Shown: positions 1 through 64,000, counted from the first letter of the stretch. The stretch: DNA of 64,000 nucleotides from Lentisphaeria bacterium (GCA_041690595.1 JAWLHB010000013.1:62001-126000); one strand, 5' to 3'. Made by a program: numbers and translations. The notes: generated from the letters alone by a model not told the origin.

Positions 1-1
1 T

Positions 2-820
2 CGAGCGGAGCGGGTACTCTTCAGCCGGCAGGTGCGGCTGCGCAACCGTCAGGGTCAGTATCGCCTCGACTTCGTGCAGCTGCGCCCGCAAGGCAATCGC
101 GGGGCCATCTTTCAGATTTACCTGCGCGAGCCGACCGTGTACTACAGCTTTTCGCGCCCGCTCGACAGTTTTCTCGATCTGCAAGTCAATGGCATCGCGC
201 TCAAGTGGCTGGAGCCACGGACGGAGAGCTTCTCCTGCTGGCAGAGGGGCGAACAAGCCGGAGTTGACCTGGCACTCAACTTCGACGGTGCCCGCGTCCT
301 GCTCTCCTTCTGCATGCGTCGCGATTCGCCCGTGCTGTGGGCGAAGGTGACGCCGCAAGCCGGAGGCACCGTACGAACGGCGCAGCTCTCGCTCTTCGCA
401 GTACCTTCAGGCATGGTTCCGGGGCAGCTGAGTGAAGGCTATCAGCGCATTGCCATCCACGCCGAAGGACAGCGCGAGCAGGGAGATGAAGCCTGGGTGC
501 TGCCGGCCGGCATCGATTATCTGGTGCTGACCGACGAGGCGCTCGAGCCCGGTCAACGCGAGGGGACAATTGGCCCCTGTTACGTGGTCTTCGACGCCAC
601 CGCGGCGGAGCGCGGCCTCCTCGAGATGCGGAACAGCTACCGCCTCACCCTCACCTTCCAGCTCGATCCATCCAAAGTATTCGCGTTCGGCGTGTGGGAA
701 TCGAGCCGTCCCTATGCCAATGCCGACTTCCTGGAGTTGCTGGACGCATCGCGAGCGGCCTTCTCGTTGTCGGAAGTGGTCACCGAGGGAGAACCTCGAG
801 GATCTGGGGAAGCTCCGTGA
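2..820 (+). CDS. Hypothetical protein, probably the C-terminal part of a gene starting upstream of the window
   Basis: Frame of ORF 32..820 is open back to position 2. Protein-like composition, no recognised motif. Its 3' end overlaps the convergent HAD gene by 41 bp. Confidence 0.55.
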   Translation, partial: RAERVLFSRQVRLRNRQGQYRLDFVQLRPQGNRGAIFQIYLREPTVYYSFSRPLDSFLDLQVNGIALKWLEPRTESFSCWQRGEQAGVDLALNFDGARVLLSFCMRRDSPVLWAKVTPQAGGTVRTAQLSLFAVPSGMVPGQLSEGYQRIAIHAEGQREQGDEAWVLPAGIDYLVLTDEALEPGQREGTIGPCYVVFDATAAERGLLEMRNSYRLTLTFQLDPSKVFAFGVWESSRPYANADFLELLDASRAAFSLSEVVTEGEPRGSGEAP

Positions 821-1700
821 TGATGACATCCGGCTCGGTCGCGCCGACGCGCTCATCGTTTTCGCGCCAGCGGAGGGAGCGGCGGTCCCCGGCAAAAAGG
901 GCTGTGCGGCAGCCGCAATCGGCGGCGGGCCAGATATCGTTGAGCATGTCATTGCCGACGTAGAGGATCTGGGACGGCACCAGCCCGTGCATGTCACGCG
1001 CGTTGGTGAGCATGCGGTCGTACAGCTCTGTCCCCGGCTTGGCCGCCAGGGTGCGGTAGGACCAGGCGGTGAGATCTGGGTCGAAGCCCAGTTCCCGCGG
1101 CAATCCCCCCAGGAAGGCGTGGAAAAGGACGGGCGTGAAGAACTGGGCGTTACTGACGATTCCCAGGAGGAAGCCGGCGTCGCGCAGGGCGGTCAGGCAC
1201 TCGGCCAGCCCTGGCATGGGATAGACGGGATTCACCTCGCATTCGTAGCGAAAGGCAAAGCGCAGGATGTCGTCGTGCCCCGGCCGGCCGTTGATCAGCT
1301 TGTCATTGGCGAGGATCGTGAAGATTTCGGTCCACACCTGGCGGATATCGACTTCGGGGGTGGCGATGCCTTGGGCGCGGGTGGCGGCATGGTAGGCATG
1401 AATCGTGGCAGTCAACAGCCCGGTGCCGCGAGCTGCCGCGGCAGTGAGATCGCCGTCCAGGCCAATGGCGGTGAGAGCGTGAAGAAATGCGGCTTTCTGG
1501 TCCGTCTCGAGCACACCGATCTCGCCGCAGCCAGAGATGAAGAGGGTGCCGTAAACGTCGAATACGACGGCGCGTACATCCTCCAGGCGCCGCAGTCGTG
1601 GCGGGGTGTCGGTGGACAATGGTTGGAGAGGCTGCGAGACTTCGCTCAGGATGGTGCTGAGGTCGTCCAGCATGGCAGGGGATTCAGGAAAATCGTTCAT
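780..1700 (-). CDS. HAD-superfamily hydrolase (putative sugar-phosphate phosphatase)
   Basis: Motif I FDVYGTL, motif II VSNAQ, KP motif, GND..ND motif IV. Last gene of the gpgS operon. Confidence 0.8.
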   Translation of the reverse strand: MNDFPESPAMLDDLSTILSEVSQPLQPLSTDTPPRLRRLEDVRAVVFDVYGTLFISGCGEIGVLETDQKAAFLHALTAIGLDGDLTAAAARGTGLLTATIHAYHAATRAQGIATPEVDIRQVWTEIFTILANDKLINGRPGHDDILRFAFRYECEVNPVYPMPGLAECLTALRDAGFLLGIVSNAQFFTPVLFHAFLGGLPRELGFDPDLTAWSYRTLAAKPGTELYDRMLTNARDMHGLVPSQILYVGNDMLNDIWPAADCGCRTALFAGDRRSLRWRENDERVGATEPDVIITELPQILEVLPR

Positions 1701-3151
1701 CAGCTGAGCATGAGGTGAAAGCGTTCAGGTTTGAGGAACTGGTCGAGCAGCAGGCCCGGATCCAGCGCGGAGACTCTCTCTACCGGCGATTGAGCCGTGG
1801 CGACGTAAGCGTCCATGAGCCGGCGACCATAGGCAGGCAGGCTGAAGCTGGCTTCCACGTGCCGGCGGTTCCGGTCGAGCAGGCGACGAGACGTCTCCAG
1901 ATCGAACGGCACGGCAAACTGGGCGCGATCGCCAGGGTTGACAGCCAGCCGCCGCAGCACCATCGCCTGCATGTCCTCGTCAAGACGCGCAAAGTCAATG
2001 GTGCCACCGCGGCAGGCCGCGGCCAGGGCGCGGTCAACGGCATCCGCCGGCAGCGGCCGCCCATACTCCGCGAAGCTGTGTGCGAGCTCTTCGCTGAAGC
2101 GGGCGTGCAGCATCTTGTCATGGAACCAATCGAGAGGTACGGGGAGGAAATCATACAAGCCGGGAAGTTCGATACCTTCACTGGTGAAGTCGCGGGTGAT
2201 ATCCGGTAGATCGCGCCCCAGGATGGGCAAGCCGCTGAGCCAGGGCTCGAGGAAGGCGAGTCCAAAGCCTTCAGCAATACTGGTGGTGAAGGCGGCGTCG
2301 GCGTCGCGCAGGAGGCCGTCATACCCTCCCGGATAGCTCTTGCTTGCCGCAAAAAGTACCGGCAGCTTCAACTCGTCCGCCAGCGCCACCCAGCGTTCAT
2401 AGATGGGCTGCCAGACGGGGTTGTCGGGGGCCATGGTCAGCGCATAGCGGTCTCGCCCCTCGCCAAGCAGACTCCACAGCAGCAGCTCGCCGATGTTCTT
2501 CCGGCGAATGGCCCGCGTGGGATAGACGAAGAGGCGCTCCGCGGCTGGATGAGCGGGATTGCCCACGGCGGCAGACTGCTCCATGACGACGGCATTCGGC
2601 AGCAGATGAAGCCTCTCCGCCGGTACCCCCGCCTCCCTGAGGGAGCGCAGATCACGGCCGTTGAGGGTCGCATAATGGAGGTGGGACGCCTGCGGATAAA
2701 GCAGCTCTCCAGAAGGCGCATCGCCCTCTCCGGCAAGCGTCTCGGCCAGGCGGCTGTAGTTGCCGGGACGGCCATCTTCCGGAAAGTCATGAATCTGCAG
2801 CAGGAGCCGTTGGCCGTTGTCAGCGAGCATGCGCAGCGCCCGCGGCAGAATGTGGTTCTTGGCGAGAGAATGGTTGTGTACATGCCAGAGATCGGGCAGG
2901 TCGCCGAGGAGGTCGGTAGCCGCCTCTCGCAGGCGCTCGTACAGCTCCCGCGGCGGCAATGGAGAGCTGACGCGATTGTCGTAGTCGAGTCCCTCCACCA
3001 CTGCCACCGGATAATTGGGAGGCTCATCCGGCGCCTGCCCGCAGATGACTCCGATTCTGACGTCGCTTTCGGCAAGGGCGGCGGCAATATTGCCGATCAC
3101 CTTGGTGACGCCGCCGGGCAGCAGGTGGTAGTGGAGAATGGCGACTCGCAT
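1700..3151 (-). CDS. GT-B fold glycosyltransferase (GT4-like)
   Basis: N-terminal HYHL.PGGVTKVI, R...RKN, and EGFGLAFLEPW retaining-GT motif. Abuts gpgS and the HAD gene. Confidence 0.75.
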   Translation of the reverse strand: MRVAILHYHLLPGGVTKVIGNIAAALAESDVRIGVICGQAPDEPPNYPVAVVEGLDYDNRVSSPLPPRELYERLREAATDLLGDLPDLWHVHNHSLAKNHILPRALRMLADNGQRLLLQIHDFPEDGRPGNYSRLAETLAGEGDAPSGELLYPQASHLHYATLNGRDLRSLREAGVPAERLHLLPNAVVMEQSAAVGNPAHPAAERLFVYPTRAIRRKNIGELLLWSLLGEGRDRYALTMAPDNPVWQPIYERWVALADELKLPVLFAASKSYPGGYDGLLRDADAAFTTSIAEGFGLAFLEPWLSGLPILGRDLPDITRDFTSEGIELPGLYDFLPVPLDWFHDKMLHARFSEELAHSFAEYGRPLPADAVDRALAAACRGGTIDFARLDEDMQAMVLRRLAVNPGDRAQFAVPFDLETSRRLLDRNRRHVEASFSLPAYGRRLMDAYVATAQSPVERVSALDPGLLLDQFLKPERFHLMLS

Positions 3152-4153
3152 CTAGGCCTCCGGGGCGGGGGCGGGGGCTTCACGCCGCCCAAACTTCTCC
3201 CGATACTCGGGAATCTCCAACATGGGGGGCCGCTCTTCCTCGATGATCCTGGTTCCGAGGATCTGATACTCGTCATCCTTGACCTGGAACTGAAAAAGCG
3301 TGGTCTCCCATTCGGCCAGCTCCTTGACGAGGCCTTGGGCGCGCGCCCGCTTGAGAAAGGTCTGCATGATACCGAAAGCCATCTTGCCCAGGCTCTGGGT
3401 CGGCTGATTGAAGTGCACCCGCTGATCGAGGTCGCACTGCCCGAAGGCTTCCAGACCGTACAGGGCATAGACGTCGAGGAGATGGGCCGTTTCGACGCCA
3501 TAACCGATGGGGAACGGGATGCGCTCGAGGACCTCCCGACGCACCGCGTATTCCCCGGAGAGTGGCTGAATGATGGAGGTCAGTTCGGGATACCAGAGGG
3601 AAAAGAGCGGCCGCGTCAGGATCTCCGTCACCCGTCCTCCTCCGGCCACACGGACGCCGCTCGAGGAGACCAGGGGGCGATCGTAGAAGGCCTTCACGTA
3701 CTTGATCTCAGGCCGGTAAACGAGAGGCGCCACCAGCCCGTAGACGAAGCGCGGATGGATGTTCTTTATGTCGGCATCGACATAGACGATGATGTCGCCG
3801 TCGAGCTGGTAGATGGCCTTCCACAGGTTCTCACCCTTGCCCTTCCTCTTCTCGATGCCCGGCAGGATATCGTCCGCCAGATGGAACTCGGCGCCAAACC
3901 CCTCGGCAACCTCGCGGGTGCGATCGGTCGAGCCGGAATCGATGACCACGATCTCATCGAGCAGAGGATAGCGTTCGACCAGTTCGGAGCGAAAGAGGAC
4001 GATCTCCTTGCCGATGGTCTTCTCTTCGTTCAACGTGGGAATACAGAGCGAGATCTTCAGGCCCTGCCTGGTCTTTGCTTCCACCAGCTGGAGAAGATCC
4101 CAGAAATCGGAATGGTGAAAGGTGTTTTTCTTGAGCCATTGATCAGTCTGCAT
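3152..4153 (-). CDS. gpgS: Glucosyl-3-phosphoglycerate synthase
   Basis: PTLNEE, DSGSTD, GKGENLW, DAD, GGRVTE, QPLSGEYA and YGVE motifs typical of GpgS. Confidence 0.85.
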   Translation of the reverse strand: MQTDQWLKKNTFHHSDFWDLLQLVEAKTRQGLKISLCIPTLNEEKTIGKEIVLFRSELVERYPLLDEIVVIDSGSTDRTREVAEGFGAEFHLADDILPGIEKRKGKGENLWKAIYQLDGDIIVYVDADIKNIHPRFVYGLVAPLVYRPEIKYVKAFYDRPLVSSSGVRVAGGGRVTEILTRPLFSLWYPELTSIIQPLSGEYAVRREVLERIPFPIGYGVETAHLLDVYALYGLEAFGQCDLDQRVHFNQPTQSLGKMAFGIMQTFLKRARAQGLVKELAEWETTLFQFQVKDDEYQILGTRIIEEERPPMLEIPEYREKFGRREAPAPAPEA

Positions 4154-5330
4154 CCGGGGTACCTCGATCGATGATCTCGATTAGCGCCAGCAACTGCGCC
4201 ATGCCGGTAAAGATGGGGGCGATCTCGATGGATTCGTCCAGCTCGTTGAACTTGGAGCCGCGGGTCAGCCCTACGGTCAGTGCTGGTATCTTGCGGTAGA
4301 TGAAGGCGGAAAGCTCGGAGATGCTTGGTCCCAGCCGTGGCTGCACATCGAGCCGTTCGAGAACCGCCTTTCCTGCTCGTGTCAGAGGGTGGGAGTAACC
4401 GATGCCGCCGGGATTGCGGCGGGCAATGATGTCCAGATCCACGGTTGCCCCGCTGCGTGTTGCTACTTCATCGACGATATCCTTCAACTGCGAGCCGATA
4501 TCCTCGACCAGCTCGTCGGCTTCACTGCGAATCTCGAGCCGGAGCGATGCAGTCGTCGCGACTGCCACCGAGGTACTTCCCCCGCTGATGCGTCCCAGCA
4601 TGATCGAGGTGCGCGGTGCGCGTGGAAGGCGAATGCCATTGACGTGGTTGATGACCTCGTTGAGCGTGGTGATCGCGCTCATGGCGCCGAACCGAGTCCA
4701 ATCGTAAAGCTCCGGCACGTTGACCTGGATCTCGCAGCGCATCATCCCCAGCGACTCGTGACTGAGCCGGCCCAGTTGCACGCCTTCCACGCAAAGCCCC
4801 GCGCTCAGGTGAATCTTGCTGTGATCGAGAAAGAAGCGCAACCCGGTCATGTTTCCACGTCCCAGGCTGCGAGTGGCCCCCATGAGGAGCAGGTTGCTGC
4901 GCAGCACGACGCCGGCCTTTTCCATCAGGTTCGGCATCGTGGCAAGGGCGGCGATGCCAAGGCTGTCATCGCTGATTCCCGGCCCCACCGCCTTGTCAGG
5001 CAGCAGGGTGATGGTGTGGTCGACACTCTCGTCGAAGGAGGTGTCCGCGTGTGCCGTCATCAGGATGGTCCGTTTGCCGCGGGTGCCGGGCAGGAGGCCG
5101 AAGCCGTTGCCGCTTTCATCGGTTGAGCAATTGCTCAGCCCGCACTCATTGAAGCGGTCAGTCAGAAAGCGGATGCGGCGTTCTTCCCTGAAGGTTGGCG
5201 AGGGGATCTCGCCGGCCATGACCAGATTCGCCAGCAGCGTATCGCGGAGCGACACGGCCGCCTCGCAGTACGCCGGCAGCCTGTCCAGGACCTCATCGAT
5301 ATCGTACGAAACAGGTACATGATCACTCAT
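4143..5330 (-). CDS. M20/M25/M40 family metallo-hydrolase
   Basis: [20 protein letters not shown] motifs and a dimerisation-domain-like middle. The usual EE catalytic pair is not evident (ATRSLGRG). Confidence 0.7.
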
Positions 5331-5448
5331 AATGCCGGGTTTCTTTCCTCAATTTTCGATTATCGCAGCCATGTGTACCATTCAGCAAGTGGGGCCCCAA
5401 TGTCAAGCCTTGGAGCCCTGTAAGCTTGAACTGATGGAATCCACGCAC

Positions 5449-5477
5449 TTGCAGCAGCACCATTCTGCTCCTATACT
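5449..5477 (+). promoter_or_regulatory. Putative sigma70 promoter of pilin-like gene 1
   Basis: TTGCAG-17 bp-TATACT, then AAGGAG RBS before ATG 5506. Confidence 0.55.
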
Positions 5478-5505
5478 TAAGCAACCGCTTAATAAGGAGC
5501 AAGTG

Positions 5506-6312
5506 ATGAGATCAAGACGCTGGTTTACCCTTATCGAGTTATTGGTTGTCGTGGCCATAATCGCCATACTGGCATCCCTTCTTCTACCGGCGTTGAGCAG
5601 TGCGCGGGAAAAGGCCCGTTCCATCAGTTGTCTCAACAACCTGCGACAGGTTGCCCTCGGCTTGTACATGTACACGGACGAGAATGAGGGGCTCCTGCCT
5701 GCCATCCGCCAGAACACCGGCGGCGCGCTACGTTGGTGGACAGACTATGCCCAATCCTACTTTGGCGGCGAGGAGGTCTTCCTCTGCCCCAATCAGCCAT
5801 GGACGGAGCTGGTCAATCCCGGTGGCACCGCCTGGCGGTCGAGCTATACCCCTCAGCAATTCGGCTGGGCGGGCCACACGGTCGGCCCGGTTGGCTGGAA
5901 TGGCTACCAGATTCGCTACATCGGCGACCGCATCCGCGTCCATTCGATCGACGCCAATGGCGCCCTGCTGGACACCGGACTCTTCAACAGCACCGCCACC
6001 GGCAACAAGCATTGCTTCGGCATGAATCCCTTGATTTACGAGGGCATCGGCGTCAATCACAACTCACGCCTCACCGTCATGCGCCACAAGGGCCTCACCA
6101 TGAATTACATCGGCACCGACCTCGGGATCTACACCGTGGACTTCGCCGGATCGAATTACCTGAACCGCCTGACCATGCCCGGCTACCCGTCGCCCGACGG
6201 CAGCCAATACTGGTACCGCGTGACCGGCGGCGGCGCCATCGGCAAGATCAGCGACTGGCCATGGGCCCGAACCAAGCTCTTCAGCCCCGGCTTCATGGGC
6301 GACGGTCTCTGA
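5506..6312 (+). CDS. Prepilin-type N-terminal cleavage/methylation domain protein (DUF1559-like), pilin 1
   Basis: [47 protein letters not shown], degenerate RH-X10-D motif. Start reassigned to 5506 using the RBS. Confidence 0.9.
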
Positions 6313-6316
6313 GCAA

Positions 6317-7045
6317 CTAAAGCCGCAACCCGCCGTCCAGCTCGAGGATGCGCCCGGTATAGAAGTCGTTGGCGATGATGAAGTCGACCGCGCTGGCGAT
6401 CTCGTGCATCTCGCCCAGCCGCTTGAGGGGGACCTGCGCCGTGATCTTCTCGAGCACCTCCGCGCGCATGACGGCAACCATCTCCGTGCGCGTATAGCCC
6501 GGCGCCACCGCTGCAACCCGGATGCCATGCCTCGCCAGCTCCTTGCTCCACGTCACCGTCATCGCATCGATCGCCGCCTTGGAAGCGGAGTAGTTGGTCT
6601 GGCCGTAGTTGCCGGCTCGGGAGACCGACGAGATGTTGACAATCACGCCCCCACCCCGCTCCACCATCGCCAAAGCCGCCTCCCGTCCACACAGGAAGGT
6701 CCCCACAAGATTGACCTCGACAACCTGGCGAAAGGCTGCCAGCGACAGCTTCTCCAGTTTCTCCTCCCGCCGTTTCACCAGCAGCCCGTCGCGGATAATG
6801 CCGGCATTGTTCACCAGCACATCCACCCCACCCTGCTCATCGCGCAGGCGGGCAAAAAGCCCCTCCACCGCCTTCTCATTGCTCACGTCACACGCCACAT
6901 TGTGAATGCGCTCATCGCTCTGCCCGGTAGCCTCCACGTCGACCGCATAGACGATCGCCCCCTTCTCCGCCAGATCCTTCGCGATGGTCGCACCAATGCC
7001 ACGGGCCGCCCCCGTGACCACACAAATCTTGCCTTTTATCTCCAT
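6317..7045 (-). CDS. SDR oxidoreductase (FabG/acetoacetyl-CoA reductase-like)
   Basis: TGAARGIG, NNAGIIRD, YSASK catalytic motif, GQTNY. Confidence 0.85.
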   Translation of the reverse strand: MEIKGKICVVTGAARGIGATIAKDLAEKGAIVYAVDVEATGQSDERIHNVACDVSNEKAVEGLFARLRDEQGGVDVLVNNAGIIRDGLLVKRREEKLEKLSLAAFRQVVEVNLVGTFLCGREAALAMVERGGGVIVNISSVSRAGNYGQTNYSASKAAIDAMTVTWSKELARHGIRVAAVAPGYTRTEMVAVMRAEVLEKITAQVPLKRLGEMHEIASAVDFIIANDFYTGRILELDGGLRL

Positions 7046-7052
7046 AGTCGCC

Positions 7053-7919
7053 TCAGTAAGTAAAGAAACCGTTGCCGGATTTGCGCCCCAGATTGCCGGT
7101 CCGAACCGACTTCGCTATGGAGTCGGCCGGACTAAACTCATCCCGCTCCAGCCGCTTGTGCAGGCTTTCGAGGATCTTGCTGCACGTGTCGAGCCCGATG
7201 AGGTCCGCCACCGCCAGGGGACCTGCCGGATGAAGCGCGCCCAGCCGCATGGCCGTATCGATATCTTCCGGCGTCGCCACCCCTTCGTCCACCATGCGCG
7301 CGCTCTCGTTGATCAGCAGCAGCAGCAGGCGATTGACGATGAAGCCCGGCGAATCGCCGGCGACGATCGGGCTCTTTCCGCAGCCGGTCAGCAGCCCCTT
7401 CACCTGCGTCACGACCCGCGGATCGGTGTGAGCCGTCGGCACCAACTCGACAAGCTCCAGCCTGGTGGGCGGATTGAAGAAGTGGATCCCGAGAAAGCGC
7501 GTCGGATCGCTCCACCCGCCGGCCAGATCGGTCACCCGCAGCGAACTCGTATTGGTGGCCACAATGGGCGTCCCGGAGATGCTCGTCGCCAGGCGACGCA
7601 AGAGCGCCAGCTTCACCTCCATATCCTCGACAACAGCCTCGATGATGAGGTCGGCCGCGGAAAGAGACGCCAACTCCGCCGAGGGCTGAATACGCTCCAG
7701 GATTTCGGCCGCTTCCGCCGCCGTCAGCGTTCCCTTTTCCACCCCCTTGGCCAGCCGCTTGCGTATGGCGGAGAAGCCACGGTTGACCGATGCCTCGTCG
7801 ACGTCCCACAACAGCACCCGGCGGCCGGCTGCTGCAAACATCTGCGCGATACCCCCGCCCATCTGCCCCGCCCCGAGCATGCCAATCACCTCCAGATCCT
7901 TCGTCGTCATCTCTGCCAT
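7053..7919 (-). CDS. hbd: 3-hydroxybutyryl-CoA dehydrogenase
   Basis: GAGQMGGGIA, EAVVE, TNTSSL, HFFNP, PGFIVNR, GPL..AD.IGLD. Start at 7919 or 7910. Confidence 0.88.
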   Translation of the reverse strand: MAEMTTKDLEVIGMLGAGQMGGGIAQMFAAAGRRVLLWDVDEASVNRGFSAIRKRLAKGVEKGTLTAAEAAEILERIQPSAELASLSAADLIIEAVVEDMEVKLALLRRLATSISGTPIVATNTSSLRVTDLAGGWSDPTRFLGIHFFNPPTRLELVELVPTAHTDPRVVTQVKGLLTGCGKSPIVAGDSPGFIVNRLLLLLINESARMVDEGVATPEDIDTAMRLGALHPAGPLAVADLIGLDTCSKILESLHKRLERDEFSPADSIAKSVRTGNLGRKSGNGFFTY

Positions 7920-7921
7920 CC

Positions 7922-9118
7922 TTATCTCTTGCCAGTGGCGTTTTCGAGGAGAACGGCCATACCCATGCCCCCTCCGATGCAGAGCGCTGCGATGCCACGC
8001 CTGACCTCCCGCCGCTTCATCTCGTGGATGAGGGTCACCATGATCCGCGCGCCGCTGGCTCCGATCGGGTGGCCGAGCGCAATCGCCCCTCCATTGACGT
8101 TTACCCGCGCTGCGTCGATACGCAGCTCGCGGAGTACCGCCAGGGATTGTGCCGCAAAGGCCTCGTTCAGTTCCCACAGATCGATGTCGTCTGGGGTCAG
8201 TCCGGTCCCTGCCAGGAGCTTGCGGACCGCATGGATGGGGCCGAGTCCCATAGTGGCCGGATCGCAGCCGGCCGCCGCGCCCGCCACGTAACGCACGGTA
8301 AGGCGAGGATCGATCTCTGCCGCGGCGGCACTCTCCGCGGCAACCAGCAGCATGGTCGCGGCACCGTCATTGATGCCCGATGCGTTACCGGCGGTGACCG
8401 ACCCTTCCGGCGTGAAGGCAGCACGCAGCTTTGCCAGCTCGTCCAGAGTGCAATCCGGGCGCGGATACTCATCCTGGTTCACCACCAGCTCCTTGCGCCG
8501 GACCATCGTGGTCACGGCCGCCAGCTCATCGGCAAAGCGCCCGCTGCGCATCGCCTCGGCGCACTTCTGTTGGCTGGCCAAAGCAAAACGATCCTGCTCG
8601 TCCCGCGTCAGCGAGTACTGCTTCGCAACGTTCTCGGCCGTGATGCCCATGTGGTACTTGTTGAAGACATCCGTCAAGCCATCGGCGACCACGGAGTCCA
8701 CCACCGCGGCATCGCCCAGGCGAGCGCCACCTCGCATGGCCGGCAGCAGATAAGGAGCCTGCGTCATGTTCTCGGTCCCCCCGGCCAGAACGACCTCCGC
8801 CCGCTGCAACTGCAGGCTCTGCCAGGCCAGATCCACCGCCTTCATGCCCGAGCCGCATACCTTGTTGACCGTGAAGGCCGGCGCCGATACCGGTACGCCG
8901 ATGCCCAGCGCCACCTGACGCGCCGGATTCTGTCCCTGCCCCGCCTGCAGGACATTACCAAGAATCGTCTCATCCACCTGAGTTGCCGCCAGCCCCGCCA
9001 TCTCCAGGCTGCGGCGCGCCGCAACGATCCCCAATTCCACCGCGCTCGTTCGTGCAAAAGCCCCATTGAAGGCGCCGATGGGGGTACGTGTCGCGCCGGT
9101 TATCCAGATCTCTCTCAT
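7922..9118 (-). CDS. Acetyl-CoA C-acetyltransferase (thiolase)
   Basis: RTPIG, NKVCGSG, NEAFAAQ, GHPIGASG, CIGGG motifs. True start 9118 (ATGA overlap with the CoA-transferase stop). Confidence 0.93.
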   Translation of the reverse strand: MREIWITGATRTPIGAFNGAFARTSAVELGIVAARRSLEMAGLAATQVDETILGNVLQAGQGQNPARQVALGIGVPVSAPAFTVNKVCGSGMKAVDLAWQSLQLQRAEVVLAGGTENMTQAPYLLPAMRGGARLGDAAVVDSVVADGLTDVFNKYHMGITAENVAKQYSLTRDEQDRFALASQQKCAEAMRSGRFADELAAVTTMVRRKELVVNQDEYPRPDCTLDELAKLRAAFTPEGSVTAGNASGINDGAATMLLVAAESAAAAEIDPRLTVRYVAGAAAGCDPATMGLGPIHAVRKLLAGTGLTPDDIDLWELNEAFAAQSLAVLRELRIDAARVNVNGGAIALGHPIGASGARIMVTLIHEMKRREVRRGIAALCIGGGMGMAVLLENATGKR

Positions 9119-10689
9119 CGTGCACATCCTTCCACTTGGCTGAAAATCTCGGCCGGCATCGTGGTCAGTTCCGGAGCGATGCGCGGCGTGAAGCCCATCT
9201 GATCGATGATCTGTGTTTGCAGATCGATACCCGGGGCGATTTCGAACAACTCGAGCCCCTCGGCGGTCATCCGGAAGACGCCCCGCTCGGTGATGAAGAG
9301 CGCCTTCTGCCCCTTCCGCAGGCCGTGCTGGCCGCTGTATGTGATATGCTCCACCGTCTCCACGAACTTGTGCAGCCGTCCCTCGGTGACGATGCGGACC
9401 TTGCCATCCACAAACTCCGCCTCCAGACCACCCGCCGTGAAGGTACCCGTGAAGACCACGGTCCGGGCGTTCTGCGTGATGTTCATGAAGCCACCGATGC
9501 CCGCTACCCGCCCACTGAACTTGCTGACGTTGATGTTGCCGTGGCTGTCCGCCTGCGCCAGCCCCAGAAAAGCCACATCGAGACCGCCGCCGTCGTAGAA
9601 ATCGAACATGTAGGGCTGGTCGATGATCGCATGAGGATAGTTCGCCGCGCCAAAGGAGAGGCCCCCGGCCGGTACACCGCCGATCGGTCCTGCCTCCACC
9701 GTCAGCACCAGCGAATCCAGGCGGTGCCGTTCCTGGGCAATCAGGGCAATGCCTTCCGGCATGCCGATGCCGAGGTTGACGATGTCTCCGGCGGCAATCT
9801 CCGCAAAAGCGCGGGCGCAGATCCACCGCCGCGGCCCCGGCTCCATGGGCGGCAGCTCGAGTTCGTCGATCGCGCCCTGGCGCACATAGCGGGGATTGAA
9901 CAACTCCGCGTAGGTCTGCCGATGCTGCTCCGGCCCGGCCACCACCACCGCGTCCACATAGATGCCGGGAATGCGGATGCTCTTCGGATCCCGCGAATAG
10001 TCCGGCACCAGCTTCTCCACCTGCACGATCACCTTGCCCCCGCTGTTGTGCACCGCCTGCGCCAGCGACAAGGACTCCGCCGTGATCACCTCGTTCTCGA
10101 AGGAAATATTGCCGAATGAATCCGCGGCGGTGCCCCGCAACAGCCCGATGTCGAGCGGAAAGCTCTTGTAGCAGAGCCACTCGCGACCGCCGATTTCCAG
10201 CAACTCCACCAGCTCTTCCGTGGTGCACGCATTGAGCTTGCCACCGTCATGACGCGGATCCACGAAGGTGCCCAGCCCCACATGCGTGATCCGGCCTGGA
10301 TTACCCGCCGCGATCTCACGAAAGAGGTGGCTGATCACCCCCTGCGGAAAGTTGTACGCCTCGATCTTGTTCGCCATCGCCAGCGCGCCCATCTTCGGCG
10401 CCAGATTCCAGTGGCCTCCGATCACCCGCTTCAGCATCCCTTCATGCCCGAAGTGGTTCAACCCCTGCGTCTTGCCGTCCCCCTGCCCCGCCGCGTAGAC
10501 CAGCGTCAACCCCTTCGGACGCCCCTCAGCCAGAAAGCTGGCCTCGACGGCCGCCGTCAAGGCTTCCGGATGCGCGCAGCCGACAAAGCCGCCCGTCGCC
10601 ACCGTTGCTCCATCGGGTATCATCGCGACCGCTTCCGCTGCCGAGATCCGCGCCACATGCTTCATCTTCACCATCTCCAGGCTGTTCAT
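9115..10689 (-). CDS. Fused acyl-CoA:acetate/3-ketoacid CoA-transferase (Pct/YdiF family)
   Basis: YAAGQGDG, VGLGTFVDP, NLGIGMP, TVEAG catalytic Glu, GIGGFMNI, ITERGVF. Confidence 0.9.
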   Translation of the reverse strand: MNSLEMVKMKHVARISAAEAVAMIPDGATVATGGFVGCAHPEALTAAVEASFLAEGRPKGLTLVYAAGQGDGKTQGLNHFGHEGMLKRVIGGHWNLAPKMGALAMANKIEAYNFPQGVISHLFREIAAGNPGRITHVGLGTFVDPRHDGGKLNACTTEELVELLEIGGREWLCYKSFPLDIGLLRGTAADSFGNISFENEVITAESLSLAQAVHNSGGKVIVQVEKLVPDYSRDPKSIRIPGIYVDAVVVAGPEQHRQTYAELFNPRYVRQGAIDELELPPMEPGPRRWICARAFAEIAAGDIVNLGIGMPEGIALIAQERHRLDSLVLTVEAGPIGGVPAGGLSFGAANYPHAIIDQPYMFDFYDGGGLDVAFLGLAQADSHGNINVSKFSGRVAGIGGFMNITQNARTVVFTGTFTAGGLEAEFVDGKVRIVTEGRLHKFVETVEHITYSGQHGLRKGQKALFITERGVFRMTAEGLELFEIAPGIDLQTQIIDQMGFTPRIAPELTTMPAEIFSQVEGCAR

Positions 10690-10707
10690 AGAATGGCCGG
10701 TGCGCTC

Positions 10708-11010
10708 TCACAGCCGCTTGCAGGAGAGCATGTCCGTATGCTCGAAATCGATCTTGCCAATGCGCAACTTGAGCGGGTCACGCCGGTTGAAGCGCCGCGG
10801 ATATTCCGCCAACTGCAACTTCCCCCGGATGTCGTGGTTGATTCCCGTTACCGTCACCACGACCTCCTCGTCCAGCAGGACCCGCCAAGTCTCTTTCACC
10901 CGTTGACGCAGCCGCCGCTGCTCCTTCTGCCAGTTCGCATAGCCGTTCTGGTTCCCATCCGCCTCGAAATCGAACTCAAATTGACTGGGTTCATCTGCTG
11001 GGATGCTCAT
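10708..11010 (-). CDS. Small hypothetical protein
   Basis: 100 aa with natural composition, GGAG RBS upstream, co-oriented with the downstream operon. Confidence 0.6.
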   Translation of the reverse strand: MSIPADEPSQFEFDFEADGNQNGYANWQKEQRRLRQRVKETWRVLLDEEVVVTVTGINHDIRGKLQLAEYPRRFNRRDPLKLRIGKIDFEHTDMLSCKRL

Positions 11011-11105
11011 CTCCCATGCCTCCGTTCCGGTTCACCCTATCAGTAACCCACCATCCGCCTCGATGCAACACGCAATCCCATCAATCACCACCGGCTTCGC
11101 TGAAT

Positions 11106-12239
11106 TCACCCGGCTCCTTCCTCTCGAGCCGCCAGCGCCATCTCCGCGAGAACCTTCGTCTGCGCCGCGGTCTTCAGCGGATCGGCAATCAGCACCGGCA
11201 CGAAGCGGGCTCCTCCCCGCGCCTCCGCGAACATTTCCTCCACACTCCGCCGCACCGTCGCCAGGTCGTCCATGGCGCCGAAGAGCTGCGTCAGCAGGGG
11301 AATCGTACTCTGGTTGTCGCGCAGGAGCCGCAGGCCATCCGCCACCGTCGCATCGCCCAGTGGCGGTGGCGTATGGAAGTGCACGCTGTCCATCGCCGTC
11401 TCCCGGTAAAGCGGCAGCAATCCCCGGATCAATCCGCAGGAATGGTGCAAGTAGAGCTTGCCCGCCGTATGCGCGATGGCCGCCCGAGCGTCCGTCACCG
11501 CCATGTTGCAGTGCGCAAACATGGTCGGTGAGATGGTCGTGGTGGAGGTATCGTCCATCGTCACCAGCGCGTCCACTTTCGCCGCCGCTGTCAGCTCGAA
11601 CTGCTGCCGATACCGGCTCTCCATCACCGCCAGCAGATCGTCCAGCGCAGCCGGCGCATCCACATGAAGGTACGCCAGCGTTTCGACGCTGCAGAAGGCC
11701 CGGTACATCATTCCCAGCGGTGTCCCCGGCAGAAAGCAGACCAGCACCCCGTCATCGCTGACCAGCTTGCGCCGCTCATCGATTGCCGCCAGCCGCGCCG
11801 CGTCGATCTCATACCGCTCATCCTCGAACAGTGCCGCCAATGCCGCCAGATCAGCCGGCCCCTTCACCAGATGCTCCAGCCTCGCACTGGTCCCCTGGCT
11901 CGGCTCCGACTGAATGACTTCGCGCAGTTCCCCCGCCGGCGTCTGCCAGCGTACCACGGTTCGCCCCGCTGCCGCCCCCGCTTCCGTGATCACCGTCACC
12001 TGTCGGCGATGGGTGCGAAATGGCGCGTCGACCCGATCCATTATCTCCAGCCCCAGCCAGCGGCTCATGCGCACCACAGCTTCCGGATGCAGCGCATGTC
12101 GATCACCGAGCTGCTCCGCCAGTTCCGCCGGCATTCCTTCCCGCGACGGCTGATTGTAGTTGTCGACCCAGGCCACGATCGGAGTCCACGCCACCGGATC
12201 GCCGCGCAAAGCGGCCAGCATGTTTTCCCGCGATGTCAT
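11106..12239 (-). CDS. URO-D/MtaA-like family protein
   Basis: MTSRENMLAALRG start typical of the family, DDTSTTTISP, HHSCG. Confidence 0.75.
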   Translation of the reverse strand: MTSRENMLAALRGDPVAWTPIVAWVDNYNQPSREGMPAELAEQLGDRHALHPEAVVRMSRWLGLEIMDRVDAPFRTHRRQVTVITEAGAAAGRTVVRWQTPAGELREVIQSEPSQGTSARLEHLVKGPADLAALAALFEDERYEIDAARLAAIDERRKLVSDDGVLVCFLPGTPLGMMYRAFCSVETLAYLHVDAPAALDDLLAVMESRYRQQFELTAAAKVDALVTMDDTSTTTISPTMFAHCNMAVTDARAAIAHTAGKLYLHHSCGLIRGLLPLYRETAMDSVHFHTPPPLGDATVADGLRLLRDNQSTIPLLTQLFGAMDDLATVRRSVEEMFAEARGGARFVPVLIADPLKTAAQTKVLAEMALAAREEGAG

Positions 12240-12281
12240 CCCCTGCCTCCCCTGATGGTTTGATGCCAAACCTGCTCCAGA

Positions 12282-13859
12282 TCACAGCTCGACAAGGTGC
12301 AATTCCTTCGGCTGCACCGCAAGCCGAAGGGTCTCCAGCACCGCCTCGGGGACCGGGTCGTCGACCGTCAGGGAAACGACGGCGTCGGCCCCCTTGACGA
12401 CGCGTCCTACATCCATGGCCGCGATGTTGATCCGGGCGTCACCCAGAATGGAGCCGAACTTGCCGACCATGCCCGGACGATCCTCGTAACGCATCACCAG
12501 AATTGTGCCGCTGGGCTTCAACTCGACGTCGAGATCGTCGATCTGGGTGATCCGCAACGTATCCTTGTCGAAGCAGGTGCCGCTCACCCGGCGGCAGCCA
12601 TCGCTCGTCTTCAGCTCGACGGTCAGTTCGTTGGTGAAGCGGCCCGTATGGCTGGTCCGCTGCTCGATCAGTTCGATGCCGCGGCTTTCCGCAATGTTGG
12701 CGGCATTGACAAGGTTCACCGGCGTGGAGACAATCTTGCGAAGCGCTCCGGCCAGCGCGCAGACTGCCAGCGCCCGCGTATTCGCCTCCGCCAGCTTCCC
12801 TTGACAGTGAACCGTGATGGTCGAGATGGGTCGGCGGTCCGCAAGCTGAATGGCCAGAGCCCCCAGCCGCTCCGCCAGATCGCCATAACTGGCCAGATCG
12901 GGATCCAGGTGCACCTTCAGATTGACCGCGTTCTGGATCTGCCCCTTGTCGAAGAAGGCAATGAACTGCTTCGCAATTGCCTCGGCGACCTTTGTCTGCG
13001 CCTCTTCCGTCGATGCACCCAGGTGCGGCGTCAGAATGAGGTGAGGCGCCTGCAAAAGCGCGCTGTCCATCTTCAGCGGCTCGCTGTCGAAAACATCCAG
13101 CGCCGCCCCGGCGATCGTGCCCGCCGTCAGGGCCTGCGCCAGCGCGGCCTCGTCCACAATCCCCCCACGCGCCACGTTGACCAGGCGGGCCGTGCGCTTC
13201 ATCTTGCCGAGCGCCCCGGCATCGATCAGGTTCACCGTCTCCGGTGTGCGGGGAACATGAAGCGTGATCACGTCGCTGCGCCGCAGAAGGTCGTCCAGCG
13301 TCACCAGTTCCACATCGATCTCCCGAGCCCGTTGTTCGCTGATGTAAGGATCGAAGCCCAGCAGCGTCATGCCCATGGCACGACACACGCGTGCGACATG
13401 CTGCCCGATCTTGCCCAGTCCCACCACGCCCAGCACCTTGCCCTCCAGCTCGATACCGGTGTGCGCCTTGCGGTTCCAGGTGCCCTGACTCATCTCGCGA
13501 CTGGCCGCGGGCAGATCCCGCGCCATCGCCAGAATCATCGCCAGCGTATGCTCGGCAGCGGAAACGATGTTGCCCAGCGGCGCGTTCATCACGATGATGC
13601 CCTGCTCCGTCGCCGCCGCCAGATCGATGTTGTCCACGCCGACACCCGCGCGCCCGATCACCTTCAGCCGGATCCCAGCTTCGATGATGGCTGGCGTTAC
13701 CGTGGTCGCGGAGCGGACGATCAGCGCGTCATACTCGCCAATATCCGCCACGATCGATTGCTCGTCTCGCCCCGGCTTGATGTCAACCGCATAGCCGGCA
13801 TCCTGAAGCAGGCGGGTCGCTTCGTCCGATAATTGATCGGCGATCAACACTCGTGGCAT
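12282..13859 (-). CDS. serA: D-3-phosphoglycerate dehydrogenase with ASB and ACT domains
   Basis: GRAGVGVDNID, GLGKIG, NVARGG, TPHLGASTEEAQ, C-terminal DRPGMVG..NIA ACT domain. Start 13859 follows a GAGGA RBS. Confidence 0.93.
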   Translation of the reverse strand: MPRVLIADQLSDEATRLLQDAGYAVDIKPGRDEQSIVADIGEYDALIVRSATTVTPAIIEAGIRLKVIGRAGVGVDNIDLAAATEQGIIVMNAPLGNIVSAAEHTLAMILAMARDLPAASREMSQGTWNRKAHTGIELEGKVLGVVGLGKIGQHVARVCRAMGMTLLGFDPYISEQRAREIDVELVTLDDLLRRSDVITLHVPRTPETVNLIDAGALGKMKRTARLVNVARGGIVDEAALAQALTAGTIAGAALDVFDSEPLKMDSALLQAPHLILTPHLGASTEEAQTKVAEAIAKQFIAFFDKGQIQNAVNLKVHLDPDLASYGDLAERLGALAIQLADRRPISTITVHCQGKLAEANTRALAVCALAGALRKIVSTPVNLVNAANIAESRGIELIEQRTSHTGRFTNELTVELKTSDGCRRVSGTCFDKDTLRITQIDDLDVELKPSGTILVMRYEDRPGMVGKFGSILGDARINIAAMDVGRVVKGADAVVSLTVDDPVPEAVLETLRLAVQPKELHLVEL

Positions 13860-13923
13860 GGATATTTCCTCGTATGAAAAACGTTTACAGTAGAAAATGT
13901 ACCTGAAAATGGCGAGGCAGCAG

Positions 13924-13951
13924 TTGCAAGCGCCCACTGCATCAGTATAAT
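13924..13951 (+). promoter_or_regulatory. Putative sigma70 promoter
   Basis: TTGCAA-16 bp-TATAAT upstream of the CDS at 14020. Confidence 0.5.
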
Positions 13952-14019
13952 GGGACGCCAATCAATATCAATGGCAAGCGCGCCACGAAGCGGCCTTGCA
14001 CATCGGGGGGAATATCGTC

Positions 14020-15084
14020 ATGGGGAGTGATGTGAATCTTACGCCATATCTGGAAGAACTCGAGGCGCGTATCGATCCTGCCGTCGAGGACGATCTCCGG
14101 CAGCAGTGGCTCACCTTCCTGGAAGGGCGCGGCACCGACCCCATCTTCACGCCGGCGCGCCAACGGAAAGCCCCTGCCACGCTCGCCTGGCCCTCCATCA
14201 CCGTCAACCAGGCGATGGCCGATCAGCGGGCCATGGCCCTGCAGCAGCTTCGCGGCCTCTCCGACACCCTGGAAGCCGGCAGCGGCCAGATGCTCTGCGT
14301 CCGCTGCAACTATGGCGTGGGCATTCTGCCGACACTCTTCGGCGCCCGTCTCTTCATGATGGAAGACGAGCAGAACTGTCTGCCCAACGTCTGGCCGCTC
14401 GATGGCGGTATCGCGGGAATCCGCCGTGCGCTCGAAGCCGGCGTTCCGGGCTTTCGCCAGGGACTCGGCGAAAAAGTCCTCACCATGGGCGCCTTCTTCA
14501 ATGAGCTGATCGCCCCCTATCCCAATCTTCGGCGCCACCTCCACATCTACCATCCCGACCTCCAGGGACCGATGGATATCTGCGAGCTGCTCTGGGGCAG
14601 TTCCATCTTCACCGACATGATCGACCAGCCCGAGACCGTTCATGCCATGCTCGCCCTCATCGTCGAGACCTATACCCGCTTCCTGCGCGAATGGCTCCGC
14701 ATCGTCCCCCCGTTGAGTGGCGCCCACGACGCCCATTGGGGACTCTACCACAAGGGACACATCATGCTGCGCGACGACTCCGCCATGAACCTGTCGCCCC
14801 CCATGTTCCGCGAGTTCATCTTCCCCTACGATCAGCAGCTCATCACCGCCTTCGGCGGCGGCTGCGTGCATTTCTGCGGACGCGGCAGCCACTACATCGC
14901 CATCCTCTCCACCATGCAGGGCCTCAACGGCATCAACATGTCACAGCCCGACTACAACGACATGGAAGCCATCTACACCCATACCGTCGACAAGGGCATC
15001 CCCCTTCTCGGCTTCAACCGCCAGTTCGCCCAAACCGCCCTTGCCGCCGGCCGCGATCTCAACCACCTCGTCCACTGCTGGTAA
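14020..15084 (+). CDS. URO-D-like hypothetical protein
   Basis: PDLQGPMDI, DDSAMNLSPPMFREF, HFCG motifs resemble URO-D/methyltransferase barrels. Confidence 0.65.
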   Translation: MGSDVNLTPYLEELEARIDPAVEDDLRQQWLTFLEGRGTDPIFTPARQRKAPATLAWPSITVNQAMADQRAMALQQLRGLSDTLEAGSGQMLCVRCNYGVGILPTLFGARLFMMEDEQNCLPNVWPLDGGIAGIRRALEAGVPGFRQGLGEKVLTMGAFFNELIAPYPNLRRHLHIYHPDLQGPMDICELLWGSSIFTDMIDQPETVHAMLALIVETYTRFLREWLRIVPPLSGAHDAHWGLYHKGHIMLRDDSAMNLSPPMFREFIFPYDQQLITAFGGGCVHFCGRGSHYIAILSTMQGLNGINMSQPDYNDMEAIYTHTVDKGIPLLGFNRQFAQTALAAGRDLNHLVHCW

Positions 15085-15131
15085 GCCGTGTGAGCCCACT
15101 GTGGCAGGGACAGTAGAGGCTGTCGAGGTGA

Positions 15132-15175
15132 TCGGATCTGTCGGATCTGTCGGATCTGTCGGATCTTCTGATCTG
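15132..15175. repeat. 9-bp tandem repeat (TCGGATCTG) x ~4-5
   Basis: Three perfect copies at 15132-15158 plus degenerate copies, between convergent genes. Confidence 0.9.
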
Positions 15176-15198
15176 TCGAGCGGGAACCACCTCAGCGG

Positions 15199-15912
15199 TC
15201 AAGCCTGAACAGCTGCCGCCAGGTGACGCATTTCCGCATCGACATCCGCCGCATCCGGCAGCGTCTGTAAGATCTCCTGGCGGTAGATCTCGCGGAAATG
15301 CTTCCGCAGACGATGCACCGCCACCCGCGCCGCGCCTTCGCTGATCGCGAGTTTACTGGCCAACTTTCCGTAATTCACCATGCCGCGAGAGGCCAGCAGA
15401 CACGGCTTCAGTGCCTCGAAGTCTGCTTCCTTTCCCGCGTACTCCGTGGATACCTGTTCAAGCGTCAGTTCCAGAAGCGTCATCGCCCACTGCCGGTCAA
15501 ACGCCCGCTCCGCATCCTCCGCTCCCGGATCAGCCGCGAACTTGCTCTCCGCCAGCTCCGCGTCGATGGGAATGTGCGGCACCTTACCGCCGCGACGGGT
15601 GGCTTGTTGCCGGCGGCGATCATTCTGCATGTACCGCTTCAGCGCCACGATCAGAAAGGTTCGTAGCCGCCCCTTCTCCTGGTCCACATCATCGAGCCAT
15701 TCCTTCGCCAGCAACTGCTCGAAAAAGCCCTGAGTGATGTCCTGTGCATCGTGCGCCGACCGCCCGCACCGCCGGGCGTAGCCGTAGAGTGGATACCAAT
15801 ACATCCGGCAGATCGTCTCCAACGCCGCGGCCGCCTCAGCCGATGCACCTTTTTCCTGCGCTACCAGCACCACCGACCACCGCGTCGGCGGAAATTCCCG
15901 ATACGCCGTCAT
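15199..15912 (-). CDS. ECF-type RNA polymerase sigma factor (kinase-associated)
   Basis: FPPTRWSVV N-terminus, YWYPLY, DAQDITQGFF region 2, and region-4 HTH (SEGAARVAVHRLRK). ATGA overlap with the kinase stop. Confidence 0.85.
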   Translation of the reverse strand: MTAYREFPPTRWSVVLVAQEKGASAEAAAALETICRMYWYPLYGYARRCGRSAHDAQDITQGFFEQLLAKEWLDDVDQEKGRLRTFLIVALKRYMQNDRRRQQATRRGGKVPHIPIDAELAESKFAADPGAEDAERAFDRQWAMTLLELTLEQVSTEYAGKEADFEALKPCLLASRGMVNYGKLASKLAISEGAARVAVHRLRKHFREIYRQEILQTLPDAADVDAEMRHLAAAVQA

Positions 15913-18116
15913 GTCGCCACCATCCCCTGCAATCTCAGCCGCCGTCGCGCAAAGAAATAGACGATCGCGCCGATCACGTACGTGAGGATAATGATCAGAA
16001 TCCAGACGATCTTGTCGTTGCCCGCTGGCTCGTGCAGAGCACAATCCACCAGCATCCACAACCAGAACGCGAAGGCGCCGGCCGTGATCAGCAGCAACGG
16101 TATGATCAAAAGCAGACCGATGAATGATCGACTGGCGAGGACCACCTCTCGAGTTTGCACCGCCCGTACACGCTCATCATGATAACGTTCCAGCGCCTGG
16201 GGATCATCCGCCAGTGGTACCGCCGTCGCTGGTGGATCCACTTGCTCGGCGGTGGAATAGGCGACCGAGGTTTGAATGGCAAACTGCCTGAGGGGGAGAT
16301 AAATGCCAAATGCGGTTGCCAGGATGATGACACCGATGATGATCACGACCAGCAGTGACCAGATTCTCCCCGCCAGTCTGCCGGCATGCCGGGCAAGCAG
16401 GTAGATGATTACCGCATCTATCAGGATCAGCAGCGGCGCCAGCACGAAACCGACGTGGTCTATCCAGTTGATAAACCCTAGTGCAAGCTTGAACAAATGC
16501 GGCATCGGCTCGTCCGCGAACCCCATGTCCCGTATCATGCGCGAAATGCGCGGCAGGAAGAAAACACACAGCTGCCAGACTGCCAGAATCAAAGCAGCAT
16601 GCCAGGCGGTGCTCATGATGGCACGAGACAACACGCTGTCCCCCTTGGCCTTTTTGTCGGAACTACCTTTGATGGTACGCCACACGCCGCGGACGATCAG
16701 CACATCCACGACCAGCGAAACAAGAACGGCCAACAACACCACGCGCTCCATGCGTGGGGCGGCGAACTTACCGGGATGCAGCGCATTGGCAATCCCATCG
16801 ATCACGACGTAGATCAACCAGCCGAAGAGCCCGTTCAGCGCCAGAAGCGGGTACACCAGCCCATCGTACACCGCCAGACCGAGTCCGTAAAGGCGCCCCT
16901 GCGATCGGCGAATCTGTGACACAGCGACCCAGCCGAGGATGGTCGTGCCGAACGGGGCACCCAGGCCAAGTGGCAGCAGGATGAACCGCGCTGCAAGTTG
17001 GAGCCAGTGTGGCGAGGGAGGATGGCCGTCAACGACCTTAACCGGAACCTGGACGAAAAGCATCAAGACAACCAGGAGAAACAACCCACTCCAGACGGCT
17101 CCGATAATAGCCAGAGTTGAGATTCTTCCTGGCACGGAGTCCTCCAGCTGCGACGTTGCGGCTGGCGGTGGCGGTGTTGCCATCGTCTCCACCATGGTCT
17201 TGAACTCGGCGGCGGTCTGGTAGCGGCGTTCGGGGTGGACGTCAAGGGCGCGGAGGACAATGGCATCGAGGCGGACATCCACTTCGATCCGTTTCGACAG
17301 TGAGGCGATCTCCCCTTTGGGCAGCTCGCCGGTGAGCATTTCGTAAAGGACGACGCCAAGGGAATAGATGTCGGCGCGATGGTCGACCTCGGCGGCGTCA
17401 GCCTGTTCGGGCGCCATGTAATCTGGCGTGCCGAGGTGGGTGCCTGGCAGGGTATGGGAGGCGCCGGTGGCGCCGCGCACGGTTGCCGGCTCGGGCTTGT
17501 CGATCATGCGGGCAATGCCGAAGTCAGCGATCTTGACCGTGCCGTTCTGGTCGATGAGCAGGTTCTCCGGCTTGATGTCACGGTGGACGATGCCGTGGTC
17601 ATGTGCCGCTTGCAAAGCGTCGCAGATCGGCGGAACGATGGCGAGAGCCTCTTTCGGCGCCAGCTTGCCCCCGGCCTGCAGCTGCCGAAGATTGACCCCA
17701 TCAACGTACTCCATGAGCAGGTAGAAATAGCCGCCAGCCGTCCCGGAGTCGTGCACGGTGACAATGTTCGGATGATTCAGCTTGGCCAGCGCCCGCGCCT
17801 CGCGGCGAAATCGCTCGGCAAACGATTCGTCCGTGACCAGTTCCGGAGCCAGAATCTTCAGCGCAACAAGCCGGTCGAGCTGCGGCTGCCGCGCCTTGTA
17901 GACGACGCCCATGCCGCCGCGCCCAAGGCACTCGATCAGCTCGAGCTGCGGGAAATGCGGCGCCAGCTCGTCGATAGACGGCGGCGGTTCAGTTCGGGTG
18001 TCGCCCGTGTCGTTCAGGTTCATCGCCATCAGGCACGACGGGCAGAGCCCTTTTGGCGCATCCCCCGGCAACGCCATCCCGCATTGCGGGCAAATCGCGG
18101 AATTGTCTGTGGTCAT
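15909..18116 (-). CDS. Membrane Ser/Thr protein kinase with N-terminal Zn-ribbon and multi-TM C-terminus
   Basis: CPQC..CPSC, GRGGMG, VALK, HRDIKPEN, DFG, YMAPE, about 8-9 hydrophobic helices, PLDc_N-like tail (KIVWILII..VIGAIVYFF). Confidence 0.9.
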   Translation of the reverse strand: MTTDNSAICPQCGMALPGDAPKGLCPSCLMAMNLNDTGDTRTEPPPSIDELAPHFPQLELIECLGRGGMGVVYKARQPQLDRLVALKILAPELVTDESFAERFRREARALAKLNHPNIVTVHDSGTAGGYFYLLMEYVDGVNLRQLQAGGKLAPKEALAIVPPICDALQAAHDHGIVHRDIKPENLLIDQNGTVKIADFGIARMIDKPEPATVRGATGASHTLPGTHLGTPDYMAPEQADAAEVDHRADIYSLGVVLYEMLTGELPKGEIASLSKRIEVDVRLDAIVLRALDVHPERRYQTAAEFKTMVETMATPPPPAATSQLEDSVPGRISTLAIIGAVWSGLFLLVVLMLFVQVPVKVVDGHPPSPHWLQLAARFILLPLGLGAPFGTTILGWVAVSQIRRSQGRLYGLGLAVYDGLVYPLLALNGLFGWLIYVVIDGIANALHPGKFAAPRMERVVLLAVLVSLVVDVLIVRGVWRTIKGSSDKKAKGDSVLSRAIMSTAWHAALILAVWQLCVFFLPRISRMIRDMGFADEPMPHLFKLALGFINWIDHVGFVLAPLLILIDAVIIYLLARHAGRLAGRIWSLLVVIIIGVIILATAFGIYLPLRQFAIQTSVAYSTAEQVDPPATAVPLADDPQALERYHDERVRAVQTREVVLASRSFIGLLLIIPLLLITAGAFAFWLWMLVDCALHEPAGNDKIVWILIIILTYVIGAIVYFFARRRLRLQGMVAT

Positions 18117-18207
18117 GTACTCCCCCAGTATCAACGGTTAGCATAAGTGGAGAATCCGACTTCTACCACCACATTACCGAAAATGCCGCCGTTGTTACAG
18201 GCTGCGT

Positions 18208-18249
18208 CCTGTCAGACCCGTCAGACCGCGTCCCCGTGTCACCGCGTCA
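18208..18249. repeat. Short-period intergenic repeat element (GTCAGACC and CCGCGTC/CCGTGTC units)
   Basis: Its reverse complement shares GGGGACGCGG..TCTGACAGG and TGACGCGG units with 58899-59030. Confidence 0.65.
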
Positions 18250-18984
18250 TCCCTTCCCGCCGGCGAGGTGGAGGATGACCTCGTTGGCGATGCAGAGGCC
18301 GAAGATGCCGGTGAGGGTGGGCAGGCTCGGCAGGGGGATCTTGGGCTGACCGGAATCGCGATCGGGCTGGTCGGGCTCCTGGAACTCCGCGAGGGGGGGC
18401 ACTGGTTCGAGCGAATAGACGCAACGGATGCCGCGCTGGATCCCGCGCTGCCGCAGCAGCTTGCGCACCTGCTTGGCAAGGGGGCACTGTCGCGACTCGC
18501 TGATATCGTCGATGCGCAACTGGGTGGGATCGCAGCGCCGTGCGGCGCCCATGCTGGAGACAATATGCGGCACACCCGCGTCCACCGCCGCCTGCAGCAG
18601 CGCCGCTTTCGGACGCAGGCTGTCGATCGCATCGACCAGCACATCCGGCAGAGGATCCAGAACGTGACCGACCGTGTCGGCGTGCACGAAGAGGGTCTCG
18701 GCCGTGACGTTACACTCCGGATTGATATCCAGAACCCGCGCCCAAGCCAGCTCGGACTTTGGCTGACCAATCGTCGAATGGAGGGCGTAGAGCTGGCGGT
18801 TGAGGTTGCTGGCCTGCACCGTATCGAAGTCGAAGAGGCGCAACCGTCCCACCCCGGATCTCGCCAGAGCCTCCGTCGCGTAGGAGCCGACCGCGCCGAG
18901 GCCGACAACCGTGACGGTCGCCGCTTGGAGACGCTGCAGTCCTTCTTCGCCCAGCATCAGTTGTATACGGGCAAACTGGTTCAT
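18247..18984 (-). CDS. tcdA: tRNA threonylcarbamoyladenosine dehydratase (ThiF family)
   Basis: GLGAVGS, DFD.V..SNLNRQ, DAIDS, SSMGA, CPLA..VRK.LR, CVYS.E. Start 18984. Confidence 0.85.
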   Translation of the reverse strand: MNQFARIQLMLGEEGLQRLQAATVTVVGLGAVGSYATEALARSGVGRLRLFDFDTVQASNLNRQLYALHSTIGQPKSELAWARVLDINPECNVTAETLFVHADTVGHVLDPLPDVLVDAIDSLRPKAALLQAAVDAGVPHIVSSMGAARRCDPTQLRIDDISESRQCPLAKQVRKLLRQRGIQRGIRCVYSLEPVPPLAEFQEPDQPDRDSGQPKIPLPSLPTLTGIFGLCIANEVILHLAGGKG

Positions 18985-19766
18985 CCGTCCTTCTCCATGT
19001 TCTCGAACAATCGGGTGGCATTCGCAAAAGTGAGGTGCGCCAGCGCCTCCTGATCCATCTCGAGCAGCTCGGCGGCGCGCGCCAGCGTGTGCACCATCAG
19101 GGCAGGCTCGTTCACGTCGACGGGAGGCTGGCCGGGACGATGCGGCGCCAGATCCGGCGCATCCGACTCCAGCAACAGCCGCTCCTTCGGCACCGCCAGC
19201 AGCGCCGCGGGTCCACGCTTGTTGCCGGGACGGGTAAGGCTGCCGGAAAAGGAAAACCAGCCATTGAGGGAGGCAAAGCGCGGCACCATCTCGGCGCTGC
19301 CGCCGTAGCTGTGCAGGACAAAGCCGACTGGATGCGCTCCCTCGGCTTCGATCAACTCCATCAGCCGTCCAGCGGCACCGCGACAGTGGATGCTGACGGT
19401 CAGCCGACGCTCGACGCTCAACCGCCACTGCGCGAGAAAAAGCTCCTCCTGGAGCTCGCGATCCGCATCGGCCAGGGCAAAATCCAGCCCGATCTCGCCG
19501 ATTGCCACCGCCCCCGCGCCGACGGCCTCCTTCAGCTTCGCCAGCCAGTCGCTGCCGCGCTCGCGCACATACCACGGATGCAGCCCCAGCGAGATGCGCA
19601 CCCCTTCGCGTTGTGCCAGCCGCACGGTCGCTTCCCAGTCCGACTCCATGCTCCCGCAACACATGAAGCGCTCGACGCCCGCCTCCCGGGCGCGCGCCAG
19701 AGCGTCATCGAGCGTCGCCTCCAGGCGCTCATCCTGCAGATGGCAATGGGCATCGTAGAGCTTCAT
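18981..19766 (-). CDS. tatD: TatD family hydrolase
   Basis: DAHCH, GLHPW, GEIGLD, IHCR, LHSY, ESDAPD. Start 19766. Confidence 0.9.
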   Translation of the reverse strand: MKLYDAHCHLQDERLEATLDDALARAREAGVERFMCCGSMESDWEATVRLAQREGVRISLGLHPWYVRERGSDWLAKLKEAVGAGAVAIGEIGLDFALADADRELQEELFLAQWRLSVERRLTVSIHCRGAAGRLMELIEAEGAHPVGFVLHSYGGSAEMVPRFASLNGWFSFSGSLTRPGNKRGPAALLAVPKERLLLESDAPDLAPHRPGQPPVDVNEPALMVHTLARAAELLEMDQEALAHLTFANATRLFENMEKDG

Positions 19767-20395
19767 CGTCCGGGGCGGCGCGTCTTGGCCGCGACGTTGC
19801 GGTGGTACTCCGTCGGCTTGACGGCGGCCAGGGCGGCAATGGTCACGCCTTCCCAGCCGGGGAGCATGAGGAAGTGGCGCAGCAGAACCGCGCAGCCCAC
19901 CGCGTCGAAGAAGGCATCGTGGGGGAGCAGGTTCGGACAAAGCTCACAGACCCGGTGCATGAGGCGAAGATGGTCCAGCAGATCTTCGAGAGAATGGCTC
20001 TGAAGATTGGGGTAGACATGTCGCGCCAACTGGAGCGTGTCGATCCACGGCCCCACGTGGTGCATGGGCGCCACCTGGCTGATGAAGCCGCGCTCGGTGG
20101 CCGTATTGTGCGCGACCAACGGCCGCCCCACCCACCATTGCTGCATCTCACTCCACAGCTCGCGCAATGTCGGCGCCACCGCCAGTTCCGCCCGCAACTG
20201 ATGATGCATGCCAGGTGCATAAAGATTGAAGGGCCGATCACCCACCCGCAACAGGCTGTTGAACTGACGCGCGATGACCACCTGGCCCCCCACCAGCTTT
20301 ACCATGCCGATCTGCCACGGCTCGTTCGGGTGACCTTCCACCACTCCGGTCGACTCGAAGTCGATTGCCACTATTTCCGTTTCTCGCGCCAGCAT
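19763..20395 (-). CDS. DEDDh 3'-5' exonuclease (DnaQ-like)
   Basis: DFESTG, VAHN, IDTL, HDA..DA motifs. Confidence 0.85.
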   Translation of the reverse strand: MLARETEIVAIDFESTGVVEGHPNEPWQIGMVKLVGGQVVIARQFNSLLRVGDRPFNLYAPGMHHQLRAELAVAPTLRELWSEMQQWWVGRPLVAHNTATERGFISQVAPMHHVGPWIDTLQLARHVYPNLQSHSLEDLLDHLRLMHRVCELCPNLLPHDAFFDAVGCAVLLRHFLMLPGWEGVTIAALAAVKPTEYHRNVAAKTRRPGR

Positions 20396-20481
20396 CGCAT
20401 TCCTCCTGCCTTGAAACCTACTCCATTATGCGCCGATCGCAACCGCCTCTCAACCAGAACAAAAAAGCCATACACCGCCCC

Positions 20482-20510
20482 TTGACTTCGGAACCGGCCA
20501 TTGGTATAAT
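20482..20510 (+). promoter_or_regulatory. Near-consensus sigma70 promoter of GntR-SBP locus 1
   Basis: TTGACT-17 bp-TATAAT with an extended -10 TG. Confidence 0.75.
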
Positions 20511-20548
20511 GGTACGAGATCAATCAACCAATAAGGAAGCCTGCGCTC

Positions 20549-22009
20549 ATGACACGACTTGTCGACGCGGAATCGCATGCGGAAGCACAGCGCGTGGAGC
20601 ACCTGGTGGTCGCGCGGATCGCGAAGCTCGCCCAGGGAGATCGGCTGCAGCCGGAGCGTGAGCTGGCGCAGGATCTGAAGGTTGGGCGTGGGGTGTTGCG
20701 AACTGTCCTGGGGCAACTGGAGGAGCGCGGCGTGATCTCGCGCCAGCGACGAATCGGGACGGTGGTGAACCCCCGAGCGCTGGAAAAACTCCAGCCGACG
20801 TTTTATATGGGGCGGAAGGATCCGCGGGCGATGCAGCCCAATTCCATGCGCCGCCTGCGCAACGAGCTGAGCCATGCGTTCGCGGATGAGCTGGCGGCGG
20901 AGCTTCTCGGCTACCGCCTGCAGCCGATGCCACACGAGCCGGATCATCGCCAGGTCATCACGAGCGGACGGCCGACCATCATCGGCAGCAGCGGTGTCCA
21001 TCTGCCCGACGCGGTGGCTTTCGGCGTCTGCGAGGATCTCACCGAACGGGTGCGCGGTTGGTCCGGAGCGGAGACGATCTGGCCGAATCTCTGGGAAGCG
21101 TCGACTCTCGGCGGCAGGATATTCGCCATCCCCCAAGCCGCCCACGTCTACGTGCTGATCGGCAATCGCGACCAGCTGCGCAAGGCGGGAATTCACGCGC
21201 TGCCCGGCACCTGGACCGAATTGCGGGAGTCGGCCTTGCGTCTGAAGCAGGATTCCGGCTGCGACCATGGCTTCGGCATCGCGGCGGATCATCATCTTTC
21301 GTGGCTCTTCGAAGATCTCTGCTACCAGGCGGGTGGATGCACCATCCATGGACGCGGCGACGACTGGCGCCCCACCCTGACCAGTGAGCCTGTGGTCAGG
21401 GCGCTGAGCTGGCTGCGCGAACTCTGCTGGAACGACCAATCCTTCTTTGCGGCCCCGGATTCGAGGTCGCTGGTGGCGGATGTGGCCTCGGGCAGGTGCG
21501 GGCTGGCGATGGTGGAATGCGGCGGTTTCTTCAACGATGTGGTGTGGGATGGGCATGCGCACAATTCCTTCGAGGTAGCTCCATTGCCGTCGGGCCCGGC
21601 CGGACACCGGCTTTGCCAGGTGAGCCTGCTGCTCGATTTGATCAATGCCGCCGCGCCGGCAGAGGAACGGTCGGCAGGTTGGGAATGGCTCAAACTGACC
21701 CATTCGACCGAGAATTCGACTCGCTACTCGCGCTACCTGTGGCAACACAAGCTGGTTACCGGCTGGCCTCCCATTCTGCGCACCGTCAGCTATGCGGAGA
21801 CAGGGATCACCCTGCCCGTGAGCTGGTTCAACACCGTCCAGGACATCGTCGCCCGTGCACGGCCCCAACCTGCTGGACACGGCTGGGACATCGACATCTA
21901 TCTGCAGCCCATTCTGCGACGGATCCTGCAGGACCCCACCGCCGATCCCGAAACCGAGCTGGCCTCCGTGCAACGCCTGGTGCGCCCCGGATTGCGCTTT
22001 CTGAATTGA
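20549..22009 (+). CDS. GntR winged-HTH fused to a sugar-type solute-binding-protein domain
   Basis: [59 protein letters not shown] signature. No signal peptide. Confidence 0.85.
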
Positions 22010-22049
22010 GATGACATTCGTGAACATCACCCAAACCCAAAGGACTCTC

Positions 22050-22685
22050 ATGAAGCCCCCCACCCTGCACCGCCGGTCGCCGCGCCGATTCACCCTTATC
22101 GAGCTGTTGGTGGTTGTCGCGATAATCTCCATCCTCGCCAGCATGCTGCTGCCGGCCCTGAGCGCGGCCAAGGAGAAGGCCAGAGGCGTCGCCTGTCTCA
22201 ACAATCTCAAGCAGGTGGGCATGACGCTCGACTTCTACTGCAACGAGAACGAAGACTTCTATCCGCACTACTACAACGGTGGCGGTTTGGCGGGACAGCA
22301 TTGGATCCGGGCGCTGGCGCCGCTGATGAATCTGTCGCAGGATTACAACAACTGGCCAAAGACCAAGTGGATGCTGATCTGCCCCACGGCCCTGTCGTTC
22401 GACGAAACGTACATCAACACCTACAACAACAACAACAACTGGCTGACCAGTTACGGAATGAACGTGCGCTTCGGCTTCATGCGGCGCAACCGGGTCATCG
22501 ATGCATCGAGCAGGCTGGTGGTTACGGACAGCAGAAAGACCTACTTCGTCTATCGCCCGTGGTACCCGGACAAGCACAGTCAACGCCACTCCAACTACCG
22601 GAGCTTCCAGGGAGTGCTTGGGGACGGGCATGCCGAGAGCTACCTCTTCAACACCGAACCGCTGCGCAGTTGGGAGGTCCAATGA
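22050..22685 (+). CDS. Prepilin-type protein (DUF1559/H-X9-DG-like), pilin 2
   Basis: [47 protein letters not shown]11-DGH. Confidence 0.9.
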
Positions 22686-25600
22686 AGCGGGTGATCCTCT
22701 CTCTGCTCGCGTGGGGCGCCATGGCCGCGATGACCAACGGCGCACCAACGGGAAGCTGGCGGTATGACTTCGGCAAGGCGGAGCATGCCGTGCCCGATGG
22801 TTTTGTCGCTGTCGATCATCAGCAGCTCTATACGCCGGAAACCGGCTATGGCTGGGAAAAGAGCTGGGGATTCGCCCATGCAGGCGATGGCGAGGACCCC
22901 CTGCTTGCGGACGGGATCGGGGGGAGAGACATCGCGGCCGAGCGGGAAGCCTTCTTTCTGGTCGACCTGCCGGCCGGCGTCTATCGCATGACTGCCTGGC
23001 TGGGTGTGCAATCGCCGCGTGAGGGACGCTTCGGGCAGTGCGTCGGGGTGAACGGCAAGGTCCTGCTTGCGCCGCCGGGAGTTGGCGGCTGGGGCAAGAC
23101 CTTTGAACGCCGGATGCCGCTGGTGGTTGAGGATGGGCGGGCGCGCGTGCGCTTCTTTGTCGTGGGCGAGTCGACTTCCCATCGCCTGAGCCTACTGGGG
23201 CTGGCAATCGAACCGGCACCGACGGCGGAAGCGGATGGCGTGCGCCTGGCTTGGGATGCCGCCCCCCTCGAGGATGAGATACTCGGGCAAACGCTGACCA
23301 TCGGCGATCGAACCTTCACCGAAGTGGGCCGGCGGCGGGAGCTGCCGCTGGGGCCTCTGCCGGCGCCATGGGATCAGGCACCGCTCCTCACCTTTTCGCG
23401 CCCAAGCCCTGGCGACATCCTGCCGTACAGCATCCCCCGAATCAATGAGTTGACAGAAGCGGTGGCCACCTTCGCCGCCCCCGGCCAGACCCAGGCCATG
23501 GCGCTGGGCGTCCACGCTCGCACAGCAGTGGAAGATGTCCGCTGCGGCATCAGCGATCTGGTCTCCGGCGAGCATCGCCTGCGGGCCGAAGCCATCGAAC
23601 TCTTCACGGTGACCAGCCACGTCCAGTCCATTTCGGAGCGTCCCGGCAGCGTGGCGCAGCTCATGCCCGAGCTGCTGGAAAAGAATTGGCCCTTTTCGCT
23701 GGCAGCGGCACAGACGCAGCCCCTTTACATGCGGGTGAAGGTTCCGGATGAACAGCCCGCCGGCATCTATCGCGGCCATCTGACGCTCGACGCGGCCGGT
23801 CACCCGGCAACGAAGGTGGAGCTGATCGTACGCGTCATTCCCATTACCCTGGCAACCCCGCCCGACAAGACCTGGCACCTTTATGCGGATACGGATCGCT
23901 GGTTCACCATGAGCCGACGCGAGATGGAGCGGGAGATCGACGACATGCTGGCGCACGGCATCACCTCCATCAACGGGGGTTATCCGCCACTTTCGGGAGC
24001 GTTCATCGAGAAGGATGGCCGCATCGAAGATACCTATCTCGGGCGCCTGGAAGACGGGCTGATCTATGCGGCCTCCCGCGGACTCAAGGGGCCGATACTG
24101 CTCGGCGGCACCAGCGGCCTGATCTGGCGCTTCCGCGGCTGGTCGATCAACCATCGCGGAGAGGGGAGCCATGAGTACGACGAGGGCTGGAAAGGTCAGG
24201 CGCTGGCGGTAAACCATCCCGCCACGAAGGATGCCACCGGCCTCTCCCAGGTCTGCGGTACGCTCCTTTCGCCCGGCGAGTCCGTGCGCTTCTCCTTCCG
24301 GTTCAAGGCGGAGGGAGCCATCGTCGGGCGGCTGGGTGTGCGCTTCATGAAGACGTACAAACGCGATCCGGTCCAGGAAGGGCAACTCCACCTGCAAGTG
24401 CGGGCCGGTCAGGATGGCTGGCAGCACGTGTGGGGAACCACCGACGTGCCGATCGACGCTCCGTATGCCCAGGTCGTCGGCGATTTCAGCGGCAAGGGGC
24501 GGCTGTGGATCGATGAGGTCGAGCTGATGCCGGCGACGCGCGCCCATATCAATTACGTGATCAACCCCGGTTTCGAGCGGGAATTCGGTAATCTCGATCT
24601 GAACCAGCCGTGGCCGGACAGCTTCATGAGTGATTATCAGGATGCGCTTCGGGCGCTGGCCAAGGTCGGCGAACGGACGGGGCTGCCGATCTACATCGTG
24701 GGGACCGACGAGGCCGGCAATGACCCGCGGCATGCCTTCCGCGAGATCATGGAGCTGCGCGGCGCACATGAAGCCGGCCTCAAGACCTGGTGCAACCTGG
24801 CTCCTTACCTCGTCGAGAAACTCGATGGCATTCTGGACGCCACTTGCTTCTATGGCGACATGCTGGGCAGTGAAGAAGATTGCCAACGCCTCGTCGCCCG
24901 GGAGCATGCCGCACAGCGGGAGATCTACACCATCACCTCCGGCACCTACGAAGGACAGGACGCTGGCATGATGCCCAACCGCTATGGCGTCGGTTTCTTC
25001 TTCTGGCGATCCGGCGTCGACGGCACCGGCATCTGGACCTTCCAACGACCGGTTGGAGATCCGTTTGACGATTTCGACGACCAGTATCGCGATCATCTTC
25101 TGGTCTATCCGCCCCGCAATCCGGGCGAGGCGGCCATTCCGACCTTGGCGTGGGAAGGAATTCGCGAAGGGTGGAACGACTTCCGCTATGCCTACACGCT
25201 GGAAATGGCGGTCGCGGATGCCCGCCGGGATGGGCGCGACAGTCAGGCTGAGCAGGGTGAGGCTGTCCTGAACTTCGTGCGAACGGCGGTGCCATGGTAC
25301 GACGCGTATGATCCGGCTCGCTTTGACGATCAGGCCGCTGACCAGCTCCGTTGGCTGATCGCCTGGACGCTGCTGCAGCTTCAGGAAGGCGTTGCCGCGG
25401 ACGAGGCTACGGAGACGGACGGCGGCGAGCTGCGGATTGCCTTTGCCGATACCGCACCGGCGGCCCCACAAGCACCGATCTTCTGCCCGCCGTTGGCGAC
25501 TCCGCCGCTGATCGATGGCGCGCTGGACGATGAAATCTGGCAGCAGGCGACCATGCGGGAAGGCTTTGAACTGCATACGAGTGCCGGCGTGGCGGCCCCA

Positions 25601-26716
25601 ACCCAGACGAAGCTCTACCTCGGCCATGACCGTGATAACCTGTATGTGGGCATCCGCTGCCTGGATCCGAAGATGTCCGACCTCAAGGTCACCGCCACGG
25701 AGCACGACGGCAATGTCTTTGCCGATGATTCGATCGAGCTTTTCATCGACACCAATCACGACGCGTTCAGCTATCTTCAGCTCTGCTTCAACGCTGCAGG
25801 AACACGTTTCGATTCGCGTTGCGCGGGTGGTTACAACTACGGCAACAACATCTTCCAGGTCGCCTACGGCAGAAAGAAGGTGCGCGATCCCGAGTGGAAT
25901 GGCGACTGGCAGGTTCGCACCCGTCACTTCGAAGATCGTTGGGAGGCCGAGGTCGTGCTGCCCTTCAGCACCATCGGCCGCGACAGCGACCTGATGGGCA
26001 TCCTGGTCGGCCGCAACCGCAAGGCCGGCGGCCCCGAGACCTCGTCGATGGTTTCGATCGGCTTCTTCAACCAGCCGGATGCCTTCCCCACCCTGCTGTT
26101 GGGCGGAGCACGGAACGGCGAGAGCATGATCGAGCAGGTGGAACTGCCGGTGGCGCGCGCGGGCCATGCACAGGTCGCCATCTCCCTGCACCAAGCCCCC
26201 GCCTTCAGTTGCCAGGCCACCATTGCCACACCAGACGGAGAAGCAACGCAGTGGGGACCGATCACTGCCGCCGATGGCGTCGCCACCCTGCCCTTCCAGT
26301 TGCCCGCGACCTCCAGCACCGTCACCCTCGAAATCCGCGATGGGGAAGAGCTTCTCCACCGCCTGGTTCAACAAGCCTCCCCACCCGCACGCCTGCGGAT
26401 CCAGGCCGGAAAGCAACTGCTGACCACGGCCGATTCCGAGGCTCGCTATCGGCTGGCCACCCTCCTTACGCCGCGGGATCGCGAACAGTCCAAACTGGTC
26501 GCCGCCATTCGTCGCAACGGCGCGGTACTGGCTTCCGCGGAAAGCGCCATCGGCGGAGAGACGAGCGAACTGCGCTGGACTCACGCGGAGAGCCCGCGTC
26601 CCGGCTTCTACACCTTGGAGCTGCTGCTGGAAGGCAGCCCTGCGGGGGAACCGGAAAAGCTCAACTACCCGCTTGCCATCGTCCCTCATTTTCTGGAGAC
26701 CGTACCCGCACCATGA
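22682..26716 (+). CDS. Large secreted multidomain glycoside-hydrolase-like protein with CBM9/DOMON-like module
   Basis: Signal peptide [24 protein letters not shown]....GYGW beta-sandwich. TDEA and WEGIREG..DFRY (GH123/DUF4091-like). [10 protein letters not shown] and DDSIELFID (CBM9-like). Start 22682 by ATGA overlap. Confidence 0.7.
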
Positions 26717-28878
26717 CGCCACTGAACGTTCCGCTCCACCCCCTGCCGACGAATCAAGCCGGCTCTTCGCTCGTTGTCTCACTCCCCCTGCCCCCCTGGG
26801 AAGTCGATGTCGACATCCCCGGGGCGGCCACAGTGCAGAGGGTGCCGCTGGGTGAATGGCCGGCGCGTACCCTGCTCGATCCGCGGCTCCGCCGAGCCTG
26901 GCCCGCAAGCGAGATCGCCCAGCCCCGCGCCTTTGGCAATCCCCCCCGGCGCTGCCTGGTCGAGGCACGCTTCGATGGCGCGCTTCCAGCCGAGCTTCAT
27001 GCCCGACTGACCCGCCGCGAGCAAGCCGGGCCGGTACCGGTTGCGCCACCCGTCGCCACCGCGGTCCGTGCCGAGGAAGGCGAAGAGATCTACCACCACC
27101 GGGACGAAGAGCTTTACCACTACGTGCGCCGCGAAGATGCAGCGATCATCGTGGCTGGAGGAGAGCGCCTGCGCGTGCGTCTGGGCATGCTGATCCATGA
27201 CCAGCGTCGCTACTGGCAGTGGGTCACCGCTATTCCAGCCTGGGAAGGCGAGTTGAGCACCGCCTGCACCGTCGGTGGCCACATCTATGCCGGCCCCGAC
27301 GAAGACCGGCCGATGACCATTGCCGAAGCCAAGCAGGTGGAGAAGCTCTCCTATTTCGAGGAGTGTACGATCAGCGCCAAGGCCTTCATCGTGCTGCATG
27401 ACGATGGCGCCATGGAGGTCGACTGCCACTTCGCCAACATCCAGGGCTACGGGCGCGGCAAACTGGCGCACGGGCTGCCGATTATCGAGATCGAGCGGGA
27501 AGATCTGCCCGGCGCCGAAGATCTGTGGCCGGAGACCGATGAGGGGAGCACCGAGACGGAGGGCGGCCTGTGGCGCTGGCAGCCGCTGACCAGCACCCGG
27601 ATCTGGCTGGGCAATCGCTGGCAGGGGGGACTCATGCTCGCCGACGGCGCGCCGATTCCCCATCACGTGCGCGACTCGGAGAAGGGAATGGTATCGGGTG
27701 TGGGACGCAGCTTTCGATTCACCTGGCGCCTCCAGCCGCAGTCCCAATTGCCGACGCGTTGTCTCGCGGAACCCACTTGGTACCTGCGTTGCGGCATTCA
27801 CGGTTTGCCCGTGCGCGAAAGCAGCGAGCCGGAAGGCGCACTCCGGCGGCTGCGGGAAAAGGCAGTCGAGGTCTTCAAGCGCAACGTGCACCCGGACGGC
27901 ATGAGCCGCGGCGGCGTGTATCGTTATCTCGATCAACAGCCGGACGGCCGATACGAGCTGTCGCTGGACGGCAATGAGAGCGCCTTCATTCTCCGAGCTG
28001 CCTGCCAGGAGCGGGACGGCGAGCTGTACCGGCTCGGGATGGAAGCGGCACGCTGTGTGGCGGACATCGGCGTGGACCACAACGATTTCAACGTGCATTA
28101 TCACGGCGACACCGAAGAGTGGTCGCTCTACTCGCTGATCTATCACCGCTTCGGCGGCTTGGTGACGGCGTGGCAGGAGAGCGGCGATCCCTGGTATCTG
28201 GAGATCTCCGAGGCGGTGGCCAATCGCTGGATCTCGGTGAACCGGCAGAATCAGCCCCGGCAGAACATGGGCCGCGACGCCGAGCCGGTGGAGGGCATCC
28301 TGATGCTCTTCGATGCAACCGGCAAGGACCACTATTTCGTCGAGGCGGAGAAGATCGCGCTGGATGTCGCGCGTTCCCTCTTTGCCGACGGCACCTGGCG
28401 CAGCGGTTTCGGCGTCGGCCCCTATTGGGGAACCAACGCCCTCCGCGGCCAAGCCTGGAACGGCAGCCACCTGCTCGCGGGAATCGCCGAGTTTCTCTTT
28501 CGGGCCGCGCCCGCCACCTCTCCCCATCATGCTTACCTGCTGGAGCGCGCCGTGACCCTGGTGCACGGCCTCTGTCGAAGCATCGATGCCGACTACGGCG
28601 GCTTCCACCGCACCAGCGGCAGTTTCCTGCTGCGACGCTTCGCCCTGATCGCGGAGCTTGCCGGCGATACCGGCCTGCAGGCAAAGCTGACCACCGTCTG
28701 CGCGGGTATCCTGGCCGCCTTCGACAAGGATCCCGATGCCTTCTTCACGACCGGCCACCACTGCGGTGGCTACCTCGATGGCCCGCGCGTCTGGGCCTCC
28801 CTCGACTGGACCACTCCCGCAGCGCAGGAGGAGACTCCCGACGTGCTCGGGAGCCTCAACAGGTCCAACGCGGGATGA
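26713..28878 (+). CDS. Hypothetical protein, possible (alpha/alpha)-toroid glycan lyase/hydrolase
   Basis: ATGA-coupled to the upstream gene. Repeated helical motifs (WQESGDPWYLE, FDATGKDHYF) typical of six-hairpin folds. No signal peptide. Confidence 0.55.
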   Translation: MTPLNVPLHPLPTNQAGSSLVVSLPLPPWEVDVDIPGAATVQRVPLGEWPARTLLDPRLRRAWPASEIAQPRAFGNPPRRCLVEARFDGALPAELHARLTRREQAGPVPVAPPVATAVRAEEGEEIYHHRDEELYHYVRREDAAIIVAGGERLRVRLGMLIHDQRRYWQWVTAIPAWEGELSTACTVGGHIYAGPDEDRPMTIAEAKQVEKLSYFEECTISAKAFIVLHDDGAMEVDCHFANIQGYGRGKLAHGLPIIEIEREDLPGAEDLWPETDEGSTETEGGLWRWQPLTSTRIWLGNRWQGGLMLADGAPIPHHVRDSEKGMVSGVGRSFRFTWRLQPQSQLPTRCLAEPTWYLRCGIHGLPVRESSEPEGALRRLREKAVEVFKRNVHPDGMSRGGVYRYLDQQPDGRYELSLDGNESAFILRAACQERDGELYRLGMEAARCVADIGVDHNDFNVHYHGDTEEWSLYSLIYHRFGGLVTAWQESGDPWYLEISEAVANRWISVNRQNQPRQNMGRDAEPVEGILMLFDATGKDHYFVEAEKIALDVARSLFADGTWRSGFGVGPYWGTNALRGQAWNGSHLLAGIAEFLFRAAPATSPHHAYLLERAVTLVHGLCRSIDADYGGFHRTSGSFLLRRFALIAELAGDTGLQAKLTTVCAGILAAFDKDPDAFFTTGHHCGGYLDGPRVWASLDWTTPAAQEETPDVLGSLNRSNAG

Positions 28879-28893
28879 TCGGCAGGCCCGTCT

Positions 28894-30012
28894 CTACAGC
28901 GACTTCAGCCCTTCAACGACGATTCGTGCCTTTTCGAAAGGCACGGGCGCCGGCAGGACGCCCGCCGAGGTGAGGAAGATGCGGCGGCGATCGGGACAGG
29001 CGGCAAGATCCTGACGCACGGTCTCGACGATGACCTCTGGAGAAGAGAGCCAGAGCGTGGCGTTCGTACCGCCGATAAGACACTTGGAGGGCATGCGAGT
29101 GCGCCCCTCGACTAGAGAAACGTCGCCAAGCGGCCGCGTTGTATACGCTTCGTTGGCCATGGCCGGCAGGGCATCGATCATCTCGAGCAGCAGGTTGAGG
29201 GTGCCGCACATGTGGTGAACCGGAATGCAACCATACTCCAGAACGGCGTTGCCGTAGGCCGTCAGATGAGGGACGCAGTAGCGTTTGAAGAGCGAAGGGC
29301 TGATCAAGGTGGTGGAGGTATTCTCCGTGAGCCAGTAGGTGTCTGCCTTGTAGTGGGGCATCGCGGCCTTGATCTGGCGGAGATGATCCTCGTGCATGAG
29401 CGCCATGATCTCATCGATCAGCGCGGGTGCATCGGCGAGATGGTACATCAGTGCCTGGGGGCCGCAGTCATGTTCGAGCAGACGCATGAGGGGGCTGGGG
29501 CCGATTCCACCACTGCTCACCCCATCCAGCTCTTCGGCGATGTGCCGCTGGCGCTCCGCATGCGGCGCCAACTGCGCCGGATCGACGTGATATTCGGTAT
29601 CCGTATAGTACCAACGCAGAGCCGCCAGGTTGGGCAGCGTCTCCGCATAGCAGCTCTGCGGGTGCCAACTGCTGGTGTATGGATCGACCTTGTCGGTCTT
29701 GGTGAGTATGCCGTCGGGGGTCTCCAGGACCGTGGTCAGCACATCGCCCTCGCGGTGACTCTGCTCCACAACGTGTGGCCGATGGGCGACCAGAGGCAAG
29801 CCGCAGCCGAGTATCATATCGCAGCCGGCCGCCCTCAGCAGCGCCACGGCATCCATGCTTCGATACGGTTCCGGCTGCGCGTTCTGCCAGGTCGGATTCG
29901 TCATCTTCAGCCAAACGGGAAAGCGATCGACCTCCTCGCCGCGCAGCACCGCGAGCATGCGTTCACGAGAAGAAGTGGAAACACCCGGGGCAAACCTGGC
30001 AATCGTACTCAC
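28894..30012 (-). CDS. URO-D/MtaA-like family protein
   Basis: SSRERMLAVLRGEEVDRFPV, ENTSTTLISP, HHMCG. Paralogous to 11106..12239. Confidence 0.78.
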   Translation of the reverse strand: MSTIARFAPGVSTSSRERMLAVLRGEEVDRFPVWLKMTNPTWQNAQPEPYRSMDAVALLRAAGCDMILGCGLPLVAHRPHVVEQSHREGDVLTTVLETPDGILTKTDKVDPYTSSWHPQSCYAETLPNLAALRWYYTDTEYHVDPAQLAPHAERQRHIAEELDGVSSGGIGPSPLMRLLEHDCGPQALMYHLADAPALIDEIMALMHEDHLRQIKAAMPHYKADTYWLTENTSTTLISPSLFKRYCVPHLTAYGNAVLEYGCIPVHHMCGTLNLLLEMIDALPAMANEAYTTRPLGDVSLVEGRTRMPSKCLIGGTNATLWLSSPEVIVETVRQDLAACPDRRRIFLTSAGVLPAPVPFEKARIVVEGLKSL

Positions 30013-30042
30013 GATGGAACCTCAGAGCTGGTGGTAGTCGTA

Positions 30043-30792
30043 TCAGGCCGTGGGCGGATCGGCCATCCGGTTGAGCCGAAGGCGATCTTCGCCTCGCAGC
30101 AGTATACAGCGATGGTCGGCAAAAAGTTGGTCGTGGTCGACCTTGACGATGGGAACCGTGACGCGTATCGCCAACCCGAGGCGCCGCATGGTGCTCGTAT
30201 TGGGCGCCGAGCGATGCAGCGTCTTTTCGTTAAAGAGGACGAACTGGCCCGGTTCGAGGACCATATCGATCGCTTTTGAGGTATCGGCGCAGGCGGGATC
30301 GGCCATTTCGCCGAAGGCCATTTCCGGCGGCGCCTGAACGTGCGGCAACGCCTTCTTGTGGGAACCGGGGATGAACTGCACGCAGGCATTCTCGCTGGTA
30401 GCGGGATCGATGGCCAGCCAGGCGGTGATGTTGACGAGCGGTTCCAAGGGCCAGTAGTTCAGATCCTGATGCCACGGCACTTCCTGATCGCCAGGGAGTT
30501 TCTTGAAGAAATTGGAGCGCCACAGGACCAGATCCGGCCCATAGATGGCGGCCATGCGCTCGACGATCTGGGGGTTCGCGCACAAGTCGTAGACGAGGCG
30601 GCTGTCGAGGTGGCGGCTCTGATGATCGCCGCAACCAGGTAAGCCCTCGCGCCCCATGACCTCCCGGTCGATACGCTCGCGGAGAGTCGCCATGTCGGCG
30701 GCAGGCATGGCGGCATAGGGGCCGGCATAGCCCTGTTCACGGAATTGCGCGATCTCGGCTGGCGTCATGGTGATGGTCAAGAGGTCCGGCAT
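30043..30792 (-). CDS. Phytanoyl-CoA dioxygenase (PhyH) family Fe(II)/2-OG enzyme
   Basis: FREQGY, WHQD, TAWLAID, FIPGSH, HRSAPN..RR. Confidence 0.85.
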   Translation of the reverse strand: MPDLLTITMTPAEIAQFREQGYAGPYAAMPAADMATLRERIDREVMGREGLPGCGDHQSRHLDSRLVYDLCANPQIVERMAAIYGPDLVLWRSNFFKKLPGDQEVPWHQDLNYWPLEPLVNITAWLAIDPATSENACVQFIPGSHKKALPHVQAPPEMAFGEMADPACADTSKAIDMVLEPGQFVLFNEKTLHRSAPNTSTMRRLGLAIRVTVPIVKVDHDQLFADHRCILLRGEDRLRLNRMADPPTA

Positions 30793-30929
30793 GGTGATTC
30801 GCTCCGAATGAAAGATCGAATAGGGTGATTGGTACTCTCTCTCTACTGTAGAGGTCGAATTGCCAGCCATCAATCAACATGAACCGGCGAATACTTGATC
30901 TAAACCGGTGATCCACTACTGTAAACATC

Positions 30930-31772
30930 ATGGCGTCACCCCCACTCAAGAGCTGCGGCACCACCGATTGGCTACGTCTGCTGGCCTCACCCCTCACGCA
31001 GATCGAGCCCGTGCTTTCCGGCTATATCGCCGTCTCCTCGAGTTGGCATTTCGACATGCGCACCATACCGGAGCACTTGCTCTATTTCGTGGTCGACAGT
31101 GGCTTCGAGGCGATGCTGGCGGGCGAACGTCACCTGATATCGGCCGGGAGCATCCTGTGGCTGGCGCCCGGCGTCGAACACACCTTCAAACTGAGCAATC
31201 CATCGCGACCGATCACGCTCTATCACCACCGGCTGCAAGTGCGCGCGGAAGGGGCATACTGGCGCCCCAGGCGAGGCATTACCGTGCGCCACAACGTCTG
31301 GGAGTTGCGGGATCTGGTGGCACACTACTACGACGATACGCAGGTGCAGGGGCGCTGGCAGAACGACCGGCTGCGCTCCCTTCTCTATCTGCTCTATACC
31401 GGCATGCTCAAAGCACCCGCCCGCCCCACCCCCAGCGCGCCAGGCCGCACCCTCAGCTACAGCGCGCGGCGCAGACTGGAAAGCTATGCCCTCCAACATG
31501 CTGCCGATTGGCCACCCGCTTCGGCCCTGGCAGCCGAGTTGAACCTCTCGCACGACTACTTCGCCAGGATGTTCCGGCGCACCTACGGGATCAGCCCGCG
31601 CAGCTGGCTGCTTCGGGAACGCATGCGACTTGCGGCGGCCCGACTGGAAGAGAGCGCCGTCACCGTGACCGATGTCGCACGGGAGCTGGGGTATGGTGAT
31701 CTTGCCACCTTCAGCCGCCAGTTCAGGCAGGTCCTCGGTGTCTCACCACGAGGCTACCGAGCCCGCCACTGA
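30930..31772 (+). CDS. AraC family transcriptional regulator
   Basis: Cupin N-terminus, YFARMFRRTYGISP, ELGYGD..FSRQFR..GVSP. Confidence 0.92.
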   Translation: MASPPLKSCGTTDWLRLLASPLTQIEPVLSGYIAVSSSWHFDMRTIPEHLLYFVVDSGFEAMLAGERHLISAGSILWLAPGVEHTFKLSNPSRPITLYHHRLQVRAEGAYWRPRRGITVRHNVWELRDLVAHYYDDTQVQGRWQNDRLRSLLYLLYTGMLKAPARPTPSAPGRTLSYSARRRLESYALQHAADWPPASALAAELNLSHDYFARMFRRTYGISPRSWLLRERMRLAAARLEESAVTVTDVARELGYGDLATFSRQFRQVLGVSPRGYRARH

Positions 31773-31774
31773 GA

Positions 31775-33826
31775 TCATTCCTGAAGATCGATGGCAAGAA
31801 TGGCATCGATCATCTCGTCGGCAGCAGCGAAACGCTCGGCGGGATCCTCGCGCAGGGCGGTCAGGATGATATCATCCCAGTCGGGGTGAATGCTGGGACG
31901 AACCGTGGTCGGCCGGCCGCGCAGGCCAAGCTCGCTGACACCGGTGAGGAGCCGAAGCATCATCATGCCGATGGAAAAGAGGTCAGACGCGGCCGAGGCG
32001 GGTTCGCCGCGGCGCTGTTCGGGGCTCATGTAGTCGTAGGTGCCCATGAGCGCCGCCGCATCCTGCGGGGCATCGTCATGCCCGGCAAAGGAGCGCATGC
32101 TGCGAGTCGCCGAGTTGAGGACCAGCTCCTCACCGACGATCTTGGCCAGGCCGAAATCGGTCAGCTTCAGGTGGGCGTCCCAGTAGCCGTCCTCATCCGT
32201 CCCCATACATTGAAAGAGGACATTCTCGGGCTTGAGATCGCAGTGCACAACGCCATTCGCATGAGCATAGCCGACGGCTTCGAGCAGCGCCGCCATGATC
32301 TGCTGCATGTCCTCCTCATCGAGCAGTCCAGATGCCGTGCCGAAGGAAGAACAATAATCCCGCAGGTTGACGGGGTGGTCATAGAGTCCCAGAAAGAGGT
32401 CCATGACCATGAAGCTCAGGCCCTGTTCGCGGCGAAGATCCTGCACCTTGACGATGCTCGGATGACTGAGGCGCCGGATGATCTGCGCCTCCTGCTGAAA
32501 CTGGCGTACCCGCTCCGCCACATCCGCCTGATCGTCGCCGATCAGAAACTTCATGGCCACCTGCTCGTCAGTCGGCAGATGAATGCCGCGAAAGACCGCG
32601 CCCATGCCGCCGAAGCCGATCATCTCGAGCACGTGATACGGTCCCAACCGCATATTGGGACGGACCTGCTGCAGCAACTGGCGCATCTGCGGAAGAAAGG
32701 CGGGAATGTCCTCGATGATGATGCCCGATGGGGTCAGCTGCCCGGGCTCCAGCGGGCCGACAGGCGACGTCGCCAGCGAGAGCCGGGTGATCTGCGATTC
32801 GTCGATCGTGCCGGGCCGTTGATGTCGGGAGACGTACTGCCATTGTCGCGACGGCTCACCGTCTTCCTCGTCGGCAAGCACATCGGGTATGGCCTTCGAG
32901 CTTCGCGGCAGCTTGTGGTAGGCATCCAGAAAGGACTCGCATCCCGGGACGGCTTCCAGGCATTCGCTGAGCACGTCCTCGATCTCCTGATAGGAATCGA
33001 GGCGCTCTTCGCGATCGGGTTCGAGCATCCTGTAGATCATGTCGACCAGCGCCACGGGCGCCTGCGGGGCGACCCGTTCGATGCGGAACTGAACGCCCTG
33101 CATCTTGCTCGCATGCAGTTCGTAACCGTTTTCGCCCACAAAAGGGGCGCGGTGGGTGAGCATCTGACAGAGGATGATGCCGAGGGCGAAAATGTCGCAG
33201 CGATGGTCCAGCCGCACCTCGCCGGTCTGCTGCTCGGGCGCCATGTAGTAGGGGGAGCCCACCTGCATGCCCATGGTAGTCAGTTGCGCGCCGGTGTGGG
33301 TGGCGTCGACAATCTTGGCGATGCCCAGGTCGAGCAGCTTGACCAGGTCGTTAGCCAGGATCATGACGTTCAGCGGCTTCAGGTCGCGGTGAATGATCTG
33401 GTATTCATCCCAGGCGAAGCGTAACGCGCCGCCGATCTGCAGCCCATAGTGACAGACGCGGGGCAAGTCCAGCTTCTTCCTGCGGGCAAGGATGGTATCG
33501 AGGGTTGCGCCCTCCAGATATTCCATGACGAAGTGCGGGCATGGATCCTCCATCGAGGCATGCAGAACCTGCACCACATTGGGATGCTCCACGAGCGCAG
33601 CCAGCCGCGCTTCACGAATGAAGCGCTGCTTGAATGCCTGGATCACCGCCTGCGGCTCCTCCCGTAGCAGCGCCAGGTTGAAAAACTTGATGGCGACCTG
33701 GCGATCCAGGCTCGTGTCATCCGCCTGAAAAACGGTCCCCATCCCGCCCTCGCCCAGTTGGCGCACCAGCCGATAAGCACCAATCGTATCGCCTGGTTTG
33801 AGTTCATGCCATGCAGTCATTCGCAT
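31775..33826 (-). CDS. Cytoplasmic protein with two tandem Ser/Thr kinase domains
   Basis: Domain 1: GEGGMG, VAIK, HRDLKP, DLG, APE. Domain 2: GFGGMG, VAMK, HCDLKPEN, DFG, SPE. No TM segment. Confidence 0.9.
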   Translation of the reverse strand: MRMTAWHELKPGDTIGAYRLVRQLGEGGMGTVFQADDTSLDRQVAIKFFNLALLREEPQAVIQAFKQRFIREARLAALVEHPNVVQVLHASMEDPCPHFVMEYLEGATLDTILARRKKLDLPRVCHYGLQIGGALRFAWDEYQIIHRDLKPLNVMILANDLVKLLDLGIAKIVDATHTGAQLTTMGMQVGSPYYMAPEQQTGEVRLDHRCDIFALGIILCQMLTHRAPFVGENGYELHASKMQGVQFRIERVAPQAPVALVDMIYRMLEPDREERLDSYQEIEDVLSECLEAVPGCESFLDAYHKLPRSSKAIPDVLADEEDGEPSRQWQYVSRHQRPGTIDESQITRLSLATSPVGPLEPGQLTPSGIIIEDIPAFLPQMRQLLQQVRPNMRLGPYHVLEMIGFGGMGAVFRGIHLPTDEQVAMKFLIGDDQADVAERVRQFQQEAQIIRRLSHPSIVKVQDLRREQGLSFMVMDLFLGLYDHPVNLRDYCSSFGTASGLLDEEDMQQIMAALLEAVGYAHANGVVHCDLKPENVLFQCMGTDEDGYWDAHLKLTDFGLAKIVGEELVLNSATRSMRSFAGHDDAPQDAAALMGTYDYMSPEQRRGEPASAASDLFSIGMMMLRLLTGVSELGLRGRPTTVRPSIHPDWDDIILTALREDPAERFAAADEMIDAILAIDLQE

Positions 33827-33990
33827 CCCGTTGCAACTGGTTACAGGTCGCCAGCCTCTGCTGATCGTGTGCCTTCACGAGCGGGTTATCAAATCTAACC
33901 GTTACGCCCGACCGAGTCAACAGAGATACGCGCAAAAGCCTTCTTCGCCACCCCGTTTGTATTCTTTCCAGGAGCGGGCAGCTTATTCGC

Positions 33991-34707
33991 ATGAAGAAGC
34001 TGCTCGACAAGCTGCGTTCCGGCCACCACGTCACCATTGTGGCGCTGGGTGACTCGATCACCGAGATCACCTTCCACACCCATGGCCACATGAACTGGGT
34101 GGGGCTCCTCTCGGAAGCCATCTTCGAGCGCTATGGCAACGGTATCTGCACCATGATCAATGCCGGCAAGTGTGCCAGCACCGCCGAGGAAGCGCTGACC
34201 CGCCTGGAACGTGACGTCCTGCGCTTCAGCCCCGATCTGGTCATCATCGCTCTCGGCATGAACGATGCCGGCCGCGGTCGACAAGGGCTGCCAACCTATA
34301 TCCAGCAGCTGCGCGAAATTGTCAGCCGCACCCGTTCGCATTGCGGGGCGGAGATCCTGCTGCGGACGCCGAACCCAGTCGTCACCTGCCATGGCTTGCC
34401 GCTGCCGGTTGAACAGCCCGCGCCCGGGCGGCCCTGGGAGCATGACCGCCGGCCACTGGCCGACTATGCCGCCGCCCTTGTCGAGCTGGCGACGGAGCTG
34501 GATTGCGCCGTGGTCGACCACTACACGCTTTGGCGGGAGCGGCAGTTCAAGGTGATGCATGCTGTGGCGGATCCCACCGGCCTCTGGCCGCGCATGGGCG
34601 ACGCCATTCACCCTGGCTGGCAAGGCCATCTCGCCTTCTACCGCGAGCTTGCCCCCCTCTTCGACCTTCCGCTCTACTTCCCCTGGGAAGAAGCAGCCGA
34701 CCGCTGA
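33991..34707 (+). CDS. SGNH/GDSL hydrolase (esterase)
   Basis: GDSIT, INAG, GMND, DAIHP blocks. Confidence 0.88.
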   Translation: MKKLLDKLRSGHHVTIVALGDSITEITFHTHGHMNWVGLLSEAIFERYGNGICTMINAGKCASTAEEALTRLERDVLRFSPDLVIIALGMNDAGRGRQGLPTYIQQLREIVSRTRSHCGAEILLRTPNPVVTCHGLPLPVEQPAPGRPWEHDRRPLADYAAALVELATELDCAVVDHYTLWRERQFKVMHAVADPTGLWPRMGDAIHPGWQGHLAFYRELAPLFDLPLYFPWEEAADR

Positions 34708-34749
34708 CGCCCAAATCTCGATGCCCATGAGGTCAAGCAGGGCGGAGGA

Positions 34750-35160
34750 TCAGTCTGGGGCCCATTCGGCCATGGCGTAGTCGGCGGCGAGGCCGCGGAG
34801 CGGGTAGCCGAAGGTGCGGGCGGCATGACCATCGGGAAAGACGACATTCCACCCGCCGCCATGGCGTTCCGCCGGATACAGGAAACGAGCCCGGATGATG
34901 GTGACATGCGGTTACGACTGATCGCCTTCCCCTTTGTCGCCGATGAAGTAGGTGACGGTGGGATCGACCACATCACCGATACGCAACCAGCGCGGATCGA
35001 TGGTGGCGGCGGCCTCCTTCACGCGGCTGAAGTACCGATTGACGCCGAAGTGAGTCCCCTTCCATGTGTGTAATAATCGTCACTGGCGTCGTGATAAAGT
35101 GGATCGGGTCGAGGTGGTGCCGGCAACGCCGTAAGGCAGGGGGAGCCACTCATTATTCTC
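34750..35160 (-). pseudogene. Decayed H-X9-DG pilin-like gene remnant
   Basis: Manual minus-strand translation gives ENNEWLP..THFGVN..DPTVTYFIGD..(TAA at 34912-34914)..RHGGGWNVVFPDGH..TGA 34750. Frame disruptions near 35065-35110. No pilin N-terminus. Confidence 0.7.
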
Positions 35161-35183
35161 TTAGGCAGGCGAACCTTACGGGC

Positions 35184-35227
35184 TTGACAGAGTCAAAGCA
35201 CGTGAACAGGTTGCCGTGACTATGTCA
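35184..35227. promoter_or_regulatory. Two TGAC-N3-GTCA palindromes (putative operator pair)
   Basis: TTGACAGAGTCAA (35184-35196) and TGACTATGTCA (35217-35227) upstream of pilin 3. Extended -10 TGATACAAT at 35292-35300. Confidence 0.45.
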
Positions 35228-35333
35228 AACCGAAAGCGCCGAAAAAGATGGGGTTGTGGCGCTTGTTTTGGGTGGCAGGACGCGTAATGTATGATACAAT
35301 GTGAACGATCTTCAATGCCAAAAGGAGCAACAG

Positions 35334-35981
35334 ATGCATAAGGGAACCAAGCGCAAGACCTTCACCTTGATTGAATTGCTGGTGGTCGTGGCGATAATTG
35401 CCATTCTGGCGTCGATGCTGCTGCCGGCTCTATCCAATGCCCGTGAACGGGCGCGGGCGATCAGTTGCATCAGCAACATGAAGCAGATCGGCCTTGGCGT
35501 GGTACTGTATGCGGATGAGAATGACGGCCATCTGCTGCCGCATCGTCAGCCGCCCGGACCGACGTACCATGCCACGTACCTGAGTGCCGCGATGGGCGCG
35601 AAGCACAATGACAAGGAGGGCATCTGGTGCCCGTCGAGCACGGATCCCATTTCCTATGGCCTGAACATCTATGTGCATCGGGATATATGGAGTGGCGGAT
35701 GGACGCGGAAGATGGACTCTTTCCGGGACCCCTCGCTGGTCTTTTCCTTTGCCGACAGCATGGCCGGTGCCTTCATCGCGGGATGGAACAACGGTAGCGG
35801 CAACCAGGGATTTGCGCACATGCGCCACTCCATGGGGCTCAACATTCTCTACCTGGATCAGCATGCGGCGCGCTACTCGGAGCAACTGATTCATGCCGGC
35901 ACGAATGCCAGCGGCGCTTGGCCGATTCCAGTCAACAAGGGTATGTTCTGGCATGGCAACAAGGGCTGGAATACGCCGTAG
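35334..35981 (+). CDS. Prepilin-type protein (DUF1559/H-X9-DG-like), pilin 3
   Basis: [52 protein letters not shown]9-DQH. AAGGAG RBS. Confidence 0.9.
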
Positions 35982-36088
35982 CGGCGGCAGCCCGAGCGCC
36001 ATGTGAATACGGCAGCCTGTGGCTGAGTCAGGGCATGAGGGCCGCGGGTATGTCGTTCACCTGAATCCCCAACCTGCCGGAGAGTCCC

Positions 36089-37636
36089 ATGCGCCACGTT
36101 GCATCGTTTCTGGTCTTTTCCCTGCTCCTCATGACCTGCGCCTCAAGCGTCAGGGCCGATGACGATGTTCAGCCTGAGGACGGGGCGAGCAAGAGCCTCC
36201 ACGGGCACCTGAAGGCGGCAACGATCCCTGTTTTTCGGGAAGGGCATTCGCTGCTGCCGCTGTCGCGGTGGGGGTGGTCGATGCCGTTCGAGGTTCGCGT
36301 AGAGCTGGCGGAGCGCTGGGGCTATGCGCTGGAGTTCGGCGACTATGCAACGCACCAGCAGGTGGATGAAGTCGAGAAGAACCCGCAAAGCGTGAACGCC
36401 CGGCTCATCGCGCTGACGGCAGCGGATCCGGAACGGTATCCCCTGGCCGTGCTGACGCATCGGCCATTGAGTGGCAGATCGCTGGAGACGATGCCGGAGG
36501 ACCTGCTGGCCGACTATTATCTGCGCGATGCCGATGGGCAGGTGATTCCGGACGAAAAGACGGGTAAAGCGAGTTGGCGGACAATCGACCCGCTGGCTCC
36601 GGATGCCATCTTCGAGTGGGCAGCGGCGGAGACCCTGGCGCCGTTGCTGCGTCTGCGCGAAAAAGCGCCGCTCGCCGTCATCCTCAATGGTGGGGAATAC
36701 GGGCTGACGGTAGCGGGTCATGCGCTCAAGTACTGGGAGCAATCGCCGGCCGTGCTGGCGGCGAAGGGAGAAAAGAGCTGGCTCGACTTCATGTCCGAAC
36801 AGAAGACGCGTCAGGAGCTGATCATCAGCACCGCGGTGCGCGAGGCTTTTCCTGAACGCGATGTCTACCTTTGGTATCACTTCGCGGGGATTCCTTCCTG
36901 GGATGGTCCCGCCTACAGCAATGGTCCGGAGTTACTGGCCGTCTCGGACTTTCCGGATCAGAGCCTCTACTATCGCCATTTCAATACGGGTTGGGACGGC
37001 AATCGCGATCTGCTGACCAACTTCCTGCATGCCACGGCGCAGGCCATTCCTCTGGGCCATCCGCTTTCCTACAACTGGGTCTGCGGGGGCTGGAAGGAGG
37101 AGGCGATTTCACCGGCGGACCGTTATCTCGGCTTCCTCAAATGTCTGTATACCGGCGGCCAGATCGGGGCAGTGGCGGGATACTTCAGCCTGCCGGAAGG
37201 GCTGAAAGGCGATCTGGTCGGGGAGGAGCCGCCGCCGCACCTGCGACAGATGATGGCCCTCGGCCACGCACAGGCGCTCTTCTCGCACGTCGATGAATTT
37301 CTGCGCGCGGGGGATCTCCTTCCCGGTCCACATCCTCACTCGCGGGAGGCAAAGCTGCCTGCCTATGAGTTTGGGGAACCGTGCGACACGGCGCGGGTCC
37401 TGGTACGCCGACATCGCGATCGGGCTGCCTGGCTGATCTGCGCCTGGGCGGCGGCCGGCGATGCCCGCGAGGTCACCATACAGGTACCGGAGCTGGGCGA
37501 AGCGACTGTGCTGGCGCGCCCGGCGGGGAGTCTTTACCTCGCCACCTCGCGCCATGCGATCGACTACGAGCCGCCGGTGGTCAGCCTCAAGCTGCTGGAT
37601 ACCGACCCGCTGGATCCGACGGCAGACTGGCGGTAG
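36089..37636 (+). CDS. Secreted hypothetical protein (possible glycoside hydrolase-like barrel)
   Basis: Signal peptide ending VRA. Trp/Tyr-rich, with NGGEYG acidic motif. Follows pilin 3. Confidence 0.6.
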   Translation: MRHVASFLVFSLLLMTCASSVRADDDVQPEDGASKSLHGHLKAATIPVFREGHSLLPLSRWGWSMPFEVRVELAERWGYALEFGDYATHQQVDEVEKNPQSVNARLIALTAADPERYPLAVLTHRPLSGRSLETMPEDLLADYYLRDADGQVIPDEKTGKASWRTIDPLAPDAIFEWAAAETLAPLLRLREKAPLAVILNGGEYGLTVAGHALKYWEQSPAVLAAKGEKSWLDFMSEQKTRQELIISTAVREAFPERDVYLWYHFAGIPSWDGPAYSNGPELLAVSDFPDQSLYYRHFNTGWDGNRDLLTNFLHATAQAIPLGHPLSYNWVCGGWKEEAISPADRYLGFLKCLYTGGQIGAVAGYFSLPEGLKGDLVGEEPPPHLRQMMALGHAQALFSHVDEFLRAGDLLPGPHPHSREAKLPAYEFGEPCDTARVLVRRHRDRAAWLICAWAAAGDAREVTIQVPELGEATVLARPAGSLYLATSRHAIDYEPPVVSLKLLDTDPLDPTADWR

Positions 37637-37643
37637 CGAACGC

Positions 37644-38714
37644 TCAGCGCGACTGCGTCACCGGTTCGAGCGCGGGCTCCCGCTCCCTGACGGCCGGTGG
37701 GTTGGGCAGCGCGGGGATATGAACGTAATCGGGATCGGTCTTCTGGCGGCGGAGGATGGCGAGGATCTCGCGCCAGGTGGCCAGGATACCGTCATTGGCG
37801 GGGGGCAGATCGTGCTCGATGAGGCGGCGGAGCCGGGGCAGGTTGTAGAAGGGAACGGCGGCATACATGTGATGCTCGATGTGGTAGTTCATGTTCCAGT
37901 AGAAGAAGCGGGCAATGGGGTTGAGCATGAAGGTACGGCAGGAGAGGCGGAAGTCGTTGACGTTGGGTGAGAGGCCCGCATGCTGCGGGAAGCCGACCAG
38001 CATGGCCAGCCAGCCGGCAAACATCCAGCCAAAGCTGACCAGCGGAATGAGGAACCAGGCCCCCAGGCTGATGAAGAGCACGGCCAGGAGCGCGTGACCC
38101 GCCAGAACCATGCGCGACCAGTTGGCGATCTCGCGGCGACTTTGGGTGTCGCCTTCCGGAAAGAGGAAGGTGAGCCATTCTCCCTCGATCTTTCCCCGCG
38201 CCAGCTTCCAGTTGTTGCGGATGGCGTTGATCGGGGCAAGGGGATTGCAGGTCAATGCGTAGAGCCATGAGCTGGCCTTTAGCTTCGCCGGGAGGACGAC
38301 TTCGCCGTCATAGTCTTCGTGAACGGTCACGGCGTGATGTTTGGTGTGACTCACCCGGAAGATGACGAAGTTGCTCCAGCTCAGGAAGCAGAAGATGCGG
38401 ATGAAGAACTCGTTGAGGGAACGGGTCTTGAAGGGTGTACGGTGGGAGAGTTCGTGACCGGGGCCTGCCATGCCGAGGAAGCCGGCAAAGGTGCCATGCA
38501 GAAAGACGGTCGCCACCGTGACGTACCAAGGCCAGTGATGATAAGAATGCAAGGCCAGCCAGGTGGTGGCGACGAAGAGCGCAAGCTGCGGTATCACCTG
38601 GAGGAAAGCGCGCAGGTCGCTGCGGCGGGTCAGCTCGCGCAAGCTCTCCTTGTCGATCTGGCAGCGATACCAATTGATTCGGACATCGTCGGTAAAGGGT
38701 TTCGTTCTGGCCAT
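37644..38714 (-). CDS. Fatty-acid desaturase family membrane di-iron enzyme
   Basis: His boxes HELSH, HTKHH, HIEHH, VPFYNLP, hydrophobic helices. Confidence 0.88.
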   Translation of the reverse strand: MARTKPFTDDVRINWYRCQIDKESLRELTRRSDLRAFLQVIPQLALFVATTWLALHSYHHWPWYVTVATVFLHGTFAGFLGMAGPGHELSHRTPFKTRSLNEFFIRIFCFLSWSNFVIFRVSHTKHHAVTVHEDYDGEVVLPAKLKASSWLYALTCNPLAPINAIRNNWKLARGKIEGEWLTFLFPEGDTQSRREIANWSRMVLAGHALLAVLFISLGAWFLIPLVSFGWMFAGWLAMLVGFPQHAGLSPNVNDFRLSCRTFMLNPIARFFYWNMNYHIEHHMYAAVPFYNLPRLRRLIEHDLPPANDGILATWREILAILRRQKTDPDYVHIPALPNPPAVREREPALEPVTQSR

Positions 38715-38804
38715 GCTTCAGCTCCCGTAGTCATGAATGTTGATGATATGCTTACTACCCTATATGGATTCCAGATTTAAAACGAGATGCAGTATAGCGA
38801 AGAA

Positions 38805-38895
38805 CTATCCGTGGTTGTCAAAGAGCTATCCGTTGGTTACGGCGGGAAATGGTGGGTTGTCAAGTAGACCAGGCTGGGTTAGAGTATAGACCAGG
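38805..38895. promoter_or_regulatory. Direct repeats and GntR-type operator candidates in a divergent promoter region
   Basis: CTATCCGT(T)GGTT at 38805 and 38826 (21-bp spacing). TAGACCAGG twice (about 38865 and 38887), the second within GTATAGAC (GTNTANAC-like). Confidence 0.45.
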
Positions 38896-38906
38896 AGGAA
38901 GCCGCC

Positions 38907-40427
38907 GTGTCCAAGCAATGGTTTGAGGAAGCAATCCAGCCACGGACGAAGCAGGAGAGCGTCAAGAACGCGATCCCGAAGTATGTGCGGGAGCATGACC
39001 TGCGGCCGGGCGACCAACTGCCGTCGGAGCGAGAGCTGGCGGCACTGACGGGCTTCAACCGGCTGACTATCCGGAAGGCGGTGAAGGAGCTCTGTGCGGA
39101 AGGGGTGCTCGAGCAGGTGCCGAAGCGCGGCACCTTTCTGCGGCAGGTGGAGCAACGCCATGAAGAGGACGGAGTGGATGCCATCTTTGCGCCCATGGGG
39201 AGCTTTTTCATTCGGCCCCAGATGCGAATGGTGCGCTTTGCCTTGGACGACGTGATGCCGGAACAGCAGGCCGCGTGGCATCGCATTGTGGAGGGCTTCC
39301 AGGAAACGCATGAGGGGATCGCGGTCAAGTTGGATTTTCGCGATGGTGCGCAGCTTCGCGCGCCGCAGGCAGCCGCCACTTACGATGTCGTACTGGGAAC
39401 GCTGAGGCTGCTGGCACTGCGCAGTGCGGAGGATGACCTTCCCTCGCCGGGCTTCGGGCCGGACTGGTTCGAGCGGCATCCTTGGCTGGACGCCTATCCC
39501 AAGGCTCTTCGGGCGAGGCTGGAGGGGGCACTTCGGCATGGCGATGGCTATCTGGGAGTGCCAATCTATGCGGCGGTTCCCCTTCATGTGTACCGTCGCG
39601 ACCGCCTGGAGGAGTTGGGGCTGAAGGAACCACCGCATCAGCCATCGCTGGAAGAGCTGGCGGATTGGCTGACCAGTGTCCGCGCCATGGGCAGGGCCGT
39701 CTCGGCCTATCCTTTCGTGCAATCACTGTTGAACCACCTGCTGCGCCAGGATCGGGAGCTCATCAACGGGGATCCGCTGTCAGGGCTGAACCTGGACCGG
39801 CCATCGTGCCGCCGGGTGCTGCCGCTGCTGCGCGCCTTCGATTCGCGGCAGAGCGGGCAACCGAGCGTCTGGCAGGTGCTTCGTTCGCTGGGGAAAGGCG
39901 AGGCGGTCTCGCTGGAGCTTTTCAGCAATGCTTTCATCTGGCTGCCGGGCCTCATCGGCCGACAATTGGATACGCTCTCCGCGGTGGGATCGAGTCTCAG
40001 TGGATCGGGGCAGTCCCAGGTGATGTTTACGGTCGCCATGCTGGGACGGGATCTGAGCCGGCATGCGGAGGCAGTCGCCTTCTGCCATTATCTCGCCTCG
40101 CCTGGTGCGCAGCATCTGATCGCGGAGCAGCTGACGGGGCTGCCGGTCAGTGGCGAGCCGGAAGGGTTGACTAGCTTCTGCAAGCGGAGTCCCCTTGCGG
40201 ACGTGGTGCTGCGCGACGAGCTGGGGCGGGCGGAATCGTGCTTCGAGCATCCGTGTTTCACCTCGGAGTATCAGCAGCAGATCCTCGGGCCGGCGCTGCA
40301 ACTCTATCGCCAGGAGGCAATCCAGTTGGACGACGTTATTCGGCAGGCGGAGAACGGCTCGCGGGAATGGGTGGGTATGCGGACACAGCTTCCATGCTTC
40401 AACGCTCTTACCGGAGGGAAATCATGA
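38907..40427 (+). CDS. GntR winged-HTH fused to a solute-binding-protein domain
   Basis: PGDQLPSERELA..RLTIRKAV..GVLEQVPKRGTF HTH. GYLGVP..YRRDRLEELGL..P SBP signature. No signal peptide. Confidence 0.85.
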   Translation: MSKQWFEEAIQPRTKQESVKNAIPKYVREHDLRPGDQLPSERELAALTGFNRLTIRKAVKELCAEGVLEQVPKRGTFLRQVEQRHEEDGVDAIFAPMGSFFIRPQMRMVRFALDDVMPEQQAAWHRIVEGFQETHEGIAVKLDFRDGAQLRAPQAAATYDVVLGTLRLLALRSAEDDLPSPGFGPDWFERHPWLDAYPKALRARLEGALRHGDGYLGVPIYAAVPLHVYRRDRLEELGLKEPPHQPSLEELADWLTSVRAMGRAVSAYPFVQSLLNHLLRQDRELINGDPLSGLNLDRPSCRRVLPLLRAFDSRQSGQPSVWQVLRSLGKGEAVSLELFSNAFIWLPGLIGRQLDTLSAVGSSLSGSGQSQVMFTVAMLGRDLSRHAEAVAFCHYLASPGAQHLIAEQLTGLPVSGEPEGLTSFCKRSPLADVVLRDELGRAESCFEHPCFTSEYQQQILGPALQLYRQEAIQLDDVIRQAENGSREWVGMRTQLPCFNALTGGKS

Positions 40428-43180
40428 AGATAACCATCGCTTTGCTACTGCTTCTCGGCTCGTGCACCCTGGCGGCGGAGTTTCGTCCTTCGGAGCGGGG
40501 CATCACGATTGTGACGGAGCGCTATGAGATTGTCTGGCGGGATGGCGCGGCCCACGAGATCAGTACGCTGCTGCCGCGGCGGCAACTGCTGACGCTGCCG
40601 GACGGGGGCATGAGCGCCGCCGAGTTACCGGTGGGCATGGGCTCGTTTCATGGGCAGGCGAAGGAAGAGTGCATGCAGAACCGGATCCTCTACGGACTGG
40701 ATCTGGAGAAAGAAGCGCCAGCTTATCCCGCGCAGTTCGCACCCGGGGAGTCGAGCCGGCTAACCGTGGAAGAGATACCGAATGGACGACGACTGACGTA
40801 TTCGGGGTTGGGCAGCGACACGAGTGCCACCCTTGTTCAGGAGTTGACGGTCGAGCCGGCGACAGGGGAACTGCTGATGCGGCAGCGGGCCCGCAGTGAG
40901 AATCCGGGGCTCTTCGGGATCAGCATGACGCTGCTCAACCTGCGACCGGATATCGATTTCGCGGTGCCATACTTTGGCGGCCAGCGCTTCGGAGGGAGCA
41001 TGGAAGGCAACCAGCTCGTTAGCTATTCATGGCCGCAGTTCTGGCAGGCGGGGTTGCTGGTGGGTGAGTTGCCGGAAGGGGGTTCCTTCTTCCTGATGTC
41101 GGACGACGGCGAGCTTCGTCCCAAGTACTTCAAGCTCTATCATACGGATGCGCGGCAGGGTCTGAGCGTGCAGCATTCACCGGAGGGACCGTACGATGAG
41201 GTGCGGGAGATCGAGGTGGCGCCGTGGCGCTTCAACACCTTTGGGGGCAACTGGCTGGAGCCGGCGATGCGTTACCGCGCCTGGCTGACGGAGACGTATG
41301 ACCTGAAGCCGATGACGGAGCGGCCGGTGACCTGGTTCGACCAGATCGCGCTGGCGTATGCGGCGTATCCGTCAATCACGGCGTTGGAGACGTTGGCGAA
41401 GAAGATTGATCCGAAGCACATTCTGGTGATCGATCTGGGATGGGCGGAAGGCTTCAACCGCAAGGCGCCGCTCTACACCCCGCGCAGCAAGAACTACCGG
41501 GAATCGGTGGATGCCGCGCATGCGCTGGGCGTTCGCCTGGGGGTGTATACAAGCATGAAACTGGTCGATCATCATGCGCATCCCTTGATGATGCACGAGA
41601 TGGGGGTGACCTATTTTTACGATGCCTTGAACAGCGATCCGCCGCCACCGCCGGCGCCGGTTGTAGAGGCACCCGACCGTCACTTTCTGGCGTACATCCA
41701 TCCCGGAAGCAACCGCTGGATAGACTTCTACAGCGACGTGATGGTGGATCTGCAGAATCGCTATGACCTCGACCTGCTGTATCAGGATGTGTCCGGGGGG
41801 CAGCGCGGCAGCGCCGGGGTGATCGACGGGCGCGGTCTGCACCAGGGAACGGTGGCCTGCGATGCCGCGATTCAGCGCAAGCTGCCGACGACGGCACTTG
41901 GCGGCGAATACTGGTCGGAGGTGATGATCGCCGGTGGTGAGGTGATGGGGCTGCAGAACATGATGTCGTGGTTTGGCGAGGGGCATCAGGAGCGGCTGGC
42001 TCGTCACGCGCACCCGATCCAGTCAGCGATATTTGCGCCGTTCAGCACCTACATGACCTACAAGACGCCGATGCGCAGTGGCGCCAAGTTTCACTACGAC
42101 CAGAACCAGATCGAGGCGATGGGGGCGATCCCTACCTGGAAGGGGGCTGCTGACGAGCGTGGCGGCGAGGCGGACATTGTCCTCAGCCGCGCGAAGCTTC
42201 TGGCGGAAGGCTTTCGGCCGCATTTCCCCGAGGCGTGGGCGGCCAACGTGTCGGGCTACCTTCGGCACCCGGACGGGCGGATCATTCGCTACGAGCGCGA
42301 CGGGTTGAGTTCATTTTGCTATGAGGGCGAGGCGCTGCGCTATGCGCGGATAACCGGGAGATCCGCCTGGCAGGGGGCGGAGCCGGTGCATATCGATGGC
42401 TGGCATGCCTACGCAAATGGCGGCCCAATCGGGCTCGATGCGGAAAGCTGGTACTGCCTGATGCCGGGAGCGTCCACGGCTGGACGGATCACCGTACGTG
42501 AGCTGTGGGAAGGGACGTGGATCACCGGTTCGCGGGAGAGCGACACATATACCCTCATCACCTTTGGCGGCGCCGGCGACGGTGAGCTGAAGGGGGAGCT
42601 GGTGACTGATGGGACGCCTGCCGTTCGACTGGTCGAGCCGGGGCAGGTGCTGCTGGCGGCAGACGCAAGCGCACCGCTGACGGTCGTCGACGAGCCCCTG
42701 GCACTCGATGAATGGCAGAAGGTAATCGTGGCGCAGGGCCGAGTCCTGCAGGAGACGGAGTGGCATCGTCCCCCCACCCGATGGCAGCTCGGTGAAAAGA
42801 CGATGATGGGCTATACCGTCTTTCCCCCACTTGGCGGGGCTGGATCAGAGATTTCCATCGACAGCTATGTGGAGCTGCCGTCGAGCAAAGCCCTGGCGTT
42901 GCGAGTGCATCTGGGGCGCCTTGGCGGTGCGGGCGACGGCGTCCACTATGTGATCCGCGTCAATGGCCGGGAGATCTGGCGCCAGCTGAGCCCAGGGACG
43001 GAGCGTGGCTGGGAGACGGCGGTCATTCCGTTGTCCGAGTATGCAGGGAAGAGTGTGGTGCTGAGCCTGGCCGTGGACAATGGGCCGTCCGGCTTCAGCC
43101 TCAGCAACGACGCAGCCATCTGGGGAGAGCCGATGTTTGTGGAAGAGGAACCAATCACCGAAGCTCCGGCTTTGGATTAA
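40424..43180 (+). CDS. Large secreted glycoside-hydrolase-like protein with a C-terminal NPCBM-like module
   Basis: Signal peptide [17 protein letters not shown]. Barrel-like [21 protein letters not shown] segment. C-terminal GDGV..VNG..AIWGEP. ATGA-coupled to the regulator. Confidence 0.65.
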
Positions 43181-43197
43181 CACGAGGAAGAACCATT

Positions 43198-43830
43198 ATG
43201 CAAACGCAAAGACGTTTCACCTTGATCGAGCTTCTGGTCGTCATCGCGATAATAGCCATTCTGGCGAGCATGCTGCTGCCGGCGCTGTCGCGAGCGCGGG
43301 AGAAGGCGAAGAGCAGCGGCTGTTTGAACCAGCAGAAGCAGTTGACGCTGATCAACCAGGTTTACGCGGATGAGCAGGATGGGCACATGATCGTGCCGCG
43401 CGTACCCCCGTCGTTCATGTGGGCGCAGTACTTCTATCTGTATACGCATTACTTCGACGCAAGTACGTTGCGCCTGCTGAAAGATCCGGGCCGGGAGACG
43501 GGTAAGAGCTTCAACATCTACGACGGCAATGCCTACGACTATTCGCTGAGCACCTTCATGGCGAACATCCCACGCGTACCGGCACTCAACCAGTGGGCAC
43601 AGATTCACCGCATCACCCGCGCTTCGGACACGGGTTGGCTCTTCGACTCGAGCGGCCCCTATCAGAGCCATCCTTCTGTGTGGCCGACACCCATCCGCCA
43701 CGGCAATGGCTCCAATGTCGGCTTCATCGACGGCCACTGCAGCTTCCTGCTGGCGACGGAGACGCGCTTCATTCCGCCAGCAAATTACCCGTATATGGCC
43801 TCGGCAGCCTGGCCAAACTTCGTGCAGTAA
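43198..43830 (+). CDS. Prepilin-type protein with H-X9-DG motif, pilin 4
   Basis: [56 protein letters not shown]. Confidence 0.92.
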
Positions 43831-43832
43831 GG

Positions 43833-44957
43833 TCAGGCGCGGAAGGCTTGCAGCGGCAGAGCCTGGAGCTTGAGGGCGGCAAGATTGCGGCGCTGGCTTC
43901 CGGTGTTTTCGGATTCGTAATAGGTAAGGACAACCTGATCCTGATGAAAGAGGATGCTGGTGTAGCACTGGTTGTGCGAGTCGTCCTCGATGGGGGCAAG
44001 CGTCTGCCAGCTCTCCCCGCCGTCGTCGCTGACTGCGGCGGAGAGGGTGGTGCGCCAGTTCCATTCGGGCTCGTTGTAGCCGACGCCGCGTCGATTGTTG
44101 TAGATGCAGAGGAGGCGTGAGCTTTGCGGGAGGCGGCGAATGGATTGTGGCGAACAGCAGCTGACGAGGTCGGTGGCAGCCGTCAGCGGCGCCCAGGTGA
44201 GGCCGCCATCCTCTGACCAAGTGCGATACATGTAGCCGAGCGTGGTGCGCGCATAGAGCAGGATGCGGTCATCGGTCAGTTCCTCGACACCGGGTTCCTG
44301 GACGTTGTGCGCGTAGCGGCAGGCACCTAGCCATGCCTCCTGATGCTCCGGCAGGAGGCGATGGGGCGGGAGTTTGTTCTCATCTTCGATTCGCAGGCGC
44401 TGGCTGAGGTACCAACTCGCACCGTTGTCATCGGAGAGAAATGCGGCGACGCAACAGGGGACGCCGGTGGGCCGGTAGTCGCCGTCGGGATAGATGGCAA
44501 CGGGCAGGATAAGGCGACCGGATGAGAGTTGCCGCAGCCGGTCGTTGTTGACCACCAGGTACTCATCGTCGATGGAGGCATTGACCTTGACGTGGGCGCT
44601 CCAGGTGATGCCGTCGTCGGTGCTGCGGCTGAACCAGATTTCGTCTTTGTTGGCGGTGAGCTTGCGGATGAAGACCATGCCGATGGAGTCATCGTGCAGT
44701 CGTTCGAGGCTGGTGCTCATCTGGTTGAGGGCTTCGGCGGAGGGGAAGAAGATGCGTTCGTCGGAAAGGGTGCCGTCGTCGAGATCGAGGCGGCCGCCGT
44801 AGAGGTCGGCGGCATCATGATCGGCGGTGCCGCTAAAACGGCTCCAGATGCCGAAGATATCGCCATCGCTGAGGGAAACGAGGCTGCCCTCGCCGAAACG
44901 GGGTAGATCGGAGGTATTCTGAACCAGGCGATAGTGTGCTGTCGGCGTCATGACCAT
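43833..44957 (-). CDS. Sialidase-like BNR/Asp-box repeat protein
   Basis: Asp boxes STDDGITW, SDDNGASW, SEDGGLTW, SDDGGESW. Confidence 0.85.
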   Translation of the reverse strand: MVMTPTAHYRLVQNTSDLPRFGEGSLVSLSDGDIFGIWSRFSGTADHDAADLYGGRLDLDDGTLSDERIFFPSAEALNQMSTSLERLHDDSIGMVFIRKLTANKDEIWFSRSTDDGITWSAHVKVNASIDDEYLVVNNDRLRQLSSGRLILPVAIYPDGDYRPTGVPCCVAAFLSDDNGASWYLSQRLRIEDENKLPPHRLLPEHQEAWLGACRYAHNVQEPGVEELTDDRILLYARTTLGYMYRTWSEDGGLTWAPLTAATDLVSCCSPQSIRRLPQSSRLLCIYNNRRGVGYNEPEWNWRTTLSAAVSDDGGESWQTLAPIEDDSHNQCYTSILFHQDQVVLTYYESENTGSQRRNLAALKLQALPLQAFRA

Positions 44958-45132
44958 GGTCTTCCATTGGGTTGCGTTCGGAGTTGGGGGCGTCTATTCA
45001 AGCTACACGCAGCTTTACCTTGTGAACAGAGGGGGCGGCAGCTTTTTGCGGATGTCGTGTTGACTACGCGGCGCGGTTGCCTGAAAGTATTCCACAAATC
45101 AAGCATCTCAACAGCAACGGAAAGAGCCCATC

Positions 45133-46335
45133 ATGTCAGCAGCACCTGGATGGATAGCGGAAGCGATACGATTTGGAATGGATGAGGAAAGTGGCGCGGA
45201 AGTGGAGCAGTTGACCAGCGAGCCGGTCACCAGCACCAACATCTACTGCGAACAACGCTACACCTCCGCGGATGGGCATCGCATCGCCCTGTCGCGCGCC
45301 CCTTTTGGCCAACCGATGGAGCTGTGGGTGTGCGACCTGCGCTCGTTGCGGCTGCAGCGAATCGGGCAGGGTAATCCGATTGGGGCCAATGCGCTTCGCG
45401 ATGCGATCTACTATGTGGACGGTGCGGGGGAATCGCCCAGGCTGATGCGCCTGAACCTGAAGGAGCTGACCAGCGAAATGCTCTTCAGCTTTGGTACCAG
45501 CGTGATGCCGAAGTCGGGGACGGTATCCCCGGATGAAAGGTGCTTTGTCGGGGGGCCCTTTCCCGTACGGGAGCATCTTTACAGCCTGCATCGGATCGAC
45601 ATGGGAAGCGGCAGGAGCGAGACGTTGTGCGAGATCGAGGACATGTTCAATCCCCATGTACAGTTCGATCCGTCGACGGGAGAGCAGCTTCTGGTGCAGA
45701 TCAATCGCGCGGGGCGGGCCGACCTGACGACAGGCGGCCGAGCGTTGAGCGGGCCGCTCGGGGCGACGCTGTGCGTGGTGGATGTCGGCACTGGCAAGGT
45801 GACGCCGTTGCCGGTGGGACGGCCCCATACACCGCCGATCACCGGGCATGAATGCTGGGTGGGGATGACGGGGGAGGTGCTCTTCACGGCCGGGCATTAT
45901 GCGGTCAGCCGCAGCGCCTTCGTGACGTATGGCGAAGCGCCGGAGGCGGAACGCAAGATGCCGTCGGGGGCAGTGTGGGCAATCAAGCCGGGCGAAGCGC
46001 GGGCGCGAGTCGTGGCTCGGGGCAAGCTGTGGAATCACCTTGCGGCCTCCGATGACGGGCGCTTCTTCATCGGGGACGATCACCTTACTGGCCGCATCCA
46101 TATCGGCAGCATCGCGACGGGTTGCTCTCTGGGGCTATGCGATTCGCAGACGCGCCAAGGCCTCTGCCAGCACAGCCATGTTCATGCCTACATGACGCCC
46201 GACAACGGCCACGTGATCTTCAATTCGATCGTTACCGGGGTCGCGCAGGTTTACGCGGCGCGTGTGCCGGAAGGCTTCCTCGACAAGGTGCTGAGCCTGA
46301 AGGGCGATCCGGTGTCAGGTGCAGATGGGGGTTGA
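45133..46335 (+). CDS. Oligogalacturonate lyase (PL22)-like beta-propeller protein
   Basis: D..SG..V.QLT N-terminus, HVQF, GHECW, HVHAYMTPD..VIFNS..G..QVY C-terminus. Confidence 0.65.
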   Translation: MSAAPGWIAEAIRFGMDEESGAEVEQLTSEPVTSTNIYCEQRYTSADGHRIALSRAPFGQPMELWVCDLRSLRLQRIGQGNPIGANALRDAIYYVDGAGESPRLMRLNLKELTSEMLFSFGTSVMPKSGTVSPDERCFVGGPFPVREHLYSLHRIDMGSGRSETLCEIEDMFNPHVQFDPSTGEQLLVQINRAGRADLTTGGRALSGPLGATLCVVDVGTGKVTPLPVGRPHTPPITGHECWVGMTGEVLFTAGHYAVSRSAFVTYGEAPEAERKMPSGAVWAIKPGEARARVVARGKLWNHLAASDDGRFFIGDDHLTGRIHIGSIATGCSLGLCDSQTRQGLCQHSHVHAYMTPDNGHVIFNSIVTGVAQVYAARVPEGFLDKVLSLKGDPVSGADGG

Positions 46336-48435
46336 AGCGGAGATGGTGCGCCATTCCGGCGGCAGGTGACACTCGACGATCTGGCCATCGCGAAGCATCA
46401 TGTCGATCTCACCGTCGGCGCATGGCAGGCGCAGGTGGGCATGAGCGATGCGGTGGAGGGGAGCGGCGAGGGTGACGGTGCGATGGCGGGCGGAGATATC
46501 GCGAATGCCGCCGACGAGGCGAGGCAGCCAGTAGACGGGGAGGCCGCCGATGCCCTGGCAGAAGGCGCGGCTGGAGCCGTCGGGGATGTGGCGCGCCTCC
46601 CAGAAGGTGGTATGACCGGCTTCCATCATGGGTGCAAAGGTGTCGTTGATGAGGGTCATGGCGGCGGCAGACCAGCCCTTTCCGACGAGGGCCTTGACGG
46701 TGAGGAAGAGGTACATGACGTCGCTGATGGCGCGATGCTCTTTGGCGGCCCGTGCAACAGGCTCGAGGTCGCAGTCGATACCACCGAGGCTGGCAGCTAC
46801 CAGGGCATGCTCACCGGGTGCGTCCGCCAGCGCATCGGTGAGGGCGGGAGCGAGTTCCCGATACCGTGCATCGCAGTGCTGGGCATCCTCTTCTCGGCCG
46901 ACCTGGCGCAGGAGAGCGGCCGCGGTGCGCAACGCCATGGCATAGAGGCCGTTGAGGGTGAGGCGGGCAGCTTCGCCGGTGAGTTGGACCTCGTCGACCT
47001 GCCAGTCGATGAAGTTCCAGAGGACGCCGCCGGGGGCGCCTTCCCAGCCCCATCTTTCTTCGACGGTGAGGAGGTGGTCCTGGCCAAGCATGGGCTCGAA
47101 CCAGGCGAGGGCATCGACGATGGCGGCGGCGTGTTCCTGGATGATGGAGCGGTCGCGGGTGTGCTCGACGTATTCGCCAATGGATTCGATCCAGAGGAGG
47201 GTCCAGGCGGGGATGATCTGATCCCAGCACCATGGGCCGCCAGACTGAATGGCGCCGTCCTCCCGCCGCCCCTGGCGATAGTGCCGGAGGAACTGGCGCC
47301 AGAGGGCCAGATCGCCAAAGCAGGCATAGCCATAGAGGGACTGCATGTAGCCGTCGCCGCCATACTGCTGCCGCTCGCGGGTGCAGTTGTCCATGTACGT
47401 GTCGAACATGCAGAGTCTGGCGGTGAGGCGGGCACCTTCCCAGCAGGCATCGAGCCAGGGATCGCTGGTCTGAAAGATGGCGCGATCGATGGTCGCGTAG
47501 GTGATTTCGTGGGGGATGATGCGGATATCGCGGGGGGCGGCGAGGGCTGGGTTCCAGGCGAGGCGCAGATAACGGAAGCCGCGGATAGTGAAGCTGCCGC
47601 GCCAACGATTCCGCCCTGCCTGTAGTTGCAGGTGGTCGACGGTGCAGTTGACGCCACCATGATCGCCGATGAAGGCGCCCTTCTCGAAGCGATCGCCGTA
47701 GTGAATTTCCAGTTGAAGGGGGGTATCGACATCCAGGCTGAGGTCGATGATGGCGGCGACGATGCGGCCGGCGTCAAAGATCATCTCGCCCGGTGCCGAG
47801 CTGAGGAGGGTCATGGGGGGCAGCGGCTGCTCGCGCAGGGGGGGAATCTGGCGCGGCTGAAGGATGGAACGTTCACGGGCGGCTTCCGGAACAGGGAGGG
47901 CCGGTTGCCAGGCGGCATCCGAGCCGAGCTGCCAGACCCGGGGCTGCCAGCGGGCGAGATCGACCCACTCGTTGAAGCCGTTGTAGAGGCTGATTTGGGA
48001 GCTTTCGGGATCCCAGGCGGCAAGATCGAGCGCCTGCCATGGGGCCACGCCGGTGCTCAGCGGCTGGTCGCCGAGGCTGCCGACGAGGAGGAAGCCGGGT
48101 GGGCTCTGCTGATAGCCCCCTACCCTGGCGCCATAGTAATGGACAAGCGCAGAGATGACATTGCGGCCGGGCTGGAGCCACGGGCGCAGATCATGGCGAT
48201 CCATGCCCGCATGACCGGCCCACTCACGCACGGGGCCGCGGCCGAGACAGTGGCCGTTGACAAAGAGCTGGTAGAGCGTGCCGGCGCTCACGTCGACGGA
48301 GACGACATCGGGCAGCGTCTCAGGCAGGAGACGATCCACGACCAGGCGCAAGGCGACATACTGGTTGGGGCGTCCGTCGCCGGTCCATACCCATTGACGG
48401 TTTCTACCTGTATCTGCCGACATCTGCTTCGCCAT
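46315..48435 (-). CDS. Alpha-L-rhamnosidase-like glycoside hydrolase (GH78)
   Basis: YQLFVNG..GRGP, GFRY, DNCTRERQQYGGD, FIDW, GHTTFWE. Confidence 0.82.
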   Translation of the reverse strand: MAKQMSADTGRNRQWVWTGDGRPNQYVALRLVVDRLLPETLPDVVSVDVSAGTLYQLFVNGHCLGRGPVREWAGHAGMDRHDLRPWLQPGRNVISALVHYYGARVGGYQQSPPGFLLVGSLGDQPLSTGVAPWQALDLAAWDPESSQISLYNGFNEWVDLARWQPRVWQLGSDAAWQPALPVPEAARERSILQPRQIPPLREQPLPPMTLLSSAPGEMIFDAGRIVAAIIDLSLDVDTPLQLEIHYGDRFEKGAFIGDHGGVNCTVDHLQLQAGRNRWRGSFTIRGFRYLRLAWNPALAAPRDIRIIPHEITYATIDRAIFQTSDPWLDACWEGARLTARLCMFDTYMDNCTRERQQYGGDGYMQSLYGYACFGDLALWRQFLRHYRQGRREDGAIQSGGPWCWDQIIPAWTLLWIESIGEYVEHTRDRSIIQEHAAAIVDALAWFEPMLGQDHLLTVEERWGWEGAPGGVLWNFIDWQVDEVQLTGEAARLTLNGLYAMALRTAAALLRQVGREEDAQHCDARYRELAPALTDALADAPGEHALVAASLGGIDCDLEPVARAAKEHRAISDVMYLFLTVKALVGKGWSAAAMTLINDTFAPMMEAGHTTFWEARHIPDGSSRAFCQGIGGLPVYWLPRLVGGIRDISARHRTVTLAAPLHRIAHAHLRLPCADGEIDMMLRDGQIVECHLPPEWRTISASTPICT

Positions 48436-48573
48436 CGCGTGATCTCCGTTTGTTGTGGCTGTTGCCGCGAGTTTGGCCTCAATATCCGGCTTGGTACCGG
48501 CGACGTCAACCGGTGGCGGTGAATTGGTGGTTCAAGGCCATACTGGTCAGGCTGGGAAATCTTCAGAACTGCA

Positions 48574-48626
48574 TTGACATCTGTGGACATAGGCGGGATA
48601 GTAGGCATGAATACGACATCGATGTC
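48574..48626 (+). promoter_or_regulatory. Putative promoter/operator of the Ehr operon
   Basis: TTGACA at 48574, GACAT repeats at 48576 and 48586, perfect palindrome GACATCGATGTC at 48615-48626. Confidence 0.4.
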
Positions 48627-48736
48627 CTGATTTGAGTCATGATGCCGGTGGATGTGGGCGGCAGATTTTCCCAAGCGTAGCGGCAGGGAGGGCCCGATCG
48701 GTGAAGGACGATGCAGCGATACAAGCGGAGGCGTGT

Positions 48737-49423
48737 ATGCAATTATCCGTGAAGGATGCGGCGCGACTGTTGGTGGTGTCGGAGAAGACGATTTACCGAT
48801 GGATCAAGCAGGAGATCATTCCGGCGTACCGGATCAACGAGCAGTTCCGCTTCAACCGTTCGGAGCTACTGGAGTGGGCGACGTCGCGCCGGATCCAGAT
48901 TTCGCCCGAGGTTTTCGCGGAGGCGGAGACCAGCAGTACACCGCTGCCCAGCCTGGCGCAGGCGCTGACCGCCGGCGGGGTCGTGTATCGGCTGGAGGGT
49001 CGGGACAAGCAGTCGATGCTGCGGGCGATGGTGGAGGTGATGAAGCTGCCGGAAGAGGTAGACCGGGAGTTTCTGTACCAGGTTCTGCTGGCGCGGGAGA
49101 TGCTGGGATCGACGGGTATCGGGGATGGGATCGCGCTGCCGCACGTGCGCAACCCGATAGTCCTGCATGTGAACAAGCCGACGGTGACGCTTTGCTTTCT
49201 GGAGCACCCGATTGACTTCGGCGCGCTGGATGGGCAGAAGGTGCGGGTCTTGTTCGCGCTGATCAGTCCGACGGTGCGGGCGCACCTGCACCTGCTGTCG
49301 CGGCTTGGCTTCGTGCTGCGCGATGCGAACTTTAAGGCGGCGGTGCTGCGCGAGGCGTCGCGCGAGGAGCTGATGGCGGCGCTGGTGGCGGCGGAACGTG
49401 AGCTGGGGGGAACGGAGAATTGA
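48737..49423 (+). CDS. Excisionase-type HTH fused to a PTS EIIA (Ntr/fructose-type) domain
   Basis: LSVKDAARLLVVSEKTIYRW..RF.RSELLEW HTH. RE..GSTGIGDGIALPH phospho-His motif. GGAGG RBS. Confidence 0.88.
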   Translation: MQLSVKDAARLLVVSEKTIYRWIKQEIIPAYRINEQFRFNRSELLEWATSRRIQISPEVFAEAETSSTPLPSLAQALTAGGVVYRLEGRDKQSMLRAMVEVMKLPEEVDREFLYQVLLAREMLGSTGIGDGIALPHVRNPIVLHVNKPTVTLCFLEHPIDFGALDGQKVRVLFALISPTVRAHLHLLSRLGFVLRDANFKAAVLREASREELMAALVAAERELGGTEN

Positions 49424-51438
49424 GCCTCGCACTGATGCTGATGGTGAGCGGGCTGACGGCCGCGCTGGTGAGCGGCGTGCCGGGGCTGCTGCTGGACCGC
49501 CGGTCGAGCTGGGGTCAGCGGCTGAGCAGTTGGCTGATGATCGTGGGCGCGGTGTGCGGGATGATGGGCGCCGGATTGGGGTTGCGGGGTGAGGCGAGCG
49601 TCTGGGCATTGCCGGGAATGACTTCGGGCGGCGCGTGGAGTGTGGGGGTGGATGCGGTGAGCGCCTGGTTCGTAGCGCTGATATTCCTGGTGAGCGGCCT
49701 TGGGGCGCTCTATGGCGAAGGGTACTGGCGGCAGGAGTCGCATCCCGACAACGGGCGAAAGCTGCGGCTTTTCTGGGGCTGGCTGGTGGGGGGAATGGTG
49801 CTGCTGGTGCTGGCGCGGCACGGGCTGGTCTTTCTGCTCGGCTGGGAGATCATGGCGCTGTCGGCCTTCTTCCTGATCAGCACCGAGGATGACCAGGTGG
49901 AAGTGCGGCGGGCAAGCTGGTATTACCTGATCGCGACGCATCTTGGAACGCTCTGCCTCTTCGCGATGTTCGCGTTGATGCGGGAGGTGAGCGGCTCGCA
50001 TGTGCTGCGCCCGCTGGAGGTACACGAGGCTGGCCTGGGGATGATGACGGCGATTTTCCTGCTGGGGCTGGTGGGCTTTGGTTTGAAGGCGGGGTTGATG
50101 CCACTGCATTTCTGGCTGCCTGGGGCGCATGCGAATGCGCCGAGTCACGTGTCGGCGCTCCTGAGCGGGGTGCTGATCAAGATGGGGGTGTATGGTCTGG
50201 TGCGGCTGTGCGGCTGGCTGCCGGAGCCGCCGGTGGCGTGGGGGGCGCTGCTGCTGGTCGCTGGGGCCGTGAGCGGGGTCCTGGGGGTGCTGATGGCGAT
50301 CGGGCAGCACGACATCAAGCGGCTGCTTGCATATCACAGCATCGAGAACATCGGGATCATCGTCATGGGGCTCGGGCTGGCGATGGTGGGGAGATCAATG
50401 GGGCGTGGCGACTGGGTAGTGTTGGGGATGGCGGGCTGCCTGCTGCATGTCTGGAATCATGGTTTGTTCAAGGCCCTGCTCTTCATGGGGGCAGGGTCGG
50501 TGGTGCATGCGACGGGAAGCCGGGAGATCGACCGGATGGGCGGACTGGCGCGGCAATTGCCGTGGACGGCAGGGCTCTTTCTGGTGGGGGCGGTGGCGAT
50601 CTGCGGCCTGCCGCCATTGAACGGTTTTGTCAGTGAGCTGCTGGTCTACCTTGGGTTGCTGCGGACGGCGGGAATCGGGAGTGGCGCGAGCTGGCCGGCG
50701 GCGGCGCTGGCAGTGCCGGTGCTGGCGATGATCGGGGCACTTGCGGTAGCCTGCTTCGTAAAGGTTTATGGCGCGGTTTTTCTGGGGATGTCGCGGAGTG
50801 AGAGCACGCTTGGGGCACATGAATCGCCGGTGACAATGCTGGCGCCGATGGTGGTGCTGGCAGGGGCATGCGTGGCAATCGGCCTCGCGCCGATGCTGGT
50901 GGCGCCGGCCCTCGGGCAGGCCGTGAGCACATGGGCGCCGGAGACAGTAGGTGGGCCGAAGCTGGCGGCGCTGGCGCCCTTTGGCTGGGTGAGCATGGCG
51001 GCAGGGGCGTTGCTGCTCACTATTGGCGGAATCTGGGCCGGCACGGCTATGGCGCGGCGCGGCAAACCGGCGCGGCTGGAGGAAACATGGGCGTGCGGCT
51101 ATGCCGAGCCGACGGCACGCATGCAATACACGTCATCGTCTTTTGCCGGCTTTCTGGTGAGCATATTCCGATGGGTGCTGAGGCCGCGGGTGGATGGACC
51201 GGAGTGGCTCGGGAGCTTTCCTGAATCGTCGCACTTTCACAGCCATGTCGACGACCCAGTGCTGGAGAGGCAGCTCCTGCCGGCGGCGCGGGTGGTCGAC
51301 GGGTGGCTGAGTCGATTCCGGCAACTGCAGCAGGGACAGGTGCAGAGCTACCTGCTCTACATCCTGGCAGCGGTGCTGGCAATGCTGGTCTGGGCGATGC
51401 CGCTGGGCCGGATTGCGGGGAGGCTCTTCTCACGATGA
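49420..51438 (+). CDS. hyfB: HyfB/NuoL-like antiporter-type membrane subunit (copy 1)
   Basis: WEIMALS, KAGLMPLHFWLPGAH..APSHVSA, KRLLAYHSIEN, PPLNGFVSE, W.CGY..MQYT. Confidence 0.85.
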   Translation: MSLALMLMVSGLTAALVSGVPGLLLDRRSSWGQRLSSWLMIVGAVCGMMGAGLGLRGEASVWALPGMTSGGAWSVGVDAVSAWFVALIFLVSGLGALYGEGYWRQESHPDNGRKLRLFWGWLVGGMVLLVLARHGLVFLLGWEIMALSAFFLISTEDDQVEVRRASWYYLIATHLGTLCLFAMFALMREVSGSHVLRPLEVHEAGLGMMTAIFLLGLVGFGLKAGLMPLHFWLPGAHANAPSHVSALLSGVLIKMGVYGLVRLCGWLPEPPVAWGALLLVAGAVSGVLGVLMAIGQHDIKRLLAYHSIENIGIIVMGLGLAMVGRSMGRGDWVVLGMAGCLLHVWNHGLFKALLFMGAGSVVHATGSREIDRMGGLARQLPWTAGLFLVGAVAICGLPPLNGFVSELLVYLGLLRTAGIGSGASWPAAALAVPVLAMIGALAVACFVKVYGAVFLGMSRSESTLGAHESPVTMLAPMVVLAGACVAIGLAPMLVAPALGQAVSTWAPETVGGPKLAALAPFGWVSMAAGALLLTIGGIWAGTAMARRGKPARLEETWACGYAEPTARMQYTSSSFAGFLVSIFRWVLRPRVDGPEWLGSFPESSHFHSHVDDPVLERQLLPAARVVDGWLSRFRQLQQGQVQSYLLYILAAVLAMLVWAMPLGRIAGRLFSR

Positions 51439-53426
51439 ACAACCTGAGCCTGATCCTGACGGCAACAGCGCTGCTGGGGGTGAGCGGGGTGCCCGCGATC
51501 CTTTGCCGGCGCGGCTGGTTGCCGGGGCAGAGGATAGCGGCCGGCCTGATGGTGGCGGGGAGCATTCTTGGGCTGGCCGGAACTGGTCGGGCGCTGGCCG
51601 GCCCCCTGCCAGAGCTATGGATCGCGGCCTGGGGGCTGCCGATCGGGCAGTTCGCGGTCGCCATCGACGGTTTGAGCCTGGTCTTCCTGCTGCCGATCTT
51701 CGTGGTGCCGGGAGTGGGAGCCATCTACGGGCTGGGCTACTGGAGCGGGGTGAGCCAGGTGGAGAGCGGGCGGCGGCTGGGCTTCTTCTACGGGTTGCTG
51801 GCGGCGGCGATGGCGCTGGTGGTGATCGCCCGCGATGGCGTGCTTTTCCTGATTGTATGGGAAGTGATGGCGGTAGCTGCCTTCTTTGTAGCGACCGTGG
51901 AAGACGAGAAAGGGGAGGTTCGCCGGGCGGGGTGGATTTACCTGATCGCGACGCACCTCGGGACGCTCTGCCTGATCGCGATGTTTGCGCTGCTGCACCA
52001 GGCGACGTCGAGTTGGGCGCTGACGCCGATGGCCTCGGGAGCGGTGGCCCCGAAGCTGACAACGGGGATCTTCCTGCTGGGGCTGGTGGGCTTCGGGGTG
52101 AAGGCGGGGTTGATGCCGGTGCATGTGTGGCTGCCTGGAGCGCATGCGAATGCGCCGAGCCACGTGTCGGCGGTGATGTCAGGGGTGATGCTCAAGATGG
52201 GGGTTTACGGGATCGTCCGGCTGACGGGGATCCTGCCGGCGGGGCCTGTCTGGTGGGGCGGACTGCTGCTGGGCGTCGGGGCGCTGAGCGGGGTGCTGGG
52301 CATCGCTTTTGCCATTGGCCAAGGGGATCTCAAGCGGTTGCTGGCGTACAGCAGCATCGAGAACATCGGGATTATCACCATGGGGGTGGGACTGGCGGTG
52401 CTTGGCCGGAGCATGGAGCGCCCGGAGTGGATCGTGTTGGGGCTGGGAGGAGCGGTGCTGCACATGTGGAATCACAGCCTCTTCAAATCGTTGCTCTTCC
52501 TGACCGCGGGAGCGGTGATCCATGCGGTCAGGAGCCGGGAGATTGAGAAGCTGGGCGGGTTGGCCAAGCGGATGCCGGTGACAGCTGCCTTCTTCGTGCT
52601 GGGGGCGGTGGCGATCTGCGCGCTGCCACCGCTGAACGGCTTTGTGAGCGAATACGTAATCTATGTGGGGCTGCTGCAGACGGCGCTGAGCGGGGCGGGG
52701 GCGGCGTGGCCGGCATCGCTGGGAGCGGTAGCACTGGCGTTGATCGGGGCGCTGGCGGCTGCCTGCTTCGTGAGGCTGCTGGGGACGGTTTTCCTGGGTG
52801 AGCCGCGGAGTTCAGCGACGGCTGAGGCGCATGAGCCAGGGCTTTCGCTGCTGCTGCCGATGGCGGTGCTGGGAGGGATGTGCGCCGCCCTTGGGCTGGC
52901 GCCGTGGCTGACGATACGGCTGGTCGAACGAGCGGCATCGGCATGGCAGGGAGTGCCGGGAAGGCTTGCATTTCCGCTGGAGCAGACGACGCAATTAACC
53001 ATGGTTGGCGTCATGGGATGGGTGCTGCTGCTGATGGTGGCCCTGTTGCTGGTGGTGCTGAAGGTGGCTTTGCGCGGCAAGGCAATCGGTCGCACGGGCA
53101 CCTGGGATTGCGGCTACGCGAGGCCGACCGCGCGCATGCAGTACACCGGTTCCTCGTTCGGGCAGAGCCTGGTCGGCCTCTTCGGTTGGGCGCTGTGGCC
53201 ACGGCGACGGGAACCGCTGGTGAAGGGAGCGCTGCCGGCGCCATCGAGCTTTTCGAGCGAGGTTCCCGATACGGTGCTGGATCGGCTGGTCCTGCCAGCG
53301 TTCCGCTTCGCGGACTACTTTCTGCCCTGGCTGCGGCTTCTGCAGCAGGGTCGCATCCATGTGTACCTGCTCTATATACTTGGCGCGGTACTGGCGTTGC
53401 TCTTGTGGGGACTAACGGGAAGCTGA
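51435..53426 (+). CDS. hyfB: HyfB/NuoL-like antiporter-type membrane subunit (copy 2)
   Basis: Same motif set as the preceding gene. Start 51435 by ATGA overlap. Confidence 0.85.
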   Translation: MNNLSLILTATALLGVSGVPAILCRRGWLPGQRIAAGLMVAGSILGLAGTGRALAGPLPELWIAAWGLPIGQFAVAIDGLSLVFLLPIFVVPGVGAIYGLGYWSGVSQVESGRRLGFFYGLLAAAMALVVIARDGVLFLIVWEVMAVAAFFVATVEDEKGEVRRAGWIYLIATHLGTLCLIAMFALLHQATSSWALTPMASGAVAPKLTTGIFLLGLVGFGVKAGLMPVHVWLPGAHANAPSHVSAVMSGVMLKMGVYGIVRLTGILPAGPVWWGGLLLGVGALSGVLGIAFAIGQGDLKRLLAYSSIENIGIITMGVGLAVLGRSMERPEWIVLGLGGAVLHMWNHSLFKSLLFLTAGAVIHAVRSREIEKLGGLAKRMPVTAAFFVLGAVAICALPPLNGFVSEYVIYVGLLQTALSGAGAAWPASLGAVALALIGALAAACFVRLLGTVFLGEPRSSATAEAHEPGLSLLLPMAVLGGMCAALGLAPWLTIRLVERAASAWQGVPGRLAFPLEQTTQLTMVGVMGWVLLLMVALLLVVLKVALRGKAIGRTGTWDCGYARPTARMQYTGSSFGQSLVGLFGWALWPRRREPLVKGALPAPSSFSSEVPDTVLDRLVLPAFRFADYFLPWLRLLQQGRIHVYLLYILGAVLALLLWGLTGS

Positions 53427-53428
53427 CG

Positions 53429-54337
53429 ATGATGAATCTGCTGATCCATGTGATTTTACTGGTGGTATTGCCGCCGCTGTTGCTCGGAGTGATCAACAAG
53501 ACAAAGGCGCTCTTCGCGGGGCGTCGCGGGCCACCGGTATTGCAGGCGTATTACGACATCATCAAGCTGATGCGCAAGGGGCTGGTGCTGAGCAGGACGA
53601 CGACGTGGATCTTCGTGGCGGCGCCGGCAGTTGGGTTGGCGACGATCCTGCTGGCGGGGCTGCTGGTGCCGCAGGGGGCGTCCCGGTCGCCGATCCTCTT
53701 CACCGGCGACCTGATCCTCTTTGCTTATCTGCTCGGCCTGGGGCGCTTCTTCACGACCGCCGCGGCGCTGGATACGGGGTCGCCGTTCGAGGGGATGGGG
53801 GCCGCGCGGGAGGTGACCTTTGCCTGCCTGGCGGAGCCGGCGCTGCTCTTCGGGCTGCTGGTGCTGGTGCGGCTGTCGGGATCGTTGACGATGGATGGGA
53901 TGCTGCACGGGCCGCTGAAGGTGCCTCTGGGGCCGGTGGCGGCACCGCTGGTGCTGGTGGCGATCGGTCTCTTCATCGTGCTGCTGGCGGAGAGTTGCCG
54001 GATTCCGGTGGACGATCCGAACACGCACCTGGAGCTGACCATGATCCATGAGGTGATGGTGCTGGACCACAGCGGGCCGCTGCTGGGCATGATTCTCTAC
54101 GGGGCGGCGATCAAGCTTTTCGTGCTGGGGGCGATTCTGCTGCACGTTGTGGCGCCATTTCAGTTCGGCCATGCGGGGTTGGACTGGGGGCTCTTCGTGG
54201 TGGAGATGCTGGCGCTGGCGGTACTCATCGGGATCGTGGAGTCGGTGATGGCGCGGCTGCAGATGCGGCACGTGCCTTACCTGTTGATCTCCGCGGTCCT
54301 CTTCTGTGGTTTCGGATTCGCACTGTTGATAAGGTGA
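53429..54337 (+). CDS. hyfC: HyfC/HycD (NuoH-like) membrane subunit
   Basis: GRRGPPVLQ.YYD..KL..K, GAARE, RIPVDDP.THLELTMIHE. Confidence 0.87.
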   Translation: MMNLLIHVILLVVLPPLLLGVINKTKALFAGRRGPPVLQAYYDIIKLMRKGLVLSRTTTWIFVAAPAVGLATILLAGLLVPQGASRSPILFTGDLILFAYLLGLGRFFTTAAALDTGSPFEGMGAAREVTFACLAEPALLFGLLVLVRLSGSLTMDGMLHGPLKVPLGPVAAPLVLVAIGLFIVLLAESCRIPVDDPNTHLELTMIHEVMVLDHSGPLLGMILYGAAIKLFVLGAILLHVVAPFQFGHAGLDWGLFVVEMLALAVLIGIVESVMARLQMRHVPYLLISAVLFCGFGFALLIR

Positions 54338-54341
54338 TCAG

Positions 54342-54983
54342 ATGATATCGTTGCTCAATCCATTGCTGGTGATCGTGCTGGTCCTGAATCTCTTCGCGCT
54401 GGGAAGCAGCCGGCTGCGCGCGGTGATACGGGCGGTGGCGCTGCAGGGGACGCTGCTGGCGTTCATGCCGCTGGTGGTGCACCAGCATGGGGGCTGGGCG
54501 GTGGTGGCGGTGTCGCTGGCCACAGTCCTGCTGAAGGGGATTGTCATCCCGGGCATGTTGATGCGGGCGCTGCGAGAGACGCAGATCAAGCGGGAAGTGG
54601 AGCCGCTGATCGGGCTGCTTCCGTCAATGATTCTGGGGGCGGCGGCAACGGGATTTGCAATGGTCTTCGCCAGTCATCTGCCGCTGAGCGGCGAGCATAC
54701 GGCGCCGCTGCTGGTGCCGGCATCGCTGGCGACGGTGCTGGTGGGCTTCATTCTGCTGACGACCCGTTACAAGGCGATCAGCCAGGTGATCGGGTACCTG
54801 GTGCTGGAGAATGGGATCTTCATCTTCGGCATGCTGCTGATCGAGTCGATGCCGATGGTGGTGGAGATGGGGGTACTGCTGGACTTGTTCGTGGGGATCT
54901 TCGTGATCTGCATCATCGTCAATCACATCAACCGGGCGTTTTCGTCGCTGGACACACGCCGGCTGGCGGAGTTGAAGGATTAA
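54342..54983 (+). CDS. hyfE: HyfE-like membrane subunit
   Basis: Hydrophobic protein with QVIGYLVLENG and VE.GVLLD motifs. Confidence 0.85.
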   Translation: MISLLNPLLVIVLVLNLFALGSSRLRAVIRAVALQGTLLAFMPLVVHQHGGWAVVAVSLATVLLKGIVIPGMLMRALRETQIKREVEPLIGLLPSMILGAAATGFAMVFASHLPLSGEHTAPLLVPASLATVLVGFILLTTRYKAISQVIGYLVLENGIFIFGMLLIESMPMVVEMGVLLDLFVGIFVICIIVNHINRAFSSLDTRRLAELKD

Positions 54984-54985
54984 CC

Positions 54986-56419
54986 ATGGCGTACTTACTG
55001 ATCTTCTTTCCGGTGGCGATGGCGGCCCTGGCGGCGGCGTATCCGGGTAATCGACATCGGCCGCTGCTGTTGCCGCTGACGGGGGTGCTTCATCTGGCGA
55101 TGACGCTGTATGTGCTGATGCATCCGGCGCACCTGATCGCTTCGCCCTGGCTGGAACTGGATCCGCCGGGGCGGCTGGTGCAGTTGCTGGTGAGCGGTCT
55201 CTTTGTGGTCTGCTCGTTCTATGCGGTGGGGTACCTGCGGTACCGCCGGGAGCGGCCGAACCGCTTCTTCTGCGCCTGCCTGCTGGGCTTTCTGGGGATG
55301 ATGAGCCTGGTGACGTGGTCGCAGCACCTCGGGCTGATGTGGGTGGGCATCGAGGCGACGGCACTGGTCACGGCGCCGCTGATCTACTTCAACCATACGA
55401 CGCGTTCGATCGAGGCGACATGGAAGTACCTGCTGATTGGCTCGGTGGGAATCGCGCTGGCATTGCTGGGGTCGTTCTTCCTGGCCTATTCGTCGGTGCA
55501 CGAGGGGCTGACCGGGTCGCTGACCTTCGAGAGCCTCCTGCACAACGCGCCACAGTTGTCCAAGCCATGGCTGCACGCGGCCTTCGTGCTGCTGCTGGTC
55601 GGGTATGGCACGAAGATGGGGCTGGCGCCGATGCACACGTGGAAGCCGGATGCGTATGGTGAGGCGCCGGGGATGGTGGGCGCGCTGTTGGCGGGGGGGC
55701 TGACCAGTTGTGCCTTCCTGGCGATTCTGCGCATCTATCACCTCTGTCTGGCGGCGGGCGAAGGGGCGTACGTTTCGCGCGTGCTGATCTTCATGGGGCT
55801 CTTCTCGATGGCGGTGGCGGGGGTCTTCATGGTGGGGCAGAAGGATTTCAAACGGATGCTGGCCTACTCCAGCGTGGAGCACATGGGGATCCTGATGTTG
55901 GGGCTGGGGATTGGCGGAATCGCGATCTACGGAACCCTGCTGCACATGATGAACAACGGCTTGACGAAGGGGGTGCTCTTCCTCTCGGCCGGCAACATTC
56001 ACCGAGCCTTCGGCAGCAAGTCGACGACGGAGGTGCGGGGGGCGCTGCGGCGACTGCCGCTGTCGGGAGCATTGTTTCTGGCGGGCTTTCTGGCGATCAC
56101 GGGGTCGCCGCCCTTCGGGCCATTCATCAGTGAGTTTGCGATCCTGAACGGGGCCTTCTCGACGGGTCACTATGCGGCGGGGGGAGCCTTTCTCTTTCTG
56201 CTGCTGCTGGTCTTCATCGGGATGGGAGCGACGGTGCTGGCGGTGGTGCAGGGCAAGCCTTCGGAGACGGCAGGCGCCCCACCCTACAGGGACGGCTGGC
56301 TGACGGCGCTTCCGCCCCTGCTCCTGCTCGGTCTGGTGCTGGTGCTGGGGCTATATATTCCCGCGCCGCTCAGCCGGTTGCTCAACGATGCCGTACTTTT
56401 TCTGGAGGTGAGCCCATGA
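54986..56419 (+). CDS. hyfF: HyfF-like antiporter-type membrane subunit
   Basis: EATWKY, GYGTKMGLAPMHTWKPDAYGEAP, KRMLAYSSVEH, GSPPFG.F.SE. Confidence 0.87.
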   Translation: MAYLLIFFPVAMAALAAAYPGNRHRPLLLPLTGVLHLAMTLYVLMHPAHLIASPWLELDPPGRLVQLLVSGLFVVCSFYAVGYLRYRRERPNRFFCACLLGFLGMMSLVTWSQHLGLMWVGIEATALVTAPLIYFNHTTRSIEATWKYLLIGSVGIALALLGSFFLAYSSVHEGLTGSLTFESLLHNAPQLSKPWLHAAFVLLLVGYGTKMGLAPMHTWKPDAYGEAPGMVGALLAGGLTSCAFLAILRIYHLCLAAGEGAYVSRVLIFMGLFSMAVAGVFMVGQKDFKRMLAYSSVEHMGILMLGLGIGGIAIYGTLLHMMNNGLTKGVLFLSAGNIHRAFGSKSTTEVRGALRRLPLSGALFLAGFLAITGSPPFGPFISEFAILNGAFSTGHYAAGGAFLFLLLLVFIGMGATVLAVVQGKPSETAGAPPYRDGWLTALPPLLLLGLVLVLGLYIPAPLSRLLNDAVLFLEVSP

Positions 56420-57951
56420 TTCCTGCAGCCTCACGGGTAGCTAGCCTGGGCAATGGGCGCTCGATCGCGTTGAGCGCCATCCCCATGGTGTCGATGGCGG
56501 AGTTCGGTCAGAGCATCCTCGATGCCGTCAGCGGCGGCCAGCGGGTGAGCGCCCTGTTTGCGGCGGCCAGCGGCATTGCGGGCACAACCGACCTCTACCT
56601 GGTGCTGGCGGACGACAAGGAGAGCCGCCTTGGGGTCTGCCGGTCGCGGGTGGAAGGGGATGCGTATCCGTCACTGGCGGCGGACTGTCCGCAGGTGCAA
56701 CTATTCGAGCGAGAGATGGCGGAGCAGTTCGGCTTGCGGCCGATGGAGCACCCGTGGTTCAAGCCGGTGCGCTATCGCTCGTCGTGGGTGGCGGACCGCG
56801 ATGCGTGGGGGCGGGCTTCGGGCGAGCCGATCGTCGTGGGGGTGGGCGATTTCTACCGGGTGGAGGGGGAGGAGATACACGAGGTGGCGGTCGGTCCCGT
56901 GCATGCCGGGGTGATCGAGCCGGGACACTTCCGCTTCCAGTGCCATGGGGAGAAGGTCTTTCATCTGGAGATCTCGCTGGGCTATCAGCATCGCGGGGTG
57001 GAGGAGGCGCTGATCGGCGGCCCCACGGCACGCTCGATTCACTATGCGGAGACACTGGCTGGGGATACGACGATCGGCCATACGACCGCCTATTGCCAGG
57101 TCATCGAGGCGCTTGCCCAGTGCCAGAAGAGTGCACGGGCCCAGACGCTACGGGGGATCGCGCTGGAGTTGGAGCGGCTGGCTAACCATGTGGGCGACCT
57201 GGGGGCGCTGGCGGGAGATGTCGGCTTCCTGCCGACCTCGTCGTACTGCGGGCGGTTGCGCGGTGATTTTCTGAACATGAGCGCCCTACTCTGCGGGAGC
57301 CGTTTCGGCCGCGGGATGATACGGCCAGGTGGCGTGGGTTTCGACATGGATGAGGCGCGCGTGGCGGAGTTGAACACGCGTCTGAGCGCCGCCGAGAAGG
57401 ATACGGCCAGCGCGGTGAACCTGCTATGGGTCACGCCGTCGGTGATGGCGAGGTTCGAGGATACGGGGCCTCTGCCGGCGGCGGTCTGCCGAGAGCTTGG
57501 GATCGTGGGGCCGGCGGCGCGGGCGGCCGGTCTGGGGCTGGACGTGCGCCACACGCATCCGTCGGGAATCTTCAGGTTTCAGCAGCTTCCGGTTTCAACG
57601 TGGGAATCGGGGGATGTGCTCTCGCGTGCCTATGTGCGCTGGCTGGAGATACAGCACTCGATCAGTTTCGTGCGGAATCAGTTGCGAACGCTGCCGGCGG
57701 GAGAGATACGGGCGCCGCTGGGCAAGCTGGCGCCGAACCGGCTGGCGGTATCGCTGAACGAGGGCTGGCGCGGCGAGCTTTGTCATGTGGCGATTACCGA
57801 TGAAACGGGGCGCTTTGCCCGCTACAAGGTGGTCGACTCCTCCTTCCATAACTGGGCGGGGCTGGCGTATGCGCTGCGAAACCAGGAAATTTCCGACTTT
57901 CCGCTCTGCAACAAGAGCTTCAACCTTTCGTACTGCGGACACGACTTATGA
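56416..57951 (+). CDS. Hydrogenase-4-related large subunit lacking [NiFe] ligands (EhrL-type)
   Basis: VGPVHAGVIEPGHFRF, LGYQHRG, EGWRGE. Both CxxC Ni motifs are absent (ETLAGDTTIGH; DFPLCNKSFNLSYCGHDL). Confidence 0.85.
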   Translation: MIPAASRVASLGNGRSIALSAIPMVSMAEFGQSILDAVSGGQRVSALFAAASGIAGTTDLYLVLADDKESRLGVCRSRVEGDAYPSLAADCPQVQLFEREMAEQFGLRPMEHPWFKPVRYRSSWVADRDAWGRASGEPIVVGVGDFYRVEGEEIHEVAVGPVHAGVIEPGHFRFQCHGEKVFHLEISLGYQHRGVEEALIGGPTARSIHYAETLAGDTTIGHTTAYCQVIEALAQCQKSARAQTLRGIALELERLANHVGDLGALAGDVGFLPTSSYCGRLRGDFLNMSALLCGSRFGRGMIRPGGVGFDMDEARVAELNTRLSAAEKDTASAVNLLWVTPSVMARFEDTGPLPAAVCRELGIVGPAARAAGLGLDVRHTHPSGIFRFQQLPVSTWESGDVLSRAYVRWLEIQHSISFVRNQLRTLPAGEIRAPLGKLAPNRLAVSLNEGWRGELCHVAITDETGRFARYKVVDSSFHNWAGLAYALRNQEISDFPLCNKSFNLSYCGHDL

Positions 57952-57979
57952 AACGCCGGAGTTCACTGGAGATGCAACG

Positions 57980-58759
57980 ATGATCAGAGTCGCCTTGGCC
58001 CGCTGGAAACAGGGACACCGGACGATACGCTACCCGGACGGCCCCCCGCCGCCCCTGCCCGATCGCCTGCGCGGACGTCCGGTTATCCAGGGGGCGAGCT
58101 GTCCGCCGGCGTGTCAGGCCTGCGCGGAGGTCTGCCCGACGGGGGCGATGCAGCCAGGCGAGAAGGTGCGGATCGACCTGGGGAAGTGCCTCTTCTGCGC
58201 GGATTGCGTCGCCGCCTGCCCCGAGCAGGCAATCGCTTTCACCGACGACTACCGCCTCGCTTTCCGGCAGCGGGAGGAGATGATGGTGGAGCCGGGGCAG
58301 GAGGAGCTGAAGCTGGCGGCGGCTCTTGACGAGAAGCTTCGCCGCCTCTTCGGGCGCTCGCTCAAGCTGCGCCAGGTGAGCGCGGGCGGCTGCAATGCAT
58401 GCGAGGCGGATATCAACGTGCTGAGCACGGTGGGCTGGGATCTTGGCCGTTTCGGTATTCAGGTGGTGGCGTCGCCGCGCCATGCGGACGGGCTGATCAT
58501 CACCGGGCCGGTGACCCGGAATATGGAGCTGGCGCTGCGCAAGACGTACGAGGCGCTCGCCGAGCCGCGGATCGTGATCGCGGTAGGTGCCTGCGCCTGC
58601 TCCGGGGGGCCGTATATCGGCCACGGGGAGAGTCTCGACGGAGCAGCGTCGGTGGTGCCGGTCGATCTGTACATCGCCGGCTGTCCGCCCCATCCGCTGA
58701 CGATCCTCGACGGCCTCCTGCGCCTCCTCGGCAAGCTGGAAGCCGGCGAACGGGGGTGA
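57980..58759 (+). CDS. Ferredoxin-like domain fused to a NuoB/HyfI-like small Fe-S subunit (EhrS-type)
   Basis: CPPACQACAEVCP, CLFCADCVAACP, GCNACE, SPRHAD, GAC, GCPP. Confidence 0.88.
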   Translation: MIRVALARWKQGHRTIRYPDGPPPPLPDRLRGRPVIQGASCPPACQACAEVCPTGAMQPGEKVRIDLGKCLFCADCVAACPEQAIAFTDDYRLAFRQREEMMVEPGQEELKLAAALDEKLRRLFGRSLKLRQVSAGGCNACEADINVLSTVGWDLGRFGIQVVASPRHADGLIITGPVTRNMELALRKTYEALAEPRIVIAVGACACSGGPYIGHGESLDGAASVVPVDLYIAGCPPHPLTILDGLLRLLGKLEAGERG

Positions 58760-58777
58760 GCGGGGACGCGGCAGGAA

Positions 58778-59038
58778 TTGACCACAAAGAACGCAGAGAT
58801 CGCAAAGATCGAGCGGAGACGGGACCGGACAGGACGTGGGGAGGGCAGGGAACCACGGAGACACGGAGATGGGATGAGGGGGGCAGGCTGGATGCGCGTG
58901 ACGCGGGGACGCGGGGACGAAGTGGCGGACGGAGCAGACGGAGCAGACGGAGCAGAGAGGCAGCGCGGTGGACGCAACGCCGAATGGGGTTGATGCGTGG
59001 TGGTGCAAGGGGGACGCGGGTCTGACAGGGCAGACAGG
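58778..59038. repeat. Mosaic of 8-9-bp short tandem repeats between convergent genes
   Basis: CACAAAGAA-like x3 (58778-58808), CACGGAGA x2 (58854-58869), GACGCGGG x2.5 (58900-58919), GACGGAGCA x3 (58928-58954), TCTGACAGG/CAGACAGG (59021-59038). Confidence 0.8.
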
Positions 59039-59056
59039 AATGTCTACCCCGCATTC

Positions 59057-59821
59057 TTATTGGAGGATGGCGAGGCTGGTGCCGCGGATGTGGCGGATGT
59101 CGAGGTTTTCGCGCTGCTGGAGTTCTTCGAGGGCGCGGGTGACGCCTTCCCAGATGCCGTAGTCGTGCCAGACGATGATGCCGCCGCTTTCGATCAGGGT
59201 AAGGGCGGCGCGGGTGTCGGAGATGGCATAGTCGTAGGCGTGTGAGCCGTCGACAAAGACGAGGGAGCAGGTTGCGGCATAGGGGGTGTAGTCGAAGGAG
59301 GCGGAGTCGCCGAGGATCTGGTGGATGCGGGAGATGAGTTGGGGATGGCTTTGCCGATAGCGGTGGTATCGGGTGCCTGGGACGGGTTTCTCGACCATGT
59401 GGCGTTCGCCCTGGGCCAGATGGAAACGGGTGGCCTGCTCGGGGGGAAGATCGAGGGTGAAGATCTGGCAGGCGGGGGGTGCGTTGAGGGCGAGGTTGAG
59501 GGTGGTTCTGCCATCGAAGGTGCCGATCTCGAAGATGGAGGAGGCGTCTCGGCATCCGGCGGCGAGGGCGGCGAGGATGGCGAGTTCGCTGATGCGCACG
59601 TTGCCATTGGCTTTTCGGTGCTCCCACACGCAGGGGGCTACGGTGCGGACGCAGGAGCGCCAGGAAATGGTGGGGAGCTTGGTTTCCTGAAGTCGACGGC
59701 TCTGCTTGCCGCGAAGACGATTGGAGTGGCGTCTCCAACTTCGGGAGAAGGCTGAGCAGGGAAGATAGAGGTGGGTGCCGTAGAGGCCCCGGCATCGCGC
59801 CATCATGCTGTATTGCGTCAA
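59057..59821 (-). CDS. Class I SAM-dependent methyltransferase
   Basis: IFEIGTFDGRTT, GDS, VFVDGSH.Y..D, GGIIVWHDY. Start uncertain. Confidence 0.8.
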   Translation of the reverse strand: MTQYSMMARCRGLYGTHLYLPCSAFSRSWRRHSNRLRGKQSRRLQETKLPTISWRSCVRTVAPCVWEHRKANGNVRISELAILAALAAGCRDASSIFEIGTFDGRTTLNLALNAPPACQIFTLDLPPEQATRFHLAQGERHMVEKPVPGTRYHRYRQSHPQLISRIHQILGDSASFDYTPYAATCSLVFVDGSHAYDYAISDTRAALTLIESGGIIVWHDYGIWEGVTRALEELQQRENLDIRHIRGTSLAILQ

Positions 59822-60140
59822 AGGTCCGTCCGAATTCGTAGGATAGGGCTGAGGGACTCACACGACGACGGGGTACGTTATGACGCGATAAGAAAATATC
59901 AAGAGAATTTCCGTTCATGTTTTGAGGGTGAGGCGGCGGCCCCTTTGCCGCGTGGATTAGAATGATTATAGGCTATGTGAAATCATCACCCTTGGAGGAG
60001 CAGCAGGACGAGAGGTTAACTATCTGCACATTTCTCCGCGGATGATGTTCTATCAGCAGCACTTGCACCGGAGGTATCCCGGTGTGACCATGATAAAACG
60101 ATTACCCTGAGCCGCCCTGGGCGCGGGATGGAGAATACGG

Positions 60141-61004
60141 ATGAATGTCCTGAAGGATGTGAAAAAGAAGCTGGAATGGCGACTCGATTTCGTGCGCCGC
60201 AGCGCTGATCTTTGCTGGCGGGATCGAGTCTCGCATATAGGACCGGGCTCGAACCGGCATCGAGAGTCGCTGATCGACCGGATGGTGAGCCAGACAGCGG
60301 ATGGGGAGAAGTTCTTCCGGTTGCGTGATTTGAAGATCTTCTTTCTTCCCGAGGGGGGAAGCGAGGAGAGTCACTATGCATCGGCGCGCACGGTGATGAT
60401 CGAGTCGTACCTGTGCAGCGACGACTTCTATTCGGAGCATGTGCAGATTCGCCCGGGGGATATCGTGCTGGATGCGGGGGCGTATATCGGCACATGCGCC
60501 ATCAACTTCGCAAGGCGGACCGGGAATAGCGGGAAGGTTTATGCGTTCGAGCCGCTGATGCATTCTCTGGTAACGCGGAATCTGAATGAGAACGGGATCT
60601 CGAACGTAGAGGTGGTGGCGACGGCGGTTGGAGATCGATGCGGGGAGGTGGAGTTCATGGTGGGTGAATCGGTTACCAGCTCGTCGATGGCACGCAAACC
60701 GGGCAAGGTGACACATAAGTTAAAGTGTCCGGTGACGACGCTGGATGCGTTCGCCCGGGAGCGGAGTCTGCCACGGGTGGATTTCATCAAGCTGGATATC
60801 GAGGGGGCTGAAGAGTTGGCCATCCGCGGGGCAGAACAGATCATCAAGGCGTATCATCCGGTGTGGAGTATCTCGTCGTACCATACGGATCATGAAGGTG
60901 ATGCACAGCATCCGAAGCTGATTCGCATTCTGGCGGACGACTACGGGTATAACGTGGAAGAGCAGTACGATCGAGGTAAGCCCGTGCGTCTTCTGGCCTG
61001 GTGA
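60141..61004 (+). CDS. FkbM family methyltransferase
   Basis: VLDAGAYIG, VYAFEP, TTLD, DFIKLDIEGAE. Confidence 0.88.
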   Translation: MNVLKDVKKKLEWRLDFVRRSADLCWRDRVSHIGPGSNRHRESLIDRMVSQTADGEKFFRLRDLKIFFLPEGGSEESHYASARTVMIESYLCSDDFYSEHVQIRPGDIVLDAGAYIGTCAINFARRTGNSGKVYAFEPLMHSLVTRNLNENGISNVEVVATAVGDRCGEVEFMVGESVTSSSMARKPGKVTHKLKCPVTTLDAFARERSLPRVDFIKLDIEGAEELAIRGAEQIIKAYHPVWSISSYHTDHEGDAQHPKLIRILADDYGYNVEEQYDRGKPVRLLAW

Positions 61005-61018
61005 GTCTGGCAGGTGAG

Positions 61019-61088
61019 ACGCGGAGACGCGGGGACGATCCGCAGGGCGCTGCCCCGGCCCCCGCCGATGTTCCCCGCGTCTCCGCGT
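61019..61088. repeat. Perfect 16-bp inverted repeat with 38-nt spacer
   Basis: ACGCGGAGACGCGGGG (61019-61034) and CCCCGCGTCTCCGCGT (61073-61088), just after the FkbM stop. Confidence 0.85.
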
Positions 61089-61191
61089 ACCCGACGTTGG
61101 CAATAATCGCATCAGCAGGTTGCGTTTATCCATAACTCGGGTCCATTATGGGCTTTGCACTCCTCCACCTCCTCCCCAGGGATCATCACCA

Positions 61192-61791
61192 ATGGCCACC
61201 TGTCGCGATACCAGAACCTTCATCCTGAAGATCGATTGCCTGGACAAGATCATCTGGGTCAATGATCACTGGTTGGATTTTGCCCGCGAGAATGGTGCAC
61301 CCAAGTTGGCGGAGTCCAGCCTGATCGGGCAGTCGCTCTGGAAGCACATTTCGGACATCTCGACGACTCACCTCTACCAGACCCTCGTCACCAAGTCCCG
61401 GCAGGAGCTTCTCTTCTTCACCATTCCCTATCGCTGTGATGCTCCCGATCTGCGCCGCTTCATGGAAATGGATATCGTACCCGACGTCGACGGAAACATT
61501 TCTTTCGAGAGCGTCGTGCTCAAGCTCGAACCCCGTGCCCCCGTGCGGCTGCTGGACCCGACCATCGAGCGATCCGAAAGCTTCCTCTACATGTGCAGTT
61601 ACTGCAAGAAGCTGCAGGTGGACAAAGCGCACTGGTCCGATGTGGAAGAGGCGATCGTGAAGCTCAACATCTTCTCAGACCCCAGGCCACCGCAAATCTC
61701 CCATACGATCTGCCCCGTCTGCTATGATGTGCAGATTCAGGCGTTTCGTAACGGCAGAAAAGAGCGTTGTACACGTTCGTCATGCGGTTGA
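61192..61791 (+). CDS. PAS-like protein with a C-terminal four-Cys putative Zn-binding domain
   Basis: I..VN..W..FA.ENGA PAS-like start, YRCD.P..RR, CSYCKK..SHTICPVCY. Confidence 0.65.
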   Translation: MATCRDTRTFILKIDCLDKIIWVNDHWLDFARENGAPKLAESSLIGQSLWKHISDISTTHLYQTLVTKSRQELLFFTIPYRCDAPDLRRFMEMDIVPDVDGNISFESVVLKLEPRAPVRLLDPTIERSESFLYMCSYCKKLQVDKAHWSDVEEAIVKLNIFSDPRPPQISHTICPVCYDVQIQAFRNGRKERCTRSSCG

Positions 61792-61805
61792 CGAAGCTGG
61801 CGCCC

Positions 61806-63146
61806 TCAGCGCACATCGCCTAAAATCAGCGGAACTGCCGCGGCCAGATCGTCGACAATGGGACTCTCCGGAAACTCCTCGGCAAAAGCCGAAGCCTGCT
61901 CGTTGCCGTGTCCGGTGCGCACGAGGATCGGGCGAGCGCCGGCGGCACGAGCGGCACGCGCATCCGAGATCGTGTCTCCAACCATCCAGCCGCCCGGTTC
62001 CAGGTTCGCCTGCCGCCGTGCCAGGTTCAGCAGCGTCGGATTCGGTTTGCTTTCGGTAATATCCGCATGATGCGGCAGCACCGCCGCGGAACCGGCGCCG
62101 GTAGCGGCATAGATCGCATCGACCGTGGCGCCGGCCTCCTCCATCAGCAGACGGCACATCCGGTCATGAACGCACAGCACCACCATCAGCGGCACGTAGC
62201 CCATGCCGACGCAACTCTGATTGGTTACCACCACCACACTCTGGCCGGCATCCTGAAGCCGGCGGATGGCGCCAGCAGCTCCAGGCAGCAGGTTCATCAA
62301 CTCCGGACCGGAATGGTAGGCGGCCCGATCGTTGATCACCCCGTCGCGATCCAGAAAAACCACCGGCCGCGATGGCTGGGCGTCGGCCCCCAGCGCGTGC
62401 TCGCTCATGCGCACACCCGTGTCGTCAAGATCGTACATCCGCCAGCGGAACGGCGGCTCGCAGAAGGACGGTCCCGTCGAGAAATGCGTTCCATTTACCT
62501 GCAGCAGCTCGGTGCCATGATGATAATGCCCGCTCAGACAAAGCTGCACGCGCTTCGATCGGGTGATCCCATCGAGCAGCGACGCCGCTTCGCCGTAGCT
62601 GTGCGGATAGCCTTCGTTCAGCATCGGAGTAATCAGGTAATGTTGAAGGTGCACCTGCGGCGGCGAGTCCGCGCAGGCGAGCGCAGCCAGCCAATCCGTG
62701 CGCTGCGGATGAAAGCGGTAGGCCACGTTGCCCTCGTGCTCATTGTCGCAGAACCGCAGCACCCGCCGACCCGCGACGTCCATCGCATTGGCCGCGGGAT
62801 CGAAGACCCGCCACATCGCCTCATTCCAATCGTGGTTGCCCGGAAGCACCATGTAGCGCAAACCGCTCTCGTCCAGCAGTTCCTTGATCAGCCGGTAATC
62901 CGCCTCCACTACTTGAGACCAGTAGCCGACATCGTCACCGGCAAATCCAGGCGTCGGCCGGCTCAGCCAGAACGGTGCATCCAGCAGATCCCCCGTCAAG
63001 GCCAGCAGATCCGCTTTCTCGTCCGAAATCTGCCGGATAGCCTTCTCCAACAGCGAGGCCATCAACCGTGAGCGCCGAGAGCCGACAGCCGACGTGCCCG
63101 GCTGATGGTGACGCAGATGCAAGTCCGTGATCTGAGCGATGCGCAT
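61806..63146 (-). CDS. Metallophosphoesterase fused to a GmhB/HAD-IIIA phosphatase domain
   Basis: N-terminal DLH, GD, GNHD, GHYH motifs. C-terminal FLDRDGVIN, TNQS, KP, MVGD..D, LVRTGHG motifs. Confidence 0.85.
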   Translation of the reverse strand: MRIAQITDLHLRHHQPGTSAVGSRRSRLMASLLEKAIRQISDEKADLLALTGDLLDAPFWLSRPTPGFAGDDVGYWSQVVEADYRLIKELLDESGLRYMVLPGNHDWNEAMWRVFDPAANAMDVAGRRVLRFCDNEHEGNVAYRFHPQRTDWLAALACADSPPQVHLQHYLITPMLNEGYPHSYGEAASLLDGITRSKRVQLCLSGHYHHGTELLQVNGTHFSTGPSFCEPPFRWRMYDLDDTGVRMSEHALGADAQPSRPVVFLDRDGVINDRAAYHSGPELMNLLPGAAGAIRRLQDAGQSVVVVTNQSCVGMGYVPLMVVLCVHDRMCRLLMEEAGATVDAIYAATGAGSAAVLPHHADITESKPNPTLLNLARRQANLEPGGWMVGDTISDARAARAAGARPILVRTGHGNEQASAFAEEFPESPIVDDLAAAVPLILGDVR

Positions 63147-63288
63147 GGCCTTTTATGCCTCGGGATACTGTCATGAGAGGGGATAACGTTGCCGCGGACG
63201 CCATGGGGGTCGTCCGCTTCGTGAGCTTATACCATGCTTGATGAAGATCTCATTCGCAAGTGCAAATGATGCACCTTCGACAACTCCT

Positions 63289-63317
63289 TTGCCTCCATCG
63301 CGGGTAGGCACTATAGT
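63289..63317 (+). promoter_or_regulatory. Putative sigma70 promoter
   Basis: TTGCCT-17 bp-TATAGT upstream of the CDS at 63362. Confidence 0.5.
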
Positions 63318-63361
63318 ACATTCCCCCAACCCTCAACGCTCATTTCAAGGACAGCCGCCAC

Positions 63362-63859
63362 ATGCAATCGATCTCACCATGCAATCCCTACCATGCGGTA
63401 GTGCGCGATCACGAAATGTGGCACGGGCGGGACGACAAGAGCGTCTTCAAGCTCTATTACGTTGACATCATCGGCCGCGCCAATCCCGAACGCACCGAGT
63501 GGGACAAGTGCGCCACCACCAGGGAAGCGCTGCGCGAGGCTCTGGACCGTACCCCAGGCGCGCAAGGCGTCGGCTTCATTACCGCCTTCCCCCATATCAC
63601 CAAGATCTTCCGCTTCGGTCCCGAAGCCGAAACCGTCCTCAATGTGCGCGCCTGGAATACCGTCGACATGAGCGACATCGATCTCGGCCGCTCCGACGGC
63701 TATGTCGAATTCGCCTGTCTCGCCGAAGCCGCTCTCGCCGCGGACGAGTATCGCTTCTGGGCCCAAGCCGCAAGTGTGGAAGCCTACCTCAAGGAATGGA
63801 GCACCTACCGCGACGGCCCCGTCCTCTGCCAAAGCAAGCTGGCGCAATACTGGAGCTAA
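63362..63859 (+). CDS. Hypothetical protein
   Basis: 165 aa with natural composition, AAGGA RBS and promoter upstream. No recognised motif. Confidence 0.7.
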   Translation: MQSISPCNPYHAVVRDHEMWHGRDDKSVFKLYYVDIIGRANPERTEWDKCATTREALREALDRTPGAQGVGFITAFPHITKIFRFGPEAETVLNVRAWNTVDMSDIDLGRSDGYVEFACLAEAALAADEYRFWAQAASVEAYLKEWSTYRDGPVLCQSKLAQYWS

Positions 63860-64000
63860 TCCGCCTGCTCATCTGATGGCCGGACTATCGACAGGGAAAG
63901 CTCGACGTCGTCGCATGGCTCGTCTGGCGGTGCTCCGTGATACCAGAGACGCGCCTGACCACCGATCACCTCTACCGTGGTAACGCTCACCGTTCGGGCG

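Follow-up and report, generated by a model that had tools for sequence, protein, structure and literature searches.

A recurrent cassette of GntR-type regulator, private DUF1559-type pilin and exported glycan-active protein in a Lentisphaeria bacterium

The genome of a Victivallaceae-like Lentisphaeria bacterium harbours a real and recurrent unit in which a regulator, a private pilin of the DUF1559 type and an exported glycan-active protein are encoded together, and we infer that its function lies in capture, uptake or export. Tentatively, we propose that these private pilins are sugar-induced, interchangeable subunits of one shared type IV filament (pilus- or pseudopilus-like), which would work at the envelope together with the exported glycan-degrading protein of the operon, most probably by capturing the polysaccharide of that operon or hauling it in. 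No published description of such a wiring of DUF1559 pilins to sugar regulators and glycanases was found in our literature searches.

The cassette in the window and across the genome

The window, i.e. the whole stretch of 64,000 nucleotides that was analyzed (Table 1), contains two operons and a pair of genes (35301-37636) whose parts, as described in an earlier note on this DNA, were borne out by gene calls from our own codon-bias caller and by Pfam domain assignments. The genes of operon 1 are separated, in order, by a 1-nt gap and two 4-nt overlaps, and a direct repeat (TGGTA-N3-TGGTA) read from the sequence covers the -10 box of the putative promoter and is a candidate operator. The regulator of this operon combines GntR (37.8 bits) with SBP_bac_1 (33.7 bits, cut-off 26) and has no signal peptide. 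The large protein encoded after pilin 1 matches the Pfam families AGA-YXIM_GBD (galactose-binding-like), Glyco_hydro_123_N_2 (31.6 bits, cut-off 27) and CBM9, with no sequence relative in the PDB, while the 721-aa product of the closing gene gave no family match in Pfam or NCBIfam and no signal peptide with our heuristic.

Table 1. Features of the window, with positions counted from its first nucleotide.
Feature	Position	Strand	Basis
Fourth DUF1559-type pilin, outside the span of the cassettes	5332..6312	+	DUF1559 30.6 bits, N_methyl 27.8 bits
Candidate promoter, TTGACT-17 nt-TATAAT, ahead of operon 1	20482..20510	+	read from sequence
Regulator 1, 486 aa, GntR winged-helix domain joined to an SBP_bac_1-type binding domain	20549..22009	+	Pfam
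Pilin 1, prepilin-type N-terminus ([13 protein letters not shown]...), DUF1559-like start	22011..22685	+	Pfam/NCBIfam
1344-aa putative exported protein, signal-peptide-like start	22682..26716	+	Pfam
721-aa protein, closing gene of operon 1	26713..28878	+	gene call, Pfam
SGNH gene	33991-34707		gene call + Pfam
Pilin 2, N_methyl + DUF1559 (27.8 bits), H-X9-DQ	35301..35981, likely ATG 35334	+	Pfam
515-aa putative exported protein, conserved family without name, signal peptide	36089..37636	+	AF2, Foldseek
Regulator 2, GntR + SBP_bac_1, 506 aa	38907..40427	+	Pfam; rare architecture
918-aa DUF6259-like protein, putative exported, possibly lipoprotein	40424..43180	+	Pfam below cut-off
Pilin 3, N_methyl, exact H-X9-DG	43198..43830	+	Pfam, NCBIfam
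BNR sialidase-like gene	43833-44957	-	Pfam
PL22-like gene	45178-46335	+	32 bits, N-terminal part only
GH78 gene	46315-48435	-	Pfam

In operon 2, the regulator (GntR 54.5 bits, SBP_bac_1 26.9 bits) has only six full-length relatives at E<=1e-29 among 1.84 billion representatives, and a word search gave no relative of its SBP part. The 918-aa protein scores 26.2 bits with DUF6259, below the Pfam cut-off of 28.7, the Atlas gave a lead of 0.98 to DUF6259/NPCBM clusters, and the N-terminus ([14 protein letters not shown]) is signal- or lipoprotein-like. The 515-aa partner of pilin 2 has no match by Pfam, NCBIfam or PDB profile; its AF2 model (pLDDT 90) shows a predicted TIM barrel plus beta-sandwich, and the Foldseek and VIA matches of this model are glycoside hydrolases, with GH42 the best (Z 17.8, rmsd 4.5, 372 residues aligned). 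The protein is thus predicted to resemble GH42 in fold, and the carbohydrate-active folds or domains expected of the secreted partners were found through this model as well as through Pfam domains. The SGNH, sialidase-like, PL22-like and GH78 genes nearby were confirmed, the last three (43833..48435) having no signal-peptide-like starts. Among 50 window proteins scanned with Pfam, no match to TonB_dep_Rec, SusD or BPD_transp_1 was obtained, in agreement with the claim that these loci lack a TonB receptor, a SusD and an ABC permease.

Adjacency of GntR and pilin genes is far beyond chance in the genome as a whole, which counts 107 GntR ORFs and 206 pilin-like ORFs. A pilin gene lies immediately downstream on the same strand for 52 of the 107 GntR genes (2.8 expected, maximum of 10 in 1000 shuffles) and within three genes for 80 of them (20.6 expected). 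A single BLAST cluster takes in the effector parts of 87 of the 107, and 15 of 17 sampled regulators from pilin operons are of the GntR+Peripla_BP (AraR-like) type. The proposed unit of GntR-SBP regulator, pilin and secreted enzyme is recurrent genome-wide, but not with that regulator: GntR+SBP_bac_1 is a rare type and a peculiarity of this window, the genome's usual pilin partner being GntR+Peripla_BP. No paper on a fusion of GntR with SBP_bac_1 was found in a literature search.

By our own crude heuristics for gene calls, operons and signal peptides, the gene after the pilin is exported-looking in 81 of 117 cases versus 1059 of 4849 (22%) elsewhere, with a median length of 834 aa versus 348 aa. 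Pfam domains counted as glycan-degrading, a set of families picked after the output was seen, occur in 31 of 94 proteins of sampled pilin operons versus 5 of 94 size-matched controls (Fisher p = 1.5e-6), that is, in 23 of 40 operons versus 5 of 40 controls (Fisher p = 4.4e-5). The genome-wide co-occurrence check suggested earlier thus gave an excess over chance or controls for both GntR and glycan-active genes. By hand count, 126 of the 182 pilin operons open with the pilin gene or with a GntR gene directly followed by it; 48 of the 182 contain the pilin alone (41 operons) or GntR and pilin alone. Pilin and partner duplicate jointly (14 pairs related in both, 2.6 expected), and wherever partners are at least 40% identical (five pairs), their heads are related too. 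In a related 6.4-Mb genome with 90 GntR and 56 DUF1559 matches, we counted by eye nine same-strand pairs of GntR followed by DUF1559, spaced 1.1-1.7 kb apart, against about 0.3 expected by a rough estimate of our own.

Helices, heads and filament machinery

The supposition of a constant assembly helix with a variable head was well founded. The first 30 residues have a mean identity of 75% among 193 pilins, 168 of 197 pilins resemble a single 35-residue consensus at 70% or more, and the heads are hypervariable, just 107 of 6786 head pairs being detectably alike. Conservation of the helix continues well beyond the membrane-spanning part, as far as residue ~45, a pattern that suits the packing of subunits better than it does a plain anchor. 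The median mature length is 233 aa, and in most pilins the match to the DUF1559 model of Pfam (268 positions) covers just its first 30-60.

All window pilins carry the N-terminal consensus of the DUF1559 family. Pilin 1 scores 21.9 bits with DUF1559 (gathering cut-off 23.3), and its N-methylation signal is above the cut-off of TIGR02532 (22.5, cut-off 16.3) and just below that of Pfam N_methyl PF07963 (20.9, cut-off 21.2); both cut-offs are exceeded by the other three window pilins. Pilin 3 gives no DUF1559 match in Pfam at E<=0.01 and reaches 17.5 bits with TIGR04294 (H-X9-DG; cut-off 19), to which pilins 1 and 2 give no match. As for the H-X9-DG motif ascribed to these pilins, it is exact in pilin 3, but pilin 2 has H-X9-DQ and pilin 1 an H-X11-DG close to the C-terminus; the strict motif is found in 73 of 193 pilins genome-wide. 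The window pilins fall far short of the T2SS major pseudopilin GspG, scoring 26.5-33.7 bits with TIGR01710, over the N-terminal 45-60 positions only, versus an equivalog cut-off of 88.85 bits over the 134-position model.

Structure prediction, which had been suggested for the heads, yielded for pilin 2 an AF2 model (pLDDT 77) made of a helix (12-62) plus a 4-stranded sheet. The closest structures are pilins and pseudopilins at modest Z scores of 3.5-5.2 (PilA4 5.2, PilV 5.1, EpsG 4.7). According to this model the head is a small generic type IV pilin fold and not a periplasmic-binding-protein fold, and it contains no recognizable lectin, CBM or other carbohydrate-binding module.

The genome encodes eight long GspE/PilB-type ATPase frames and about six short PilT-like ones (T2SSE has 19 matches over cut-off), six matches to secretin, and one prepilin peptidase (Peptidase_A24, partial match, 33.8 bits). 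A cluster at C7:121407-133481 combines a DUF1559-type pilin, a secretin, a PilM-like protein, an MshE-type ATPase and a TPR protein. A canonical T2SS is located on C53 with its own, quite different pseudopilins, only 29-40% like the consensus helix of the pilins. TonB-dependent barrels number only four, and SusD_RagB has no match in this genome, which is 97% complete.

Possible roles of the private pilins

Near-identical stalks, different heads, sugar-sensing regulators and adjoining exported sugar-degrading proteins together suggest that the pilins may be swappable parts of one feeding filament. In this tentative scheme, the regulator would sense a cytoplasmic sugar or oligosaccharide and the operon would be de-repressed; the single prepilin peptidase would cut the prepilin, and a shared machine, for which the C7 cluster is a candidate, would polymerize the pilin. 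Through retraction by one of the PilT-like ATPases, the filament could then deliver glycan both to the periplasm and to the exported enzyme.

The notion of one pilin per substrate or enzyme is weakened by what is found at related loci. Of 70 loci with orthologues of the 515-aa protein (36-67% identical), a single one has a pilin directly upstream; within ~6 kb, a pilin of any kind occurs at just 6 of 80, and this holds even in DUF1559-rich phyla. At the sole locus with an upstream pilin the enzyme is 67% identical and the pilin head unrelated, only the N-terminal helix being common (54% over 59 residues). A 62%-identical paralogue of the 918-aa enzyme, on C49, belongs to an operon that has neither a pilin nor a GntR gene. 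Of the earlier proposal that each locus supplies a substrate-specific pilin, the cassette, the helix/head pattern and the glycan-active partners hold up, but a strict pilin-substrate or pilin-enzyme specificity is made less likely by these loci and by the generic fold predicted for the head.

It is possible, if doubtful, that the private pilin is instead an adaptor for export or anchoring, i.e. a cargo-specific pseudopilin in a T2SS-type piston that pushes the neighbouring enzyme through a secretin or holds it on the surface. The large exported-looking protein directly after the pilin (81/117) would be its cargo, yet overlapping junctions between pilin and next gene are not in excess (25% versus 35% of other operon pairs), nor are lipoproteins among the partners (4/81 versus 89/1059). 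Pilin and partner co-duplicate, but a pilin is missing beside the C49 paralogue and at 69 of 70 orthologue loci of these enzyme families, and the head is not kept beside the 67%-identical enzyme. Finally, GspG is the top NCBIfam score, far below cut-off, for the N-termini of three of the four window pilins, and secretins and GspE-type ATPases are each encoded several times in the genome, but the canonical T2SS on C53 uses its own pseudopilins. A precedent for the regulation exists in Klebsiella, where the Pul secreton and its cargo pullulanase are co-regulated by maltose.

We consider it unlikely that the pilins have no glycan-specific role and represent a fast-evolving surface-variation or adhesion family that favours operon heads in this lineage, the glycan link resulting from operon duplication and shared regulation. 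Whole-operon copying can account for the co-duplication, the hypervariable heads are not kept alongside a conserved enzyme, the pilin is alone in 41 operons, and the adjacency is lineage-specific. Yet it recurs in the second genome, the association is strong and positional, between sugar-sensing regulators and exported enzymes, and glycan-active domains are enriched over controls. A bindosome-like arrangement would involve no filament, the pilin-type N-terminus serving only to anchor or array a small binding protein, in the periplasm or at the inner membrane, so as to feed transporters. It finds an echo in the Pfam name SBP_bac_10, in a 2009 paper that terms the family solute-binding (PMC2754498), in the Sulfolobus bindosome, described as sugar-binding proteins with pilin-type (class III) signal peptides (PMC3047682), and in one pilin on C37 that lies shortly before an ABC sugar importer. 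The arrangement is nevertheless very unlikely in view of the helix conserved to about residue 45, of the lack of a sugar importer among 94 sampled pilin-operon proteins, of the predicted pilin-like head and of a pilin within 7 kb at only two of nine SBP_bac_1 loci; the last two points also speak against an archaeal bindosome-type protein.

The shared feeding filament, our preferred reading, has a bolder form that we regard as rather improbable: one retractile pilus with about 170 interchangeable subunits, in which each polysaccharide, sensed in the cytoplasm, would induce its own pilin head and exported glycanase, so that the choice of the glycan to be caught and taken in would lie with the make-up of the filament and not with a set of SusC/D or TonB receptors. 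If true, this would provide a function for DUF1559, the very large family found in PVC bacteria and Armatimonadota, and would identify the subunits of the glycan-binding fibres of Planctomycetes.

Comparison with known systems

The regulators resemble those of the AraR type, in which a GntR winged helix is likewise fused to a sugar-binding fold and heads a sugar operon; AraR-type regulators have a LacI-type Peripla_BP effector part, whereas both window regulators carry the SBP_bac_1 (ABC-type binding protein) fold. The pilins share with the T2SS pseudopilins (GspG-K) and the Pul secreton the nature of type IV filament subunits and, probably, the sugar co-regulation with a secreted glycanase, but the canonical pseudopilins of the same genome have a different helix, and no T2SS is known to use cargo-specific pseudopilins. 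Bacteroidota PULs are comparable as substrate-regulated operons in which exported glycanases go with a regulator and with a component of the surface or envelope; they have adjacent SusC (TonB-dependent) and SusD, whereas the window has neither, and by analogy the pilin might occupy the same slot as SusC/D.

With the DUF1559 family of PVC bacteria (SBP_bac_10, PF07596, TIGR04294), the pilins have in common the prepilin N-terminus FTLIELLVV, the huge number of paralogues, the profile match right after the helix and the conserved C...CPS...YG.N...RH-x9-DGH core; unlike in the family at large, the heads here are short. The function of DUF1559 was called unknown in a 2023 article (PMC10632474). In Planctomycetes, dextran is reported to bind pili-like fibres of crateriform structures, a case of polysaccharide binding in a PVC bacterium that may be linked to uptake (PMC5394234); the bacterium studied here is, by contrast, Lentisphaerota-like. 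Akkermansia muciniphila, a PVC bacterium as well, is described as depending on type IV-like pilus genes for glycan uptake: its mucin uptake requires mul genes encoding pili, along with periplasmic or TPR proteins (PMC12418764, PMC13174399). By gene make-up, the candidate machine on C7, too, has a pilin together with a PilM-like protein, a secretin and a TPR protein. The MUL of Akkermansia is a single conserved locus that encodes one pilin-like protein, whereas the genome studied here has private pilins, about 200 in all, with separate sugar regulators.

Regulator, pilin and exported-protein loci in the window and across the genome

Genes were called by codon bias, with the source genome (8.1 Mb, 99 contigs) as training set, which yielded two compact plus-strand operons and one gene pair in the window (see the table). 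Together with the Pfam assignments, these calls show that the two operons and the pilin/secreted pair described in the earlier note are indeed present. The junctions of operon 1 consist of one 1-nt gap and two 4-nt overlaps. The SGNH, BNR, PL22-like and GH78 genes reported nearby were recovered as well, and a scan of 50 window proteins gave no TonB-dependent receptor, SusD or ABC permease, in agreement with their claimed absence. The H-X9-DG motif ascribed to the pilins is exact in pilin 3, but not in the other window pilins.

Features of the window and of loci elsewhere (window positions, unless preceded by a contig (C) of the source genome or a locus (L) in another genome)
Feature	Position	Strand	Content
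Operon 1, regulator 1	20549-22009	+	GntR + SBP_bac_1 (Pfam)
Operon 1, pilin 1	22011-22685	+	prepilin-type, DUF1559-like (Pfam)
Operon 1, 1344-aa protein	22682-26716	+	signal-peptide-like start; galactose-binding-like, GH123 N-terminal and CBM9 domains (Pfam)
Operon 1, 721-aa protein	26713-28878	+	no family (Pfam)
Operon 2, regulator 2	38907-40427	+	second GntR + SBP_bac_1
Operon 2, 918-aa protein	40424-43180	+	exported; sole match DUF6259, sub-threshold
Operon 2, pilin 3	43198-43830	+	
Unit 3, pilin 2	35301-35981		
Unit 3, 515-aa protein	36089-37636		exported
Fourth pilin	5332-6312		
URO-D / MtaA-like gene	11106-12239	-	
URO-D / MtaA-like gene	13996-15084	+	
URO-D / MtaA-like gene	28894-29958	-	
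741-aa kinase	15909-18134	-	PLDc_N domain at end
683-aa protein	31775-33826	-	two tandem Ser/Thr kinase domains
5' of operon 1	20500-20515		TGGTA-N3-TGGTA overlapping a perfect TATAAT
5' of operon 2	38800-38900		direct repeat at 38865 and 38887; second repeated word
Secretin/ATPase cluster	C7:121407-133481	-	L056 covers 121407-132480
Pilin/importer locus	C37:70877-76136		DUF1559-type pilin, SBP_bac_1, two permeases
SBP_bac_1 + BPD_transp_1 frame	C3:267608-272775		1222 aa
SBP_bac_1 + BPD_transp_1 frame	C76:8149-13094		989 aa
SBP_bac_1 + BPD_transp_1 frame	C5:254504-259000		954 aa
DUF6785/DUF6784 membrane protein	L090:6367-8319		adjoins 515-aa-enzyme orthologue
DUF6785/DUF6784 membrane protein	L128:2803-4998		adjoins 515-aa-enzyme orthologue

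The window also carries three URO-D / MtaA-like (methylcobamide methyltransferase-like) genes. Further members of this family sit in pilin operon L040, in control operon L046 and, at L086, beside a 515-aa-enzyme orthologue; the family may act in sugar demethylation. Two kinase-domain proteins likewise lie among the glycan loci.

The source genome encodes 206 pilin-like ORFs (E<1e-5, HMM of the prepilin N-terminus) and 107 GntR ORFs (iterated HTH profile), in agreement with Pfam genome searches, whose counts are lower bounds. A pilin is the next same-strand downstream gene for 52 of the 107 GntR genes (label shuffles: mean 2.8, maximum 10 in 1000), is adjacent to 60 (7.6 expected) and lies at most three genes away from 80 (20.6 expected), an association far above the shuffles which bears out the anticipated co-occurrence of pilins and GntR genes. 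Operons were defined as same-strand genes with gaps of at most 120 nt; 182 hold a pilin, which by hand count leads, or comes right after a leading GntR gene, in 126. By a crude signal-peptide test, 81 of the 117 genes just 3' of a pilin look exported, versus 1059 of 4849 outside pilin operons (Fisher p = 5e-27), and their median length is 834 aa versus 348 aa. The window loci are one view of a genome-wide system, and the original observation is confirmed. In a related 6.4-Mb genome (G301), with 90 GntR and 56 DUF1559 Pfam matches, nine GntR genes counted by eye have a same-strand DUF1559 match 1.1-1.7 kb downstream, where by our own rough estimate chance would give ~0.3.

The effector parts of 87 of the 107 GntR proteins fall into one BLAST cluster, and a pilin directly follows 49 of these 87. 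The GntR-SBP fusion, put forward as a constant part of the cassette, holds for both window regulators but not for pilin operons elsewhere, where 15 of 17 sampled GntR regulators are GntR + Peripla_BP_3/1 proteins, AraR-like. The two window regulators, with their SBP_bac_1 fold, are singletons in the effector clustering. Regulator 2 has only six full-length relatives at E<=1e-29 (25-32% identity; HMMER, 1.84 billion representatives), none of them from the source genome, and a word-based search with its SBP part retrieved only itself; a search of the literature for GntR combined with SBP_bac_1 brought up no publication describing a fusion of this kind. Operon 2 is preceded by the direct repeat TAGACCAGG and by another repeated word, CTATCCGT(G/T)GGTT, and operon 1 by a TGGTA repeat; judged from their sequence, these are candidate operators of the two unusual regulators.

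Constant helices, variable heads and a candidate assembly machine

The first 30 mature residues have a mean identity of 75% among 193 pilins, and 168 of 197 pilins show at least 70% likeness to one 35-residue consensus, which the GspG/H/J-like pseudopilins of the canonical T2SS operon on contig C53 resemble by just 29-40%. Among the heads of the 117 pilins with a downstream partner (the product of the next gene), only 107 of 6786 pairs are alike by BLAST across half of their length. The N-terminal identity and the rarity of alike heads confirm the idea of a constant helix with a variable head. A small core is kept in public homologues (helix-end Cys, Cys-Pro, Tyr, His-x4-Asn-x4-Asp-x-His). Pilin 2 was modelled (pLDDT 77) as a classic lollipop, which in structure most closely resembles type IV pilins and pseudopilins (PilA4 Z 5.2, PilV 5.1, ComP 5.0, EpsG 4.7, PulG 3.8); Foldseek alone returned nothing at E<=0.001, and no lectin or CBM module was seen in the model. 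Because the helix is conserved far past the membrane span, the sequences argue for pilins that would pack in a common filament or use a common assembly machine.

A cluster on contig C7 is a candidate for such a shared machine serving orphan pilins. A DUF1559-type pilin gene opens it, and genes for a secretin and a PilM-like protein come next; then follow two unknown genes and those for an MshEN+T2SSE ATPase, an exported protein of 748 aa and a TPR/PMT_2 protein. A T2SSF platform gene was not seen in the cluster. The whole genome has 19 T2SSE family matches above the cut-off (8 long GspE/PilB-type frames and about 6 PilT-sized ones), six secretin matches and one prepilin peptidase match.

Contig C37 has an ABC sugar importer whose immediate upstream neighbour is a DUF1559-type pilin; this pilin is also close to a secretin and GspE pair. 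Three other contigs carry SBP_bac_1 and BPD_transp_1 in one open frame, which suggests ABC importers whose binding protein is fused to a permease.

Glycan-degrading enzymes beside the pilins

We compared 40 random pilin operons (the window's own left out) with 40 size-matched operons having neither pilin nor GntR, taking up to three genes per operon (94 of 162 genes in each set; Pfam at E<=1e-5). With a glycan-degrading set picked by hand after the output had been inspected (GH123_N, GH20, DUF4838, GH42, GH2, GH38, heparinase II/III, PL22, sulfatase, CBM9, SGNH esterases, DUF2961, melibiase, MGH1-like), such domains occur in 31 of 94 pilin-operon proteins versus 5 of 94 control proteins (Fisher p 1.5e-6), and 23 of 40 pilin operons versus 5 of 40 controls encode at least one (p 4.4e-5); one sampled pilin operon (L025) is the canonical T2SS with its true pseudopilins. 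Proteins without any Pfam family are also in excess (39/94 versus 13/94, p 3.5e-5), many of those in pilin operons being longer than 1000 aa, and the large exported ones make pilin operons a likely source of new glycan-active enzymes. The four large window proteins found no match in the PDB by sequence.

The 515-aa partner belongs to an unnamed family of 358 relatives (45-69% identity among the 120 listed), whose alignment profile has no match in the PDB. Its AF2 model (pLDDT 90) is a TIM barrel with a beta-sandwich; among the 41 Foldseek matches listed, all are carbohydrate-active enzymes except one untitled Planctomycetota protein, and the top VIA matches are GH42 enzymes (Z 17.8, 17.0, 15.9). 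Given this model and the glycan-degrading domains of the pilin operons, the partners do not lack a carbohydrate-active fold.

Relatives of the 515-aa protein (36-67% identity) are encoded at 80 loci in other genomes, drawn from Lentisphaerota, Armatimonadota, Planctomycetota, Verrucomicrobiota and further groups. A pilin lies directly upstream in only 1 of the 70 with at least 1 kb of upstream sequence, and any pilin occurs in only 6 of 80 (HMM and regex agree). The surrounding genes are not conserved in 25 other genomes, and 99 flanking ORFs scanned include no TonB, SusD or sugar ABC gene. The 918-aa enzyme has a 62% identical paralogue on contig C49, in an operon without pilin or GntR, and just 24-29% identical relatives in 300 other genomes of the phylum and five genomes reached via loci, so that operon 2 is not traceable in relatives. 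The pilin-free orthologue loci and the C49 paralogue indicate that a private pilin is no obligate companion of either family.

In two Armatimonadota MAGs, a DUF6785/DUF6784 membrane protein adjoins the 515-aa-enzyme orthologue. A MAG labelled Dolichospermum (L119) has a relative of the GH42-like 515-aa protein within an apparent exopolysaccharide synthesis cluster (sulfotransferase, GT4, Wzy-like), and the family may thus also trim self-made glycans.

Pilin specificity and a possible role in glycan capture

Few paralogue families of Planctomycetota, Verrucomicrobiota, Lentisphaerota and Armatimonadota, phyla that degrade complex and sulfated polysaccharides, are as large as that of the DUF1559 / H-X9-DG pilin-like proteins; to our knowledge these proteins have no known function, and we know of Sus-type receptors in few members of these phyla. 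The best-supported reading, which we advance tentatively and short of calling it probable, is that sugars induce the DUF1559-type pilins, which would serve as interchangeable subunits of one shared type IV filament; together with exported glycanases, this filament would act, most likely, to capture or take up glycans.

The claim that each pilin is specific to a substrate or enzyme survives only in part. Within the source genome, partners are duplicated along with their pilins: in 14 pairs both the heads and the partners are related, versus 2.6 expected (maximum 10 in 2000 permutations), and all five partner pairs with at least 40% identity have related heads (29-66% identity). Across genomes, the coupling breaks down: just 1 of the 70 loci has the upstream pilin, and in that locus, from a Victivallaceae MAG (L081, from G301), the pilin upstream of an enzyme 67% identical to the 515-aa protein resembles pilin 2 in the helix only, its head being dissimilar, so that the head is not conserved in step with the enzyme. 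This breakdown weakens both a simple 'head binds this glycan' and a simple 'head binds this enzyme' model.

The main rival, that the pilins serve enzyme export or anchoring, we regard as rather unlikely. The partners are predominantly exported-looking and co-duplicate with the heads; they show no lipoprotein excess, the pilin/next-gene junctions no excess of translational coupling, and the last 220 residues of 94 partners, compared by BLAST, no common C-terminal export tag, only small clusters (the largest of 5) that include none of the window's partners. A bindosome-like arrangement, in which a pilin-type N-terminus merely anchors a small binding protein feeding transporters, with no filament, is weakened because ABC sugar importers are seldom near pilins (2 of 9 SBP_bac_1 loci within 7 kb, the C37 locus being one) and absent from the 94 sampled pilin-operon proteins. 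The genome has 31 ABC permease matches and 12 SBP_bac_1 matches, three of the latter within GntR fusion frames. Among receptors, the source genome has four TonB-dependent barrels and no SusD.

A statistically solid link now ties the private pilin to a sugar sensor and to an exported glycanase, which, with the common assembly helix, opens the function of the pilins to simple experiments. We found no literature giving a function for DUF1559, just unrelated work on H-X9-DG, and no description of the cassette in searches that combined prepilin with Lentisphaerae and glycoside hydrolase, or Planctomycetes with pili and the uptake of polysaccharides. The 68 DUF1559 paralogues of P. limnophila were termed 'of unknown function' in a 2023 paper (PMC10632474), and a 2009 paper termed the family solute-binding, by Pfam's label (PMC2754498). 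The regulator-pilin-glycanase link ties in with what little experimental work points to glycan uptake by way of pili in PVC bacteria: pili-like fibres bind dextran in Planctomycetes (PMC5394234), and in Akkermansia mul genes encoding pili are required for mucin uptake, a type IV-like pilus locus being conserved in aquatic Akkermansiaceae (PMC12418764, PMC13174399).
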